A DNA stretch of 64,000 nucleotides, taken from assembly GCA_944350115.1 (NCBI GenBank), contig CALVNZ010000001.1, forward strand, positions 24,483 through 88,482, written 5' to 3'. The DNA is from an uncultured Clostridia bacterium. GTDB taxonomy: Bacteria; Bacillota; Clostridia; Christensenellales; UBA1242. The notes under the pieces are model-generated. The model was not told the origin of the DNA and searched no databases. It saw only the letters and a list, made by a program, of their open reading frames with translations. Shown here piece after piece: positions 1-64,000 of this stretch (its first letter is position 1; the number at the start of each line of letters is the position of its first letter). A program made the position numbers and the translations under genes.

Positions 1-1403
1 AAATAGAAATAACCAGCATGTTCATCATTCATGCCAACATTAGCAACTGTTGTTAAAGTCTCTTCACCTTTTTTTATTTCAAAGTCAATCAAATCAACAA
101 CTGAAACTGAATCATTATAACCCAAACCACTTACTGATAAAGAGAAACAATGGTCAAATTCGCCTTTATTTTCTTGATACTCACCATAGACAAAATTTTC
201 TGTTCCTAAATTTGCAGTTATTTTTACAGGAGTGATAAAAATACCAACTTTAACAAAAATGTTACTCCAATCAAAACCTTGAGCTGGAAAAGAATCATTA
301 TTTGTTGTCCAAGTCACATAATTTGCCGGTGCAAATAAAACCCTGAAAGCATCCCCATTATGCTCAAAATAATTAATCTTTTCTGGTGTTCCCTCTTCCC
401 AAGTATCAGTTGGCCCAAAATCATCAAATTTATATTCATTACCATGCTTATCTTGAATCTTAATAGGCGCAGTATCAATCATATTGAAACGATTTAATTC
501 AAGAGCAATGCCTTGTTGCACTTCTTCAAGAGTTTGATAATCAAATTCATAATTTCGGCAAATATTATCTTTTGTTTCTTCCGTAATAGACAACACTGTT
601 TTTTCAACTGTTATTTTATGCCCTTGTGTTGTAAACATAGATTTGTAATTTTGTGTGTCAACAACTTTTGCAACAAAAATATATTCGCCAGGTAAAAGTT
701 TGCTTTCGCCAAACCAACTCTCTGCGATTTTTTCCAAACCTTCTTGAACTTCTTGTGTGTCTGGCAAAGTATAACCAGCGGAAGTGATATTTAACTGTTG
801 TTTTAAAGCGTTCCAGTTTTCTTCAGTAATTGTGTATAAGTAAACGTTGGTAGAATTATCTATTGCAATTTCATTCCCTTGCGCATCCAAAGTAATTGCC
901 TGTGAAACTAATTCTTCTGTTGTTGGTTGAGAAACATAATCCCATCCGCTTGTTTGTAAGCTCAAAGAATATTGCCCACCATAAGTTGCTTGTATTACAT
1001 TAAAATACCAAGAACTTGCAACTTTGTCAAATTGATGCTCAATTGTGTAAGTCCCAGCTTTATATTCTGTTGAATTTGGCAAAGATTGTAATGTTTCTGG
1101 CAAAACAGATTCATCAAAAGATTGCCAAGTGATTTTAATAGTAAATTTTGAATCAAAGAAATCGCAAACTTCTTGTGATCCATCATCATAACTTATTTTA
1201 ACCATAACATCTTTTACTGGGTTAATGTTCATATTAGTGTTGTATTCAAATTCTTGCCCACTATATTGTTCATTTCCATTGACATCTACATAAGAAATGG
1301 CGTAAGCTTGTTTCTCGTCTTTTCCACCACAAGCAGTAAAAAGCATTAAAGACGAAACAAAAAGCCCGAGTACTAATATAAATGATAAAATTTTCTTTTT
1401 CAT
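1..1403 (-). CDS. Lipoprotein, partial (C-terminus beyond window start); absent from the supplied ORF track because no stop codon lies inside the window
   Basis: ATG at 1403-1401 (minus) with AAAGGAG 5 nt upstream. N-terminus MKKKILSFILVLGLFVSSLMLFTAC-GGKDEK is a signal peptide plus lipobox Cys. I hand-checked this frame over 1-540 and at the 5' end and found no stop. The distal part (ITPVKITANLGTENFVYGEY..SVSGLGYNDS..AGYFY) loosely resembles an MBG/YGX-type adhesin domain (weak recall). Confidence 0.7.
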   Translation of the reverse strand, partial: MKKKILSFILVLGLFVSSLMLFTACGGKDEKQAYAISYVDVNGNEQYSGQEFEYNTNMNINPVKDVMVKISYDDGSQEVCDFFDSKFTIKITWQSFDESVLPETLQSLPNSTEYKAGTYTIEHQFDKVASSWYFNVIQATYGGQYSLSLQTSGWDYVSQPTTEELVSQAITLDAQGNEIAIDNSTNVYLYTITEENWNALKQQLNITSAGYTLPDTQEVQEGLEKIAESWFGESKLLPGEYIFVAKVVDTQNYKSMFTTQGHKITVEKTVLSITEETKDNICRNYEFDYQTLEEVQQGIALELNRFNMIDTAPIKIQDKHGNEYKFDDFGPTDTWEEGTPEKINYFEHNGDAFRVLFAPANYVTWTTNNDSFPAQGFDWSNIFVKVGIFITPVKITANLGTENFVYGEYQENKGEFDHCFSLSVSGLGYNDSVSVVDLIDFEIKKGEETLTTVANVGMNDEHAGYFY

Positions 1404-1526
1404 AAAAGCTCCTTTTTATATATATGAGTTTAGTATGTAAAAATTTTAAGATATATATAACTCATTTTTAATATAACATAAAAATTTTCAATTTCAAAAT
1501 AAATTTGAAAGCATTCGCATAAAACA

Positions 1527-1554
1527 ATAAAACAAGGCTCATTGCCTTGTTTTA
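1527..1554 (-). terminator. Intrinsic terminator after the 261-aa membrane protein gene
   Basis: Arms aaaacaaggc (1529-1538) and gccttgtttt (1544-1553) with loop tcatt. On the minus strand the hairpin is followed by TTTTATTGTTTT, immediately after the stop at 1555. Confidence 0.75.
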
Positions 1555-2340
1555 TTAAATTTGTTCATTACTTTCTTCTGTTTGATTTTCAGCATCTTGC
1601 ACTTTTTGTGGTTCTTGCTTTAATTTTTTCGTTTTTTCTTTTTTAGGCTTTTCTTCTTTTTTTTCTTCTTGCTTTTCTTCTTTTACAATCTTTGCACCAC
1701 ATTTATAGCAAAAATTGTGCGTGGCATTTGCAATTCGTCCACAACCTTCACAACGATAAAGCACACTTTCACCCTCTTCATCAACTGGGTATTTCTTTTG
1801 CAAAAGAATAACAGAAACAACTGAACCAATTGCAAAAATCAATGTTAAGAATATGCCTGCTGAAAAATTAAATCCTTCATATATAGTTTCATAAGTGTAT
1901 TCATAAGTGTAATAATTTGTAGCAGTAAAAACGATCATAAAAATAAGAAGCAAAACATTTAATCCAAGATATATGTATAGCAAAATTTCACTGATGGTCT
2001 TTGACCTTACTTTCCCAATTTTGCTAGGAAATTTGTAAAAGACGCCAAACTCCTTTAAAATTCCACAAACACCCCAAGCGATCATCAATAAAGCCATAAT
2101 TAAAACAAAAATTTGAAGAAGTGATGTCATAACTCCACCAACACCTAAACTCCATAAATCCATAGCTCTATATCCGCTTAAATTTAAAGAAAAATCATTA
2201 GGCCCTGATGAAACAATAGAATCATTATCAATATAACCATAAACATAAGATAAGTATGGTATTGCCAGCAAAATTAAAGTTAATAATCCCAAACCTGCAC
2301 AGAATATGTAACCAAGGCTTTTCAAAATCTTTTCTTTCAT
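1555..2340 (-). CDS. Polytopic membrane protein with C-terminal zinc-ribbon (CxxC..CxxC) and K/E-rich tail
   Basis: 261-aa ORF with several hydrophobic helices, YRCEGCGRIANATHNFCYKCGAKI, then a KEEKQEEKKEEKPKKEK tail. A G8 Shine-Dalgarno-like tract lies 3 nt upstream of the ATG. Confidence 0.75.
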   Translation of the reverse strand: MKEKILKSLGYIFCAGLGLLTLILLAIPYLSYVYGYIDNDSIVSSGPNDFSLNLSGYRAMDLWSLGVGGVMTSLLQIFVLIMALLMIAWGVCGILKEFGVFYKFPSKIGKVRSKTISEILLYIYLGLNVLLLIFMIVFTATNYYTYEYTYETIYEGFNFSAGIFLTLIFAIGSVVSVILLQKKYPVDEEGESVLYRCEGCGRIANATHNFCYKCGAKIVKEEKQEEKKEEKPKKEKTKKLKQEPQKVQDAENQTEESNEQI

Positions 2341-2343
2341 AGT

Positions 2344-2351
2344 CCCCCCCC
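2344..2351 (-). repeat. Homopolymeric G8 (C8 on plus strand) in the ribosome-binding region of the 1555-2340 gene
   Basis: Plus strand reads agt-cccccccc-taaaac. Minus strand reads TTTTAGGGGGGGGACT-ATG. Confidence 0.9.
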
Positions 2352-2470
2352 TAAAACTTAATTTTTAATAATTGATGAAAATTGTTATTGTTTATAATTA
2401 TGAAAATAAAACATTTTTTGTTAGTTGTTTTTTTTCTTAAAATTATTATAGCATAAATATTTAAAAGAAA

Positions 2471-2501
2471 AAATAAAAAAGCGCAAAATTTTTGCGTTTT
2501 T
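2471..2501 (-). terminator. Intrinsic terminator after the LURP-one-related gene
   Basis: cgcaaa (2482-2487) pairs with tttgcg (2491-2496). A/T runs flank both sides, and the minus strand reads CGCAAAaatTTTGCGC followed by a T-run. Confidence 0.6.
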
Positions 2502-2984
2502 TTATTTTCTCTTCTTGTCAACAATGTTGTCTATTGCAATAACAAGAGCAATCAAAAATGGTATGTCTTCTTCTTTTGCTTCTAATTCAAAACTATCTAA
2601 TATGGTAAATGCTTGTCTTCTTATTGTGCCAATTACTTCACCATTTCTGATAATGCTTGATGTAAATGACAAAAAGCTTCCTTCAATTTTAATTTCATCT
2701 TGATAGCCTGTCACAAAAAACTCAGGTTTAAAACTAAAGAATTTATCTTTAACTCTTGCAATTTTATTTTTATTTGCATCATAAACATATGCGCTGTGAA
2801 CAAACCAGTTAAACCATTTGTTTCTAACTGTGTATAAAACATTGCCTTGCATATCACAAACGCGTTTTTTCCTTGTTGGACTGAAAACCTTTCCTTTCAC
2901 TTTGTAAATTTCATTTTTGTTTTCATCGAGAACAGCTGAACCACCACCCCAAGAAATAATTTTGTTTTTGATATAAACTTTCAT
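2502..2984 (-). CDS. LURP-one-related / YxjI-like (tubby C-terminal-like fold, DUF567) protein
   Basis: 160 aa. The pattern resembles Bacillus YxjI: short N-terminus, repeated beta-strand motifs (KFFSFKPEFFVTG..IEGSFLSFTSSIIRNGEVIGTIRRQ) and C-terminal helix IALVIAIDNI. Confidence 0.65.
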   Translation of the reverse strand: MKVYIKNKIISWGGGSAVLDENKNEIYKVKGKVFSPTRKKRVCDMQGNVLYTVRNKWFNWFVHSAYVYDANKNKIARVKDKFFSFKPEFFVTGYQDEIKIEGSFLSFTSSIIRNGEVIGTIRRQAFTILDSFELEAKEEDIPFLIALVIAIDNIVDKKRK

Positions 2985-3000
2985 TTTTTTCTCCTTTTTA

Positions 3001-3501
3001 TTATTTTGTTGCCAAAAGTGTTATAGCTGTGATGATCAAAGCCACCCACACACACACTTGTGTAACAATCAAAATTATCCATCTTTTTTTAACTTTTTTG
3101 TCAACATAATAAATGTTTTTTATTTCTTCAACTTCATTTTCAGTTTTTATTTCAACTGCTTGTCCTTGATCAACCATATTCTTAAAAATGATATTAACAT
3201 CGGTTTTTTCTTTTAATTTGATAATGTGTTGACTATCAATCACAATGCATTTTCTATCATAAAAAGGATTTAAAATTCCAAATATGCTAATTATAAAAAA
3301 GAGTATAGCAAACAAAAACCAAAATTTTCCACTAAGTTCCAAATATTTGCAAATTGATAGTTCAATTGTGTCTTTATCTGTTGTGTAAGTCGCCTGCAAA
3401 GAACCAAATTGATTTTTTTTGACTTTCAATTGCTTTCCATCTACAAAAATAATTGGATTTAATTTTATTCCGCCAGTAACTTTTATGTTCACTTCATTCA
3501 T
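3001..3501 (-). CDS. Hypothetical membrane protein (2 predicted TM helices)
   Basis: 166-aa ORF. Its start overlaps the upstream gene's stop by 4 nt (ATGA). Hydrophobic segments are FWFLFAILFFIISIFGIL and WIILIVTQVCVWVALIITAITLL. Confidence 0.6.
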   Translation of the reverse strand: MNEVNIKVTGGIKLNPIIFVDGKQLKVKKNQFGSLQATYTTDKDTIELSICKYLELSGKFWFLFAILFFIISIFGILNPFYDRKCIVIDSQHIIKLKEKTDVNIIFKNMVDQGQAVEIKTENEVEEIKNIYYVDKKVKKRWIILIVTQVCVWVALIITAITLLATK

Positions 3502-3977
3502 GCAGCACCTCCGGATTGAACTAAACTGACAATGACAATCACCACGGAAAGCACAAGAATTATTGAAGCAATAGTAATTCTGGCGACATGTTTCTCATTC
3601 TTATCTAATGCTAAAAAAACAATTGACGCAATTGCGCCTATTATGCCGATAGCTATTAGATATGGGAAAGCTTGCAACAAAAATGATGAAATTTTTGCAA
3701 AAAAGTCTCCACTCGAAAGAAGCGCATCAAAATAATTTGGAAAATAAACAAAAACTGTTCCCAAACTCAAAATTATAAAAATAAGGCCAAATATAAAAAT
3801 TACCCCTGTTGCCAAAGCCGTCGCTAGTGTTGCCCCACATAAAATTAAACAAACGATTGACAAATTAAATAATATTTTACCTAACCGCACAGAATACATC
3901 ATCGCCAAATTTTTTGTCAATGTTGATTTGTAAATTTTCTTATCTTCTTTTTTTTCTTGAACTATTTTTTCTTCCAT
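3498..3977 (-). CDS. Hypothetical polytopic membrane protein
   Basis: 159-aa ORF with about 4 hydrophobic helices, translationally coupled to 3001-3501. Confidence 0.6.
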   Translation of the reverse strand: MEEKIVQEKKEDKKIYKSTLTKNLAMMYSVRLGKILFNLSIVCLILCGATLATALATGVIFIFGLIFIILSLGTVFVYFPNYFDALLSSGDFFAKISSFLLQAFPYLIAIGIIGAIASIVFLALDKNEKHVARITIASIILVLSVVIVIVSLVQSGGAA

Positions 3978-4162
3978 TTTTTGATCTTTAAATAAAATTT
4001 TAATAACTATTTAAACTATTTTATTTGCCCTAAATTAAAGACTAAAAAATAATTATTACATTTTCAGCGTAGCATAATTATAACAAAATGTCAAATAATT
4101 ATAATGTATATTTGAAAAATTTAAATTAAATAATTTTTAAATTGTCAAAATTTGACAAATTT

Positions 4163-5782
4163 TTAAAACAAACCGCTTATTTTTTGATTAGCGTCAATTG
4201 TCATTCCTTCTGCTGCTGGCTTTTTAGGTAACCCCGGCATTAATAATATATTACCGCAAACAGCAACAATAAAACCTGCGCCATTTCTTATTTCAAAATC
4301 TTTGACTTCTAAATAAAAGTTTTTTGGCGCGCCCAACAATTTTTCATTACTCGACAAAGAGTATTGCGTTTTCGCAACGATAACAGGCAATCCGTCAAAC
4401 CCCATGTTTTTAATTTCTTGTAATTTATTTTTTGCTTCGTTAGAAAAAATCACACCTTTGCCACCATAAACATTTTTTACAATTAAATTTAATTTTTTCT
4501 CGACTGGCAAATTTAAATCATAAGCATATTTAAAAGAATTTTTCTTATCGCATAATTCAATAACTTTTTTAGCAAGCTCAATTCCACCTTTACTACCTTT
4601 TGCCCAGACTTCATTTTGAATGAGATTTTCTTTAAACAATTTCTTTAAAACCGAAATCTCTTTTTCTGTGTCAGTCGTAAAAGTGTTTAAAGTAATAATA
4701 AACGGAAGTTTAAATGTTTTTGAAATTGCGTTTATATGTTGCTTTAAATTTTCACATCCTTTTTTAAGTGCTTCTAGATTTTCTTTTAACAAATCTGCAT
4801 ACTCAACCCCTCCATGCAGTTTTAAAGCTTTTATTGTTGCCACAATAACCACACAATTTGGTTTTAACCCAGCTTCTCTGCATTTAAAATCTAAAAACTT
4901 TTCTGCTCCTAAATCCGCACCAAAGCCCGCTTCTGTTACGACATAATCAGCAAGACTTAAAGCCGTCAATGTCGCACGCACGCTGTTGCAACCATGCGCG
5001 ATGTTTGCAAATGGTCCGCCATGAATAATTGCAGGATTTCCTTCAAGTGTTTGCACCAAATTTGGCTTTAAAGCTTTGTAAAGCAAAATTGCCATGCTTT
5101 CTTGTGCATTTAAATCACGAGCAAAAACCGGTCGCCCTTCAAAATTTAAACCAACAATAATTTTTCCTAATCTTATTTTTAAATCTTCCAAATCTTTTGT
5201 CATGCAAAATATAGCCATGATTTCGCTTGCTGCGGTTATAGTGAATTTTTCTTTTCTGTTTGGCAAACCAACTTCCCTTAACGCACGGTCGTTCATATCT
5301 AAACATCTATGAAAAAACACTTTGTCTGGATTTATGCCCAACTTGTTCCCTTGAAAAATATGATTGTCAATCATGGCGCATAAAAGATTATTGGCAGAAG
5401 TGATTGCGTGAAAATCACCATTAAAATGCAAATTTATTTCTTCCATAGGCAAAACTTGACTGTATCCTCCGCCAGTCGCTCCACCTTTTATTCCAAACAC
5501 GGGCCCTAATGAAGGTTCTCTTAATGCCAAACAGGTTTTCTTGCCCAAAGCATTCATAGCGTCAGCAAGCCCAATAGAAACCGTAGTTTTTCCTTCACCT
5601 GCTTTTGTTGGATTTATTGATGTCACTAAAACAAGTTTTCCAAACTTGTTTGAAATAGGTTTGTCAATTTTTGCAGAGAATTTACCATACATTTCCAAAT
5701 CGCTTTCTTTAAGTCCAAGTTTTTGTGCAACTTTTGTTATTGGCAACATTTTTTTTGAATTTGCAATTTCTATATCTGTCAT
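4163..5782 (-). CDS. fhs: Formate--tetrahydrofolate ligase
   Basis: MTDIEIANSKKMLPI..., the P-loop-like PTKAGEGKTTVSIGL, and full-length similarity to Fhs. Start moved from the track's TTG (5797) to the ATG at 5782, which is preceded by GAGGAGGAG. Confidence 0.96.
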   Translation of the reverse strand: MTDIEIANSKKMLPITKVAQKLGLKESDLEMYGKFSAKIDKPISNKFGKLVLVTSINPTKAGEGKTTVSIGLADAMNALGKKTCLALREPSLGPVFGIKGGATGGGYSQVLPMEEINLHFNGDFHAITSANNLLCAMIDNHIFQGNKLGINPDKVFFHRCLDMNDRALREVGLPNRKEKFTITAASEIMAIFCMTKDLEDLKIRLGKIIVGLNFEGRPVFARDLNAQESMAILLYKALKPNLVQTLEGNPAIIHGGPFANIAHGCNSVRATLTALSLADYVVTEAGFGADLGAEKFLDFKCREAGLKPNCVVIVATIKALKLHGGVEYADLLKENLEALKKGCENLKQHINAISKTFKLPFIITLNTFTTDTEKEISVLKKLFKENLIQNEVWAKGSKGGIELAKKVIELCDKKNSFKYAYDLNLPVEKKLNLIVKNVYGGKGVIFSNEAKNKLQEIKNMGFDGLPVIVAKTQYSLSSNEKLLGAPKNFYLEVKDFEIRNGAGFIVAVCGNILLMPGLPKKPAAEGMTIDANQKISGLF

Positions 5783-5783
5783 C

Positions 5784-6674
5784 TCACTCCTCCTCAAACA
5801 TGGAAACTTGTTTTAATCTGTTTTTTTCACGTTTTGCTTTTAATCGATGATTAACAAACCTCTCTCTTTTCTTAATTTTTCTAATTTTTTCTGCTAGCTC
5901 AATTTTATACGCATTTATGCTTCTAGAATTTGAATATAATGCTTTAAGTCTGTCTTCAATTTCAGGAAAAACATCATGAAAAAAACTAAAAAAGTTTTTT
6001 CTTGTTTCACCATAAAGGTTCAACATATCTGTCACAACATAATCGAGTTTTAGTTTTTTGGCTGTTTTAAAAATCTCTTCCAAATTTTTTTCATTATCTG
6101 TTAAAAAAGGAATTATTGGCATTAAATGCACACCTGCCAAAGCATGCGTCGAATCTTTAATTTTTCTTAAAATTTCAAATCTTCGCGCAGATGAGACAAC
6201 ATTTGACTCAATCTTTTTTGCGATTTGTTCATCTAATGTCGTGATGCTGACAGAAACACTCACTGATGTTATTTTTGACAATTCTTCAATCAAATCCACA
6301 TCTCTTTCAATGAGTGGAGATTTTGTTGAAATATAAATGGGATTTTTGTGTTTGATGAAAACTTTTAAACATTCTCTTGTAAGTTCAAGTTGTTTTTCCA
6401 GTGGTTGATAACTGTCACAAACAGTCCCCACGCCGATCAATTGGCCTTTTAATTTTTTATCAGAAAGCTGTCTATCTAGTGCTTGGGCAATTCCGTCTTT
6501 ATAATAAACATTTTGAAAAAAATCTGCGTCTTCTAAAAATTTGTGCGAATAAACAGCATAGCAATATTGACATCTATGCTCACACCCTCTGTAAATGTTT
6601 AAATCATATTTGTAAGGAGTAAAATTGGCACTTGTTTTGTTTAGCGCCATTTTACAACTCAAAGCTTTGTACAT
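5784..6674 (-). CDS. Radical SAM protein, SPL / PA0069 / COG1533 (DNA-photolyase-like) family
   Basis: CEHRCQYCYA is a CxxxCxxC cluster motif in the context LNIYRGCEHRCQYCYA typical of this family. The TGA stop lies 1 nt before the fhs ATG. Confidence 0.8.
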   Translation of the reverse strand: MYKALSCKMALNKTSANFTPYKYDLNIYRGCEHRCQYCYAVYSHKFLEDADFFQNVYYKDGIAQALDRQLSDKKLKGQLIGVGTVCDSYQPLEKQLELTRECLKVFIKHKNPIYISTKSPLIERDVDLIEELSKITSVSVSVSITTLDEQIAKKIESNVVSSARRFEILRKIKDSTHALAGVHLMPIIPFLTDNEKNLEEIFKTAKKLKLDYVVTDMLNLYGETRKNFFSFFHDVFPEIEDRLKALYSNSRSINAYKIELAEKIRKIKKRERFVNHRLKAKREKNRLKQVSMFEEE

Positions 6675-6680
6675 GTGAAA

Positions 6681-6709
6681 ATTATAGCATAATCACAATT
6701 TTTATTTAA
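6681..6709 (-). promoter_or_regulatory. Extended -10 promoter (TGcTATAAT) 6 nt upstream of the radical SAM ATG; predicted leaderless transcript
   Basis: Minus strand reads TTAAAT-17nt-(TGc)TATAAT-tttcac-ATG, with no SD. Confidence 0.5.
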
Positions 6710-6762
6710 ACAATTTGACTAAAAACCAAAATTTGTGTTATTCTTTTTTTAGGAAGGAAAAA

Positions 6763-7302
6763 ATGAAAATTTTAAGCAAAATGGATAGTTTAAACCAAAT
6801 TAAAAAGCTAGGTTTAAACACTGTCCCTGAAATAATAATAGAACCAAACGATGCAAGCAAAGCGACAACCTTTATGGTTAAAAACCCATCATCAAGTTAT
6901 GTTTTAAGAGACTTGAGTAATCCTTTAGGGCAATTTTATTATGCAAAAAGTGAAGAAGTGCTTGACCTAATAAAAACCTATTCATCATCACTCTCTCTTG
7001 CCGTTTCTTTTTCTTCTTACGGAGATTTTGTCTTGATTGGTGACATTTTTGTCAGTGGCGACCGAGTTGAACTTACAGCTTCAACAAACAAAAATGCAAA
7101 CCACAGAAATGCTGACGACATTTCTCTTTACACAAATATGTATGATGACCAACTTTGGTCGATTCCAGGATTTAATGATTTAATAAAATATATTGCAGAC
7201 AAAAATTTGATGGACATCATTGTTGAATTTGTCGTTTTTGATCATAAAGTCGGAACAAAAAAAGAAAAGGTTTTAATCACGGAATTAAGAACCGAATATT
7301 AA
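6763..7302 (+). CDS. Hypothetical protein (180 aa)
   Basis: The ATG at 6763 is preceded by AGGAAGGAAAAA; the track's TTG at 6715 has no SD. No domain recognised; LNQIKKLGLNTVPE faintly recalls PEP-utilising/ATP-grasp N-termini. Confidence 0.6.
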   Translation: MKILSKMDSLNQIKKLGLNTVPEIIIEPNDASKATTFMVKNPSSSYVLRDLSNPLGQFYYAKSEEVLDLIKTYSSSLSLAVSFSSYGDFVLIGDIFVSGDRVELTASTNKNANHRNADDISLYTNMYDDQLWSIPGFNDLIKYIADKNLMDIIVEFVVFDHKVGTKKEKVLITELRTEY

Positions 7303-7310
7303 AAATAATA

Positions 7311-7340
7311 AAAAAACACTCAAAATTGAGTGTTTTTTTT
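7311..7340. terminator. Bidirectional intrinsic terminator between convergent genes
   Basis: acactcaa (7316-7323) pairs with ttgagtgt (7326-7333), flanked by an A-run upstream and a T-run downstream. Confidence 0.8.
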
Positions 7341-7348
7341 GATTTTTA

Positions 7349-10300
7349 TTAAATCGCTGATTCTTCTTCTTTGACGGTAACAGGCATAACATCGCGATAT
7401 TTTTTAAGCCCTGTTCCCGCTGGAATAAGTTTTCCAATGATAACATTTTCTTTAATACCAATGAGATTGTCAACTTTGCCTTTAAGCGCAGCATCTGTCA
7501 AAACTCTTGAAGTTTCTTGGAAAGATGCGGCTGAAAGGAATGATTCTGTTGACAAAGATGCTTTTGTGATTCCAAGCAAAATACGTTTTGCTGTTGCAGG
7601 AACTCCACCTTCTGAAAGAACTCTGTTGTTCTCTTCTTCGCATCTGTAAAGGTCAACTATTTCGCCAGGCAACAAGTTTGTGTCACCAGAAGACTCAATC
7701 TTAACCTTTTTAAGCATCTGTCTAATGATAATTTCAATATGTTTATCATTAACACCAACATCTTGGCTTCGATAAGCACCAATAACTTCTGAAAGCAAAT
7801 AATCTTGCAATCCTTTAAGTCCACGCAATCTCAACAATTCACTAGGATCAATAGGTCCTTGCGTCAATTGTGATCCAGGCTCAACCATATCTCCATCTTT
7901 TACATTCAAAATAGCAGGTTTTTTGATTTCATATTCCTTGTCACCTTCTTTTGAAATTACAGTGATGATATAGTATTTTGCATCTTGTTTAACTTTAACT
8001 TTTCCAGCCACTTCACTAAGCACGCATTCACCTTTTGGACGACGAGCTTCAAAAATTTCTTCAACTCTTGGAAGACCTTGAGTGATGTCGGCAGCCGCAG
8101 CAGAACCGCCCGAGTGGAAAGTTCTCATAGTAAGCTGAGTTCCAGGTTCACCAATTGATTGAGCAGCGATAACACCAACTGCTTCACCAACAGTGACAAG
8201 ATCTTTGCCTGAAAGATTTCTTCCATAACATTTTGCACAAACGCCATGTTTGCATTTGCAAGTGAGAAGTGAACGAATTTGAACTCTTTTAATTCCAGCT
8301 TTTGAAATTTCAGCAGCTTTTTCTTTGCTTATCATTTCGTTTGCTTTAACGATAATTTCCCCTGTTTGAGGATGAACAATATCATCAACAGCAACACGAC
8401 CATAAATTCTTTCCATCAAAGTTTCTTGCAAGTTTCCACCTTGATAAAGGTCACTTACCCAAACACCTTTGACAGCTTCACCATTGTCAGCAAAGCAATC
8501 TTCACTTGTTACGACAACATCTTGTGAAATATCAACAAGTCTTCTTGTCAAATAACCAGAGTCAGCCGTTTTAAGAGCGGTGTCCATCAAACCTTTTCTG
8601 GCACCACGAGCTGAAAGGAAGTGTTCAACTGGCATCAAACCTTTAATAAAGTTTGATTTAACAGGAATATCAATTTTTTGACCAGAAGCAGCAACTTTCA
8701 AACCGACCATACCACAAAGTGTTGCAAGGTGGTGGGCGTTACCACGAGCACCTGAAATAATAATTGTTTTCAATGGGTTTCCATCTTTTAAATAAGCAAG
8801 TGTGTCTTTGTCAATTTTGTTTTGAACATCGTTCCAAATATCAACGTTTGAGTCAATTTTTTCTTCGTTTGTGATAAGTCCACGCTTAAACAATTTTTCA
8901 TTTTCAAGCACTTTTGCTTCTGCTTCTTCCATGTATTGTTTCTTTGTTGGAGGTTCTTGTCCGTCAAAAGCATTGATTGTGTTTGCAATTAGAGTTGAAT
9001 ATTTATATCCAAGATCTTTAATTTTATCAATTAAAACAGAACATTCGGTTGTTCCAAGCTTGTTGTAAGCAAGAGCAATGATGTTTTTAAGCGTTCCTTT
9101 TGTAACAATGTCATTGTATTCAAGTTCGCAAATATTTTCTTCTTTTGTTCTGTCAATCATAAGTCCTTCTGGCAAAACTTGTGAGAAGATTATTCTACCA
9201 ACAGAAGTTGTAAGTCTTTTTGTATAAACTTTTCCATTAACTTCTCTTGTAAATCTAACTTGAATTTCAGCTTGAATGTCAACGGCGCCTGTTTGATAAG
9301 CGATGATGGCTTCTTCAGGTGAAGCAAAGAAACTTTTTTCTCCTTTCTTCCCTTCAAGAATTTGAGTCATTGAATAGCAACCCAAAATAACGTCTTGCGT
9401 TGGCGTAACGATAGGTTCACCATCTGCCAATTTCAAAATGTTGTTTGATGCAAGCATAAGTGTTCTTGCCTCAGTTCTTGCGTCAATAGAAAGAGGAACG
9501 TGAACCGGCATTTGGTCACCGTCGAAGTCGGCGTTGAACGCTGTACAAGCTGATGGGTGAAGTTTGATCGCTCTTCCTTCAACAAGCACTGGTTCGAAAG
9601 CTTGAACTGAAAGTCTGTGCAAAGTAGGAGCACGGTTCAAAAGAACTGGGTGTTCTTTGATGACTTCGGCAAGAATATCCCAAACGATTGGTTTTTCTCT
9701 TTCAATCATACGCTTAGCGCTTTTGATGTTGTTTGATTTATTGAGTTCAATAAGTCTGTTAATAATGAATGGTTTGAAAAGTTCCAAAGCCATTTCTTTT
9801 GGCAAACCGCATTGATACATTTTAAGTTCAGGGCCAACGACGATAACTGAACGGCCAGAATAGTCAACACGTTTTCCAAGCAAGTTTTGTCTAAATCTTC
9901 CTTGTTTACCGCCCAACATTGAAGTCAAAGATTTCAAATCTCTTTGTTTTGAGCCTTGAACTGCCTTTCCTCTTTTACCATTATCAATAAGGTTGTCAAC
10001 AGCTTCTTGAAGCATACGCTTTTCATTTCTAATAATAACTTCTGGAGCTCCAAGTTCCATAAGTTTTTTCAAACGATTGTTTCTGTTAATAACTCTTCTA
10101 TAAAGGTCGTTTAAGTCAGAAGAAGCATATCTTCCACCATCAAGAGGCACCATAGGTCTCAAATCTGGTGGCAAAACAGGAAGCACATCCAAAACCATCC
10201 ATGTTGGATCATTTCCACTTTTGATGAATGATTCAACAACATCAAGTTTTTTAATTGCCTTGATTCTTCTTTGACCTTTCATTGTTGGAAGAGCTTCTTT

Positions 10301-10876
10301 CAAAGCTTTGCTTTCTTTTTTCAAATCAACTTGAGAAAGAAGCTTTTTAATAGCTTCCGCACCCATAGACGCTTCAAAAGAACCATAACCATATTTTTCA
10401 ATAGCGTCTCTATATTCTTTGTCAGTGATGACTTGTTTGTAAACAAATTCAGTTTGTTTTGGGTCAATGACAATGTAGTTGACATAGTAAACAACTTGTT
10501 CCAAAGTTTTTGGAGTGAGATCAAGCAAAGTTCCAATTCTTGAAGGAACGGAACGGAAATACCAAAGATGAGTCACAGGAGCAGCAAGTTCGATGTGTCC
10601 CATTCTTTCACGTCTTACTTTTGCTCTTGTAACTTCAACTCCACATTTGTCACAAACCACGCCACGATATCTGATTCTCTTATATTTACCGCAGTGACAT
10701 TCCCAGTCTTTTCTAGGTCCGAAAATCTTTTCGCAAAAAAGTCCGTCCTTTTCAGGTTTTTGAGTCCTATAATTGATTGTTTCTGGCTTTGTCACTTCGC
10801 CATGAGACCATTCACGGATTTTTTCCGGAGAGGCGATCCCAATTCTAATTGAATCAAAGTTGTTAAGTTCAAACAT
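7349..10876 (-). CDS. rpoC: DNA-directed RNA polymerase subunit beta'
   Basis: 1175 aa with the NADFDGDQM catalytic motif, the zinc-binding [14 protein letters not shown], and similarity along the whole length. Confidence 0.98.
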
Positions 10877-10903
10877 AACTTTTCTCCCTTTTATTTCCTA
10901 AAA

Positions 10904-13900
10904 TTATTCGTCAAAATCTCCAAAGTCGTCGAAGAGATCAACTTCACTAATTTCAGGATGTTCTGTATCTTCTTCCATAGACTTCTTTATTTCTTCATCT
11001 TCTTTTTCTTTTGCTTCTTGAGAAAGAAGTTCATCAAAATCTAATGACAATTCATCAAAATCATGTTCTGCTTCAACCGGAGTGATATGTTGATCTTGTT
11101 CGTCCATTGAAAGTTCATTGATAGAAATTTCTTGGTTGTTGTCTGTCAAGATTTTGATATCAAGGCCGAGAGCTTGAAGTTCTTTAACCAAAACCTTAAA
11201 TGATTCTGGAATTCCAGGTTCAGCAATAGGTTGACCTTTGATGATAGATTCATAAGTCTTAACTCTGCCCACAACGTCATCGGACTTGATTGTAAGCATT
11301 TCTTGAAGGACATGACTTGCACCATAAGCTTCAAGAGCCCAAACTTCCATTTCACCAAATCTTTGTCCACCGAACAATGATTTACCGCCAAGAGGTTGTT
11401 GTGTGATGAGAGAGTAAGAACCGATTGAACGAGCATGGATTTTTGAGTCAACCATGTGTTCAAGTTTAAGCATATATTTTGTTCCAACAGTTGTGAGATT
11501 GTTGAAAGGTTCACCAGTTCTTCCATCATAAAGTTGAACTTTGCCGTCTGCTGGGAAATTGTTGCTTACAAGAAGTTCTCTAATTTGGTTGATGTCTGCA
11601 CCATCAAAGTCAGGCGTTGCAATCTTCCAACCCAAACTTCCCGCAACAAGTCCAAGGTGAGTTTCAAGAGTCTGTCCAACGTTCATACGAGAAGCAACGC
11701 CAAGAGGATTCAACAAAATGTCAATTGTCTTTCCGTTTGCCATAAACGGCATATCATTTTCTGGCATAATGATTGAAACGACACCTTTGTTGCCGTAACG
11801 ACCGGCCATTTTATCGCCGACAGAAAGTTTACGTTTTTGAGCGATGATGACTTTAACCATCATGTTAACGCCAGCATCAAGTTCGTCTTTGTTTTTCTTT
11901 GAGAAAACTTGAACATCAACAACGACACCTTCACTTCCGTGTTTAACACGCAAAGATGTGTCTCTCACTTCTCTGGCTTTGTCACCAAAGATAGCGCGAA
12001 GCAATCTTTCTTCTGGCGTGAGTTCTGTCTCGCCTTTTGGTGTAACTTTACCAACCAAAATGTCGCCAGGACGAACTTCGGCACCAATTCTAATAATTCC
12101 ATCTTCATCAAGGTTTTTAAGAGCTTCTTCACCAAGGTTAGGAATATCTCTTGTGATCACTTCATCACCAAGTTTGGTGTTTCTGCAATAAATTTCTTCG
12201 TCTTTAAGAATAATTGTTGTGTAAACATCTTCTTTAACAAGTCTTTCGTTGATTAAAATAGCATCTTCGAAGTTGTATCCTTCCCAGTTCATGTAACCAA
12301 CAAGCACGTTTTTACCAAGAGCAAGTTCACCATTATCGCAAGCGAAACCATCGATAATAACATCGCCTGCCTTAACTTTTTCACCTTTTTTAACGCAAGG
12401 TTTTTGGTTGTTGCAAGTTTCGTTGTTAGTCTTTTCAAATTTTGTCAATTTGTAAATGTCTTCGTCACCTTTTTCAGTGAGAATTCTAATTTCATCAGCA
12501 CTCACATAGGAAACTGTTCCGGCGCGTTTAGCCAAGCCCAAATGTCCGCTGTCACGAGCAGCTCTATATTCCATTCCGGTTCCAACAATTGGCGCTTCTG
12601 GACGAAGAACAGGCACAGCCTGACGTTGCATGTTTGCACCCATAAGCACACGGTTAACTTCGTTTGAGTTCAAAAATGGAATTAAAGCACTTGCCACAGA
12701 GATGTATTGTCTTGGAGAAACATCCATGTAATCAATTTGACTTGCAGGCACTTCTGCAATAACTGCGCCATGTCTAGCCATAACACGCTTGTTTATAAAT
12801 CTGCCTTCTTCATCAAGCGGTTCAATTGCTTGTGCAATGTAAGCAGTGTCCTCAACATCTGCCATTTTATATTCATAGTTCTTTGAAACAATTCCCGTCG
12901 TCTTGTCAACTGGACGATAAGGGGTTTCAAGGAAACCATATTCATTAACTTTTACATAAGTTGCAAGTGTGTCAATAAGACCAATGTTTTGACCTTCTGG
13001 CGTTTCAATAGCACAAATTCTTCCATAGTGTGTGTAGTGAATATCACGAATTCCAATATCCGCTCTTTCCTTTTTAACACCACCAGGACCAACAGCGGAA
13101 ATACGGCGTTTTTGTGAAAGTTCTGAAAGAGGGTTCTTTTGTTCAAGAAGCTGTGAAAGTTGTGATTGTGAAATAAAATCTTTCAAAGCTTTGTTCACAG
13201 GTTTTGGATTGATGATTTGCGATGGAGTAACTTGGTCAAGTTCTTTCCCTTGCAAAGATTCTTTAATGTTTGTTGTCAATTTTTGCACACCAGGACGGAA
13301 CGCTTTTGTCAAAAGAAGTTCACCCACTGTTGCAAGTCTTTTGTTTGAAAGGTGGTCAACATTATCAAGGCTTCCAATTCCTTCCAAAACATCAAGATAA
13401 CAGCTTATTGTTGCAAGGATGTCATCCATAGTAAGGGTTGTGATAACAAGATTTTTTGCGTTTGCCTTGATTGCTTCAATGCGTTTTTCTTTGGTTTTGT
13501 TTTCTTTCAAAATTTGCATCAAAGCAGGATAGTAAACTTCTTCTTTGATTCCGAGAGCATTTTCATCACATGGGAAAACTGCTGAAAGACGAACTCTGTT
13601 GTTTCCTCTCATCAAATGACGTTTGCCATTAACAGAAACCCAAATTTCATTAATTCCAGCATCTTGAATTTTTCTTGCTTTTTCAGCAGTAAAGATTTCA
13701 CCAGCTTTAACAATCACTTCATCATCATTGATGACAACATTGTCAGCACTGATAAGTCCAACAATTCTGTTTGCAAGTGAAAGCCTATTGTTAACTTTAA
13801 ATCTTCCAGCTTTTGCAAGGTTATAGTAATTGTCAGTAAAGAATGAAACATTCAAATAGTTTCTTGTTGATTCAGCAGATGGAATGTCTGAAGGGCGAGA

Positions 13901-14614
13901 TTTTCTTGCAAATTCCAAAAGTGCTTCATCTTGAGTTTGTTGTGGTTCGCGTTCAAGAGCCGCTTTAATATATTTGTTGTCACCAAAAAGTTTGGCAATT
14001 TCTTGACTAGAAAAACCAAAACATTTTAAGAACAATCCAATAGAGAATTTATCGGCACGATTGACAACCATTTTGACAGCTTCATTTGCGCCTTGTTCAA
14101 TTTCAAGCCACATTCCTCTTTCAGGAATAATTTGAGCTTTCAAAGTTGCATTGTCTTCTTTTTCACGTGTCAAATAAACGTTTGGAGAACGAACGATTTG
14201 TGAAACGACAGCCCTTTCAATTCCGTTTGTAATGAAAGATCCAGTTTCAGTCATCAAAGGAATGTCTCCAAAGAAAACTTCTTGTTCGACAGCTTCACCA
14301 GTTTCTTCCACAACAAATCTAGCCTTAACTTTAAGTGGAACAAAATAAGAAGCTCCCCTTCTCTTGCATTCTTGAATGCTGTATTTTGGCTCGGTGGCAA
14401 GATTCATGTCCAAGAAATAGAGTTTTGCTTTACCACTGTAATCAACGACAGGTGAAAACTCATCAAGCACACTTCTGATGCCATGTTCGATAAAATTTTT
14501 ATAAGAATCTTTTTGAATATCTAAAAGCCCAGGGATTGGAGCAATCTCGTCAAGCTTTGCGAAAGAATATCTTTCAGTTCTACCAAATTTTTGTTTTTTA
14601 ATACTAAGTGACAT
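10904..14614 (-). CDS. rpoB: DNA-directed RNA polymerase subunit beta
   Basis: Conserved RpoB blocks throughout (GRYGNKGVVS, NPLGVASRMNVGQ, LKLEHMVDSKIHARS). Start moved to the ATG at 14614 (MSLSIKKQKFGR..) with AAGGAG 10 nt upstream, rather than the track's TTG at 14644. Confidence 0.97.
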   Translation of the reverse strand: MSLSIKKQKFGRTERYSFAKLDEIAPIPGLLDIQKDSYKNFIEHGIRSVLDEFSPVVDYSGKAKLYFLDMNLATEPKYSIQECKRRGASYFVPLKVKARFVVEETGEAVEQEVFFGDIPLMTETGSFITNGIERAVVSQIVRSPNVYLTREKEDNATLKAQIIPERGMWLEIEQGANEAVKMVVNRADKFSIGLFLKCFGFSSQEIAKLFGDNKYIKAALEREPQQTQDEALLEFARKSRPSDIPSAESTRNYLNVSFFTDNYYNLAKAGRFKVNNRLSLANRIVGLISADNVVINDDEVIVKAGEIFTAEKARKIQDAGINEIWVSVNGKRHLMRGNNRVRLSAVFPCDENALGIKEEVYYPALMQILKENKTKEKRIEAIKANAKNLVITTLTMDDILATISCYLDVLEGIGSLDNVDHLSNKRLATVGELLLTKAFRPGVQKLTTNIKESLQGKELDQVTPSQIINPKPVNKALKDFISQSQLSQLLEQKNPLSELSQKRRISAVGPGGVKKERADIGIRDIHYTHYGRICAIETPEGQNIGLIDTLATYVKVNEYGFLETPYRPVDKTTGIVSKNYEYKMADVEDTAYIAQAIEPLDEEGRFINKRVMARHGAVIAEVPASQIDYMDVSPRQYISVASALIPFLNSNEVNRVLMGANMQRQAVPVLRPEAPIVGTGMEYRAARDSGHLGLAKRAGTVSYVSADEIRILTEKGDEDIYKLTKFEKTNNETCNNQKPCVKKGEKVKAGDVIIDGFACDNGELALGKNVLVGYMNWEGYNFEDAILINERLVKEDVYTTIILKDEEIYCRNTKLGDEVITRDIPNLGEEALKNLDEDGIIRIGAEVRPGDILVGKVTPKGETELTPEERLLRAIFGDKAREVRDTSLRVKHGSEGVVVDVQVFSKKNKDELDAGVNMMVKVIIAQKRKLSVGDKMAGRYGNKGVVSIIMPENDMPFMANGKTIDILLNPLGVASRMNVGQTLETHLGLVAGSLGWKIATPDFDGADINQIRELLVSNNFPADGKVQLYDGRTGEPFNNLTTVGTKYMLKLEHMVDSKIHARSIGSYSLITQQPLGGKSLFGGQRFGEMEVWALEAYGASHVLQEMLTIKSDDVVGRVKTYESIIKGQPIAEPGIPESFKVLVKELQALGLDIKILTDNNQEISINELSMDEQDQHITPVEAEHDFDELSLDFDELLSQEAKEKEDEEIKKSMEEDTEHPEISEVDLFDDFGDFDE

Positions 14615-14665
14615 ATCCAGCTTTCTCCTTAAATTCTCCGACAAAATTGCATTTTGTTAAAGGAC

Positions 14666-14708
14666 AAAAAAAAGGGCAAGCAACACCAAAAAGGTGTCAC
14701 TTAACCCC
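14666..14708 (-). promoter_or_regulatory. Terminator-like hairpin plus U8 inside the rpoB 5' leader (candidate attenuator / read-through insulator)
   Basis: Minus strand reads GGGGTTAAGTGACACC-TTTTT-GGTGTTGCTTGCCC-TTTTTTTT. The stem is 14 bp and imperfect (10 WC, 3 GU, 1 mismatch). It lies between the promoter and the SD/ATG. Confidence 0.55.
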
Positions 14709-14764
14709 TTAATTTTAAGCTTTTTTGAACCCTTCTCTTTTCACTTGCAACATTCGTCAATGAG

Positions 14765-14793
14765 ATTTTATCATATCACAACATTTTTGTCAA
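14765..14793 (-). promoter_or_regulatory. SigA-type promoter for rpoBC
   Basis: Minus strand reads TTGACA (14793-14788), a 17-nt spacer ending in TGa, then TAAAAT (14770-14765). Confidence 0.7.
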
Positions 14794-14851
14794 CAGTTTT
14801 TTTGAAAAAAATGATTAAAAGTTGCTATTTTATAACTAATTGTTGCCGAAA

Positions 14852-17800
14852 TTAAATTTTTAATAACTCCTCAAAAGCAAGAGTTGAAAAATCAGTAAGC
14901 GAAGCGTTCCAGATTCGTGAACCTACTTCAACAAAATTAAGTGTTATTGTGTCATCATCACTAACAGTCAAACCAACATATTTATACAAAGTTTCACTAG
15001 CGAACTCACTTATGTTTGTCTCGTAAGTGCCATTTTCTACAATGTTTGCACCAACGATTTTTGCGATATCGCTTGCGCTCTTACCTGACAAATCCTTTCC
15101 ATCTAATGTCATAAACAAGCCTTTGTATCTGTCCAAATTAAGCCTTTGTGCAAAAGCCAAATCCCCCAAACTACTTCCACCATTTGCTGCAAAAACATCT
15201 GTGCCATATTCATTTTGATAAATGTAAATATCTGACAAATATTTCCTAGCTTTAATCGTCGTGAAGTTTTTGTTTAATATGTCATCTTGTTGGCCCTTAT
15301 ATGACCAAATTGAAGAGTTAAACACATAGTTTACGTTAGTTGTTTGCTTAACTTTATTTTCAAACACCACATCTTTTGCTGTGTCATTATTGGCAACATC
15401 TGCGTCTATATAATTAGAATCGCCAATTTTAAATGAATCTAAAAATGTAGTTGTGCCACTATTGCTATAATATTTTCTTTGAACATTTGCCGTGGCATCT
15501 GTTGAAGACTTGTCTTCCACAGTTATATTAAATTTTGATGTCGAATAAATAGTGTCTAACGAAGGGGTAAGATTGTTTGTGTTCCCAATAATTCCCCCAA
15601 AGTTCACTTCCATTTCGCTTGTGTAAGCAAATGTTTCCATAGTTATATCTGCTTGAACATAGGAGTTTTGAACGCTTATGCCTGCACCAGTATATGAGCT
15701 TTGTCCTTCAGTTGAAGTCACTATTTGTGATTCCACATTTCCAATTATTCCACCAACAACAGGTTTTGTGTTTTGTCCTTCAACTTTCAAAGTTGAAGGT
15801 TTGATTGCAACTTGATCAACAGTGACAAAATTTGTGTTTGCACTAACTTGCCCAATCAATCCACCCAAAACATTTCTCGCTGTTAAATCTGCATCAACGA
15901 CAGTTCGAGATACTTTAACTGAGCCCCCATCAACAAGTCCGATAAGTCCGCCAACATAGTTTATTGTGTTAACATCAACAGTTGCAATAGGTTGATTCCC
16001 AACTGCAAAACCTTGTCCCATATATGCAAGGTAAATCGTTGCACTGTCTTTTGCGAGGCCAACAAGCCCGCCAACAGCTGTTGCGACATAAGGTTTAAGT
16101 TCAAAAATTTGATGTTGAACTCCAAGGCCGTAAACATAAACATTTGAAATTGAGCCTTTAAGTTCACCTGCAATCATTCCGCCATACGAATATGCTTTAA
16201 TATACATTTCTGCGTTGATGTTGACTGAAATTTGATCTGCTTTGCTTTGCGATGAAATTCCACCAAACATTAATCCCGCTTTTGCACCAGTGATATTTAC
16301 AGCCCCATTTTTGATGGTTATGATGCTTGCTTGTCCCCTTCCACCAAGATAGCCAACTATACCTCCTGCGAAAGAAGCCTTATCTAAATCAGAAGTTTCA
16401 AAATCATTTTCGTTGGTCACAGCTGGAACAAATGTGGCAAAGGCGCTAATGTAAGCATCAACATTTTTAATTGCAAATTCGCCTTGCGTCAAACCTATAA
16501 CACCACCGACAATATTTTTTCCACTTGCAGTAATAAGGCTATCAACATCCGTTGTCTCACTTGTTGTTGTTGAAGCATAAACTGTTATATTATAAATGTT
16601 AGCATATTGAACAAGCCCACTTAAAGAACCGACCACATTTGCATTTGCAAAATCAACAAGTTTTGGTTGTAGGTTTAAGTTCATAATAGTCGCATATTTT
16701 GTGCTTGTTCCTGAAACAGAACCAAAAAGTCCTGCATAATTCAAACTATCATTTGAAGTAATCTTAATTCCGCTTATTTTCATTCCATTGGCTTCAAGAT
16801 TTCCTTTAAATGTTATTTTATATAAATTTGAAAAATTCGAAACTTGGGATGAATAATCTATGTCTTTTACAATACGATAGTAGCCATCTGCAATATTGTT
16901 AGGTGTTGAAAAATAATCTTCCATTGTTTCAGGAGAATGAATGATGTATGGATTGTAAGCTGTTCCATTCGCTGGTGAATTTGGTGCTGTTTCATACAAG
17001 TATGTAACAACTCCGTCTTGACTAACACTTGTCCCTGCACTCACACGTTGACCAGTTGCAACAAGATTTGCTGAAACAAGTTCAAGTCTTCCGCCAGCAA
17101 ATTGCGTCCCATTAAATTCTGAACTTGTTGAGCCTTTGCTGTAAAACCACACAGAATTATAACTTGGATTGCTTGAATAACTGTAATTAGCAAAATATTT
17201 TGTCAGATCTTCAAAGTCATTTTGCTCGCCCTTTTCCTCGTCCTTTTCCTCGTCCTTTTCCTCGTCCTTTTGCTCGTCCTTATAATAGTTCAATCCCGTC
17301 ACGCCTTCAAAAGTTTTGTTAAACAGGCTTGCATTAATTTCTCCTGTGATGTAATAACAATCTTCAAACGAACCGGAAGAGTCACTAGCGAAATAATAGT
17401 CAACAGCACTGTTCCCGCGCAAAATTTTGCTTGTTGTGAAACTACGAACAATTTTTCCTTCGTTGTAAAGCACAAAGCCTGCGCTTGACGAATCTGAAAG
17501 AACAGGAAGATTTGCATAGCAATCAGAAACTGTGCCTTTGTTAGTATGGATAAATGCCCCCGCTGAAACACGAGAATCAATTTGACTTGTTTTGCCATTA
17601 ACTTCTTCGTCGGAATATGGTTTTGACATATCGACAATACCAGAAGTATAACTTGTCATGATTGTTGCATTTTCAGTGTTTTCTGCAACAAACCCACCAA
17701 CAGAGAATATCGTCGCATATTGCGAACGAGAGATCAAATTCCCCTCTTTAAACGCAGAAGAAGAAATAATTTTTGAATTGACACCTGCGACTCCACCCAT

Positions 17801-20800
17801 TGTGATCGTGGATTCAACAGAAATCATTGAACGGCTGTTTGTCAAATATCCCGAATTTTGCCCAACAATCCCACCGAAATAGAATCCTGCGGCAGCTGGT
17901 GCGACATCAAATGTTACATAAAGTTTTGCGCCATCTGCCATTTCAACTTGTGCATTAGTGATAGTTCCGTTGTTTTGACCTGCAACCATACCAATATATG
18001 CAGAAGTCGTTGCGGATGAATTTAAAGTCACACTTTGAGTGTTTGCACTGCCAATTTTTATTTTAATATTTTTCAAAACAGTGCTTTCACTTACTGTGCC
18101 AAACAAACCGCCCGCAGAAACATTTCCAAACTCATATTTTGCGCTGTCAAAAATGAAATAATGATTATTGCCATCAAAAGTTGCAACAGCTGTGTTCAAA
18201 GGCACAAAACTTTCTGCTGGAACATTGATGTCGTTAAGCAAAATATAATTTCCGCCAGCGTCCATATTTAAGAATTCTTCATAAGTGGTGATAGGATTTG
18301 GGCTTTCCTCTGAGCCACGCATATAAGAGTAAATGCTAAATTCTGTGTAAATTTCAGTGTATCCTTCACCAGCCACACCGCCATCAGTTATTTTATCCAC
18401 CCAAACATAAACACCATTTTGAATTGCATATTGCCCTGAATACGAGAAGAAATAATGTCTGTTTTCTGGGTTATGAGCGATGTAAGTTGTAAGCGAATAA
18501 TCAGTTATTTTCATGTAAGGAGTTGTTATAGAAATTCCCGATGACAAAGTGCTTGTTGTAGCATCTTTCTTTTGCAAAGGAATAGGTTTAATTTGAATAG
18601 CGCTTGCATTGTTTGCGTTCAAATCTGTGTAATAAACCCAAGCCCCTTCATTTCTTAAAGTAAGCAAGAACGCAGCAACACTATTTGCAACCGATTGATT
18701 GTCAGTGTTGTATTCAATCATTCCTTCAAATGCTAGTTCCAAAGAAGTTTTATCGCCAACGGCAGAACTGATAACACCATTGTTCATGCCTAAAATGACA
18801 TCTTGATTAACATTATTTTGAGCATAGTAATTTATTACATATTCTAAAACCGTCAAATTTAATTCATCACTTGTTGTCACAAGCTCACCAAAAGCATCCT
18901 CTTTGCTTGCGCTAACAGAAAGCGTAAATTTGTTTGCATTATCAGAATAGTTTATTTCATTGTTAGTCAAAACTAAATAATAACCATCATCCCTTTTTTC
19001 AATTCTTCCAAGCTGTGGATTGGATGAATTCACAACCACGCTTTCGTCATCGAAGCCTTGATTTTGAATGTTAAGTTTATATTCCATGCCACGAGCGACT
19101 TGCGTTTTGTTTGGATAACCATCAATTTCAATAGAAACACCTTGTGACTTTAACAAAGAATATGTAAATGTTTTAGCAAAATTTTGTGGTGATTGTTCAA
19201 CAATGACATCTATCGCAACATCTGTTTCGTCAATAACAGCATTGTTTGAGAAAATATATCGAACATAAATCTGTCCATTAAATGCTCCATTTTTTTCTAA
19301 TTCACTTCTGTAAACTCTCGCCCCTTCTGCAGTTGCAACATAATTGATCGGTTTGAACACAACTTCATATCCACTTTCGTCTTTTTCTTGCAATTCAATA
19401 TAACCAACGGCAAATGAAGCAACCGAAGATCCTTCCAAATAATTCATTGCATTATTTTTGATGTAAATTGAATCAAAATCTGCGTCAACTGGCGAAACAG
19501 AAATTGAAAGAATTCCTGTTTGACCTGGAACGATTTTATCAGACTCTTGATCAATGTTTGACATTGAAGGATAGTTTGTTGCAACTATGACATCAACAGA
19601 CTCTCTTTTCAATGTCAATTTGACTTCTTTCGCAACGCTTTCGCCATTTGACTCCGCATAATAAACAACCGTGTATTCATCATAAATGTTGTTTGTAAAT
19701 CTGTTTTTAAACGCATTAGAAGCAACATCAACGGCAATCTTCACATCAAAAACCAAATTTTTGCCACTGGTGATAGTTATGTTAAACAAATGCTTTTCCG
19801 TTGCGTCAGTAGAATCAGCCTCTTTACTTGACATAGAGTCAATCTCTTCATAATTCGAATTATAAATTTTCACATGCAACTTATCGTTTAAATCATCAGA
19901 ACTTATGCTAACTTGATCTGCAACTGCATTTGAAGAAGTGATTGAATAAACATCAAGTTTAGAGTAAATTGCTTGTGCCCCTTCATAGAAATTTACGATA
20001 ACATTGTTAAGTGTTGTTACATTAAGCAAATATTTCTTGTCTTGAATTCCTGCATATATGCCAGCAGAAAGTGATATTTCGTCTGTGCCAGCTGTTTCTG
20101 ACAAATTCGTTTTCTTTGAGAAAACCACGCTGTTTGAAGAAGTTTCAAAATTACCATATTTCAAAGAGCCATCTTCGTTTTTCCCAACCACATCAATATC
20201 AAAATTTTTGTTTTGCGCAAGTTTGATGATATATTGATTATCTAACAACAATTCACCATCTGCTGAAATGTTTAAATCACCATCAACGCCATAAGCCAAA
20301 GACTTGCCGGTTGAATTTACATAAGACAATGAATAAGATGGTGAAACCAAAATTTCAACACTCTTATTAGAATAAACATTAAATTTCGTTTCATCGCCCA
20401 AAATTAAATTGTCTAATTTAAAAATCCCTGTTTGAATCCCATCAGCATAAGACTTGTAATCAAAGTAATTAATTATGTTTAAATATATGATTTCTCTTTG
20501 GTTTTCATTAAGCAAACTATAAACTTCAATTTGTGCGACACCCGTTCCCTTAATATACATTTCTCCCGTTGAACTAATTTCAAGGATTGAACTGTTAGAT
20601 TTAATTTGAACATCTTGCCCAACAATAGAAAGCGGATACAACAAGTCGCCAGGTTTAACTCTATTTAAAACATCAAGTTGCTTTTGAATTTCATTTAGAT
20701 TAGTTGTAGTAAACTCTGTCCCATCAAAATAGCTTTCAGCTTGGAAATAGTAAGCAAAGAAAACTTTTTCAGTGCATGTGCAACTTTCTTTGCCTCCACA

Positions 20801-23800
20801 ATCATCGCAATGAAGTTGGCTAAACCCAAAATCTTCATTCGCCGAAATAGAAAAACTGGTTGATTGCTTGTTGAACAATGCTCTATTTAAAATCTTGTTT
20901 TCGTTTTCATAAATAATTAAGTAGTCTCCATAATAAGCACTGGCGTCTGCGTAACTATTTATTATAATAGGTTGAGTTGTGCCTTGACTTTCGATAAATT
21001 CGCTATCGCATAAGCGGTTAATATAAGAAACTGGGGTCTCATAATAATTATCTTTTGCCCCACCATTAATTAAAATGGTGTTTATCTCTCCACTTACATC
21101 CATTTCCCCAACTGTTGCAGAGTTGTAATATGCTTCGTCTGCATAACGAATCCCCATAGAAGCAAATTCATTCATTCTCACGCCATCGTCAGTGGCTTCA
21201 ATTTTAATTAATGATTGTTGCCCTTTGTCATCAAAACCTAAACTAGCTTCATCTTTCACATTATAAATAATTAAACCAATTTCTTTACCACGAACAAACA
21301 CACGTGTTGTTGAACCATAAAGCGCACCACTTTGCAAATTACCAACAAGACCGCCAACATTGCTTGCCCAAATTTCTCCGCCTGCCAAAATATTGTAAAT
21401 ATTGCCAGAAGAAGAAAGTCCCGCAATGGCACCAGCCGTTCCCACTAAATTTTTATTATAATCTTTTTCAGTTCCATTAAACACTTTAATGAGGGCATAA
21501 ACAGAATAAGTTGAATAACCATAAAAGCCTTCTTTGTCGTCAAGGTCAAAAATATCTCCACTATTTTCGCCACAAATTCCACCAACAGTGACATCTCCAT
21601 TTACTGTTATGGTCAAATAATCTTCAAACAGAACATTAAGTTTTCTTGTAGATGTGCTTTCAGTGTTTGTTACGCTTGAAATCGTGCCTTGATTTTGTGC
21701 CACAACACCGCCAATAACAGACTTTTGTGCGCAACTGATTGTTGATTGTCCTATTAAAAATTCACAATTTTCTATTGTTCCTTTATTAACACTTGCTAGC
21801 AACCCTACTTTAATTTGAGAATCGTTGTTAATATTAAAATTTCCCTCAAAAACAATATTAGAAATTTTAGCTCCGCTTGCTATTTCTTCAAACAATCCAT
21901 AATTTCCTTGATTGCCTTTGCTTATGTTCAGTCCCGTAATTTTTGCATTGTCGTTTAAACCAACTATCGAGCCTGAAAAGCTTCCTTGAATTGGCAAACT
22001 AGACGCATAGCCAGCCATATTTATGGTTGAACTTAAACTATAATGCGCTTTAAGTGAAGCTGGGGTGCTTCCAATATTTAAAATATCTTCTGGATCTAAA
22101 AGAGCGTAAGGATTGCTTTCTGTTCCATCTTGATAAGTGACATTAAATTTCAATGTATTATTTACATATGTTGAAATAACTTGACCATCGCTCATCCAAG
22201 AGGTTGGGACAATTTCGAGCAAACCTGCAAATTTACCATTAAACGCTTGTGTTAAAACTTCTTCGTTTAATGATACTGAAACAGTCCAAATGCCACTTCC
22301 AGCATAAGTTTCTTTTTTGACAATATCCTGACTTAAAATGAGTGAAGGCAATTCCATTGAAGAATTTTGATTTGTGTATAAAACAGTTATGCCAGTTTCA
22401 GTAATGTCGTTGGGCCCTAAAAAAACTCCAATTTCAAATGACTTCTCTCCTGCTGTGAAACTGATGTCATCTTTGCCCATATTGCTGTAAATAGTTTGAA
22501 CATTTGCATATTGAGAACCTTTGATGGTGATCGGATAATATCTTGTCGTTCCATATTGTCTTAAAGAAGCATACATAACAAAGCTAAATGTTTGCCCTTG
22601 ATTTTTGTTAATTGTAAAAGTCATAGATGTTGAATCAAAAGTTCCATAATATTGGCTAGAATTCATGCCAATTCTATAAACATTTCCGTAAACCATCTGC
22701 GTTGTGGCTATCCAATTCCCATTTTTGTTTTCGAAAATTTGAGCGCCATCAACTAGCCAATAAACATATTGTAAGTTGTAAGTTTTGTTTTCGTATGTTT
22801 CATTGATTGGGTTGTAAAATCCATAAGCCACATTAGGTTTTACGGAAGCTGAAAAACTCACTGTTTGTAAACTTGAATCGGAAACAGTGTTGCCAACAAA
22901 CAATTCCACATTAGATGAATTATTATTGGTTCTCGTGTTTGAAACAACGAAAGAACTTGTTGGCACATATGAAACCAAAACAATTTTAATTTTTTTCACT
23001 GTGTCTGATTTTTTCATAAAATTTTCATCGACAGTAACGCCAGAAACGGAAAATATTATTTCTGCCTCCCCATATGTGTTTGTTGTGATTGTGTATGCGC
23101 CATTTCCAGCAGAAACAATTTTTGCCAAATTTTCGTAATTTGAAGAATAAGAAACATTGCTAAATATTTCAATGCCATTGGATGATAAAAGTTGAATTGT
23201 GGCATATTTGCCAAAGGACACTTCTTCACCACTAGCAAAATTTTGCATGATAATTTTCATCCCGTCTGCAAAATCATCGCCTAGTCCTGTCAACTTTTCT
23301 GTTGATTGAACGCCATCATTACCAAGTCCTGCCAAAGTTACTGAAAGATCTTCAAAAGTATCAATAACTTTAAAAGTAACATTTATTTTGACGCCATTAT
23401 CCAAAACCACGCTGTAAGTTGCTTGCCCTGTTTTGCGAGGAGTTAAATTTAAAACAACATAATATCGGTTTTCTCCTGCTTCAATTTTTCGATTTACAGA
23501 ATCATAGCTAACACCAATAACAGACTCATCGCCTTCAACAAATGTCACTGTCGCATAACTGAAAAGTTGATTAGCATAAATGCCTTCAAAAACATTATTT
23601 TTTGAACTTGAAGAAACAAAAACGCCTGAATTTATATTCGTTTCATCATATCTGTAAATTTCATTGTTAAATGAAAGCGAAGTCGCGCCTTGGCAAATTT
23701 GATAATAAACAGTGTAACTTGGAGCAACTTCATCTTCACCTATGAATTCGCTTACAACGGTGAAAACAATTTCGTCATATTCAAGCGATTCAACATTACT

Positions 23801-25279
23801 TGCAACCCCTCTAATTTCAACAGGAATGTTAATATCTTTTTTAAGAATTAAGTCACCTGAATTTAAATAAGTTCCGTTTTGTCTCACAGAAACTTTATTC
23901 TCATCAAAAACAACCATCACACCTTCGTAATCAGAACCGGTGTCGTAAACTTTTAAATTTAATGTTTTCCATCCAAAATTTGAAGAATCATAATTGTTGT
24001 ATAATGTAAATTTGTTGCTTTCTGAATTTTGGTCTACATCATTAATAATAATGTTGTTTGGCGCGACATTAATATCAACATTAAGAGTCAAAGTCTGGCA
24101 AACTGAACTATCATCACTAATCTCAAAACTGTTGTCACCAATTTTATAAAAAACTTTTAAAACAAGCGTTGTTTCTTGAGAAATCAAAGTCGAACTTTCA
24201 ATTTGCAAATCAAAACTCATTGTGCCATCGCCGTTGTCAATCACCTCTCCTTTTTGGACTGAAAGCACCGATGAATTTTCTGCTTGATAACTAAACTGAA
24301 CAAACGAATTTTCTTGCACAGGTTTTAAAAGTCCTGATTGCGACTTATCAATCAAACTATAAGGAATTGTAACGTTCAAATTAACAACGTTTTCTTGCGT
24401 TTTGCTATTTACAATTATGTTTAATTCATCGTTATTAACAATTGTTTCGCCTTTGTCATTTAAAACTTGTATTGCTTGGTCATTTGTAAATCCAAAAATA
24501 GTGTAAAAAGTCATTGGAACGAACAAAGTTTTTTCTTCTTTAACCCCATCTATGTATTCGTAAAAATCATATTTGGCATAAACTAAAATTTCGTTTCCAT
24601 CAACAATGCCCTGATCAAATATATTGTTGTTAATCTGCCCATTTTCAAAATAATATCTTACAACTTTGTTGCCAGTGCTTTCATCTGTTTCAAGTTTTGC
24701 ATATGCAAACAAATTGTTGTCCCCTGCGTTTTCTGGGACATCGGTTCTGTAAAAAGATAAAGAGGTTTCTGTCGAGTTGCTGTCAAAATTAAACAATGCT
24801 TCTGTTGGATAAAAAACAGAGTTTTCTGAAACATACAAAAGCACATCATCTTTTAATGAAATTGAGCTTGAATATTGCTTTACATTAATTTCAACACTGC
24901 ATGTTTTTGACCCTTCTGTTGTCATTGCAACAAGGGTTGTTTTTCCTCCACTCACACCAACAAGTTGAACAACCGTTTTTGCACCTTCTTGACTTAAAAC
25001 TTTTAATGAAACATGTTCGCTAGTTCCTTGGGAAACAGACGAGTCAATAAGCGAAAAACTAATTTCGCTATTGATTGAATCAACATAATTGCCAATGGTA
25101 AATTCCACTGTGTCTGTTTCTCCAACAAATAATGTGACAGAAGTTTTGTTTGCTGACAAAGTTATTTTTGATGCTGGCGATTCACCACAACCAGCAAAAA
25201 AGATGCCTGAGAGCAAGAAAACTGCCCCCAAGCTAAGCGCTAAAAACATCTTTTTAAAACAATAACTTAATCTTTTCAT
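14852..25279 (-). CDS. Giant surface lipoprotein A (3,475 aa): N-terminal lipobox, Ig-like repeats, three GLUG-motif beta-helix modules
   Basis: Uninterrupted 10.4-kb ORF with SD GGAG 4-5 nt upstream. The signal peptide ends FFAGC-GES. The N-terminal third is made of about 90-100-aa beta-rich repeats. GLUG-type modules start near nt 22150 (ESNPYALLDPEDILNIG..), 18310 (PNPITTYEEFLNMDAGGNYILLNDINV..FDGNNHYF) and 16990 (AYNPYIIHSPETMEDYF..FKGNLEANGMKISGIKI), each followed by many GG[LIV][VIF]G repeats. No LPXTG or C-terminal TM. Confidence 0.9.
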   Translation of the reverse strand: MKRLSYCFKKMFLALSLGAVFLLSGIFFAGCGESPASKITLSANKTSVTLFVGETDTVEFTIGNYVDSINSEISFSLIDSSVSQGTSEHVSLKVLSQEGAKTVVQLVGVSGGKTTLVAMTTEGSKTCSVEINVKQYSSSISLKDDVLLYVSENSVFYPTEALFNFDSNSTETSLSFYRTDVPENAGDNNLFAYAKLETDESTGNKVVRYYFENGQINNNIFDQGIVDGNEILVYAKYDFYEYIDGVKEEKTLFVPMTFYTIFGFTNDQAIQVLNDKGETIVNNDELNIIVNSKTQENVVNLNVTIPYSLIDKSQSGLLKPVQENSFVQFSYQAENSSVLSVQKGEVIDNGDGTMSFDLQIESSTLISQETTLVLKVFYKIGDNSFEISDDSSVCQTLTLNVDINVAPNNIIINDVDQNSESNKFTLYNNYDSSNFGWKTLNLKVYDTGSDYEGVMVVFDENKVSVRQNGTYLNSGDLILKKDINIPVEIRGVASNVESLEYDEIVFTVVSEFIGEDEVAPSYTVYYQICQGATSLSFNNEIYRYDETNINSGVFVSSSSKNNVFEGIYANQLFSYATVTFVEGDESVIGVSYDSVNRKIEAGENRYYVVLNLTPRKTGQATYSVVLDNGVKINVTFKVIDTFEDLSVTLAGLGNDGVQSTEKLTGLGDDFADGMKIIMQNFASGEEVSFGKYATIQLLSSNGIEIFSNVSYSSNYENLAKIVSAGNGAYTITTNTYGEAEIIFSVSGVTVDENFMKKSDTVKKIKIVLVSYVPTSSFVVSNTRTNNNSSNVELFVGNTVSDSSLQTVSFSASVKPNVAYGFYNPINETYENKTYNLQYVYWLVDGAQIFENKNGNWIATTQMVYGNVYRIGMNSSQYYGTFDSTSMTFTINKNQGQTFSFVMYASLRQYGTTRYYPITIKGSQYANVQTIYSNMGKDDISFTAGEKSFEIGVFLGPNDITETGITVLYTNQNSSMELPSLILSQDIVKKETYAGSGIWTVSVSLNEEVLTQAFNGKFAGLLEIVPTSWMSDGQVISTYVNNTLKFNVTYQDGTESNPYALLDPEDILNIGSTPASLKAHYSLSSTINMAGYASSLPIQGSFSGSIVGLNDNAKITGLNISKGNQGNYGLFEEIASGAKISNIVFEGNFNINNDSQIKVGLLASVNKGTIENCEFLIGQSTISCAQKSVIGGVVAQNQGTISSVTNTESTSTRKLNVLFEDYLTITVNGDVTVGGICGENSGDIFDLDDKEGFYGYSTYSVYALIKVFNGTEKDYNKNLVGTAGAIAGLSSSGNIYNILAGGEIWASNVGGLVGNLQSGALYGSTTRVFVRGKEIGLIIYNVKDEASLGFDDKGQQSLIKIEATDDGVRMNEFASMGIRYADEAYYNSATVGEMDVSGEINTILINGGAKDNYYETPVSYINRLCDSEFIESQGTTQPIIINSYADASAYYGDYLIIYENENKILNRALFNKQSTSFSISANEDFGFSQLHCDDCGGKESCTCTEKVFFAYYFQAESYFDGTEFTTTNLNEIQKQLDVLNRVKPGDLLYPLSIVGQDVQIKSNSSILEISSTGEMYIKGTGVAQIEVYSLLNENQREIIYLNIINYFDYKSYADGIQTGIFKLDNLILGDETKFNVYSNKSVEILVSPSYSLSYVNSTGKSLAYGVDGDLNISADGELLLDNQYIIKLAQNKNFDIDVVGKNEDGSLKYGNFETSSNSVVFSKKTNLSETAGTDEISLSAGIYAGIQDKKYLLNVTTLNNVIVNFYEGAQAIYSKLDVYSITSSNAVADQVSISSDDLNDKLHVKIYNSNYEEIDSMSSKEADSTDATEKHLFNITITSGKNLVFDVKIAVDVASNAFKNRFTNNIYDEYTVVYYAESNGESVAKEVKLTLKRESVDVIVATNYPSMSNIDQESDKIVPGQTGILSISVSPVDADFDSIYIKNNAMNYLEGSSVASFAVGYIELQEKDESGYEVVFKPINYVATAEGARVYRSELEKNGAFNGQIYVRYIFSNNAVIDETDVAIDVIVEQSPQNFAKTFTYSLLKSQGVSIEIDGYPNKTQVARGMEYKLNIQNQGFDDESVVVNSSNPQLGRIEKRDDGYYLVLTNNEINYSDNANKFTLSVSASKEDAFGELVTTSDELNLTVLEYVINYYAQNNVNQDVILGMNNGVISSAVGDKTSLELAFEGMIEYNTDNQSVANSVAAFLLTLRNEGAWVYYTDLNANNASAIQIKPIPLQKKDATTSTLSSGISITTPYMKITDYSLTTYIAHNPENRHYFFSYSGQYAIQNGVYVWVDKITDGGVAGEGYTEIYTEFSIYSYMRGSEESPNPITTYEEFLNMDAGGNYILLNDINVPAESFVPLNTAVATFDGNNHYFIFDSAKYEFGNVSAGGLFGTVSESTVLKNIKIKIGSANTQSVTLNSSATTSAYIGMVAGQNNGTITNAQVEMADGAKLYVTFDVAPAAAGFYFGGIVGQNSGYLTNSRSMISVESTITMGGVAGVNSKIISSSAFKEGNLISRSQYATIFSVGGFVAENTENATIMTSYTSGIVDMSKPYSDEEVNGKTSQIDSRVSAGAFIHTNKGTVSDCYANLPVLSDSSSAGFVLYNEGKIVRSFTTSKILRGNSAVDYYFASDSSGSFEDCYYITGEINASLFNKTFEGVTGLNYYKDEQKDEEKDEEKDEEKGEQNDFEDLTKYFANYSYSSNPSYNSVWFYSKGSTSSEFNGTQFAGGRLELVSANLVATGQRVSAGTSVSQDGVVTYLYETAPNSPANGTAYNPYIIHSPETMEDYFSTPNNIADGYYRIVKDIDYSSQVSNFSNLYKITFKGNLEANGMKISGIKITSNDSLNYAGLFGSVSGTSTKYATIMNLNLQPKLVDFANANVVGSLSGLVQYANIYNITVYASTTTSETTDVDSLITASGKNIVGGVIGLTQGEFAIKNVDAYISAFATFVPAVTNENDFETSDLDKASFAGGIVGYLGGRGQASIITIKNGAVNITGAKAGLMFGGISSQSKADQISVNINAEMYIKAYSYGGMIAGELKGSISNVYVYGLGVQHQIFELKPYVATAVGGLVGLAKDSATIYLAYMGQGFAVGNQPIATVDVNTINYVGGLIGLVDGGSVKVSRTVVDADLTARNVLGGLIGQVSANTNFVTVDQVAIKPSTLKVEGQNTKPVVGGIIGNVESQIVTSTEGQSSYTGAGISVQNSYVQADITMETFAYTSEMEVNFGGIIGNTNNLTPSLDTIYSTSKFNITVEDKSSTDATANVQRKYYSNSGTTTFLDSFKIGDSNYIDADVANNDTAKDVVFENKVKQTTNVNYVFNSSIWSYKGQQDDILNKNFTTIKARKYLSDIYIYQNEYGTDVFAANGGSSLGDLAFAQRLNLDRYKGLFMTLDGKDLSGKSASDIAKIVGANIVENGTYETNISEFASETLYKYVGLTVSDDDTITLNFVEVGSRIWNASLTDFSTLAFEELLKI
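17219..17278 (-). repeat. 12-nt tandem repeat x5 (3 perfect) encoding (KDEE)n acidic linker inside giant gene A
   Basis: Plus-strand unit cttttcctcgtc repeated. It encodes KDEQKDEEKDEEKDEEKGEQ. Confidence 0.95.
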
Positions 25280-25291
25280 TTGCTCCTTTCT

Positions 25292-28021
25292 TTATTCATT
25301 CGAGCCCTGGAATATTGATTGAATATAATCATGAGCAACGACTTGAATCATCGTTCTGTTTGTAGGCCCCGTAATTAAGAATGCTTGACCTAACCCAGCA
25401 GTAACGATGGCGTTTTGTTCTTCTTCATTAATACCACCTGATTTTTTATAAAGATCAACAAGGTCATTTATGTCATTAGGTGCAAGAGAGAAAATTAATG
25501 AATATTGACATGCGTTGATAACAGCCGTCGATTGACGTTTAATTTCTTCTGAACCAACAAAGTCCGCAAGGTTTTGAGTGATGACAATTTGCATACCCCA
25601 ATATTTTCTAATACGTTTTGCCATTTGAGCCATAAAGTCCAAAGCGATTGGGAAATTTGGGTTAATGAAAAGGTGGGCTTCATCGACGGCAATAACAATT
25701 TTTCTATTGTTCGCCTTGTCACCTTTATGATACTTCAAATTGAAATCTTTATTATTGATGATTTCGTTGTTTAAGTATCTAAACACCAACATCATTTGCG
25801 CGTTAGTCAACAATGGGTTGTTGTTTGCAAACAAGGATTGAAAGTTGAAGCAAACAAAGTTTTCGTTTGTTTCAATAGAAGTTGGGCCATTCCAAAGCTT
25901 TGAGTTTCTTCCACCAGTGGCAAACTTTTTGATATAAGCTTCAATCGTCATCAAATTTCTAAGCGTAAAATCATCTTTTGCTGTTTTAATTCTTTGAAGC
26001 ACCAAATTGTATAGGTCATCAAAAATTGGATAATCTTCAGGTTTTTTGTCGCCTAAATATGTGTTTTCATCAATCTTTTTAAGTTTATATGTGTCAACAA
26101 TAAGCGAGTTTAAAAGTTCAAACGCGTCTGAGTTTATCCCAAATAAAATGTTTCTAAAAAACTGTTCCAAGAATTGCAAGTGTTGGGAATAAGAATCGTT
26201 GACTTTTTGAACAGCCTTTTTTTTCTTTTTCGCCTTGAATGTCACTTCGTCAAATTCGTCAGAATCTTCCTCTTCTTCATTTTGTTCTTCTTCACTCTCA
26301 TCAAGAGACGCAATGATGTGGAAAGGATTAATAATACCATAAAGAGAAGATCCAACGTCGATATATTTTCCGCCCAAAGATTCGGTTAAATAAGCATATT
26401 CTTTTTCTGGGTCGATAATAAAAATTTTGCAGTTGTCAGCTGCCAAGTTGGCAAGCAAGGTTTTTGTTGCATAAGATTTTCCAGAACCGGACTTACCAAT
26501 AACCATCATATTTGAGTTGACTCTAACGTTATTTCTTGCAAAGAAGTCTATGAAAACTGGATATTCGTTGTCACCTAAATAAATCCCATTGTCATCTTGC
26601 AACGCGCTTGAAATAAAAGGAAACACTGCTGCAAGAGTTGATGTTGGGATTCCCCTTTTATAACCTTTCACGCTATCTCTTTGAGAAATATTTGTGCTGA
26701 TAAAAGCATCTTGCTGACGAGCAAACATTTCGCTAAACTTAAATCCGCTTTGTTTAAGCATTGCTTTAACGTCACGCTTTGCAGCATCTTCACAAGTTAT
26801 GTATGTGTTTACATCGTAAAGTTGTTGGTTATTATTTTTTAAGTTGACGAGCAAGTCTTTAAGAGTGTCAACGTGAGTTTGAAGTTCAATTTGGCTGGAC
26901 GAACGCCCTGTTCTATAAAGTTTGCTCTCCATATCCATAATAGCCTTGTCTATTGATCGTTCAGCATTTGATTTTGGCACTTGCGCAAATTTCATGACAA
27001 CTTTTGTTCTGTCAAGCAAGAATATGTCTGAACCCCAAGCATTGCCAACATTCAAAGGATAGTCAGTAATTGCATAAGTTCTAAAAGCATTTCCATCAAT
27101 GGTGTATTTTGCAGCCTTAAATTTAATTTCTTTTGGTCTTGCCCATTCAACATATTGAGAAATTGGAATACTTTCGAGCTCTCTTTGGTCAAACTCTCTT
27201 CCATAATTAGCTCTTAAAAATATGGTCAGTTCTTGCCCATACAATCTCTTTGCACTCATTGGTGCAAGCGAACTTGCCAAGGAATTGATCATGCCGTTGA
27301 CAGTGTTTTCCAAAAGTTCCAAATCTTTGTCATAAACGATAACGTAAAAATGATCTTTGTAAACTTTGTCTTTTCTATTCAAATTTTCCATAAAGGAAAC
27401 TCTTTCTTCAAAAATAGGCGAACGCACATCAACCTCTTTTTCAGAAAACTGTCCTTCATATTGCATTTCAAGCAACAGCTCATATTTTTTATTTTCAGAA
27501 TATATGTAATTGTCTAAAATCATTGCAAGGTTAAGTTTAATGATAGAGCAAGTTTGATCTGGTGTAAGTCTACGCAACGCGTTTGCAAAACTTTCAATAA
27601 CGTTGTCTTGCGTATATTCAGTGAGCAGTCCAAAAAGCACTGGTTTTATTTCAATAACCTGTCCATAGTAGCTCCCAAAATTTATAAACCTGTCTTGATA
27701 AATGCTTTCAAAAGGAATGATTTCTTTTATATCACCTTTTTTATTTTTGCCAGGATTGTTAGAAAACTTTTTCTTCTGCGCCATAAACCTAAACAAGTGT
27801 GCACAAGTGACATACAATCTTTCATCATCAGCAACTTTAATAAAAGTGGCGATATAAAAAATCGTGAAAACTCCGGCGATCCAATAATGTCCTGGGAAGT
27901 TTGAAGCAAACAAAATAATGGCAATAGCCCCGCCCAAAACCATAAGTATCAAATCAAGACCTGTGATTCCACGAATAAACTCAAGTTTAACTTTGGTCTT
28001 TCTAGGAATAATTCTTTGCAT
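25292..28021 (-). CDS. VirB4-family type IV secretion ATPase with N-terminal VirB3/PrgI-like two-TM segment
   Basis: Walker A is VIGKSGSGKSYATK followed by IFIIDPEKEY. Walker B is IVIAVDEAHLF, followed by RKYWGMQIVITQNLADF, matching Gram-positive VirB4 (TcpF/PrgJ/TraE-like) motif order. The N-terminus has two hydrophobic helices (LILMVLGGAIAIILFASNF, YWIAGVFTIFYIATFIKV). Start set to the ATG at 28021 (AAGGAG 7 nt upstream) rather than 28027. Confidence 0.85.
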   Translation of the reverse strand: MQRIIPRKTKVKLEFIRGITGLDLILMVLGGAIAIILFASNFPGHYWIAGVFTIFYIATFIKVADDERLYVTCAHLFRFMAQKKKFSNNPGKNKKGDIKEIIPFESIYQDRFINFGSYYGQVIEIKPVLFGLLTEYTQDNVIESFANALRRLTPDQTCSIIKLNLAMILDNYIYSENKKYELLLEMQYEGQFSEKEVDVRSPIFEERVSFMENLNRKDKVYKDHFYVIVYDKDLELLENTVNGMINSLASSLAPMSAKRLYGQELTIFLRANYGREFDQRELESIPISQYVEWARPKEIKFKAAKYTIDGNAFRTYAITDYPLNVGNAWGSDIFLLDRTKVVMKFAQVPKSNAERSIDKAIMDMESKLYRTGRSSSQIELQTHVDTLKDLLVNLKNNNQQLYDVNTYITCEDAAKRDVKAMLKQSGFKFSEMFARQQDAFISTNISQRDSVKGYKRGIPTSTLAAVFPFISSALQDDNGIYLGDNEYPVFIDFFARNNVRVNSNMMVIGKSGSGKSYATKTLLANLAADNCKIFIIDPEKEYAYLTESLGGKYIDVGSSLYGIINPFHIIASLDESEEEQNEEEEDSDEFDEVTFKAKKKKKAVQKVNDSYSQHLQFLEQFFRNILFGINSDAFELLNSLIVDTYKLKKIDENTYLGDKKPEDYPIFDDLYNLVLQRIKTAKDDFTLRNLMTIEAYIKKFATGGRNSKLWNGPTSIETNENFVCFNFQSLFANNNPLLTNAQMMLVFRYLNNEIINNKDFNLKYHKGDKANNRKIVIAVDEAHLFINPNFPIALDFMAQMAKRIRKYWGMQIVITQNLADFVGSEEIKRQSTAVINACQYSLIFSLAPNDINDLVDLYKKSGGINEEEQNAIVTAGLGQAFLITGPTNRTMIQVVAHDYIQSIFQGSNE

Positions 28022-28164
28022 AAGCATTCTCCTTACAAAAAATATATTACTACAAAAAGACCGAAAAATACAAACGATTTAAAGACAAATAAATATTTTA
28101 TTTATATTTTATTAATAATTTTTTTGTTATTAAAAAATTAAAAAATTAATTATAAAAATTCAAT

Positions 28165-28842
28165 TTATTTGCAGTTATAAAACAAAATATTTAATTTATT
28201 ATGTTTTTTTGCTTCAATAATCTTTTTTTGAGTGATAATTTCATGTTCTTTTATAATTAATTCATTATTTAACCCTAAAATATCTCTCGTCGCCATTTTA
28301 CCAATCAAACTTTGAACGTTGGGCGTGATTTTAGCTGGCGTCACAATTGTGGCATTAACAGTTTCGGGAATCTTAACCAATTGTTCGTTTGAAAACTTAT
28401 TTTTAAAATTAAAAACAGGCTCTTTTTGTTTTTTCCCAAAAACAATAAGAGCATCGAAACCATTGACGCAAATGTTTTTTGGTGCAAAAGTTAATTTCTC
28501 TGTTACTATACAAATTACTTTTTTGCCTTGAATAACAATATCTTTTACCACACCCAAATTGCTTCCTTTTTTGTCAAAAACAAGCTTACCAATAGGGTTT
28601 GTATAATTGTTTTCATAACCATAACTTAATGATGATGTGTTTTTTAGAAAAATGGCATCTCGTCCAAAAACAAGTTGACCTATTTCAACCTTACCTTCCA
28701 TTTCAGTTTCATCGTCCACAACGATAACTTCCAACAGCTTGTCTAGATTAGAAGAAAATTCAACGTTTAAAATATAACCAATCTTTGCGCCAGACGACAA
28801 AGAATAAACGGATTTTGAAATTAAATCAGATATTTTTTTCAT
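28165..28842 (-). CDS. PRC-barrel-like (YlmC/YmxH-type) domain protein, two repeats
   Basis: 225 aa. Two segments have the PRC-barrel pattern (ISDLISKSVYSLSSGAKIGYILNVEF.. and NPIGKLVFDKKGSNLGVVKDIVIQGKKV). Motif-level call only. Confidence 0.5.
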   Translation of the reverse strand: MKKISDLISKSVYSLSSGAKIGYILNVEFSSNLDKLLEVIVVDDETEMEGKVEIGQLVFGRDAIFLKNTSSLSYGYENNYTNPIGKLVFDKKGSNLGVVKDIVIQGKKVICIVTEKLTFAPKNICVNGFDALIVFGKKQKEPVFNFKNKFSNEQLVKIPETVNATIVTPAKITPNVQSLIGKMATRDILGLNNELIIKEHEIITQKKIIEAKKHNKLNILFYNCK

Positions 28843-28980
28843 GGTATAAAATTATTAAAAAATAAGCTGTTTTATGATAATTTAAAAAAAATAGACAAAA
28901 AAATATAAAAAAATATAAAAAAAATTATATTTTTTATTAAATTATTTTTATTTTTTAATTTTTTTAAATTGATTTTTTTC

Positions 28981-29009
28981 TTGACAAATTGATAAAAAAA
29001 TAATAAAAT
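28981..29009 (+). promoter_or_regulatory. SigA-type promoter; -10 box ends 6 nt before the ATG (predicted leaderless mRNA)
   Basis: TTGACA (28981-28986), 17 nt, TAAAAT (29004-29009), aaaatt, ATG at 29016. No SD. Confidence 0.65.
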
Positions 29010-29015
29010 AAAATT

Positions 29016-29231
29016 ATGAAAAAAAATATTACTAAAAACATGACCATTGAAAAAGTTTTAAAACTAGACGAAGACTTAGCCGAAGTGCTGATGGGTTTTG
29101 GAATGCATTGCATCTATTGCCCGATGAGCTTAATGGAAACTTTGGAAGAAGCGGCAAAAGTTCACGAAATTGATGTGGATTTTCTTGTTCAAAAACTAAA
29201 TGATTATTTGAAACAAAAAAACGCCAAATGA
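29016..29231 (+). CDS. DUF1858-type small redox/disulfide domain protein (hybrid-cluster-protein-associated family)
   Basis: 71 aa with MTIEKVLKLDEDLAEVLMGFGMHCIYCP..ETLEEAA, the characteristic DUF1858 pattern with CxxC. Confidence 0.7.
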   Translation: MKKNITKNMTIEKVLKLDEDLAEVLMGFGMHCIYCPMSLMETLEEAAKVHEIDVDFLVQKLNDYLKQKNAK

Positions 29232-29245
29232 TTGGCGTTTTTTTA
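29221..29245. terminator. Bidirectional intrinsic terminator shared by the DUF1858 gene and hflX
   Basis: acgccaa (29221-29227), loop atga, ttggcgt (29232-29238), then a T-run. An A-run lies upstream. Both stop codons lie in or next to the structure. Confidence 0.8.
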
Positions 29246-30334
29246 AATCATATTTTTTATTCTTTCTTTTAATTGTTCTAGTCCCTCTTTCGTTTTTGCA
29301 GAAACATAAATTTCATTTGAATTCAAATTTTTTCTATTTTCAACCAGATCACATTTGTTGTAAACGACAAGTCGGTTTTTAGTCGCTCCTATTTCATCAA
29401 GCACAGATTCCGTTACTCGCATTGATTCTTCATAATAAAGTTCTTCCCCATTTTTAGATGTCGCAGTTGGGTCAACAACATGCAAAACTAGATCAGCTTG
29501 TTTCGCTTCTTCCAACGTCGAAGCAAAAGAGTCAACAAGTTCATGTGGCAATTCTGAAATAAAACCAACTGTGTCTGTTAAAACTATTTGCTTGCCATCC
29601 AAAAACAATTTCCTGCTTGTTGTATCTAGTGTTGCAAAATATTTGTCTTCAACATAAATTTTTTCTTTGGTTAACGCGTTTAACAGAGAGCTTTTTCCTG
29701 CATTTGTATAACCAACAAGAGCAACAAGTTTAACATCCGATTTTTCTCTGCTTCGACGACTTACCTGCCTTTGAGTTTTAATTTTTGAAATTTCTTTTTT
29801 CAAAAAATCAATTTCTTTTTCAAGCCTTCGCCTGTCAAGTTCAAGTTTGGTTTCACCCGGTCCTCTCATGCCCACGCCAGCACCACCATATTTGTTGCTT
29901 GTCTCTTGAACTTCTCTTAACTTTGGAAGCAAATAAATGTTTTGTGCCAGTTTTACCTGCAACTTTGCCTCATTGGTCGTTGCTCTTTTTGCAAATATGT
30001 CCAAAATCAACCCAACCCTGTCCACTACTCTGGTTTCAAAAGCGGACGACAGATTTTTAATTTGAGATCCAGTAAGTTTAAAATCTACAACAACCACATC
30101 AACTGGATTTGATTTCAAAAAATCTTTAATTTCTTCGATTTTTCCTGTGCCAATCACGGTGCCTTTATTGAAATCTTTAACATTTTGCGAAAAAGACTCA
30201 ACAACCTCTAAATCAGTTGTCTCTGCAAGCCGAATTACTTCATCAAGTTTACGCGCTTTGCTATCGCTTTTTTTTGTTAAAACGACAATGACAATCGCTT
30301 TTTGTTTTTCTTTTTCTGTTGAGTACAAAACCAC
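29243..30334 (-). CDS. hflX: GTPase HflX
   Basis: HflX N-domain followed by G1 GYTNAGKSSLLN, G3 DTVGF and G4 NKCD. The exact start is uncertain: GTG at 30334 is only 2 nt after AGGAG, whereas TTG at 30328 has better spacing. Confidence 0.88.
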   Translation of the reverse strand: MVLYSTEKEKQKAIVIVVLTKKSDSKARKLDEVIRLAETTDLEVVESFSQNVKDFNKGTVIGTGKIEEIKDFLKSNPVDVVVVDFKLTGSQIKNLSSAFETRVVDRVGLILDIFAKRATTNEAKLQVKLAQNIYLLPKLREVQETSNKYGGAGVGMRGPGETKLELDRRRLEKEIDFLKKEISKIKTQRQVSRRSREKSDVKLVALVGYTNAGKSSLLNALTKEKIYVEDKYFATLDTTSRKLFLDGKQIVLTDTVGFISELPHELVDSFASTLEEAKQADLVLHVVDPTATSKNGEELYYEESMRVTESVLDEIGATKNRLVVYNKCDLVENRKNLNSNEIYVSAKTKEGLEQLKERIKNMI

Positions 30335-30350
30335 ATCTCCTATGCAATTA

Positions 30351-31025
30351 TTATATCACATTTTGTTCTGCACCTGCAAGCACTGAGCCGTTTTCTGTTG
30401 AAATAATCACATTTTGCATTTCCCCATCTGCTGAATAAACACTAAAAAGCCAAAAAATATCGCTAAAACCACCAGAAATATTATCAAGCAATTTTAAATA
30501 ACACTCCCCATTAAAGTTATTTCCGCTTCTCAAAGAATCAATAAAACTCGATAAGTTTTCAGTGCCTATTTCAAGGGCTTGATTCGCGTCAACTTTAAAA
30601 TCATTTGATTTACAAACAAGATTTGCTTCTTCATCTAAAAATTTGACGGTTATGACTTCATCGCCAGTTAAAGTTTGTTCTAAATCTGCCATATGAGTTC
30701 CGGTTCGATAATTAAATTCAAGTAACACTTGTTTTTCTTCTCCGTCAATGTTTACAGTGACATACTCATTGTCACTATTGTCTAACCGAGCAATAATCAA
30801 CGCAAACTCGCATTTATCATTGCTTTCTCCGTCATAACCATACGGATCTTCTCTCACGCCAGAAGCGATTGAAATCGGCAAGTTTAAGTTGTCAGAAAAA
30901 AAATAAACTTCACTTTTTTCTGACATATTTTCTTGAACCAAAGTCAGCCTATCCACCTGAGAACCACAACCAAACAACATTAAAGATGAAACCCCTAATA
31001 TTCCACATACAAACAATTTTTTCAT
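30351..31025 (-). CDS. Lipoprotein, unknown function
   Basis: MKKLFVCGILGVSSLMLFGC-GSQ has a lipobox. SD AAGGAGG is upstream. The gene ends 16 nt upstream of hflX. Confidence 0.75.
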   Translation of the reverse strand: MKKLFVCGILGVSSLMLFGCGSQVDRLTLVQENMSEKSEVYFFSDNLNLPISIASGVREDPYGYDGESNDKCEFALIIARLDNSDNEYVTVNIDGEEKQVLLEFNYRTGTHMADLEQTLTGDEVITVKFLDEEANLVCKSNDFKVDANQALEIGTENLSSFIDSLRSGNNFNGECYLKLLDNISGGFSDIFWLFSVYSADGEMQNVIISTENGSVLAGAEQNVI

Positions 31026-31051
31026 ATTTCCTCCTTGACACTAAAATATGT

Positions 31052-31079
31052 TTGATGTTTTGCGAAAATATGATATAAT
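31052..31079 (+). promoter_or_regulatory. Extended -10 promoter for fba; predicted leaderless mRNA
   Basis: TTGATG, 16 nt ending in TGa, TATAAT (31074-31079), ttgtcac, ATG at 31087. No SD. Confidence 0.55.
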
Positions 31080-31086
31080 TTGTCAC

Positions 31087-32007
31087 ATGAAAGATTTAAT
31101 GTTTTATTATCAAAAAGCAATAAAAAAAGGCTTTGCACTAGGGGCTTTTAACTTTTCTAATTTAGAAATAATAAAAGCCATTTCGTCCTCAGCCGATGAA
31201 TTGAAAAGTCCTGTAATTTTAGCTGTTTCTGAAACTGCATTTTGGAATATGGGGTGTGAATTTATTGTCAGCATAGTAAACACTGCAAAACACGTTTACA
31301 GAGCTCCTATATTTTTACATCTTGACCACGGAAAATCATTCGACATTTGCAAAAAAGCTATCGACAGTGGTTTCGATTCTGTCATGATTGACGGAAGTAG
31401 TTTACCATTTGAAGAAAATATTAAACTTACAAAAAAGGTTTGTGATTATGCACACAAAAAAGGAGTTTTTGTTGAAGGCGAATTAGGACAAATAAAAGGG
31501 ATAGAAGACGGTTTGTCAAATGAAGAAAATCATTTTACAGATCCTTTGAAAGCAAAAATTTTTGTAGAAAAAACAAAAGTTGATTCACTAGCAGTTGCAA
31601 TAGGAACAAGTCATGGAGCATACAAATACAAAGGCAAAAGCGAATTAAGATTTGATATTCTCTCAGAAATTGAAAAAGCCTTGCCTTCATTCCCTCTTGT
31701 TTTACATGGTGCATCTTCTGTTAATCAAAAAATGGTTGAAAGCATAAACAAGTTTGGTGGAAACATTGTAGGCGCCAAAGGCGTTGACGAAGAATTATTG
31801 CGCAAAGCAATAAAAAAGCACAACGTCATCAAAATTAACATGGACACTGACCTTCGCATCGCATTTACTGAATCTTTGCGAAAAACATTTGCGACTTCTC
31901 CAGATGTAATTGATCCAAAACAATATATAAAAGATGCCGGAGAAAATGTAAAGAAAGTGGTTGACTACAAAATAAAAAACGTTTTAAACAGCGTAAATCA
32001 AAAATAA
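31087..32007 (+). CDS. fba: Class II fructose-1,6-bisphosphate aldolase
   Basis: FALGAFNFSNLE, PIFLHLDHG, EGELG, AIGTSHGAYK and LVLHGASS are class II aldolase motifs. Start moved from the track's 31048 to the ATG at 31087 (MKDLMFYYQKAIKKG..). Confidence 0.9.
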   Translation: MKDLMFYYQKAIKKGFALGAFNFSNLEIIKAISSSADELKSPVILAVSETAFWNMGCEFIVSIVNTAKHVYRAPIFLHLDHGKSFDICKKAIDSGFDSVMIDGSSLPFEENIKLTKKVCDYAHKKGVFVEGELGQIKGIEDGLSNEENHFTDPLKAKIFVEKTKVDSLAVAIGTSHGAYKYKGKSELRFDILSEIEKALPSFPLVLHGASSVNQKMVESINKFGGNIVGAKGVDEELLRKAIKKHNVIKINMDTDLRIAFTESLRKTFATSPDVIDPKQYIKDAGENVKKVVDYKIKNVLNSVNQK

Positions 32008-32037
32008 AAAAGTGCTTTAATTTAAGCACTTTTTTTA
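32008..32037. terminator. Bidirectional intrinsic terminator (fba / 604-aa gene)
   Basis: agtgctt (32011-32017), loop taattt, aagcact (32024-32030), T6 downstream, A-run upstream. Confidence 0.8.
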
Positions 32038-33849
32038 TCTTTCAATACTTTTGCCACCATCAATATTTGCTTGTATTTTTGTTTTAATTTTTGGCAAGGT
32101 CAATCCTTTGTCTTCTCGAACTTCCTTTTTCTCTTCTTCTGAGTAAATCTCGCCACTTTCTGACAAACCTTTTATTTCCATCAAATTTTGAGCAAAGTCA
32201 CTCATGATGCCTGTAATAGCTGCTCTAACATCATCAGCTTTAATTTTTGAAGCCTCTTGTTTAATTATTTTTTCAATCTCTTCTTCATTCCCTCCCCTTG
32301 AAACAGCTCGCTGAATTTTCCCAGCCAAGCCCACTTTCCAACTTTGTAAACCGTAATATGCGTTTTTAATAATAGCTGAAACTTTTCTTTCATCCATTCC
32401 AACTTTTTTCTTGCTTCCGATTGACCCAATTGCTTTCTGAGTGTTTCTTAAAACTTTTTTGCCTTCTTTAACAAAATCAACCTTAGATTTTCCATATTTA
32501 CCATATTTTTCATCAAATTCTTTTGATTTTCCGTTTTCTTCAAAAAGTTTCTTTGCATCTTCATATGCTTGCATTTTAACTTTGGAAATTTGTTTTGAAT
32601 CCAAGTTTTTAAAACACTGAACAAGTGGCAATAACAAAATTTCTTGCACTTTTTTCTTTTCTGCTGGATCTTTAATAAATTCTGCCACCATTAAATTTGA
32701 ACAAATAAGTGTTGCAACTTCTTCAAAAGTGTCAATTGTTTTATCTTCTTTTTTTGCTACAATTTCTCTATCAAAATATTCCAAAGCTGTCAAGATAGTT
32801 TCTGTGTCGTCACTTGCAAGCCTTCCAAAAGCCTCTTCAAAATCTTTTGCTGGCAACTCATCGCCCTCTTCTGAATAAAGCGTGTAAAGGATCTCCTCGC
32901 CATTGTCATCAATCAACGCCCAACTATAGTTTGAACCTTCTTCTGTCCATTTTATTTTTAAATCATTAAGTTTTCTTATTTGCGTTTTTAAACTCTCTGT
33001 AAGTTTTAAATCATGAAAAAGCCTTTGAGCGTTGTTTGGATATTTATCTGCGTCAGGTAAAGCACTATTTAATTTAGCAATTCTTTCTGAAGCCAATATA
33101 ACTGCTAAATTTCTAACACGACAATTGCGAATAGAATTCAAATCTTTTGTTATGCTAGCACAAAAGTATGGTGCCATTTGTTTTGTTACTTTGTCAAAAA
33201 CCTCTGGATTTGATGCCAAAGTTTCGTTCAAAACCAAAATAGCTGCTAAATAAATAACTGGTTCTTTAATATTTTTTGGCAAGTTGTATTCTTCTGCCAA
33301 ATTGTTAAGTTCAATTAATGTTGAACCTAACATCAACATCAAGTCACCATTAACACGCAAATCTAAATTTTTTTCACCTTTTCCAATTAAAGAATAATCC
33401 AAACGACTTCCTTTAGCTTCGCCCAATTTACTTATCGCATCAAAATACTTCTCGATGTCTTGTTGGTCTTTAATTTCAGCACCCCAATAAGAAGGATCTG
33501 AAAGCGTTTTGTAAATTCCCCAACCTTCTTTTTCTCTTTCGGCATAAATTTCTTCAAATTTATCGCGAGCTTGTTTAACATCAGAAGCAAACATGCCTTT
33601 TAAACAAAACTGATATAAATCTTTTCTCACTAACTCGAGAGTTCGATAATCATATTCAGCTGTATAACCGTTTTCCCCAGCAGGCTTCATTTTAAAAGTT
33701 GTTGCACAAAATGGTGCCAACACGCTGATCATTGTGTCAGTAATTTGAGAATTTGTCAATTTTAACTTTTCACAAGAAGACAATAATTCTGTTAAATTTA
33801 ACTTTGAATTGTTTGCATAATGATTTGCAACTGGTTCAATAAAACTCAT
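32035..33849 (-). CDS. Hypothetical cytoplasmic protein, 604 aa, no recognisable domain
   Basis: Long ORF with a strong SD (AAGGAGAGGG), its own promoter and its own terminator. No signal peptide or TM. The C-terminal third is K/E-rich. Confidence 0.8.
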   Translation of the reverse strand: MSFIEPVANHYANNSKLNLTELLSSCEKLKLTNSQITDTMISVLAPFCATTFKMKPAGENGYTAEYDYRTLELVRKDLYQFCLKGMFASDVKQARDKFEEIYAEREKEGWGIYKTLSDPSYWGAEIKDQQDIEKYFDAISKLGEAKGSRLDYSLIGKGEKNLDLRVNGDLMLMLGSTLIELNNLAEEYNLPKNIKEPVIYLAAILVLNETLASNPEVFDKVTKQMAPYFCASITKDLNSIRNCRVRNLAVILASERIAKLNSALPDADKYPNNAQRLFHDLKLTESLKTQIRKLNDLKIKWTEEGSNYSWALIDDNGEEILYTLYSEEGDELPAKDFEEAFGRLASDDTETILTALEYFDREIVAKKEDKTIDTFEEVATLICSNLMVAEFIKDPAEKKKVQEILLLPLVQCFKNLDSKQISKVKMQAYEDAKKLFEENGKSKEFDEKYGKYGKSKVDFVKEGKKVLRNTQKAIGSIGSKKKVGMDERKVSAIIKNAYYGLQSWKVGLAGKIQRAVSRGGNEEEIEKIIKQEASKIKADDVRAAITGIMSDFAQNLMEIKGLSESGEIYSEEEKKEVREDKGLTLPKIKTKIQANIDGGKSIER

Positions 33850-33871
33850 TTCCCTCTCCTTAAACTACTAT

Positions 33872-33900
33872 ATTATAACACTTGGAGATAGAAATTTCAA
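33872..33900 (-). promoter_or_regulatory. SigA-type promoter with extended -10 for the 604-aa gene
   Basis: Minus strand reads TTGAAA (33900-33895), 17 nt ending in TGt, TATAAT (33877-33872). Confidence 0.7.
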
Positions 33901-33917
33901 TAGTTATTTAAAATTTT

Positions 33918-34928
33918 TTAACTTAATGTCACAACCACTTCTTTTTCTTTATTATTTCTAACAAACTTCACAAGCAAAGCATCACCTTTTTTATGGCTCA
34001 AAATCGTCGTTTTTAAGTCAAGCAAAGTGACAATTTTCTTCCCTGCTACATTAGTTATCAAATCACCTTTTGATATCCCTGCTATTTGTGCTGGTCCTTC
34101 TGTGGACACAACATAGATTCCATCATTTGAAACAGTTTCTCCATAAGCTCGTGCGATGTCACTATCAAACCCAAAAATTCCTATTTTTGGAGAAGTATAG
34201 TTTTGATCTTTCCCCAAATTTTCAACAACGACTTTGCCAACTTCAATAGGAACGGCAAATCCTATTCCTTCACCTTCACTTGCTTTTAATGTGTTGATGC
34301 CGATAACTTGTCCTTGCGAATTAATAAGTGGACCGCCAGAATTTCCCGGATTTATCGCTGCATCGTGCTGTATCAAAGATTGCATAAAGATCGTTTGTCC
34401 ACCCAAACTTTGACTTTCAAGTGTTCTATTAACTGCACTAACAATTCCATGCGTTATGGTATGTTTAAATTCAAGTGTAAGTGGCGTTCCCAAAGCAAAA
34501 ACTTCGTCGCCAACCATAACTTCGCCAGTGTAAGTGTCAAGATAAGGAATTTCGCGACTGGATTTTAAAACTGCAAGATCAAGCGAAGCATCTGTCCATA
34601 AAGTTCTAGCACTGCCGGTGGTTTTATCAGCAAAATATAAAGTTATTTCTCCTCCGCCTTCTACCACATGATTATTAGTCAAAATCAGCCCATCAGCAGA
34701 TATAGCAAATCCACTGCCTATTGAATAGCCATCAGCGTAATCCACAGCAATTCCAACAACGGCGCTTCGCGCTTGGGTAAGTAATTCTTGCGTGCTCGTT
34801 GCCATGTTTGTTATTTTTCGAACGCTCATGTCAACTGTTTCATCAGCGTTTTGACTGACACAACCAGCGCCACCAATAACCATCAAACATAAAAAAATGC
34901 TTAAAACAAAATAAAAAAATTTCTTCAT
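33918..34928 (-). CDS. HtrA/DegP-family serine protease with C-terminal PDZ, lipoprotein-anchored
   Basis: Catalytic triad contexts are TNNHVV (His), DLAVLK (Asp) and GNSGGPLIN (Ser). A PDZ-like domain follows (GIYVVSTEGPAQIAGISKGDLI). Start moved to the ATG at 34928 (MKKFFYFVLSIFLCLMVIGGAGC, lipobox) behind SD GGGAGGGGG. Confidence 0.88.
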   Translation of the reverse strand: MKKFFYFVLSIFLCLMVIGGAGCVSQNADETVDMSVRKITNMATSTQELLTQARSAVVGIAVDYADGYSIGSGFAISADGLILTNNHVVEGGGEITLYFADKTTGSARTLWTDASLDLAVLKSSREIPYLDTYTGEVMVGDEVFALGTPLTLEFKHTITHGIVSAVNRTLESQSLGGQTIFMQSLIQHDAAINPGNSGGPLINSQGQVIGINTLKASEGEGIGFAVPIEVGKVVVENLGKDQNYTSPKIGIFGFDSDIARAYGETVSNDGIYVVSTEGPAQIAGISKGDLITNVAGKKIVTLLDLKTTILSHKKGDALLVKFVRNNKEKEVVVTLS

Positions 34929-34967
34929 TTCCCCCTCCCAAAAATTAGAAGTCAAAATGAAGAAATC

Positions 34968-35750
34968 TTAAAGTTTAAACATAGTGCCAATCTCCGTTGT
35001 CGCCACATCAATTTTAACATGCACACCTTCTATAATTCCAAATTCTTTAAGACGGTCTGATATGTAAGTATAAGCAAGCATAGGAGTGTTGTTTTCTTTG
35101 CTTAAATGCGACAAAACAATTTGACGCGTTCCCGTTGGAACAAGCGCACGAATAACCAAAGCGGCTTCGTCGTTTGAAATATGTCCGTGCCCACCAGAAA
35201 TTCTTCTCTTTAAAGCTGGCGGATACTTTGTCCCATTGGCAAGCATATCTTTATCATAATTAGCTTCAAGATAAACAAGTTGACTTCCACGAATACAATC
35301 CAGTATTCTCTCATTAGTATGTCCAATGTCGGTTAAAATACTTGCCTTACTTCCATTATTTTCAAAAACATATCCAAAGCATGGCACATCATGTTGAAGA
35401 GGAATTGCCTTTACTTCAATATCACGCAATTTAAACCCGTCTGTTTCATAAAATCTTCGATTTTTTGAAGGGGTTTTTAATAATTTTAAATTCATATTGT
35501 CCCAAACATATCTATGTGCAAAAACAGGAACATCATATTTATATGAAAATGCGTCAACGCCTTTAATATGGTCGTTGTGTTCATGCGTAACCAAAATAAC
35601 ATCAATTTGGTCAGGTTTCACTCCAATAATTGACAGCCTCTTAACAGCTTCATTACATGACAAACCTATGTCAACTAAAACTTTGACATTTTCACTTTCA
35701 ACATAAGTCATGTTTCCTTCACTGCCTGATGACAAACTGATAATTCGCAT
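34968..35750 (-). CDS. MBL-fold metallo-hydrolase, WalJ/YycJ-like
   Basis: MRIISLSSGSEGNMTYVE.. and VILVTHEHNDHIKG (HxHxDH). A position immediately upstream of htrA-like matches the Bacillus yycJ-yycK order. Start moved to the ATG at 35750. Confidence 0.8.
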   Translation of the reverse strand: MRIISLSSGSEGNMTYVESENVKVLVDIGLSCNEAVKRLSIIGVKPDQIDVILVTHEHNDHIKGVDAFSYKYDVPVFAHRYVWDNMNLKLLKTPSKNRRFYETDGFKLRDIEVKAIPLQHDVPCFGYVFENNGSKASILTDIGHTNERILDCIRGSQLVYLEANYDKDMLANGTKYPPALKRRISGGHGHISNDEAALVIRALVPTGTRQIVLSHLSKENNTPMLAYTYISDRLKEFGIIEGVHVKIDVATTEIGTMFKL

Positions 35751-35755
35751 GCTTA

Positions 35756-35784
35756 ATTTTATCATTTTCGTCAAAAAAATGCAA
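35756..35784 (-). promoter_or_regulatory. Extended -10 promoter for the MBL-htrA unit; predicted leaderless mRNA
   Basis: Minus strand reads TTGCAT, 17 nt ending in TGa, TAAAAT (35761-35756), taagc, ATG at 35750. No SD. Confidence 0.5.
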
Positions 35785-35847
35785 GTAACAAAACAAAAAC
35801 AATGCTTCTAAAATTAACATATTAAAGCATTGTTTTTTCTCATTTTC

Positions 35848-38685
35848 TTATTTAATTTTCAAAATTTTTTTTAAAAATTGCCCTGTAAATGATTTTTCAT
35901 TTTTTGCCACTTCTTCTGGCGTCCCAGTCGAAACGACTTCTCCTCCACCAGAACCGCCTTCAGGTCCAAGGTCCACAATATAGTCTGCACTTTTTATAAC
36001 ATCAAGATTATGTTCTATGACAACAACACTATTACCATTTCCTACGAGTCTATTTAAAATTGAAATAAGTTTTTTTACATCATACATATGAAGCCCTGTT
36101 GTTGGTTCATCAAGTATATAAAAAGTTTTTCCCGTTTCCCTTTTAGAAAGCTCTGTTGCAAGCTTAACTCTTTGTGCTTCACCACCAGAAAGTGTTGTCG
36201 CAGATTGGCCTAATTTGATGTAAGAAAGACCAACATCGTACAAAGCTTGCAGTTTGTTTTTTATGCTTGGTATGTTTTCAAAAAAGCTAAGCGCCTCTTC
36301 AACGGTCATGTCAAGCACATCTGTGATCGTTTTGCCTTTATATTTAACTTCCAATGTTTCACGATTGTATCTTTTTCCCTTGCACACTTCACATGGCACA
36401 TTTATATCTGGCAAAAAATACATTTCTATTTCTTTAATTCCTGCACCATCACAAGCTTCACATCTTCCACCTTTCACATTAAATGAAAATCTGCTGGCAG
36501 TATATCCCCTTTCTTTTGCCTCCTTTGTTGCGGCAAACAATTCTCTAATTGGCGTAAACAAACCTGTGTATGTCGCTGGATTACTTCTTGGCGTTCTTCC
36601 AATTGGTGCTTGATCAATGCAGATCACCTTATCAATTTGCTCAATTCCCTCAATCTTGTCAACTTTGCCAAGTTCAAGTCGACTTCCATTTAACTTGTTG
36701 GCTAAATAAGGATACAAAACTTCATTGACAAGACTTGACTTACCACTGCCTGAAACACCAGTCACAGCGCACATAACACCAAGCGGGATGTCAACATTCA
36801 TCTTTTTTAAATTGTTTTCGGCAGCGCCTTTAACTTTCAAAAAGCCAGAAGGCTTTCTTCGCGACAGTGGAATTTCTATTTTTTCGTCACCACGCAAAAA
36901 TTTTGCAGTTACAGAATCTTGATTTTTTAAAACTTCATCAAGCGGACCATTTGCGACAATTTCACCACCATGCACTCCGGCATAAGGGCCAACATCAACA
37001 ATCCAATCTGCTTCTCGCATTGTGTCTTCGTCATGCTCAACAACAATTAAGGTGTTGCCAAGATCTCTTAAATTTTTAAGAGTAGCGAGAAGTTTTTCAT
37101 TGTCTCTTTGATGAAGCCCAATTGATGGCTCGTCTAAAATATATAAAACGCCAACCAGCCCCGAACCAATTTGAGTGGCAAGCCTTATTCTTTGCGCTTC
37201 ACCACCAGAAAGGGTTTCTGCTGACCTTGACAGTGTCAAATATCCAAGCCCAACATCAGACAAAAATTTTAATCTTGCCTTGATTTCTTTTAAAATACTT
37301 TCAGCAATATTCATCTTTGCTTTTGAAAGTTTAAGATTTTCAAAATAAGGCAAAAGTTCACTCACAGGCATATCGCAAACATCAATAATATCTCTTCCAT
37401 CAATTTTGACAGACAAAGCTGCCTCGTTCAATCTTTTACCATGGCAAACTTTACATGTTTGATTTGTTAAAAACTTCCCTATTTCAAATCTTACAAAATC
37501 GCTCTTACTTTCAGCAAGCCTGCGTTTTAAATTTGGAATGAGCCCTTCAAAAGTTAAAACTTTCGCGCCCCTAAAATGCTCCGCGGATTTATTGCGCGCT
37601 TCATCTTCAAACAAATCAAGTTTTTCGCCACCATTTCCATACAACAAAATTTGAATGTCTTTCTTAGGCAATTCCTTAACAGGCACAGTCAAATCAATTC
37701 CATACTTTTTAGACAAGGCATCAAAATATCTTTTTGCCATGCTGTCAGGTTCATATCTCCAACCAGTCAAGTTAAATGCTCCTTGGCTAATAGACAAGTG
37801 CGAATTTTTCAAAATCAAACTTTCATCGATGTCTGCAATTTCTCCAAGCCCTGAGCAATTGTCGCACGCACCAAAAGGTGCATTAAAAGAAAATAATCTT
37901 GGAGAAAGTTCTTCCAAAGTCCACCCACAAGTTGGACAAGAATAATTGGTTGAAAAAAGTTCCTCCTGCCCATCGAAATCAACAAGAACCAGTCCTTCCG
38001 CAAGTTTCAACGCCGTTTCCAAACTTTCGGCCAGACGGCCTTCAATATTCTCTCGAATAACAAGCCTGTCAACAACTACTTTAATGTCGTGTTTAATATT
38101 TTTGTCAAGTTCGATTTGTTCATCAAGCGTCCACATATTGCCGTCAACAACAACCCTTACAAAACCGCTTTTTTTCAAAGATTCAAAAAGTTTCGCAAAC
38201 GCACCTTTTTGAGTTCTAACAACAGGCGCTAACACAACAATTTTTGTGCCTTGTGGTTTTTCTAAAACTGCATCAACAATTTGATCAATGGTTTGGCGAG
38301 AAATCGCTTTTTTACAATGTGGGCAATATGTCGTTCCCACCCTAGCAAAAAGCAAGCGCAAATAGTCATAAATTTCAGTCACAGTGCCTACTGTTGAACG
38401 AGGATTGTGATTTGTGGTTTTTTGATCAATAGAAATAGAAGGTGACAAACCTTCAATTGCTTCAACATCAGGCTTTTGTGCTTGACCTAAAAACATTCTT
38501 GCATAAGATGACAAACTTTCAATATATCTTCTCTGCCCTTCGGCAAAAATAGTTCCAAATGCAAGCGAAGTTTTTCCAGATCCACTAACGCCAGTAAAAA
38601 CGATGAGCTTGTCTCTTGGAATAGTCAAACTCACATTTTTTAAATTATTTTCTTTCGCCCCGATAATAGTAATATTTTGATCCAT
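35848..38685 (-). CDS. uvrA: Excinuclease ABC subunit A
   Basis: 945 aa with two ABC ATPase modules ([23 protein letters not shown]), LSGGE signatures and zinc-finger Cys clusters. Confidence 0.98.
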
Positions 38686-38691
38686 GATTTA

Positions 38692-38721
38692 ATTATATCA
38701 CAATTAAAAAAAATAAAACAA
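38692..38721 (-). promoter_or_regulatory. Extended -10 promoter for uvrA; predicted leaderless mRNA
   Basis: Minus strand reads TTGTTT, 18 nt ending in TGa, TATAAT (38697-38692), taaatc, ATG at 38685. No SD. Confidence 0.55.
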
Positions 38722-38750
38722 TAAAAAAATAATGGCAATTAAGCCATTAT
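38722..38750 (-). terminator. Intrinsic terminator after the RyR-like gene
   Basis: taatggc (38730-38736), loop aattaa, gccatta (38743-38749). On the minus strand it is followed by TTTTTTTATTGTTTTATTTTTTTT. Confidence 0.7.
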
Positions 38751-39214
38751 CTTTTTATTTCTGTAGATCTCATAACCTGTGAAGCAATATCATATTGTTC
38801 TAAATCTTTTGCTTGTTCATTTTCAGGCAATTCTGCGAACGGCAAACCTAAAACAGGATCTGAGCTTGCCCATGAATTTCTTTCTAACCATGCTGTATGA
38901 ATAATATCACCTATTTCTTCTCTTGTATATGTTTTTCCACTTGTTAAGATTTCAGTAACAACTTCCGCTGCTTGCTTATTTTCGCTTTTCCAATCTTCAC
39001 TTAATTGACTGTAACAAGTATTTGCGATGTCAATTTCAACATCATTTTCTGGTGTGATTCTTATTGTATCTGGCAAGTTGCCGAGATCCAAAGCTTTAAT
39101 AAATTCGACATCTTTAACCTTTTTCCATCTTGGCTCATATGTCCCGTCTTCTTTTAACCTTGTTTTTCTCCAATTGTCATGAAATGCGCTAGCAATTTTT
39201 TCTGATAAACTCAT
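38747..39214 (-). CDS. Small cytoplasmic protein with two RyR (ryanodine-receptor-like) domain-type repeats
   Basis: 155 aa. Repeat 1 is IASAFHDNWRKTRLKEDGTYEPR....YSQLSEDWKSENKQAAEVV. Repeat 2 is IGDIIHTAWLERNSW...LPFAELPENEQAKDLEQYDIA. Both fit the H-x-x-W ... (Y/F)-x-x-L-(P/S)-E-x-x-K pattern of bacterial RyR domains (from memory, no search). SD is GGAGGGG. Confidence 0.5.
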   Translation of the reverse strand: MSLSEKIASAFHDNWRKTRLKEDGTYEPRWKKVKDVEFIKALDLGNLPDTIRITPENDVEIDIANTCYSQLSEDWKSENKQAAEVVTEILTSGKTYTREEIGDIIHTAWLERNSWASSDPVLGLPFAELPENEQAKDLEQYDIASQVMRSTEIKR

Positions 39215-39297
39215 TTTTCCCCTCCATTTGTAAAATTAATTTTTAGTAATATAAAAAAATTAAAAATTTTTTAAATCACCAAATTCTACATGATTGT

Positions 39298-39326
39298 AGT
39301 ATAACTAAAAAGGCTTGCTATGTCAA
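39298..39326 (-). promoter_or_regulatory. SigA-type promoter for the RyR-like gene
   Basis: Minus strand reads TTGACA (39326-39321), 17 nt, TATACT (39303-39298). Confidence 0.65.
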
Positions 39327-39392
39327 TAGTTTCTTAAAAAAAATATTAAAAATGAATTTTTTTTATATTTTTAAACATGTTGAAGTTTTTTT

Positions 39393-41345
39393 TTATTTTC
39401 CCAATCTTTTCTTTAAAGTAGAAATTTTATTACGAAGTTCAATCGCTCTTTCAAAATCAAGAGCATTAGACGCAAGTTTCATCATTGAAGTCAACCTTTC
39501 AATTTCTGCAGGTATGTCTTTTTTAGCAATTTTGCCATCATCAACCTTTTTAGTGATTTCAAGCGTATTTTTAATTTGTTTTACAATGGTTTTTGGAACA
39601 ATATTGTGTTTTTGATTATAATCCATTTGAATTTTTCTTCTTCTGGCGGTTTCGTTGATCGCTCTTTTCATTGAGTCAGTAATTTCATCTGCATACATTA
39701 TTGCCCTGCCATTTGCATTTCTAGCAACCCGACCAACAGTTTGAATTAACGCACCTTCTGATCGCAAAAAGCCTTCTTTGTCGGCATCAAGAATTGCAAC
39801 AAGTTCAACTTCTGGCATATCAAGCCCCTCTCTTAAAAGGTTGATTCCAACCAGCACATCAAACTCCCCACTTCGCAATCCGTTGATAATTTCAACTCTT
39901 TCCATTGTGTCAATTTCTGAATGCAAATACTTCACTTTAAATTTATGGTCAGATAAATAAGTTGTCAAACTCTCCGCCATTTTTTTTGTTAAAGTCGTCA
40001 CAAGCACTCTACAATTTCTTTCAATCGTCTGTTTAATTTCATTCATTAAGTCTGGAATTTGATTTTTTGAAGATCTTACTTCAATTGTTGGATCAAGAAG
40101 ACCAGTAGGACGCAAAAGTTGTTCAACAACTTGTCCTGCTTTTTCTAATTCATATTTAGCAGGAGTTGCTGAAACATACAAAGTTTGCCCAAGCCTTTCA
40201 TTAAACTCATCAAATTTTAAAGGTCTGTTGTCTTTCGCTGCTTCCAAACGAAAACCATAGTCAACCAAACTTGCTTTTCTAGCTTTATCTCCATTATACA
40301 TTGCCCTAATTTGTGGCAAAGTCATATGGCTTTCATCAATGATTGTTAAAAAATCCTTTGGGAAATAATCGATAAGTGTAAAAGGTGGCTCCCCAGGTTT
40401 TCTGCCATCAAAATATCTAGAATAGTTTTCAATGCCACTGCAATAGCCAAGTTCACTCATCATTTCAATATCATAGGCAACACGTTGACCAATTCTCTCT
40501 GCTTCCAATGGTTTGCCTTCATCATTAAATTTCTTTATGGCTTTTTCTCTATCTTCACTGATTTGCTTGATTGCTTGAACAAGCCTTTGATTTCCCACAG
40601 CATAATGAGTCGCAGGATAAATTGCAGCATAAGAAACTTCATTGATAAGCGTTCCCGAAACGGGTTCAAACTCAAATATTTTTTCGATTTCATCGCCAAA
40701 AAACAAAACTCTTATTGCCATTTCAGATTGGTTCGCAGGGAAAATGTCAAGTGTGTCACCTTTTGCCCTAAAAGTCGATCTTTTAAAATCCATTTCACTT
40801 CGCACATATTGAATATCAATCAATCTTCGCATAATATCTTCGCGACTGACCTGGTCACCTTTTCTTAAAGATATGTGCAAATTATAGTATTCTTCAGGGC
40901 TACCCAACCCATAAATGCAAGAAACCGAAGCGACAACAATCGTGTCCCTTCTTTCTAAAAGTGAAGATGTTGCAGAAGAACGAAGCTTGTCAATTTCATC
41001 ATTGATTGACATATCCTTTTCAATATAAGTATCCGTGCTGACAATGTAAGCTTCTGGTTGATAGTAGTCATAATATGAAACAAAAAATTCAACTCTGTTT
41101 TCTGGGAAAAATTCTCGAAATTCATTACAAAGTTGAGCAGCCAAAATTTTATTATGCGCAATAACGAGAGTTGGTCTGTTGAGTTTTTGAATAATATTTG
41201 CCATAGTAAAAGTTTTTCCACTTCCCGTCACTCCAAGCAAAACTTGATCTTTTAGCCCCTCATTAAACCCATCCACAAGTTTTTCAATAGCTTGTGGCTG
41301 ATCGCCAGATGCAGAAAAAGGCGCATGAAGTTTAAAATTTTTCAT
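39393..41345 (-). CDS. uvrB: Excinuclease ABC subunit B
   Basis: 650 aa with [12 protein letters not shown], helicase motifs, the beta-hairpin region [10 protein letters not shown] and a C-terminal UVR domain. Confidence 0.98.
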
Positions 41346-41347
41346 TT

Positions 41348-41707
41348 TTATCCTTTGAAAATCATTTTTAAAACAAGTCCAAAAATAAAACTCACTGTTG
41401 CCAAAAACAAGCTCCTTAAAACAAGCAAACCAAAATTCTTTTTTTGCCTACGGCTGTCAACTTCAAAAGTTTGCCCTTTCTTTTTTAATGTTACACAATA
41501 ATAATACCCCATTTTACTTTCAGAAACAACAAAATCAATGTAGTTTTCATTTGAAAGTTCGCCCATGATTTCGTCGATCTCTGAAACAGAAAGAACAAAT
41601 TTTTTTGAAAGCGCACCAGCAATTTCACTTGGCGAAACAAGGCATGTCCTTTTTTTAGGACACACTTTACACAAAAAAGACATAACGAGTTTTTCTTTCC
41701 GCGTCAA
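41348..41707 (-). CDS. Membrane-tethered winged-helix (wHTH-like) protein, paralog 2
   Basis: 119 aa from a TTG start with SD GAGGTG. N-terminal about 75 aa look wHTH-like ([55 protein letters not shown]). A single C-terminal TM follows ([22 protein letters not shown]). It aligns along its length with 43382-43744 and ends 2 nt before the uvrB ATG. Confidence 0.65.
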
Positions 41708-41797
41708 AAAACACCTCGCATGAAACTAGGTTAAACTTGTTATGCCCGTTTTATGTTCTGTTTACACAAAAAAAGTGGCTGTATCACCGTTTTTTGT

Positions 41798-43258
41798 TTA
41801 AAACTCCAGGCCAAATCCATATTCGGCTGAGATAGATCTGATCTTATCGACTGTGTAGGCTTTTTGTGCCATTTCATCTTCTAACTTTAAAGATATTGTA
41901 GATTTGCTATTTATTTTATCCGCAATCTCGTTTGTTTTTGCTGTATTATGTCCTTGATCATTATTATAACGGTCATATTCTTTATCAAGATCTATCTGTT
42001 CGTTCTCAAGCTCTGCTATTTTTCTCAGAGTGTTGGTTGGATCGATCCTAATTAAATATTCATGAATTTGTTTGGTTTCTGCCCTGATTGACCTTGCAAA
42101 AAACTCTTCAAATTTTTCCCTATTGAATAAAATTGTGCTAAACAACTGTTGTTGGTCAGTTATCCCGTTTTGTTGAATAAATTCAAAATCTAAATCTTGA
42201 ATTGATAAATCTTTGACAAAATGTTTTAGAAAACCAATAATTGGATCGCTGGACATCTTCAAAGCCAATTCAACAGCTGTATCAAAACTAAATGGCTGAA
42301 CGCATTCATCAAGTTGACTCTTTTTAACACAAAGAGCACCTGCTATGATCTGCTTAAATTCAGAACGTTGATATTTCCATTTTGTTTCTATGCTATATTC
42401 GCCAATTCCCGCATTTTTGATGCAGCATATATCAACGTTTTCTCTGCGAAGGCCTTTGATCATAGTTCGCAGAAAAACCACAAGCGGTATTTCTGCTTCC
42501 TCGTTGTTAAAACCATTGTTTTCAAGCGTTTCTTCATACAATTTTCGACATTTATCGTAATAGTTTTTAAAGTATTCTTCTTTAATCTTCTCCAACGGGC
42601 CTATGCGACAGTGTAAAATGCGCTTTTTGATATTTTCGATTTGCTCTTCTAACTTTTCTATCTCTTTTCGTTTCTCATCGTAAGGTCTCGAAATATCCAA
42701 AAAAATTGTTAATTTGCTACCCCAATCGTCATATAACTCTTCCCCTTCCTTCTTCCCTTCTTCGGATTCTCTATAACTATTGCTTTTTTCTCTCCAATCT
42801 TCATATTTTTTTTGTGCTTCTTTTTGTATACTGAGGGAAGAAACATATTCGGGTGCTTCGCAATATTTTTTCGCTTCTGCTTCAAGTTTCTGTTTTTGCT
42901 CTTCTAATTGCTGTATTTGCCCTATTAATTCATCTATTTGTTGTTCATATGTTCTTTTCTTGACAACAAGCAAGCTGGACTCTCTTATGTAATTTGGCAT
43001 CTTTTTGTTGTGCTGCTCGTATTCTGCACGCAACATTAAAACATAGTCCTCGACTGCGCGATCCAGGTCTTCTTTCTCTCTTTCTCTTTGCAGGCGTTCC
43101 TCGTAGTATGCTTTTTGTCTAGCCTCCCGCATTTCCTCTTCACGCCTTTTTAACTCGCGCTCTTTCTGTTCTATCTGTTCTAACTCGCGCTCTTTCTGTT
43201 CTATCTTTTCGATTAGCTCTTCAATAGTTGTGCCATAAGGGTTTTCAGAACTTTTCAT
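41798..43258 (-). CDS. Coiled-coil protein (N-terminal about 230 aa E/K/R/Q-rich heptads) with unknown C-terminal globular domain
   Basis: 486-aa ORF with SD GGAGAG and a strong promoter upstream. Contains a 30-nt duplication encoding IEQKERELEQ/IEQKERELKR. No TM or signal peptide. Confidence 0.8.
   Translation of the reverse strand: MKSSENPYGTTIEELIEKIEQKERELEQIEQKERELKRREEEMREARQKAYYEERLQREREKEDLDRAVEDYVLMLRAEYEQHNKKMPNYIRESSLLVVKKRTYEQQIDELIGQIQQLEEQKQKLEAEAKKYCEAPEYVSSLSIQKEAQKKYEDWREKSNSYRESEEGKKEGEELYDDWGSKLTIFLDISRPYDEKRKEIEKLEEQIENIKKRILHCRIGPLEKIKEEYFKNYYDKCRKLYEETLENNGFNNEEAEIPLVVFLRTMIKGLRRENVDICCIKNAGIGEYSIETKWKYQRSEFKQIIAGALCVKKSQLDECVQPFSFDTAVELALKMSSDPIIGFLKHFVKDLSIQDLDFEFIQQNGITDQQQLFSTILFNREKFEEFFARSIRAETKQIHEYLIRIDPTNTLRKIAELENEQIDLDKEYDRYNNDQGHNTAKTNEIADKINSKSTISLKLEDEMAQKAYTVDKIRSISAEYGFGLEF
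43151..43210 (-). repeat. 30-nt direct tandem duplication (1 mismatch) within the coiled-coil gene
   Basis: taactcgcgctctttctgttctatctgttc / taactcgcgctctttctgttctatcttttc. Confidence 0.95.
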
Positions 43259-43278
43259 AATCTCTCTCCATTACTAAA

Positions 43279-43307
43279 ATTTTAACTAAAACAAAAAGCT
43301 TTGTCAA
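43279..43307 (-). promoter_or_regulatory. SigA-type promoter for the coiled-coil gene
   Basis: Minus strand reads TTGACA (43307-43302), 17 nt, TAAAAT (43284-43279), then GGAGAG SD. Confidence 0.7.
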
Positions 43308-43381
43308 TATCAAATAATAAATTTGCGTATTTTGTCGATTTTTTGTTGCATTTTAGATTATTGTTTTGCAAACAATAAAGT

Positions 43382-43744
43382 ATGTTAGATTTAAAATCCA
43401 AGCTCGTTTTAAAAATTTTGCAAAAAGAATGCAAGTCAGGTGGTTATAAAATAGTAGAAAAAGCTGACATAATTTCTTCCTTGCCAACAAAGTATCGCAT
43501 GGAAGACGAAGCGCTAGATCACATCATAACTTTTTTAGAAAGAAGTGAATGCATACATATAAAATATGATGACGAAAAAGTCTATTGTTTATGCATTTTG
43601 CCGATAGGAAATCAGCTGGCAGAAAATGAATTAAAAGAAAAAAAAGAACATAAGTTTTCAATAATTAAATATGTCCTTTTCTTTTTCCTGCTTTTGATTG
43701 GTTCGTTTTTAGGAAGTTTGCTTGCAAAATTTATTAATTTTTAA
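43382..43744 (+). CDS. Membrane-tethered winged-helix (wHTH-like) protein, paralog 1
   Basis: 120 aa with the same architecture as 41348-41707 (KSKLVLKILQKECKSGGYKIVEKADIISSLPTKY..EALDHIITFLERSECIHIKYDDEKVYCLCILPIG, then TM YVLFFFLLLIGSFLGSLLA). Divergent from the coiled-coil gene. The 3' end overlaps the radC-like gene by 11 nt. Confidence 0.65.
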   Translation: MLDLKSKLVLKILQKECKSGGYKIVEKADIISSLPTKYRMEDEALDHIITFLERSECIHIKYDDEKVYCLCILPIGNQLAENELKEKKEHKFSIIKYVLFFFLLLIGSFLGSLLAKFINF

Positions 43745-44435
43745 ATTTACGATAAAACTCTTTGTTTTTAGTGCCGTAAACTCCATCCGCTCCAACAATC
43801 ACATAATCAATTAACGATGTGCCTAAATCAGCAGAAATTTCGTAAGCTTTGTGAAAAACTTTCAAATCATCTATCGTAGGTTCTGCAGATGTGGTGGGAT
43901 GATTGTGAGCAAGAAATAAATAGGCGGGCTTAAAAGCAGTAATAAATTTAGCCACTTCTCTCGCATCAAACTTGTCACCATCAAGATTCCCAATATGCAA
44001 ACGCAATTTTGTTTTCACTCTGCTTGCTGGGTCGATGCCAATAATGTAAAGCATTTCAGTTGCTTTAAATTTTAAAAGTTCTTCAAAATAATCACCAATA
44101 TCAGATTTAAATTCGAAAGTATATTTTTCATCCAAACTTGCTTCTGCGAAATAATTAAACAAGGTTGACATAGAGTGCAACTTTTTAGCGGAACGCTCGC
44201 CCATTCCAGAAACTGCCATAAGTTCTTTCCAGTCAGCATTGATAATTTCCGTAACATTGCCAAACTTTTTGATTAGAGCATGCGCGATTTCGTTGACATC
44301 TCCACGCGGAAAAATGTAAGTCAAAATAAACTCTATGGCTTGCACTTCGCTGACTTTATCAAGCCCAACTTTTAGCACTGTGTCCATAAGTCTTTTTCTA
44401 TGCCCATCATGAACATTCTTTGTTGTTTCCGACAT
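43734..44435 (-). CDS. RadC-family JAB/MPN domain protein (copy 1)
   Basis: N-terminal HhH-like region (HRKRLMD..ELMAVSGMGERSAKKL) and JAB motif LAHNHPTTSAEPTIDD. Start moved to the ATG at 44435 (SD AGAGGA) instead of the track's TTG at 44462. Confidence 0.85.
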   Translation of the reverse strand: MSETTKNVHDGHRKRLMDTVLKVGLDKVSEVQAIEFILTYIFPRGDVNEIAHALIKKFGNVTEIINADWKELMAVSGMGERSAKKLHSMSTLFNYFAEASLDEKYTFEFKSDIGDYFEELLKFKATEMLYIIGIDPASRVKTKLRLHIGNLDGDKFDAREVAKFITAFKPAYLFLAHNHPTTSAEPTIDDLKVFHKAYEISADLGTSLIDYVIVGADGVYGTKNKEFYRKFKN

Positions 44436-44451
44436 TTTTCCTCTTGTAAAA

Positions 44452-45144
44452 TTAATTAACATTAAATTTTCTTAAAAACTTGTTGCCTTCCAAACTAAAC
44501 ACGCCGTCAACTCCGACAATGATGTGATCGACAAGATCAACGTGCAATTTTTTGCATAAAGATTTTAGAATTTCATTACCTTTGCAATCATTTTCGGAAG
44601 GTTTTGCACAACCATTTGGATGATTGTGACACAAAAAGCAAGAATGTGGTTTTTGAGTGGTGATTATTCTTGCAATATCATGTGTGCTGACACCCACACT
44701 TTTCATTCCACCCGTTGCCAACTTGTGTTTAAACTTGACTTTCTTTTTTGAATCAAGACCAATTATGTAAGTGTTTTCAATTTGTTTAAATCTCAAAAGC
44801 TCTTCAAAGAAATCGCAAATATTTTCAGTGGAGTTGAAATCGTATTTCTTGTCAAGGCCGGATTCAACATAATATTCGAAAACCGAGAAAAGAAGTGAAA
44901 GCGCCTTAGCCGAGCGTTCACTCATGCCTTCAACTTCTTTTAATAGAAACCAGTCAGTAGTCAAAACATCAGAAAATGAGCCAAACCTATCGAGCAATTT
45001 TTCTGCCAAATCTTTATTGTCGTTTCTAGGCAAAACATAAGACAAAGCAAGTTCCATGACTTCCCTATTTGACAAATCGTCTTCGTTAAGATAAAGTCTT
45101 TCAAGCAAATCGCCAACGCGCTTTGTTTTTATTTTGTTTTGCAT
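44452..45144 (-). CDS. RadC-family JAB/MPN domain protein (copy 2)
   Basis: LLKEVEGMSERSAKAL and LCHNHPNGCAKPSENDC. SD AAAGGAA. Confidence 0.85.
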   Translation of the reverse strand: MQNKIKTKRVGDLLERLYLNEDDLSNREVMELALSYVLPRNDNKDLAEKLLDRFGSFSDVLTTDWFLLKEVEGMSERSAKALSLLFSVFEYYVESGLDKKYDFNSTENICDFFEELLRFKQIENTYIIGLDSKKKVKFKHKLATGGMKSVGVSTHDIARIITTQKPHSCFLCHNHPNGCAKPSENDCKGNEILKSLCKKLHVDLVDHIIVGVDGVFSLEGNKFLRKFNVN

Positions 45145-45279
45145 AATTCCTTTTGACTTAATTTAAGTTTAACACACAAAGGTCAAATAACAAACCGATT
45201 TAAAATTTTTCTCAAAAATTGTTTTAAAATTTAACAATTATTAATTGGAATAAAAACTTTCCAAAACCAATTTAAACTC

Positions 45280-45319
45280 ACAAACAAAAGGAAAACCACT
45301 GGCGGTTAGCCAGTGGTTT
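45280..45319 (-). terminator. Strong intrinsic terminator after giant gene B
   Basis: Perfect 11-bp GC-containing stem aaaccactggc (45293-45303) / gccagtggttt (45309-45319) with loop ggtta. On the minus strand it is followed by TTCCTTTTGTTTG. Confidence 0.85.
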
Positions 45320-45326
45320 GATTTTG

Positions 45327-48300
45327 TTAGCTTATTGTATATGGTGAAATTATTGATGAAGTTGGGCTCCCCACATAATAGAAAGATTTCTCTCCATCAC
45401 CATTTAAACCAACAGAATGCTTGCCACCAGTCCAAATTTTATGATAACCGATTTTATACCAATAAATTTTTTCAGCCGAAATAATTGTATCTTCTGGATT
45501 CACAATATTCACATAACCACCAGCAGGCCCCCTATAGTTATAAATTTTAAACCAAATTGAACCAGCATTCCCTACTAACAAACCATCAGAGTTCACATCA
45601 TCACTATTAGCATAAATTATCTCATTGTTATAATCTCTGTCAAAATACAGATCACAATAAATTTTTAATCTATTAGCTCTTGATGCGTTATTATTTGAGC
45701 AAGTCGCATTTTCATATACAGAATTCCATGTAGTTTTCCAATTATGAGCATAATCATCATCAGGCGCATCTGTATCACTATACTTATGCAAATTCAACCC
45801 GCCCCAGCCATTATTGCCTGCTACGCCAGCTGTCCCATTATTGCCAGTTGATAAAATATTGGATGAAGAAGTGTCTTCATCGGTTGTAGCTGCTGGTGGC
45901 CCATATAAATATGCTGTTCCTGCTTCGCCTGCGCATCCTCCATCTCCCCCATAAGTACCGCTTAACGGCGCCGATTCATCTTGGTTGTCTCTTCCTCCCG
46001 ATCCATCTGCACCACGACCACCATTACCACCATTGCCAGCAATAACTATACCATGATTAGTAACATTCTTAGGGTTAGTGATCGTGCTAGAACTAATTGC
46101 ATAAACATTTTGTCCGTCATACGCATCCCCACCATTTTCTGCTGCAGAAGTTAAAGTAAATCTTCTCGGCATTTTATTTTCACCATCGGCACCACGAAGA
46201 CCTATTATTGTACCATAATTGTAAGCTTCAATTTGTGATGATGTTGTTATATCCCATGCAATACCAGCCATTTCAATAGTAGAATTTTCAGCGTAACCGT
46301 CTTTAACAAAATTTGATAAAGATGCAAAATTTTTAACATTTGAAATTTTGCCAGTTAATTCTTGTGCTATACCACCTGCACTAACTGCACCAATTTGTCC
46401 AACATTTATAGTGCCATAAGTTGTGACATTAATCACTCCAGAGTTTAATGACAATGCTAAAATACCTGCTTGCGTTCCATTTTCGTTAACATCAACAACA
46501 GATCCTGCAATCGCCAAATCCTTTATAAAAGATGCGTTTGTGCCTACACTATTTAAAAATGCGCCAAAAGTTGAACCAAAATTTATTATTTTCCCGTTAG
46601 CTGCAATATTATTAAAGCCAACAATTGAAGATTCTAAATATCCAACATTTATATCAGCTGTTAAAACGATACAACCATATTTTTCTTTGTTACCTTCTTC
46701 TGTTGTTGACCCATTAGGTGTCAATTTAACAGTAAATTCTTTGTAACTAGTTTCAATATTAATCAAAGTTTCATTTTCATAAGGGCCAAAAGCGCTATCT
46801 TCATTAATAATCGTTTCTTCATTGTCAATAATTACTTTTTTAGATTCTATAAAATTATTTTCAGTCGGAGCATTAATTGAATATATATAACTATTTAATT
46901 CTAAGGATTGATTAATTGGCGTTGCCAAAGTTTCAATTTCTAATGTTACTATATCATAATTCCCAAAATCACCATTAATTGTATAATTATTTGATCCTTC
47001 TGTTGAAACAATTGAATAATTTCCGCTTTTTGTTATTAAATTTTCTCTTACTAACAGAGACTTATCCCCTATTGTTAAATAATTATTACTTACACTTATT
47101 GGCACGCTATTTAAGTAATAATCGACTTTATATTCTCCTGTGCTTTGATTGTTTACATAATAAGTAATAAAATTTGAATCATCAATTTTTATGAGGCCCC
47201 CATCGCCGACATAAACTTTAAGCAATTCTAATGTATTGTTCGCATCTTCATTTATGTTTAAGTCAATCATAAATGTTTGCCCATTAATAATGAAAACATT
47301 ATCTTGTAAACAAGTTTGGCCATCTATTGTTTTAATTTCTTCACCCTCAACCACTACATTATGTGTTGCTCCAGCATATTCAAATTTACCATCACTTGTA
47401 AGAATAACTTCCGTAATCTCCTCATCTATTAAATAAGGCACCATTTCATTAACAATCACATTAACCACATCTCCATCCCTGTGGGCTTGATCTGGCCTAG
47501 TTAAATCAATCGATGTTTTTGTTGAATTATCAATTATCTCTTTTGCAATTGTTAATCCTTGCAAAGTTGTAATATTAAATTCTATATTTCTTTCTTTTGA
47601 ATTAGAAGTTACGGCTTTTCTTGTCGTTACATTATTTTGATTTATTGAATAAATTCCACTAAAATTATTTTTTACTGCTATACTTAATCCCGTTAAATTA
47701 TTATTTACATCTACAAGATAAGAAATTTCACTATCATCAGATGAATTTACAATATTAAGCCTCATTAAACTTTCTAAAGAATCAAATCCTGAAAAAGATA
47801 GTTTTTTATTATCTGCCGAAGCATTAACCGCTTTTGTAACATCCCCTATTGAATATGCAACTGTTTTATTATCTTTAACATCTATGTCTATTCCAAAAGT
47901 ATTAGAAGTTGTGTCATAAGTATAAGTATAAATTGCAAATTCATCTTCTGCTGGATTCATAGTTTTTGAAATACTCAAACTTGTCGTACTGTTAATATTA
48001 GCAAAGCTTATTTTCCCTGCGTCCGGCGTTTTGATTTCCCCATTATAAGAATACTCTGCAAACATATTATCTTTGATAGTAAATTCTATAGAATTAATTT
48101 TATCATAAGTTTGTTCATAATAATAAGATCCATTAGAATTTGTAACTAAAACTGATCTATTTGTCGATTTCCCCATAACCGCACTTACCATTTCAATTTC
48201 ATCTTTTTCTCCTGAAACTTGATTAAACAAATCATTAAAATTTGCCTCGTTGCTAAATGTGTATGTCTTATAAAAATTAAATGTAAAATTCAATTTTGCA

Positions 48301-51300
48301 AAATCATTTTGAGCAGCACTGCCAAAATAATAAGGGCTATTTGCATGCGCTCTTACTACTATAGTTGTTTTATCATTAACACTATCGTAAGAAAATTGCG
48401 TAATTTCTATTATCCCAGGCGTTGTGCCTAAACCTCCAAAGGTCAAGCCTACGTTAATAGTTTGCCCCTCACTTAAAGTAATATCATTAAAGTCTAAATT
48501 ATCTCCATTATCTTTTAATGTAAAACTATTTACATGACCCTTTAAAACTATTGTTTCTACTAATGTTCGATAATCATTTCCTAACGACTCACTCTTGTTA
48601 ATATTAGCTGATTCAACATAAGATTCATTTGCAGGATTTTTTGTTGCTCTTGAATCGAAATCAACAAAAACTGGTGAAACCAATGTCCTTTCTTCGACAC
48701 CGACAATTAAGCTGCCAGATGTTTTGATTATTTCGGATTGATTAATGCTTATATTTTCTTTTACAATTTCCGAACTATCACTAATCGAAGAAACTATAGT
48801 AACTGTTGTTGTGACATTTTCGTTTACATTAATATTGATCGTTTGATTATTTAAAGAGTTGAATACCGAAATGTAATCGTCTCCAGTATAAATCAAATTA
48901 TCATAACTACTTGAATATGTGAATTTATAGTTACCCACTGTATATTTTTGACCATTAACAAAATTCATTCCATTTTCTAATCTTGATATATTAACAATAG
49001 AAACACTTTTATCTGCATCATTTTTTAATAAATTACTTGCTTGCAAAGTTATAGTTTCTATTGTTTTGTTTTTAGTTGCGACCAAATCATATTTAAAATA
49101 AATTGAGTTATTTGAATTTTCATTAGAATATTTAATTAAAACATCAACTTTTCCATTTCCATAAGTAGCTGATGTATATAGAATTGATACCGTACTAGCC
49201 TCTTGAGTACAATTCTGATCTTCATATGCTTTTACTTCACAAACACTAAAAACATAACCTTCTTCAACAAGTTGATCTATTGTTAAATCTGAATTAAATT
49301 TGTCTTCGTACTTAAAAGTGGCACTATAAATGTCGCTACTTATAGCTGAAATAAATTGTGAACCATTATTTACAAAAGCATATAACTGACCAGCAATTGC
49401 CACATTTGTGTAATTTGAGTTATCACTTTCATTATCTCCATTTGTCGCTAATAAGTTCTTTATTGCGTTTACTGCGCTATCTCTATTTGAAGTATTTCCT
49501 CCTGAAACTGCATATGCATAATATGTTTCTCTCTCATTAATATAACTTGTTGGCACATATATAATTTGTGATCTAGATACTTTATTTTCAGCACCATAAT
49601 TTATTGACCTTGTAGCACTAATAAACCCTCCATTAGGTGCTCCTAATTGATCTACTGATGAAATGTACGAAGTTAATCCAGAAGTTGAAATTGTAATGCC
49701 ATTTATATTACCCTTATCGGTTTTTGAAGTGTCTATAAATGTTGTTCCACTATATCCAAACGCGTGATTATATAAGCCTGTTGTGCTGTTTTGATAAGTA
49801 CGTGATTTAGTCCAACTTCCATATAAACCATTTTTAAATGTTTGTCCGCCCATCTGATTAGCTTCATTATTTGTTGTGTCAGAACTAATATAAATTTCAT
49901 CAACAACTACATTTATCTTGTTATCGGTGTTATAGCTTAATGTTAATCTCCAATTATTTCCAACTTTTTCTGCAGTAGAATTAGCCAATGTTTGGGGAGA
50001 TTCTCCTAAAGCTTCAATAAACCCAATGTTAACACAACCAGAAACTGTTGCATTAGAAACGCTTGCAACTATTCCCGCTGCATATGCTTTTTTTGTTCCA
50101 TCTGCGTTTATGTTTTTGTTCCCTGCCTTGATCATTGATGTGTTATAGCAGTTTGAAATGGATTGCTTGCTGTAACCTGCTATACCACCAGCATAATAAT
50201 CCGCATTTGTCCTTGATGATGTAGTATATCCATTAAACACGGTGTTTTCATTTCCACAATTGCTTATACCTGTGGTTGATGTAGTTGATTGTGTTGTTGC
50301 CTCGGTTGTAAAATATCCAACTATTCCACCAACATAACCACTTTGAGAATTAACATCAATTGGAGAATAATTGTAACAATTTGAAATGCTTGCGTCTGTC
50401 GATTTTCCAACAATTCCACCTACGTTAGCTGAACTTGTTGTAACGCCAGATATCCTCACATAATTTTTACAATTTGAAATAGCTCCGCTAGCACTAGCAA
50501 AAAGCCCACCTATTTCAGTTCCAGAACCAGTAAGAGTCCCTGAAGCGATGACATTGTCAGCTGTCCCTGTCAAAGTCACAGCAACCACTGCCTTCTGATT
50601 TAACAATTCAGCATCCGTTACTCTAAGATTTGATATGTTTTTAACTGTGCTAAATAATGTCTGATTTCTAAGATTGCTTATTGTATGTCCATCGCCATTG
50701 AAGTTTTGCACATATGTAAAATTAAGGCTCGTCCATGGGTTCTCAATTGTTGGATTTGCTTCTGAGTTTTCTTTGTTAAAACTTGTGTTATTGAAATCAA
50801 TGTCATCAATCAATTTGTAATTAAGGACTGTGCCACCTGCCTGAACAAGCTTGGTGACATTTGGAATTTGTTGATAAGTTGTGCCGTCGATGCTTGTTTG
50901 AGTTGTAAAAGCTTTGAATTGTGCAAAGTTGCGCACTGGATAGCCATAGTTGATCGTTTCGTCTTTCGACCAACCTTTGTCTGTCCCTATCAGAATGCCA
51001 CCCGCTGGAACAGAGCCTGTGTCAGAAGTGTTAAATGGTGCTGGGTAAATCCATTTATTTGTATCTTGTGAGTCGTCGGAATTATCTATTGCTTCTGTGC
51101 TTTTATTTTCTTTATTATAAGCATCTCCCAAAGCGTTAGGATCATAGGCAAAATTTGCTGGCGTTTGTGCAGAACCAGTAACGCCCAAATATATAGTATT
51201 AGCATGTGATGTTTTATCACTTGTATAATCATTCCAATTTACGCGAGAGATTGTGTAGCTGTTTGTAATGTAGAAATGATATGATGTGTCTGTGCCACTA

Positions 51301-54300
51301 GTGTAGCTTTCTGCTGCGCCATTTGTGAAGGAAAAGAGGTTGGCATCAATGTAAGAAGTGATTGTGCCAGTTGAATAAGTGTTGTTGATGTAAATTCTGT
51401 TGAGCGGTGTGTCTGTTGTGTTGTCTGTTTTTAACGACGTTGCAAGGCCAGAAGCTGTGCCACCCTCTGCTGCACGATAGAAGATTTCAAGTGAGGAAGA
51501 GCATTCGTTGATGTAGCCGCCTGTCATGAGGCCAACGATGCCACCAAGGTTTATTTGTTTCTCTCCACCCACAGAAAGCGTGCCAGAAGAAATGCATGCA
51601 TAAACAATGCCACCTGTCATTGTATTGACAATTCCGCCACTATCCTTCCCATCACGCGAAGAATTTGTGTCTAAAACAGACAATTCTGTGTAAACGCCTG
51701 AAACGAAACAGTGTTGAGAAAGCGAGTCTATGGCACTTGTTTGTTTTTGCCAATCGCCAATAAACGCATAAGCCTCTGGGTCTGTGTCAGTTTCTGTTGA
51801 AGAAATGTAAGAAGGATACTTACCGGTATAATATTGAATTCCATTTGTCGTGATTGGAACTGGATTGTCACCTTCGGTTTTTGCAACATCGCCCTCAGTT
51901 ATAGGGTTAAATTTTGTTCCTTTTGTTCCTTCTCCTCCATAATTAGGTCCGAACAATTTTTCAATTATTGTTATGCTTCCATCAGCTTGATAGCTTGCAC
52001 CATTTGGAGAATAACCAGAAGTCCCAGTTGCAAAGTAGTTCAGATCAACAGCATTGTCACTTGTCGCCAAAACAAGTTGTGAAGAATAATAGTTTGGAGT
52101 TGCGTCGTCAGTTGTTTTATAGGTTACTTGTATATTTGAATTGCCAACCATAGCATCAACTTGATGTGTCTCTGTTCCTCGCCCTTGATTGTTGTTTGTA
52201 AGCGCAACAATGTTTTTAGTCACGGTTGCACTTCCGCTTTGAACATACCCGATGACTCCACCAAACGTATACCTATTCAAGCAAACAAAGTCATTGTCCT
52301 CGTCATTATTATAAACATAAGTGTAAATAACATCACCATAAGTTTTGTTGGAAGTAATTGTCGCTGTTCCGTAAACAATTCCAACGATTCCACCAATTGT
52401 GTGATCTCCGCTGTTGGCTTTTGCACCATAAATTTTAAATGCACCTGAAAAGCTTGTGTTTTTAATTTCCGCCGTTGCTGTTGCTGTTGAACTGTTGCCT
52501 AATTTACCAATGACACCACCAGCATTGATTGTTTTTGAACTGATGAAGAATGTGTCAGCAAAATTAATTTCTTTAGCGCTAGCACTTGTACCTCCTGAAA
52601 TGCTGGTTGATGACAGGTCAAAACCAATAGCGCCACCTGCATTCACACCAGATTCGCTTTCAGCGTTTCCAGGGTCTCCCCATAACGAGTAAATTGAACT
52701 GCTTGAAAATTCTTTTATAGTCACGCTTGATGAATATTGATTTTGTCCAACAACGCTTCCAACATTTAATGTTGGAGAAGAAACTAAAATATTTTCGCCT
52801 TCGCCAGACTTGTTGAATGTTACATTCCCATTTTCGCCGACTGCTATTGTTCCGTTGTTTAAACCAACAATTCCACCTAAATTCAATTCCGATGCGGAAT
52901 ATAATTGTGCGTCATTATCTACGCTTGTAAAGTTCGCAGTTGTGAACTCTTCTTTTGAACCTTTGTAAACTTTCAATGAAACACCCATGGAATCAATTTG
53001 AATTGTTCCACCTTCATTTGCTCCCACTATTCCACCAATTTTAGCTGAAGTAGCAGAAATTGTGGTTGTGGTTTCTCCATTTGTATTAGTAGGATTTGAC
53101 GTCTGCGATATAGTTCCTGATAAAGTTCCGCCACTTAAAGTTAAGTTAGTCGACGTTTTAATTTTTCCAAACAAAAGACCAATTGAACCATCACCATAAG
53201 AGCCTGTTGAAAGTTCAAAATTTAGTTTGCTTTGTTCTTCGCCGACATAACTGAATTTTGAAAGCGTTGCATCACCAACAAGTCCACCAAGAGTTAATGC
53301 TTTGCCTGACTCTTGATTAGCTGAAATTGTCAGTTTCAACAACTTGTTGTAAGTGTCGCTTTCCGAGAATGTGAAATTTGTGTTTGTGGTGCTGATTTTT
53401 CCAAATAATCCACCAAAGTTTATGTTGGAGTTGATTTTAATATTTGCAGTAGTAGTTAAAATTACATTTGTATTAAAATCTGATGGATCATTTATCTCTT
53501 CTATCGATTGTGGAGCTGTTGCCCTGATCATCACGCCTGCTGATGATTCAACATTTTGATCGTTTGACAAATTGCCCACATACAAGCCTGCATAAATATT
53601 TTCTGGAGATTTGTCCTTCAAAGACACTTGCATTAAAGGAGTTGATTCTAAATTATTATGTTTTATGGTGATATTATTAATTTTCAAAGAATCAAATGCC
53701 GAGTCTTGAACTAAATTTCCTGCAAGCAAGCCAAAACTTGCATTGCTGTTTTGATCGAGCTGAACGTCCTCATTGACACTGAAATTAATTATCGCATCGC
53801 CAGCATCTTTTTGAGACGAAAAATATAACATCATGTTTTCAAAGCTTGTGCTTCGTGCGTTTGAAGCAAAAAGTCCACCATACAAATTGCCGTCGTTTGC
53901 TTTTTCAACATTAATTGTGACCCTATTTGTAAACCAAGCATTGATGTTTGAGAATTTTACATCTTGCAGAGTCCCTGATGTGAAGACCGAGTTGGTTTCA
54001 TCGCTAGTTTTAAAGATTAAGTTTAAATTCTGGAAGTTTGCACCTGTTCCGCAATCAACAAACAAGGTGTTTGAAACGATAATTCCTGGATAATTGTTGC
54101 CCATTACATCTGAACTTGAAATATCGTTCACTGTTGTTGCAACAAATGTTCCCTTATTATCAAACCAAGAATTATCTGTTGCGCCGATCAAACGACCGGT
54201 AAAGTTTGAAATTTCATATCCGCTTAAATCAACATAACCATAAGTAATTGCGCCTGTGTTTTCATCAATATGTCTGCCACGAACACGAACTTCAATTGAT

Positions 54301-57300
54301 GAATTTTGCATTTTGCTTACAACGGTGTCTTTGTTGTCTTGATCAAGATAAATGTAAGTCACTGCGTTTACCAAATTTATTGTAGGATAAAGTTTGTTTG
54401 TCTCGTGAATCCAGTTGTCACTGCTCCAAGCATTTGAGTTGATAAATGCCCCGTTTGTTTCTGTATAACCATTTTCTGGTGAACTAAATTCACTGACAGA
54501 AGGAATTTTGAACACATAATCTGCGTCGCTGTCATCTGCTTCAGAATCTGCGTCGCTGTCATCTGCTTCAGATTTAGTAATTCCACTTTCAACATTTATC
54601 GTTTTCCCTCTGGCCGTATAAGTTGCCATGTAACCAAAAGATTTGACTTCTCCAATTTCTTCGGAAAGATTTTCGCCACTTGCAGAAACTGGATAAACGA
54701 ACACTGTTGCGCTGTCGCTTATTTCACCTGCAAGAGCATTGATAACGCTTATGCCCATTGGATTTTCGTCTGAGACATAACCTTCTCCTAAAATTCCAAA
54801 CTCACTGACAACATTGACAGCGGCCATTGAAATTTTTGTGTTTGCTAAAATTTCACCGAAAAGTCCACCAAAATTTGTCGCTTTCCCATCAGCAACACCA
54901 AAAGCATAAACATCGCCGGAAGTGTAAACTTCATTGAAAAGGTGCGAAGTTGCTTGCATAGAATCAGTTGAAATTGGATTGTCAATTAAAAATTGTGAAC
55001 TAGCAAAAACCACACCTGCGATTCCACCAGCAAAACCGCCTATATTTGGATTAATAACGTTTAGTTTATTGTAAGCGACATAAACATGTCCGCTTTCCAA
55101 AGCACCAAAAAGTCCACCAACATACATAGGTTTGTATTCTTGTTCACCGGTGTCATTGCTCTTCTTTTCAAAGATGTTTGTCAATCCTCTTTCAGCACTG
55201 TCTGAACCTGTTTGATAATACAAATAAGTTGAGCTTTCAATCTCATTTTGTAAATCTTCTTCATATTGAGCGAAAATTTGGTAGAAATCACCATTGCCAA
55301 GACCAATTAAACCACCAGATAAGAAATTATAAGAAAGAATGTTTGTAAAGCTGTTTTCAATGTTTGTTACATAAATTCCAACATCTTGTGTTCTCGTTTG
55401 ATTTCCTGTGAATCCAATTGCGCCACCAACAATTTCTGCACGCACATCGATGGAATCAGTAACTCTAATATTATTTACTTGATAATCGCTGTTTGTTAAG
55501 TTTGTAACATAATTGTAAGTCTTTTGAGAATATTGTGAATCAGAATAAATATCAATATAGCCAACAACGCCACCCGCAAATGAAACTTTGCCTAATCCTT
55601 TGTCACCGAAAAGCTCATTTGAATTTTCATCTGCATATTTTCGAACCGCATTTTTATCAAACGACCAAGAATCACCTCTTGTGTAAACTTTGTAGTCTGT
55701 GATTGTTGTTGCACTGTCATAATAGTTGCTTTGAACCATAGCGCCTGAAACAGAGAGCCCAACTATTTGGCTGTCTCCAAAGACTGCGCCTAAAATTCCG
55801 CCTGTAACATTTCTACCTAAAATGCCTTGTTCGTCAGAAGTGGTTGACGATTGATTTTTCTGTGTCATAGATATATTTATTATTCTTGAATCTTTAACTA
55901 GCCCAACAAGCCCACCAACCGCAACAGAAGAACCGGCTGTTACCGACTCAATTTCAATGTTCAAATTTTGAATTAAAGCGTTTCGTGCTTCACCAAACAA
56001 ACCAACGGAATTATTATTGCTCGAAAGAGAAATGTTGTTTATTGTAAATCCGTTTCCGTCAATAACACCTTCAAAGATTTTGTCTACTGACTTAACTTCG
56101 GCATTCCCAATCGCGTTGTTTAGTTCTGACAAATCAATATCTGAAACTAACCTATAAGCCCCGAATATTTCTGTTTCGTTGAATTGCATGCTCAAATAAG
56201 TGGATGTTGAATCGCCCATGGCTTCTTTAAAATCTTTTGCAGAAGTAATTAAAATTGGGTTTATGTCTTCACCGTAAGCAGTGTTATAGACCTCAGCTAA
56301 ACTGTCATCCTGATCTTTTAATATAGAGTAAGGAAGTGAATAATCTCCATCTGCTCTAGCAACATAATATCTATGAGAAATTGTCTTTGAAGACAAGCTA
56401 ACAGGCTCAACGCCTTTTCCTGAAACAAGTTTCCAAACTCCATCAGTGGATTCATCACTTGAATTGAAAATAAAGCCATAATAAGCATTTTGATTTTCAA
56501 CTTCATCTCTACTAATTAAATTAGCCGAATCCAAAGCGCCTTGAACGTCACTAGCTTCGTCGTCATCATAGTCTGCGATGTAATAATACGAAAGTTCGAT
56601 GCTTCCAGTGTTTAAAGAATTGCCATTCGCGTCGACACCAGAGAAACTGAGCTGACGAGCATTTGCTTTTTCAACATAAGAAGCTGCATAAGATGTTTCA
56701 ATTTTGCCTTCATTTTGATAAACGAAACCGGCACTTGTTAAACTATTTAATGTAGATGCATCGGAAATTAAGATGTTAGAATAACCATCGCTAATTGTTG
56801 CAGTTTCAGTATTGCGAACAACAAACCCTGCCACTGTTCCAACAGCAGATATGTTTGAACCTGTCCTATGATAAGTGTCTGAATCTTCTTTTGCAACACC
56901 TTGAACAGCAGAAATTCTTATATCGCCTGAGTTTGTTATTACAAACCCTGATGTTTGTGAAGTGTCGGCAGAAGCAAGATTTGAAATTTGCACTTGTGAA
57001 ACCGCGCTGGAAGCGATATCTCCAGAGTTTGTGATAACAAATCCCGCCACAGTTCCTTGCGCAATAATGTTAAAAGTTGAAAGTTTTTCAGTTGAATAAT
57101 CAAAAATGTCGCTTCCGGCAATTTGTTCGCCGATAATAATTATTTCTTCGCCACCAACTTTTGAATTTGTGATTGAACCAGTGTTGTTTATAACAAAACC
57201 TGCTACTTGGCTTGATATAGTTGAATTTGAATCGATATAATAAAGGTCGCTTCCTCTCATGTAGTTGACAGTCAAGCCCAAATCACCACTGTTTGTAAAC

Positions 57301-60300
57301 GAAGAATCCGAATTTTTATAAGAAACAACTTGACAGTTTGTAACTGTTCCCGCGTTATTGATTGCTAAGCCTGCAATATTGATTGATGAATAACCAGATG
57401 AGGTGACATCAACATTGATTGCTTGTCTTTGATAAATGTTGACGCGCAAATTCTTTATTATTGAATTTGAAGAAATATTGTTAAATAAAGCAAGATTTAA
57501 TGTTCCTGAACCTGTCACATTAAAGCTTTCTATGTTAATCGAATAACCATTTCCATCAAGCGAACGGAAATTAGTTGAATCAATTGGCGTGTAATTTTGA
57601 AGAGTTATGTCATTAAGCAAAATGTAATCTTCCGCTTGTCCTTCGCTGGCAACATTTAAGAAATCTTCCGCCGTTTGAATAATCAACGGTTTGTCTCGAT
57701 CTGAAAAAATTGTAACAGATAATGCAAAGTTTGTTTCAATCTCATACAAAACATTTTCGCCCGAAGAATTAATTCTAATTTGGTCAACCAAAGTGATGTA
57801 AACTGGCGAAGTTGTGGTCATAAGCCCCGTCACTGTCAAGTGTCCACCAGTCACTGCACCTTCAGAATCAGTTGTTTCAGTGTATGTCAATCTGAATCTT
57901 GCGTTTGAATAAGTGTAAACATGATCTGATGACTTAGTAAAAGTGATTGGTGAACCATTAATTTCCAGTCTTTCATAAACAGGAATTGCTTCTCCATTTT
58001 TATAGTTGATAGAAAATCCAGAAGTTTCGTCTATGTAATATCCTTGATTTTGGAATAATTCTCTTGCTTCAAGCAAATCTTCAACAAGCCCAATTTCTTC
58101 AGTGCTAGAAGCATCATAAGCGTAAGTATCTGGGCTGAAACTGTAATTAAAGGTCAACGCGTTAGTAATTCCAATATAATTAGTAAACATATAAGTGTCA
58201 TTTTGATCGTTATACTGTGCACCACTTAAAGATGCAGAAACTGGTTTAAAGTCAACAATTGTAACATAAGCGACAGAGTTCTTTTCTTCATACTCGCCAT
58301 TTAAGTATCTAGAAACTTTTGCTTCAACTTCAAATGTGCCATTCTCACCTCCTGTAAGGCTTGCATTTAAGCTAGCACGCATGATCGCTGTGTAAAGTTT
58401 CGTACCATTGTCAAATTCTTCAACTTTCCAAGTTTCTTTTGGAGATATAGTAACCCCAACAGCACCAACAGCGACAAGTGAATCAAGCTCTTGGTCTTGT
58501 TGCAACAAAATTGTAAGTTCAGCACTTCCACCTTTTGCAATAATAGCTTCGCTAGTGCCATCAACCAAAATTTCAGCTTGTGGCAAGTAAGAAACAAATA
58601 ATTGATAATTTTTCGAACTATTAATTAAAATACCATTAGCATCATAAAAACTTGCTGTTATTGTGAAAATAACATCACTAGTAATGTTTGCAGAAACATA
58701 AAGTCTGAACACATATTGCCCATTTTGACTTGCACTTCTGCTTACTTTAATTCCGTTTATCACATTTGAAACACCAGATGAATAGTCAACTTTGTAACCA
58801 ATAACATCAGCGCTATCAAATTCTGTCATTTTTGTGATTGTCAAAAGTGAAGAATTGTCACTTGCCTGATATGTTAAAGTCATGTATTCATAATAAGCGT
58901 ATTCTGGATCGACAACAATTTCCATGAAAGAAGCTTTGCCCGGCGACAAAACAGAAACAGCCGTATCTTCTTTTTGATAAACAATAGTTCCTCCAACATT
59001 ACTTACTCTTCCTGCTTCATAGTTTGCAATGTCAACATAATTTATTTTTTGACTTGTGGCAATAAGTTCGATTGCCTTGCCTTCATCTTTTGAAGTCCCA
59101 GAAACTGATGATAAAACAAGATTATATATTTCGTTTTCAGAAATCTTTGATTTATAATCTTCGCTAATTGAAAATGTTAAAACATAACTATATGATGAAT
59201 TGTCTGTGTTAAAAGTTCCCCTAGCCACAGTCAAATCAAAAACAGATTCGGTAAAGTAAACTTTCGTCGACACTGTTTCTTCGTTTATCGTCAATTTTGT
59301 AACGCCGTTGTTTTGTGCCCCAAATGTTAAAGGAACCCCATTTTTATTTAGGCCTAAAACAAGTCCATCACTTTCAGAGTCTGTAAACAGTGTGACATTA
59401 ATTTTAGCCACTATTGATGGTTCAATTTTAATAGATTCAACATTACTTAAAATTTCATTTGAACCTTTGAATGGCGTGATATTCAAAGATTTTGAAAAAG
59501 CGCTTTGAATTGCATTTTGATAATCAGTCAATCCTTCAAGTGAATCAACATTTATCGCAGATTTGATTGTGACATAAGATTTGCCAGCCTTTTCAAGTGC
59601 TTCTGTCAAACCTTTGCTAAACGCAATTGTCCCTATCATGCCATTTGTTGAATAAGTAACTAAAGATTGTATTGTTTCATTAGAATCAACAATTTTATTA
59701 GTCAATTTGAAGCTTTGGAGTTTGATTGATCTAGGTGAAACTTCATTTGCAAGATAAACGCTAGATTTGATCTCAAAGGTGATGTTTGCAGTTTTGCCTT
59801 CTTGCAAATCAAATCCAGAAGTTGAAACGCCGTTATACTTGACATCAAAATTTGACAAAACATACAAAACTTTAAATTCAAAAGGTGTTGACAAAGTCAT
59901 GTTTTGTTTTGATGTGACAGTAAATGTAACATCTCCAACTTCTTTTATGATGATGCTTTTCCCAACAACTTCTGCAACATTCTTGTTTGATGAAGAAACG
60001 AGAATATTGCCTGCGTCTTCGCCAAACAATTCTGTAAATGAAATCGTGTTTAAATTAGTTAAAGCAGCACTTCCAGCACTTGACAAACCTATCGTGTTTT
60101 CAAGTTTATGTAAAAATAATATCCCACTTTTGCCATTCGCAACCGGTAGTGACTTTTCAGTTGTTTGAACTTTAATGTTGCCAAAATTTTGAAGGGCTTG
60201 AGATTGATAAAACTTCAAATGTGGCTCACCTTCTCCACGAACATAACTTTGATGGTTCGCATCACCAGAAGAAACCCATAACGTTTGATCACTTATACTT

Positions 60301-63300
60301 TCATCAGTACCATCAGTATAATAATCTTTTAAGCCTAAAGTTCCTTCTCCGGCAACATTAAGCGTTTCTCCAGTAATTGCAAAACTATTCGAAATTCCAA
60401 CAACATAACTTTCAACTTGCCCAACAAAAGCGCCTTTTGTAGTCGCATTCAAAACCGCCCCGCTTGTGTAATTATAAACATAGCAATGCTCAAAATAGCC
60501 ATTTGTTGTAATATGTCCTGCAAAACCGCCAACATAATCTGCTGTTATTGTATTAATTTGATTACCTTCAAATGTGTAAAATTCACCATAAGTGTTGTAA
60601 ACTTTTCCATTATTTTTGCCGACAAACATACCAGCATAAGTTGTTTTGTCACTCGAAACGTCACTAAGGTCTATATTAACGCCTTCAACTCTTATTTCGC
60701 TTGTTGATTCTTCATCATCAAGTTTGCCAATTTGCCCATTATTTACACCAACAATAGCGCCAGCAAAAACGTCTGTTTGCTCGCCGTCTGTTTGCTCAAC
60801 GCCACCTGTTACTTTACTCATATTTATGGTTTGACCGCCATCAGAATTAGCAGTGTTAAACATTGTTATAGTGATGTTTTGGATGCTGCCGTTGTTAATG
60901 TTTGCAACAAAGCCTCCGCCTTGAACCTCTCCTGAAAGAATCAAGTTTTCAACTTTTCCACCTTCACCGATTTGATTAAAGAGTGGCTCTCCTTTCAAGA
61001 AAATTGAAGTGTTTTCATCATATCCTTTCAACGAGCCAGTCAAGTCTTTATCAAAAGAAACCCAATCTTCAAGTGTGATTGAATTCATAAGAACATAATG
61101 AAGGTTTGGATCAATTTCTGCAAACTGTCCAGCATTATAAATCCTTATTGCCGTTTCTTCACTTCTTCCATCAGCAACTGTTACTTTTATTTTCAAAATA
61201 ATGCTTGAATAATAAACTGTTCTTGCATCTTCATCAGTTTTGTCTGCTATAAAATAGCCATTTATAATTTCATCATATTTTGTTGAAATATCAGATATTG
61301 GAACACTTTTAAGCTCTTCTTCTCCTGACGAAGTTGTTAAATAAACAATCTGTTCTCGCCCTTGAACCAACCTAATGGCGTCACTAGGCAAAACATAAAT
61401 ATACCCCGTTCCGCCTTTGCTTAAATTATTTTTTAAGCTTACAATTCCTAAATCATTTATTGAAATAATGTCTTTTTCTGTTCCACTGTTTGCAACAAAA
61501 ATATATGTTAATTCATCATTGTAAGCGTCTAGTGGTGAAATTGATGTGATGATGTTGAATTGTTTGTCAGTCTGTTCAGTTGAATAAAGATCTAAATAAA
61601 TTTCTCCATCACTAGTTTTGTTTTCCCAAACCACGTTTTCAACTCTTGTTGCGTTGGTTATGAGAATTTGAATAGTAGTTGAATAAGTAAAGTTAAACGC
61701 TGAATATTTGACAACCAAACTATCAATAAAAGTCTTATACCCCCCGGTTGTTTTCGCAAATATATCAAAATTTATAGTTTGCCCTGTGATGAAAACATTT
61801 GCTATTTGATAATTGAAGCCTTCTTCTTCCAAATTAACATCATTGTCTGTTGAAGAAGAAAAACTAAAATTAGTTTTGTCAAAATATGTTATAGCTTGCC
61901 CATCAAGCCTAAATAAAACACTAACAGAATTTTGAGCCAGAGAGGCATCTTCTGTTGAAATAGAATCTTTAGCAATCAATGAAACGCTTGTAGGATTTGC
62001 TCTTAAACTTGTCGGTGCTGTGTAACCTTCTAAATAAAAAATCCTTTCAACTTTTATTTCTTGATGATTGGCGTCATAACCAACAAAAGTGAAAACAGCG
62101 TAACCTTTCACATCATTGGACACAGTCAAACGATTGGTTGTCTTTACAAATGAAACTCCACTTTCACCTTGATCGACTTCAAAATTTGCTCTCAAATAAT
62201 TGACTAGTGATGTAACATCATTTTGCGACACAATTTTTTCATTTGTTTTAAAAAATTCGAATGTATATGTGTTGTTTTTGAGCGTGACATTATTGTTTGT
62301 AATGATGTTCATTAAAACGGAATTGCCAGATTTTAAAATCAATTCTTGTAAAGTAAAAGAAGTGATTTGCCCCGATGTTTGATAACCATTACTTGATTGT
62401 GAAACAGCGTTTGTACTATTTCCTTGATAACTTAATTCTGCATTTGTCAGTGGAACAAAAGCTTGCACTGAAATTGAAGCAGTCGATTGAAAGCCATTTT
62501 TGTGTTTGACTCTAATCACCAAATTATCAGAGTTTATGTTAGTTTTTGTGTTTGAAACCACAAATTTTGCTGTTTGCCCTTCAAACGATAATTCCCCAAC
62601 ACTAAAATTATCATTAACTCCCCCTGATGAATTGGTCGCTTCAAGATATAAACCATTTGAGATGTCAGATAAATTTAAATCTTCGAGCATGAAACTTATT
62701 TCAATTTGGTTTAATTCATTTGTAGAAATAAAGTAAGTTGTGTTTACTCCTGGTGCAAAATTAAAATTGTCGTTTGGCGCAAAGTATTTTCGAAGATTGA
62801 AATTTAGGCAAATGTTTTCTGATTGAGTTGAATAAAATCCTACGTTGCAAATTTGTCCATTGACAAAAGTTCCTGTCGCTTTAAAATAAAGATTTGATCC
62901 GTTCTCAATTGGCTGACTTTGATAATACACTTTCCCATCAATAACAACTTGTGAAAAATTGTTTTGTATGTAAGCACTCTCATTTGGTCTTGACATGTAT
63001 ATGACAAAATTTCCACTAGGATTTTCGTCCATTCTTATCACGAAAGTGGCTTTGTCATTTGCAACAGTTGATGGCCCTAACGAAACGACAAAAGGACGGC
63101 CATAATTGTCATTTCCGTCTCCATTATAATTATTATAAACGTCTAAAACGTCACCATTGGTGACATTTTGCCCAGCAGAAACAACGCTTATGCTGTCAAT
63201 GACATCGACCAATTTAACTGAAAATTCATTCGTCGATTTAGAATAATTATAATCCTTGTAAGAAACTTCAAAGTGAATGTTTAAAGTCTCAACATCAGCG

Positions 63301-64000
63301 TTGCTGTTTTCGGCTTCAACAAGATATATAATTTCTGTCATACCATTTGAAGTTGTGTTTTTCGAAAATTGAGTTATTGTCAATTTATTTGTGACAACTT
63401 CTCCATTTGAATTTTTTACTATTGGATTTATTGTTAAATCTTTTTCAGCATCAACGGTAATTTTAACATAAAGTTTTGATTCATCTTTTGATTGGTCATT
63501 TTTCACCAAGTTGCTGTGAACAGATTCGTCATAGTCAATAAAATTTGCATTTTCACTTCTGCTAAAAGTCAAAACTGGGCTAGGCAATTGCTTTAAAACA
63601 TCAACAGTAACAACTGCACTGAAATCTGTGTATACGGAATTTGCAATTAGGGAAACTTGGTCTCCCACATATCCATTTTGAACAATCAAATTGTTTCCGT
63701 CCAAAACTAATCCTGTCAAATTGTTTTGTTGTTCCGGAGTGAACGACCAAGTCACATCTTTTCTGTTGCTTTCTCCACCTTCTCTAGAAACAAAATTTAT
63801 GTATCTTTCTGGATCAAGCACATTGACCAAATTTTCATCCACTTCACTTCTTATCACATATTGATCACTAACTTCACCTTCTGCATTTGTTTTTTGGCTC
63901 ATTCCTAAAATATCGCTGTAAACATAAACTTTAATAAGCTTTGTTCCATCGCCTTCATAACTTTTTAGTTCAACCAATCCATTTCCTTCGCTGACACCGG
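45327..64000 (-). CDS. Giant surface protein B, partial (>6,216 aa; N-terminus beyond window end): Ig-like repeats, at least 5-6 GLUG-motif beta-helix modules, C-terminal glycine-rich segment
   Basis: Frame stays open from 45327 to position 64000; the codons upstream of the track's TTG at 63977 read ..GVSEGNG-LVELK, so the real start is outside the window. GLUG-type module entries lie near nt 61170 (AIRIYNAGQFAEIDPNLHYVLMNSITL), 57710 (PLIIQTAEDFLNVA..YILLNDITL..LDGNGYSINI), 56280 (INPILITSAKDFKEAM..IDGNGFTINNISL) and 50950 (YPVRNFAQFKAF..FNGDGHTISNL). Long GG[LIV][VIF]G-repeat tracts run 54400-51000 and 46700-46150. Confidence 0.9.
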   Translation of the reverse strand, partial: GVSEGNGLVELKSYEGDGTKLIKVYVYSDILGMSQKTNAEGEVSDQYVIRSEVDENLVNVLDPERYINFVSREGGESNRKDVTWSFTPEQQNNLTGLVLDGNNLIVQNGYVGDQVSLIANSVYTDFSAVVTVDVLKQLPSPVLTFSRSENANFIDYDESVHSNLVKNDQSKDESKLYVKITVDAEKDLTINPIVKNSNGEVVTNKLTITQFSKNTTSNGMTEIIYLVEAENSNADVETLNIHFEVSYKDYNYSKSTNEFSVKLVDVIDSISVVSAGQNVTNGDVLDVYNNYNGDGNDNYGRPFVVSLGPSTVANDKATFVIRMDENPSGNFVIYMSRPNESAYIQNNFSQVVIDGKVYYQSQPIENGSNLYFKATGTFVNGQICNVGFYSTQSENICLNFNLRKYFAPNDNFNFAPGVNTTYFISTNELNQIEISFMLEDLNLSDISNGLYLEATNSSGGVNDNFSVGELSFEGQTAKFVVSNTKTNINSDNLVIRVKHKNGFQSTASISVQAFVPLTNAELSYQGNSTNAVSQSSNGYQTSGQITSFTLQELILKSGNSVLMNIITNNNVTLKNNTYTFEFFKTNEKIVSQNDVTSLVNYLRANFEVDQGESGVSFVKTTNRLTVSNDVKGYAVFTFVGYDANHQEIKVERIFYLEGYTAPTSLRANPTSVSLIAKDSISTEDASLAQNSVSVLFRLDGQAITYFDKTNFSFSSSTDNDVNLEEEGFNYQIANVFITGQTINFDIFAKTTGGYKTFIDSLVVKYSAFNFTYSTTIQILITNATRVENVVWENKTSDGEIYLDLYSTEQTDKQFNIITSISPLDAYNDELTYIFVANSGTEKDIISINDLGIVSLKNNLSKGGTGYIYVLPSDAIRLVQGREQIVYLTTSSGEEELKSVPISDISTKYDEIINGYFIADKTDEDARTVYYSSIILKIKVTVADGRSEETAIRIYNAGQFAEIDPNLHYVLMNSITLEDWVSFDKDLTGSLKGYDENTSIFLKGEPLFNQIGEGGKVENLILSGEVQGGGFVANINNGSIQNITITMFNTANSDGGQTINMSKVTGGVEQTDGEQTDVFAGAIVGVNNGQIGKLDDEESTSEIRVEGVNIDLSDVSSDKTTYAGMFVGKNNGKVYNTYGEFYTFEGNQINTITADYVGGFAGHITTNGYFEHCYVYNYTSGAVLNATTKGAFVGQVESYVVGISNSFAITGETLNVAGEGTLGLKDYYTDGTDESISDQTLWVSSGDANHQSYVRGEGEPHLKFYQSQALQNFGNIKVQTTEKSLPVANGKSGILFLHKLENTIGLSSAGSAALTNLNTISFTELFGEDAGNILVSSSNKNVAEVVGKSIIIKEVGDVTFTVTSKQNMTLSTPFEFKVLYVLSNFDVKYNGVSTSGFDLQEGKTANITFEIKSSVYLANEVSPRSIKLQSFKLTNKIVDSNETIQSLVTYSTNGMIGTIAFSKGLTEALEKAGKSYVTIKSAINVDSLEGLTDYQNAIQSAFSKSLNITPFKGSNEILSNVESIKIEPSIVAKINVTLFTDSESDGLVLGLNKNGVPLTFGAQNNGVTKLTINEETVSTKVYFTESVFDLTVARGTFNTDNSSYSYVLTFSISEDYKSKISENEIYNLVLSSVSGTSKDEGKAIELIATSQKINYVDIANYEAGRVSNVGGTIVYQKEDTAVSVLSPGKASFMEIVVDPEYAYYEYMTLTYQASDNSSLLTITKMTEFDSADVIGYKVDYSSGVSNVINGIKVSRSASQNGQYVFRLYVSANITSDVIFTITASFYDANGILINSSKNYQLFVSYLPQAEILVDGTSEAIIAKGGSAELTILLQQDQELDSLVAVGAVGVTISPKETWKVEEFDNGTKLYTAIMRASLNASLTGGENGTFEVEAKVSRYLNGEYEEKNSVAYVTIVDFKPVSASLSGAQYNDQNDTYMFTNYIGITNALTFNYSFSPDTYAYDASSTEEIGLVEDLLEARELFQNQGYYIDETSGFSINYKNGEAIPVYERLEINGSPITFTKSSDHVYTYSNARFRLTYTETTDSEGAVTGGHLTVTGLMTTTSPVYITLVDQIRINSSGENVLYEIETNFALSVTIFSDRDKPLIIQTAEDFLNVASEGQAEDYILLNDITLQNYTPIDSTNFRSLDGNGYSINIESFNVTGSGTLNLALFNNISSNSIIKNLRVNIYQRQAINVDVTSSGYSSINIAGLAINNAGTVTNCQVVSYKNSDSSFTNSGDLGLTVNYMRGSDLYYIDSNSTISSQVAGFVINNTGSITNSKVGGEEIIIIGEQIAGSDIFDYSTEKLSTFNIIAQGTVAGFVITNSGDIASSAVSQVQISNLASADTSQTSGFVITNSGDIRISAVQGVAKEDSDTYHRTGSNISAVGTVAGFVVRNTETATISDGYSNILISDASTLNSLTSAGFVYQNEGKIETSYAASYVEKANARQLSFSGVDANGNSLNTGSIELSYYYIADYDDDEASDVQGALDSANLISRDEVENQNAYYGFIFNSSDESTDGVWKLVSGKGVEPVSLSSKTISHRYYVARADGDYSLPYSILKDQDDSLAEVYNTAYGEDINPILITSAKDFKEAMGDSTSTYLSMQFNETEIFGAYRLVSDIDLSELNNAIGNAEVKSVDKIFEGVIDGNGFTINNISLSSNNNSVGLFGEARNALIQNLNIEIESVTAGSSVAVGGLVGLVKDSRIINISMTQKNQSSTTSDEQGILGRNVTGGILGAVFGDSQIVGLSVSGAMVQSNYYDSATTITDYKVYTRGDSWSFDKNAVRKYADENSNELFGDKGLGKVSFAGGVVGYIDIYSDSQYSQKTYNYVTNLTNSDYQVNNIRVTDSIDVRAEIVGGAIGFTGNQTRTQDVGIYVTNIENSFTNILSYNFLSGGLIGLGNGDFYQIFAQYEEDLQNEIESSTYLYYQTGSDSAERGLTNIFEKKSNDTGEQEYKPMYVGGLFGALESGHVYVAYNKLNVINPNIGGFAGGIAGVVFASSQFLIDNPISTDSMQATSHLFNEVYTSGDVYAFGVADGKATNFGGLFGEILANTKISMAAVNVVSEFGILGEGYVSDENPMGISVINALAGEISDSATVFVYPVSASGENLSEEIGEVKSFGYMATYTARGKTINVESGITKSEADDSDADSEADDSDADYVFKIPSVSEFSSPENGYTETNGAFINSNAWSSDNWIHETNKLYPTINLVNAVTYIYLDQDNKDTVVSKMQNSSIEVRVRGRHIDENTGAITYGYVDLSGYEISNFTGRLIGATDNSWFDNKGTFVATTVNDISSSDVMGNNYPGIIVSNTLFVDCGTGANFQNLNLIFKTSDETNSVFTSGTLQDVKFSNINAWFTNRVTINVEKANDGNLYGGLFASNARSTSFENMMLYFSSQKDAGDAIINFSVNEDVQLDQNSNASFGLLAGNLVQDSAFDSLKINNITIKHNNLESTPLMQVSLKDKSPENIYAGLYVGNLSNDQNVESSAGVMIRATAPQSIEEINDPSDFNTNVILTTTANIKINSNINFGGLFGKISTTNTNFTFSESDTYNKLLKLTISANQESGKALTLGGLVGDATLSKFSYVGEEQSKLNFELSTGSYGDGSIGLLFGKIKTSTNLTLSGGTLSGTISQTSNPTNTNGETTTTISATSAKIGGIVGANEGGTIQIDSMGVSLKVYKGSKEEFTTANFTSVDNDAQLYSASELNLGGIVGLNNGTIAVGENGNVTFNKSGEGENILVSSPTLNVGSVVGQNQYSSSVTIKEFSSSSIYSLWGDPGNAESESGVNAGGAIGFDLSSTSISGGTSASAKEINFADTFFISSKTINAGGVIGKLGNSSTATATAEIKNTSFSGAFKIYGAKANSGDHTIGGIVGIVYGTATITSNKTYGDVIYTYVYNNDEDNDFVCLNRYTFGGVIGYVQSGSATVTKNIVALTNNNQGRGTETHQVDAMVGNSNIQVTYKTTDDATPNYYSSQLVLATSDNAVDLNYFATGTSGYSPNGASYQADGSITIIEKLFGPNYGGEGTKGTKFNPITEGDVAKTEGDNPVPITTNGIQYYTGKYPSYISSTETDTDPEAYAFIGDWQKQTSAIDSLSQHCFVSGVYTELSVLDTNSSRDGKDSGGIVNTMTGGIVYACISSGTLSVGGEKQINLGGIVGLMTGGYINECSSSLEIFYRAAEGGTASGLATSLKTDNTTDTPLNRIYINNTYSTGTITSYIDANLFSFTNGAAESYTSGTDTSYHFYITNSYTISRVNWNDYTSDKTSHANTIYLGVTGSAQTPANFAYDPNALGDAYNKENKSTEAIDNSDDSQDTNKWIYPAPFNTSDTGSVPAGGILIGTDKGWSKDETINYGYPVRNFAQFKAFTTQTSIDGTTYQQIPNVTKLVQAGGTVLNYKLIDDIDFNNTSFNKENSEANPTIENPWTSLNFTYVQNFNGDGHTISNLRNQTLFSTVKNISNLRVTDAELLNQKAVVAVTLTGTADNVIASGTLTGSGTEIGGLFASASGAISNCKNYVRISGVTTSSANVGGIVGKSTDASISNCYNYSPIDVNSQSGYVGGIVGYFTTEATTQSTTSTTGISNCGNENTVFNGYTTSSRTNADYYAGGIAGYSKQSISNCYNTSMIKAGNKNINADGTKKAYAAGIVASVSNATVSGCVNIGFIEALGESPQTLANSTAEKVGNNWRLTLSYNTDNKINVVVDEIYISSDTTNNEANQMGGQTFKNGLYGSWTKSRTYQNSTTGLYNHAFGYSGTTFIDTSKTDKGNINGITISTSGLTSYISSVDQLGAPNGGFISATRSINYGAENKVSRSQIIYVPTSYINERETYYAYAVSGGNTSNRDSAVNAIKNLLATNGDNESDNSNYTNVAIAGQLYAFVNNGSQFISAISSDIYSATFKYEDKFNSDLTIDQLVEEGYVFSVCEVKAYEDQNCTQEASTVSILYTSATYGNGKVDVLIKYSNENSNNSIYFKYDLVATKNKTIETITLQASNLLKNDADKSVSIVNISRLENGMNFVNGQKYTVGNYKFTYSSSYDNLIYTGDDYISVFNSLNNQTININVNENVTTTVTIVSSISDSSEIVKENISINQSEIIKTSGSLIVGVEERTLVSPVFVDFDSRATKNPANESYVESANINKSESLGNDYRTLVETIVLKGHVNSFTLKDNGDNLDFNDITLSEGQTINVGLTFGGLGTTPGIIEITQFSYDSVNDKTTIVVRAHANSPYYFGSAAQNDFAKLNFTFNFYKTYTFSNEANFNDLFNQVSGEKDEIEMVSAVMGKSTNRSVLVTNSNGSYYYEQTYDKINSIEFTIKDNMFAEYSYNGEIKTPDAGKISFANINSTTSLSISKTMNPAEDEFAIYTYTYDTTSNTFGIDIDVKDNKTVAYSIGDVTKAVNASADNKKLSFSGFDSLESLMRLNIVNSSDDSEISYLVDVNNNLTGLSIAVKNNFSGIYSINQNNVTTRKAVTSNSKERNIEFNITTLQGLTIAKEIIDNSTKTSIDLTRPDQAHRDGDVVNVIVNEMVPYLIDEEITEVILTSDGKFEYAGATHNVVVEGEEIKTIDGQTCLQDNVFIINGQTFMIDLNINEDANNTLELLKVYVGDGGLIKIDDSNFITYYVNNQSTGEYKVDYYLNSVPISVSNNYLTIGDKSLLVRENLITKSGNYSIVSTEGSNNYTINGDFGNYDIVTLEIETLATPINQSLELNSYIYSINAPTENNFIESKKVIIDNEETIINEDSAFGPYENETLINIETSYKEFTVKLTPNGSTTEEGNKEKYGCIVLTADINVGYLESSIVGFNNIAANGKIINFGSTFGAFLNSVGTNASFIKDLAIAGSVVDVNENGTQAGILALSLNSGVINVTTYGTINVGQIGAVSAGGIAQELTGKISNVKNFASLSNFVKDGYAENSTIEMAGIAWDITTSSQIEAYNYGTIIGLRGADGENKMPRRFTLTSAAENGGDAYDGQNVYAISSSTITNPKNVTNHGIVIAGNGGNGGRGADGSGGRDNQDESAPLSGTYGGDGGCAGEAGTAYLYGPPAATTDEDTSSSNILSTGNNGTAGVAGNNGWGGLNLHKYSDTDAPDDDYAHNWKTTWNSVYENATCSNNNASRANRLKIYCDLYFDRDYNNEIIYANSDDVNSDGLLVGNAGSIWFKIYNYRGPAGGYVNIVNPEDTIISAEKIYWYKIGYHKIWTGGKHSVGLNGDGEKSFYYVGSPTSSIISPYTIS
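54518..54571 (-). repeat. 27-nt perfect tandem duplication encoding SEADDSDAD x2 inside giant gene B
   Basis: Plus-strand unit aatctgcgtcgctgtcatctgcttcag occurs twice back to back. Confidence 0.95.
60771..60800 (-). repeat. 15-nt tandem duplication (imperfect) encoding (E/G)EQTD x2 in giant gene B
   Basis: gtctgtttgctcgcc / gtctgtttgctcaac. Confidence 0.9.

Follow-up and report, generated by a model that had tools for sequence, protein, structure and literature searches.

Gene B, a minus-strand gene that runs off the end of a 64,000-nt stretch of DNA (hereafter, the window) from a gut-associated lineage of Christensenellales, family UBA1242, is a real, intact giant gene of 6,321 codons. We considered it somewhat probable (roughly 0.55) that its product is a lipid-anchored adhesive fiber with a variable tip, which would attach the cell to a partner microbe or to a host. 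Features of gene B and of its paralog, gene A, are listed in Table 1.

Table 1. Coordinates of features in the window; aa positions of B are in-window unless marked as full-length.
Feature	Position	Strand	Evidence
Gene B, codons 99-6321 and stop	45327..64000	(-)	Open frame; recovered full-length sequence
Intrinsic-terminator-like hairpin, then T-run	45293..45319	(-)	11 bp stem (6 GC), directly after gene B stop
Beta-helix module 1 of B, aa ~935-1225	60324..61196	(-)	Divergent entry motif YVLMNSITL; BLASTP to A module 1 E 1.8e-6; hhalign
B core collinear with A, full-length aa 1028-3159 of B to aa 1038-3159 of A	54816..61211	(-)	hhalign probability 100%, E 2.5e-52, 1,808 columns
Beta-helix module 2 of B, aa 2089-2517	56448..57734	(-)	Entry motif YILLNDITL...LDGNGYSI; weak HMM match; aligns with A module 2
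Beta-helix module 3 of B, significant part, aa 2572-2738	55785..56285	(-)	External GLUG-module HMM i-E 1.3e-14; canonical entry motif FEGVIDGNGFTI
Putative fourth beta-helix, long GG-turn-rich stretch, aa ~3370-3930, B-specific	52209..53891	(-)	7 strict GG[LIV][VIF]G; faint GLUG match E 1.3
Beta-helix module 5 of B, aa 4364-4737, best GLUG match	49788..50909	(-)	HMM i-E 1e-35; Pfam GLUG 20.0 bits; AF2; Foldseek; PDB profile
Strain-variable C-terminal region of B, aa ~4440-6223	45330..50681	(-)	Identity drop vs L004
Conserved glycine-rich motif NHGIVIAGNGGNGGRGADGSGGRD...NNGWGGLNL	45762..46103	(-)	22 relatives among 1.84 billion representatives; alignment consensus
Gene A, 3,475 aa paralog, lipoprotein signal FFAGC (Cys31)	14852..25279	(-)	Three GLUG-type modules, aa 1032-1333, 2314-2677, 2755-3285
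VirB4-like membrane ATPase, ends 13 nt upstream of gene A	25292..28027	(-)	NF045975 (mycoplasma ICE VirB4 family) E 2.3e-169; Pfam; two TM segments and Walker A

Gene B and its lipoprotein signal

Translation of gene B within the window (45327..63998) gave 6,223 codons and a stop, with zero internal stops and the frame still open at the window edge, as an earlier note on this DNA had claimed. The note had advised recovery of the 5' end. The recovered protein is 6,321 aa long; the missing part amounted to 98 codons only, and adding 98 to an in-window aa number gives its full-length position. This 5' part, which includes a TTG start and the lipoprotein signal MKKFLIALFGIFLLAGGMLFSAC, extends ~294 nt past the window edge, and upstream of the gene were a GGAGG Shine-Dalgarno sequence for the TTG start and a promoter-like site. 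The strong terminator reported after gene B was also present, and genes B and A occupied (18,674 + 10,428)/64,000 = 45.5% of the window, in agreement with the previous figure of about 45%.

Lipoprotein signals were called by inspection of the pattern, without a dedicated predictor: an N-terminal K or R, a hydrophobic core, and a lipobox ([LVIF..][AST..][GAS]C) whose Cys falls within the first ~35 residues. Both A and B showed this pattern of an SPase II substrate. The N-terminus of B reads MKKFLIALFGIFLLAGGMLFSAC (Cys23), a signal peptide with the lipobox LFSAC, and the signal of A, which lies inside the window, ends in GIFFAGC. All 22 orthologs of A with a visible N-terminus (5 genomic and 17 metagenomic loci) had a lipobox. 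The N-terminal hydrophobic segment of B was its only one, and motif scans of A and B found no LPxTG sortase signal and no HExxH. The earlier note was thus right that A and B have neither a sortase signal nor a C-terminal TM segment, but it overlooked the lipoprotein anchor, even though the N-terminus of A was in view. On these features, B is predicted to be a membrane-anchored lipoprotein that would be lipidated and exposed on the cell surface.

GLUG-type beta-helix modules

The recurring module entry motif described previously was recovered: B had four copies of YxLxx[DS]Ix[LFM] (in-window aa 968, 2125, 2615 and 4394), and three variant copies were found in A. Strict GG[LIV][VIF]G turns numbered 15 in B vs 0.17 expected (500 shuffles) and 10 in A vs 0.1 expected; a looser form of the turn was counted 29 times in B and 16 times in A. 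The claimed enrichment of these turns was therefore real, but ‘dozens per module’ was too high. In module 3 of B, the GG-turns continued to ~aa 3050.

Assignment of the modules to GLUG (Pfam PF07581), as first proposed from the motif, was upheld by several comparisons centered on module 5. Among 44 homologs of this module, 41 carried PF07581 (E down to 1.8e-11, vs 5.8 billion sequences). An HMM built from these homologs, query excluded, found modules in both A and B, the best i-E being 2.6e-34 in one scan and 9.7e-36 for the same module in another; module 1 of B gave no match with this external HMM. When compared with the PDB, a profile of module 5 and its homologs matched 3N6Z at E 2.9e-35 and IgA1 proteases at ~1e-20. 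The AF2 model of module 5, to which our modeling of the beta-helices was confined, had pLDDT 77.7 and pTM 0.81, with 188 residues at pLDDT of at least 90. Its top six PDB matches in Foldseek were 3n6z and IgA1 proteases (3n6z, 6xja, 7uvk), with probability 1.0; a weak structural neighbor was the beta-solenoid binding region of the L. reuteri SRRP (5NXK, E 0.07).

Pfam itself was near its limit. The gathering score of PF07581 is 20.5 bits, and the best segment of B (aa 4080–4800) scored 20.0 bits (E 8.8e-4), 0.5 bit under threshold, whereas the L087 ortholog of B passed with 25.3 bits. Segment aa 3190–4100 gave E 1.3. Whole-protein Pfam scans of A and B returned no match, GLUG being visible only in segment scans at lax E-values. 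Taken from the homologs, the PDB profile and the AlphaFold model, our data indicated that the predicted beta-helix modules of B are GLUG-type, as in Gram-positive IgA1 proteases. At least four of them appear clear, and there are perhaps six.

B shares the entry motif and GGxxG turns with the GLUG beta-helix domains of the S. pneumoniae and G. haemolysans IgA1 metalloproteases (6XJA, 7JGJ, 7UVK) and of B. ovatus BACOVA_03286 (3N6Z). Unlike the IgA1 metalloproteases, it has no M26 protease, G5 or LPXTG part, and unlike the GLUG-domain proteins compared, it would hold 4–6 modules per chain inside a 6,321-aa lipoprotein. An identity of B as an IgA1 metalloprotease (M26, ZmpA family) was rejected: we found no HExxH, no LPxTG and no Pfam match to Peptidase_M26.

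Paralogy and conservation of genes A and B

BLASTP aligned A with B at E 1.7e-24 and 1.8e-6, and profile alignment (Table 1) extended the homology collinearly over about 2,100 residues. The paralogy of the two genes, proposed earlier from shared architecture, is hence stronger than stated; as judged from these alignments, A and B are true collinear paralogs. Beyond its A-like part, B continues for about 3,160 aa more, a C-terminal half that A does not have.

Both genes were syntenic and fast-evolving across the clade. In 49 of the 80 related genomes, an ortholog of A preceded rpoB; these orthologs were 26–47% identical, vs 68–91% for RpoB. Orthologs of B were 6,059–6,399 aa long and occupied the same place upstream of radC-uvrB-uvrA. 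Searching JGI metagenomes with the N-terminus of B returned no relative. A homolog search with the N-terminal 1,000 aa of B had no match, B itself included; the word index seems blind to giant proteins, and this negative carries little weight. We found no prior description of the A and B genes in the literature on GLUG, giant lipoproteins or UBA1242.

Spacers, repeats and the strain-variable tip

Between the modules, the earlier note had seen beta-sandwich-like repeat stretches. These were not recovered: Pfam segment scans of B gave no Ig-like family at E ≤ 10, hhalign profile self-comparison gave no spacer self-repeats, and a single weak Big_2-like segment was all that remained. Among spacer orthologs, Big_2 matched weakly in 4 of 16 (best E 0.0014). 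Five segments of B and a 16-sequence spacer profile were compared with PDB sequences without any credible match, and ten segments of B yielded nothing of use against NCBIfam and PHROGs. Across Pfam, NCBIfam and PHROGs, no protease or other catalytic family and no toxin, sortase or phage family was found in B, nor, GLUG apart, any other known domain; no lectin or adhesin family was recognized anywhere in it.

The repeated modules had also been put forward as substrates for recombination and as a risk for assembly collapse. However, we found no direct, inverted or tandem DNA repeats of at least 30–40 nt within B or between A and B, the sole DNA repeat in B being one 27-nt × 2 tandem. Three independent assemblies were 100% identical over 16 kb. 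Because B holds no such DNA repeats and shares none with A, both proposals were rejected.

Variation of these loci, which had been suggested, was nonetheless present at the strain level; its mode was replacement of the C-terminus and not repeat shuffling. Compared with L004, aa identity of B fell from ~90% to 45% and then to 11–36% toward the C-terminus, while the flanks were 96.5% identical (nt). Replacement of the C-terminal 1,000–1,800 aa of B, with flanks 96–98% identical, occurred in two strain pairs independently; the breaks fell near in-window aa 4440 and about 1,000 aa before the end. Downstream of B, a 182-nt spacer leads to radC, and this sequence was 96.5–100% identical in strains with different B tips.

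The C-terminal region comprises a largely unassigned stretch (aa ~4780–5760), a possible sixth GG-turn module, the glycine-rich motif and a terminal domain. The 22 relatives of the glycine-rich motif had no Pfam match, and it falls in no curated family. AF2 modeling of the C-terminal 464 aa from a 22-sequence alignment was of low confidence (pLDDT 51.4). A purely structural coat protein that evades phages or immunity could also account for tip variability of this kind.

Discussion

We suggest that B would be exported via Sec and lipid-modified at the lipobox Cys23, which would tether its N-terminus at the outer face of the cytoplasmic membrane. The remainder may form a long, non-enzymatic, beta-rich fiber, in which rigid right-handed GLUG-type beta-helices would alternate with spacers, ~85% of the protein having no assigned fold. 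The half that would lie nearest the membrane (full-length aa 1–3160) is a paralog of A, and the outer half is B-specific. Because the last 1,000–1,800 residues are swapped between close strains, binding specificity most likely resides in the far tip, whose diversification may be driven by targets, phages or immunity. For a UBA1242 bacterium of about 1 Mb that is predicted to depend on other cells, we see attachment to a partner microbe or a host surface as the most likely role; it is a plausible one, in keeping with both the lipid anchor and the variable tip. Since its far end differs so sharply between close strains, B is a good attachment candidate for a microbe that is probably partner-dependent.

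Known giant proteins offer partial parallels. Giant adhesins of the S. aureus Ebh type have near-identical repeats and YSIRK/LPXTG or C-terminal TM anchors. Like the Gram-positive giant adhesins (Ebh, SRRPs), which are thought to reach past the wall, B is very large, modular and predicted to be beta-rich and non-enzymatic. In contrast to them, its predicted anchor is an N-terminal lipid and not a C-terminal LPXTG or TM segment; it has no near-identical tandem repeats and no serine-rich region, and its modules belong to another family. Polymorphic toxins and phage receptor-binding fibers resemble B in that a proximal part is conserved and a distal C-terminal part is exchangeable between close strains, but B has no toxin-immunity pair and no phage family matches, and the part exchanged is far longer.

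A different reading starts from the neighbor of gene A: the VirB4-like ATPase and A could form an apparatus for contact or transfer, encoded in the chromosome and descended from a conjugative element. In this cell-contact machine A would make the contact, and B would be a second, longer fiber for taking DNA or metabolites from partner cells. The ATPase matched NF045975 (VirB4 of the Mbov_0397 family) over its full length, but with 565 bits it stayed below the curated cut-off of 590; its Walker A motif was intact. It adjoined the lipobox-bearing giant ORF in 26 of the 30 loci where the ATPase was at least 62% identical. Against this, its neighbors were different in the other four loci (63–64% identity) and in all loci at ≤61%. 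A precedent exists in the M. agalactiae ICE, which cannot transfer without its surface lipoprotein CDS14, a protein proposed to bring donor and recipient into contact; the VirB4 of this ICE is CDS17 (PMC6030558). A can be likened to CDS14 by its proposed role; as in the CDS14 and CDS17 contact module (PMC6030558), a probable VirB4 of that NCBIfam family is found immediately upstream of a gene for a predicted surface lipoprotein, in a reduced genome. Unlike in the mycoplasma ICE, the A locus is chromosomal beside rpoBC, further ICE genes were not seen, its lipoprotein exceeds 3,000 aa, and B does not adjoin the ATPase. Among the called genes of the window and of the 10-kb flanks of B, we found no VirD4/TraG, relaxase, DDE recombinase or VirB6-like/channel protein, and B lies 17 kb from the ATPase amid DNA-repair genes. 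We regard this apparatus as unlikely. It is a similarly tentative idea that, in UBA1242, A, B and the conserved orphan VirB4-type ATPase of the mycoplasma ICE family may be the remnant of a domesticated conjugation-like machine, with which an obligately partner-dependent Clostridium would grip other cells for DNA or metabolites, the swappable tip of B (1,000–1,800 aa) selecting the partner. The ATPase is otherwise context for gene A; joint action with B is not implied.

B might instead be a structural envelope protein, part of a dense coat or spacer layer (S-layer- or capsule-like) that protects a small cell, with C-terminal variation serving evasion of phages or antibodies. Throughout the clade A and B belong to the core genes, keep their synteny and are inherited vertically, B has no binding or enzymatic domain that we could find, and evolution was fastest in the parts predicted to be surface-exposed, all of which would fit a coat. 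Coat proteins, however, are usually small, abundant and self-assembling; Pfam detected no SLH or other S-layer or wall-binding domain in B; and a distal tip that is replaced abruptly is seen more typically in receptor-binding proteins such as phage fibers and adhesins. We consider a coat improbable, about on a par with the contact apparatus.

A surface-bound enzyme, a polysaccharide depolymerase or protease that uses its beta-helices as do pectate lyases, tailspikes and IgA1 proteases, is more doubtful still and in our view quite improbable. Beta-helices are common among glycan-cleaving enzymes, Foldseek listed such enzymes weakly (E 0.04–0.6), and the nearest solved relatives of the modules are parts of IgA1 proteases. 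But those glycanase matches had TM scores of only ~0.2, B has no HExxH and no Peptidase_M26, lyase or hydrolase family, and the GLUG beta-helix of the IgA1 protease is not its catalytic domain: it is non-catalytic and acts as a gate to the active site while substrate binds (PMC7695701).

Least probable, by a wide distance from even odds, is a polymorphic toxin or contact-dependent inhibition effector: B is predicted to be a giant filament whose N-terminal and central parts are conserved and whose C-terminal part, the would-be toxin delivered to neighbors, varies between close strains, but that part spans 1,000–1,800 aa and not 150–300 aa, the predicted lipid anchor at the N-terminus speaks against release, Pfam and NCBIfam gave no toxin, pre-toxin, TPS, Rhs or LXG domain in B or four other alleles (C-terminal 2,000 aa of L004, L087 and L090, C-terminal 1,000 aa of L091), and the next genes downstream are radC paralogs, 96.5–100% conserved, with no variable immunity-like gene. 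The CdiA/Rhs/LXG-like reading was rejected, there being neither a toxin or delivery domain nor a co-varying immunity gene.

The adhesive, lipid-anchored fiber that we favor can be compared with proteins of ultra-small lineages. Patescibacteria and Omnitrophota (Ca. Velamenicoccus) include ultra-small, partner-dependent bacteria with giant surface proteins. Like them, UBA1242 has a very small genome and a lifestyle predicted to be symbiotic or parasitic (PMC12306168), and it commits several per cent of its DNA to one or two giant, fast-evolving proteins predicted to lie at the surface. Unlike them, it is a member of the Bacillota with sporulation genes, and its giant proteins would use GLUG beta-helices and a lipid anchor. 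The earlier description of the genome as streamlined was apt: genomes of this family within Christensenellales are reduced to about 0.7–1.1 Mb (PMC12306168, PMC8035907). Obligate symbiosis or parasitism has been predicted for the lineage, and the one study we found that analyzes its biology, which proposes such a lifestyle, names no attachment machinery (PMC12306168).

UBA1242 is widespread in animal and human guts and is without most biosynthesis and standard nutrient transporters; A and B, at ~29 kb, take up close to 3% of such a genome. To the catalog of giant bacterial surface proteins, the B locus would add an unusual N-terminal lipid anchoring and an example of the little-studied GLUG beta-helix used in several copies. 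If B acts as we suggest, its tip alleles could be matched to co-occurring species, recombinant tips would be possible probes, and the fibers should show in cryo-ET. Because A and B are intact, syntenic across the clade and among its fastest-evolving genes, they are an obvious molecular handle on how these bacteria may encounter their partners.

Integrity of gene B

The minus-strand frame of gene B ran stop-free from 63998 to 45330 (6,223 residues), was open at the window edge, and ended in a TAA-type stop codon followed by a hairpin. This confirmed the earlier note's description of a single uninterrupted frame with a terminator, and its estimate that genes A and B take about 45% of the window was equally accurate (45.5%). 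The 5′ end, which that note had asked to be recovered, was obtained by an exhaustive search using the C-terminal 464 aa of B, which retrieved the full-length protein (P0045, 6,321 aa). Because P0045 residues 99–6321 were identical to the window translation, only 98 codons lie beyond the window. The start codon is TTG, with a GGAGG Shine-Dalgarno motif 7 nt before it, and the gene is associated with a promoter-like TTGACA-17-TACAAT site. The same gene was called in other assemblies, at 6,321 aa in one from ENA and at 6,340 aa, 19 codons longer, in two from Logan; three assemblies were 100% identical to the window across the 16 kb compared. The identical assemblies, the full-length calls and the features of the start argue against a chimeric assembly or pseudogene. 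We concluded that B is a real, intact giant gene. A word-indexed protein search never retrieved the giant B protein itself, whereas the exhaustive search of representatives did; thus, negatives from the word-indexed search are not to be trusted for giant proteins.

Features of the window discussed in the text
Feature	Position	Strand	Remarks
Gene A	14852-25279	-	3,475 aa
VirB4-like membrane ATPase	25292-28027	-	ends 13 nt upstream of A
Small predicted lipoprotein	30351-31025	-	224 aa; MKKLFVCGILGVSSLMLFGC followed by GSQ; no family match
Class II fructose-bisphosphate aldolase (PF01116)	31048-32007	+	
Tandem radC paralogs	43734-44462 and 44452-45144	-	directly downstream of B; 11-nt overlap
Hairpin, 11-bp stem and T-run	45319-45293	-	3′ of B stop
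Stop codon of B	45327-45329	-	TAA-type
Glycine-rich motif GNGGxGxRGxDGxGGxD ... GNxGWGGLNL	45762-46103	-	conserved; in C-terminal 464 aa of B
27-nt tandem, two copies	54518-54572		lone tandem DNA repeat in B; encodes acidic stretch SEADDSDADSEADDSDAD between modules

Beta-helix modules, spacers and anchor

Strict GG[LIV][VIF]G turns numbered 15 in B and 10 in A, where shuffled sequences gave expectations of 0.17 and 0.1, and the entry motif YxLxx[DS]Ix[LFM] occurred four times in B. These features are real and far beyond chance, but the claim of dozens of turns per module was overstated. Pfam scans of the whole A and B proteins returned no family. Scanned by segment, GLUG (PF07581) reached 20.0 bits in B aa 4080–4800, just under the cut-off of 20.5, and one B orthologue cleared it (25.3 bits). 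Module 5, the best GLUG match in B (in-window aa 4360–4720; full-length numbering adds 98), had 44 homologues at a database-wide E ≤ 1e-3, 41 of them containing PF07581. An HMM of these homologues, with the query left out, found three modules in A; in B its hits were two strong modules and three weak ones. The profile of module 5 and its homologues matched solved structure 3N6Z (E = 2.9e-35) and IgA1 proteases (~1e-20). An AlphaFold model of the module (pLDDT 77.7, pTM 0.81) contained a beta-helix at residues ~70–311, and its top six Foldseek PDB matches were 3N6Z and IgA1 proteases of S. pneumoniae and G. haemolysans. Thus, homology and fold support the GLUG assignment, although B itself falls below the Pfam threshold.

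About 85% of B had no match to any family in Pfam, NCBIfam or PHROGs, nor any in PDB sequence searches. The "beta-sandwich repeats" described between the modules are unproven, since profile self-comparison of the A family found repeats solely among beta-helix modules and none in spacers, and Big_2 was weak in a 16-sequence spacer alignment including B (4/16 members). That alignment gave no credible PDB match; one segment, ILVSSSNKNVAEVVGKSIIIKEVGDVTFTVTS, looked Big_2-like by eye. The glycine-rich motif near the C-terminus had relatives limited to 22 proteins among 1.84 billion representatives, with no Pfam domain in the 10 scanned, and could mark an undescribed domain; structure prediction on the C-terminal 464 aa yielded no usable model.

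Both proteins begin with a lipoprotein signal and lipobox (MKKFLIALFGIFLLAGGMLFSAC followed by SKE in B, MKRLSYCFKKMFLALSLGAVFLLSGIFFAGC followed by GES in A), and a lipobox was present in 22/22 A orthologues whose N-terminus was visible. Scans of both sequences found no further hydrophobic segment and no LPxTG. The absence of a sortase signal and C-terminal TM had therefore been noted correctly, but the anchor at the other end was overlooked.

Paralogy and the variable distal end

BLASTP aligned A 2309–2978 with B 2086–2815 (26% identity, E = 1.7e-24) and A 1043–1351 with B 935–1225. The A-family profile was collinear with full-length B (A 1038–3159, B 1028–3159; 1,808 columns, probability 100%, E = 2.5e-52); the N-termini aligned weakly. 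This collinearity over ~2,100 residues bears out the proposed paralogy, and B is thus an A-like protein with an extra C-terminal half of ~3,160 aa. Repeat searches found no DNA-level sharing between A and B, and no DNA repeats in B apart from one 27-nt duplication.

Metagenome locus L004, from a related strain, was 96.5% identical to the window in nucleotide sequence across the genes downstream of B, and its B protein was ~90% identical over in-window aa 3057–4440. Identity dropped inside module 5 to ~45%, then to 11–36% for the greater part of the 1,500 aa that follow, and the terminal domains differed. In a second pair, loci L090 and L091, with flanks 97.9% identical, showed nearly 100% identity in B up to the last ~1,000 aa, where it decayed to 22–32%; the last 17 residues were identical again. 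The alignments show allele replacement at the distal end, not repeat shuffling. With a single short DNA duplication in B, the suggestion that repeated modules serve as a recombination substrate was not supported.

Host lineage and synteny

RpoB was 87–91% identical to that of uncultured gut Clostridia MAGs, including UBA11517 (Ca. Caccovivens), and ~70% identical to that of Ca. Caccopulliclostridium and other family members. Both named genera belong to family UBA1242 and have genomes of 1.0–1.1 Mb (PMC8035907). UBA1242 genomes are reduced, mostly <1 Mb, lack most biosynthesis and standard transporters, and are predicted to be those of obligate symbionts or parasites (2025 study, PMC12306168), in agreement with the streamlined genome described earlier. 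The same study states that they lack class II fructose-bisphosphate aldolase, a gene for which is present in the window.

Just upstream of rpoB, 49/80 related genomes had the end of an ORF of >2,300 aa, which in most cases extended past the 10-kb flank; these ORFs were 26–47% identical to A where RpoB was 68–91% identical. Nine loci from more distant members, such as Ca. Caccopulliclostridium (L018, L027, L025, L033, L037, L040, L045, L049, L084), had a membrane protein of 300–360 aa there and no giant gene; thus, A–rpoB synteny is confined to a subclade. B orthologues of 6,399, 6,143 and 6,059 aa in other species occupied the same site, upstream of radC-uvrB-uvrA. The neighbours of B were housekeeping genes (pth, mfd, M23 peptidase, ACP, spoIIID, a tilS-like gene, two radC copies, uvrB, uvrA), with no flanking secretion or mobile-element genes found. 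One radC paralog has an HHH motif, and some relatives (L087, L090) have a single copy. Sporulation genes are reported to persist, unexpectedly, in this family despite its genome reduction, and the SpoIIID homologue ~1 kb upstream of B (L086 8702–8974, outside the window) is in line with this. Many metagenome contigs (L004, L088, L094, L098, others) stopped inside or at the edge of giant genes, which fits strain heterogeneity disrupting short-read assemblies; UBA1242-family MAGs therefore probably often lack these genes.

Function of B and rival readings

B is best viewed as a non-enzymatic fibre on the cell surface, lipid-anchored at its N-terminus and made up of GLUG-type beta-helix modules together with beta-rich spacers left unassigned. 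Its most likely function is adhesion to partner or host cells (probability roughly 0.55).

The rival of a contact or transfer apparatus draws on the ATPase beside A. Along its entire length, this protein matched the NCBIfam mycoplasma ICE VirB4 model (NF045975, Mbov_0397 family; 565 bits, cut-off 590; E = 2.3e-169); it also carried a Walker A motif and, at the N-terminus, two TM segments. It was conserved across UBA1242-like metagenome loci: at ≥62% ATPase identity, a lipobox ORF directly followed it in 26/30 loci, with 16 of the 26 ORFs still open at the locus edge after >3,270 aa; the other four, and all more distant loci, had other neighbours. No other T4SS/ICE genes were found in the window, including VirD4, relaxase or recombinase near the ATPase, which appears to be an orphan. 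In the Mycoplasma agalactiae ICE, CDS17 is VirB4, and transfer cannot proceed without the surface lipoprotein CDS14, which is proposed to promote donor–recipient contact (PMC6030558). The likeness of this pair to A and the ATPase is analogy only, and is the basis for reading A, B and the ATPase as the remnant of a domesticated conjugation-like contact machine, which we consider improbable.

A structural coat is a further rival to adhesion. An enzyme would recall the IgA1 protease matches, but the beta-helix of those proteins is a non-catalytic N-terminal domain gating the active site (PMC7695701), and neither A nor B contained HExxH. As for a polymorphic toxin, a toxin–immunity cassette at the variable end of B was rejected, because no known domain was found in any of the variable regions scanned and the downstream genes did not co-vary with the distal allele.

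Giant adhesins of modular build are already known, as are GLUG beta-helices. In the literature searched, we found no earlier description of the features that come together here: lipid anchoring, several GLUG modules and 6,321 aa in a ~1-Mb genome, along with synteny across the clade, replacement of the tip, and a paralog that is coupled to an ICE-type VirB4.
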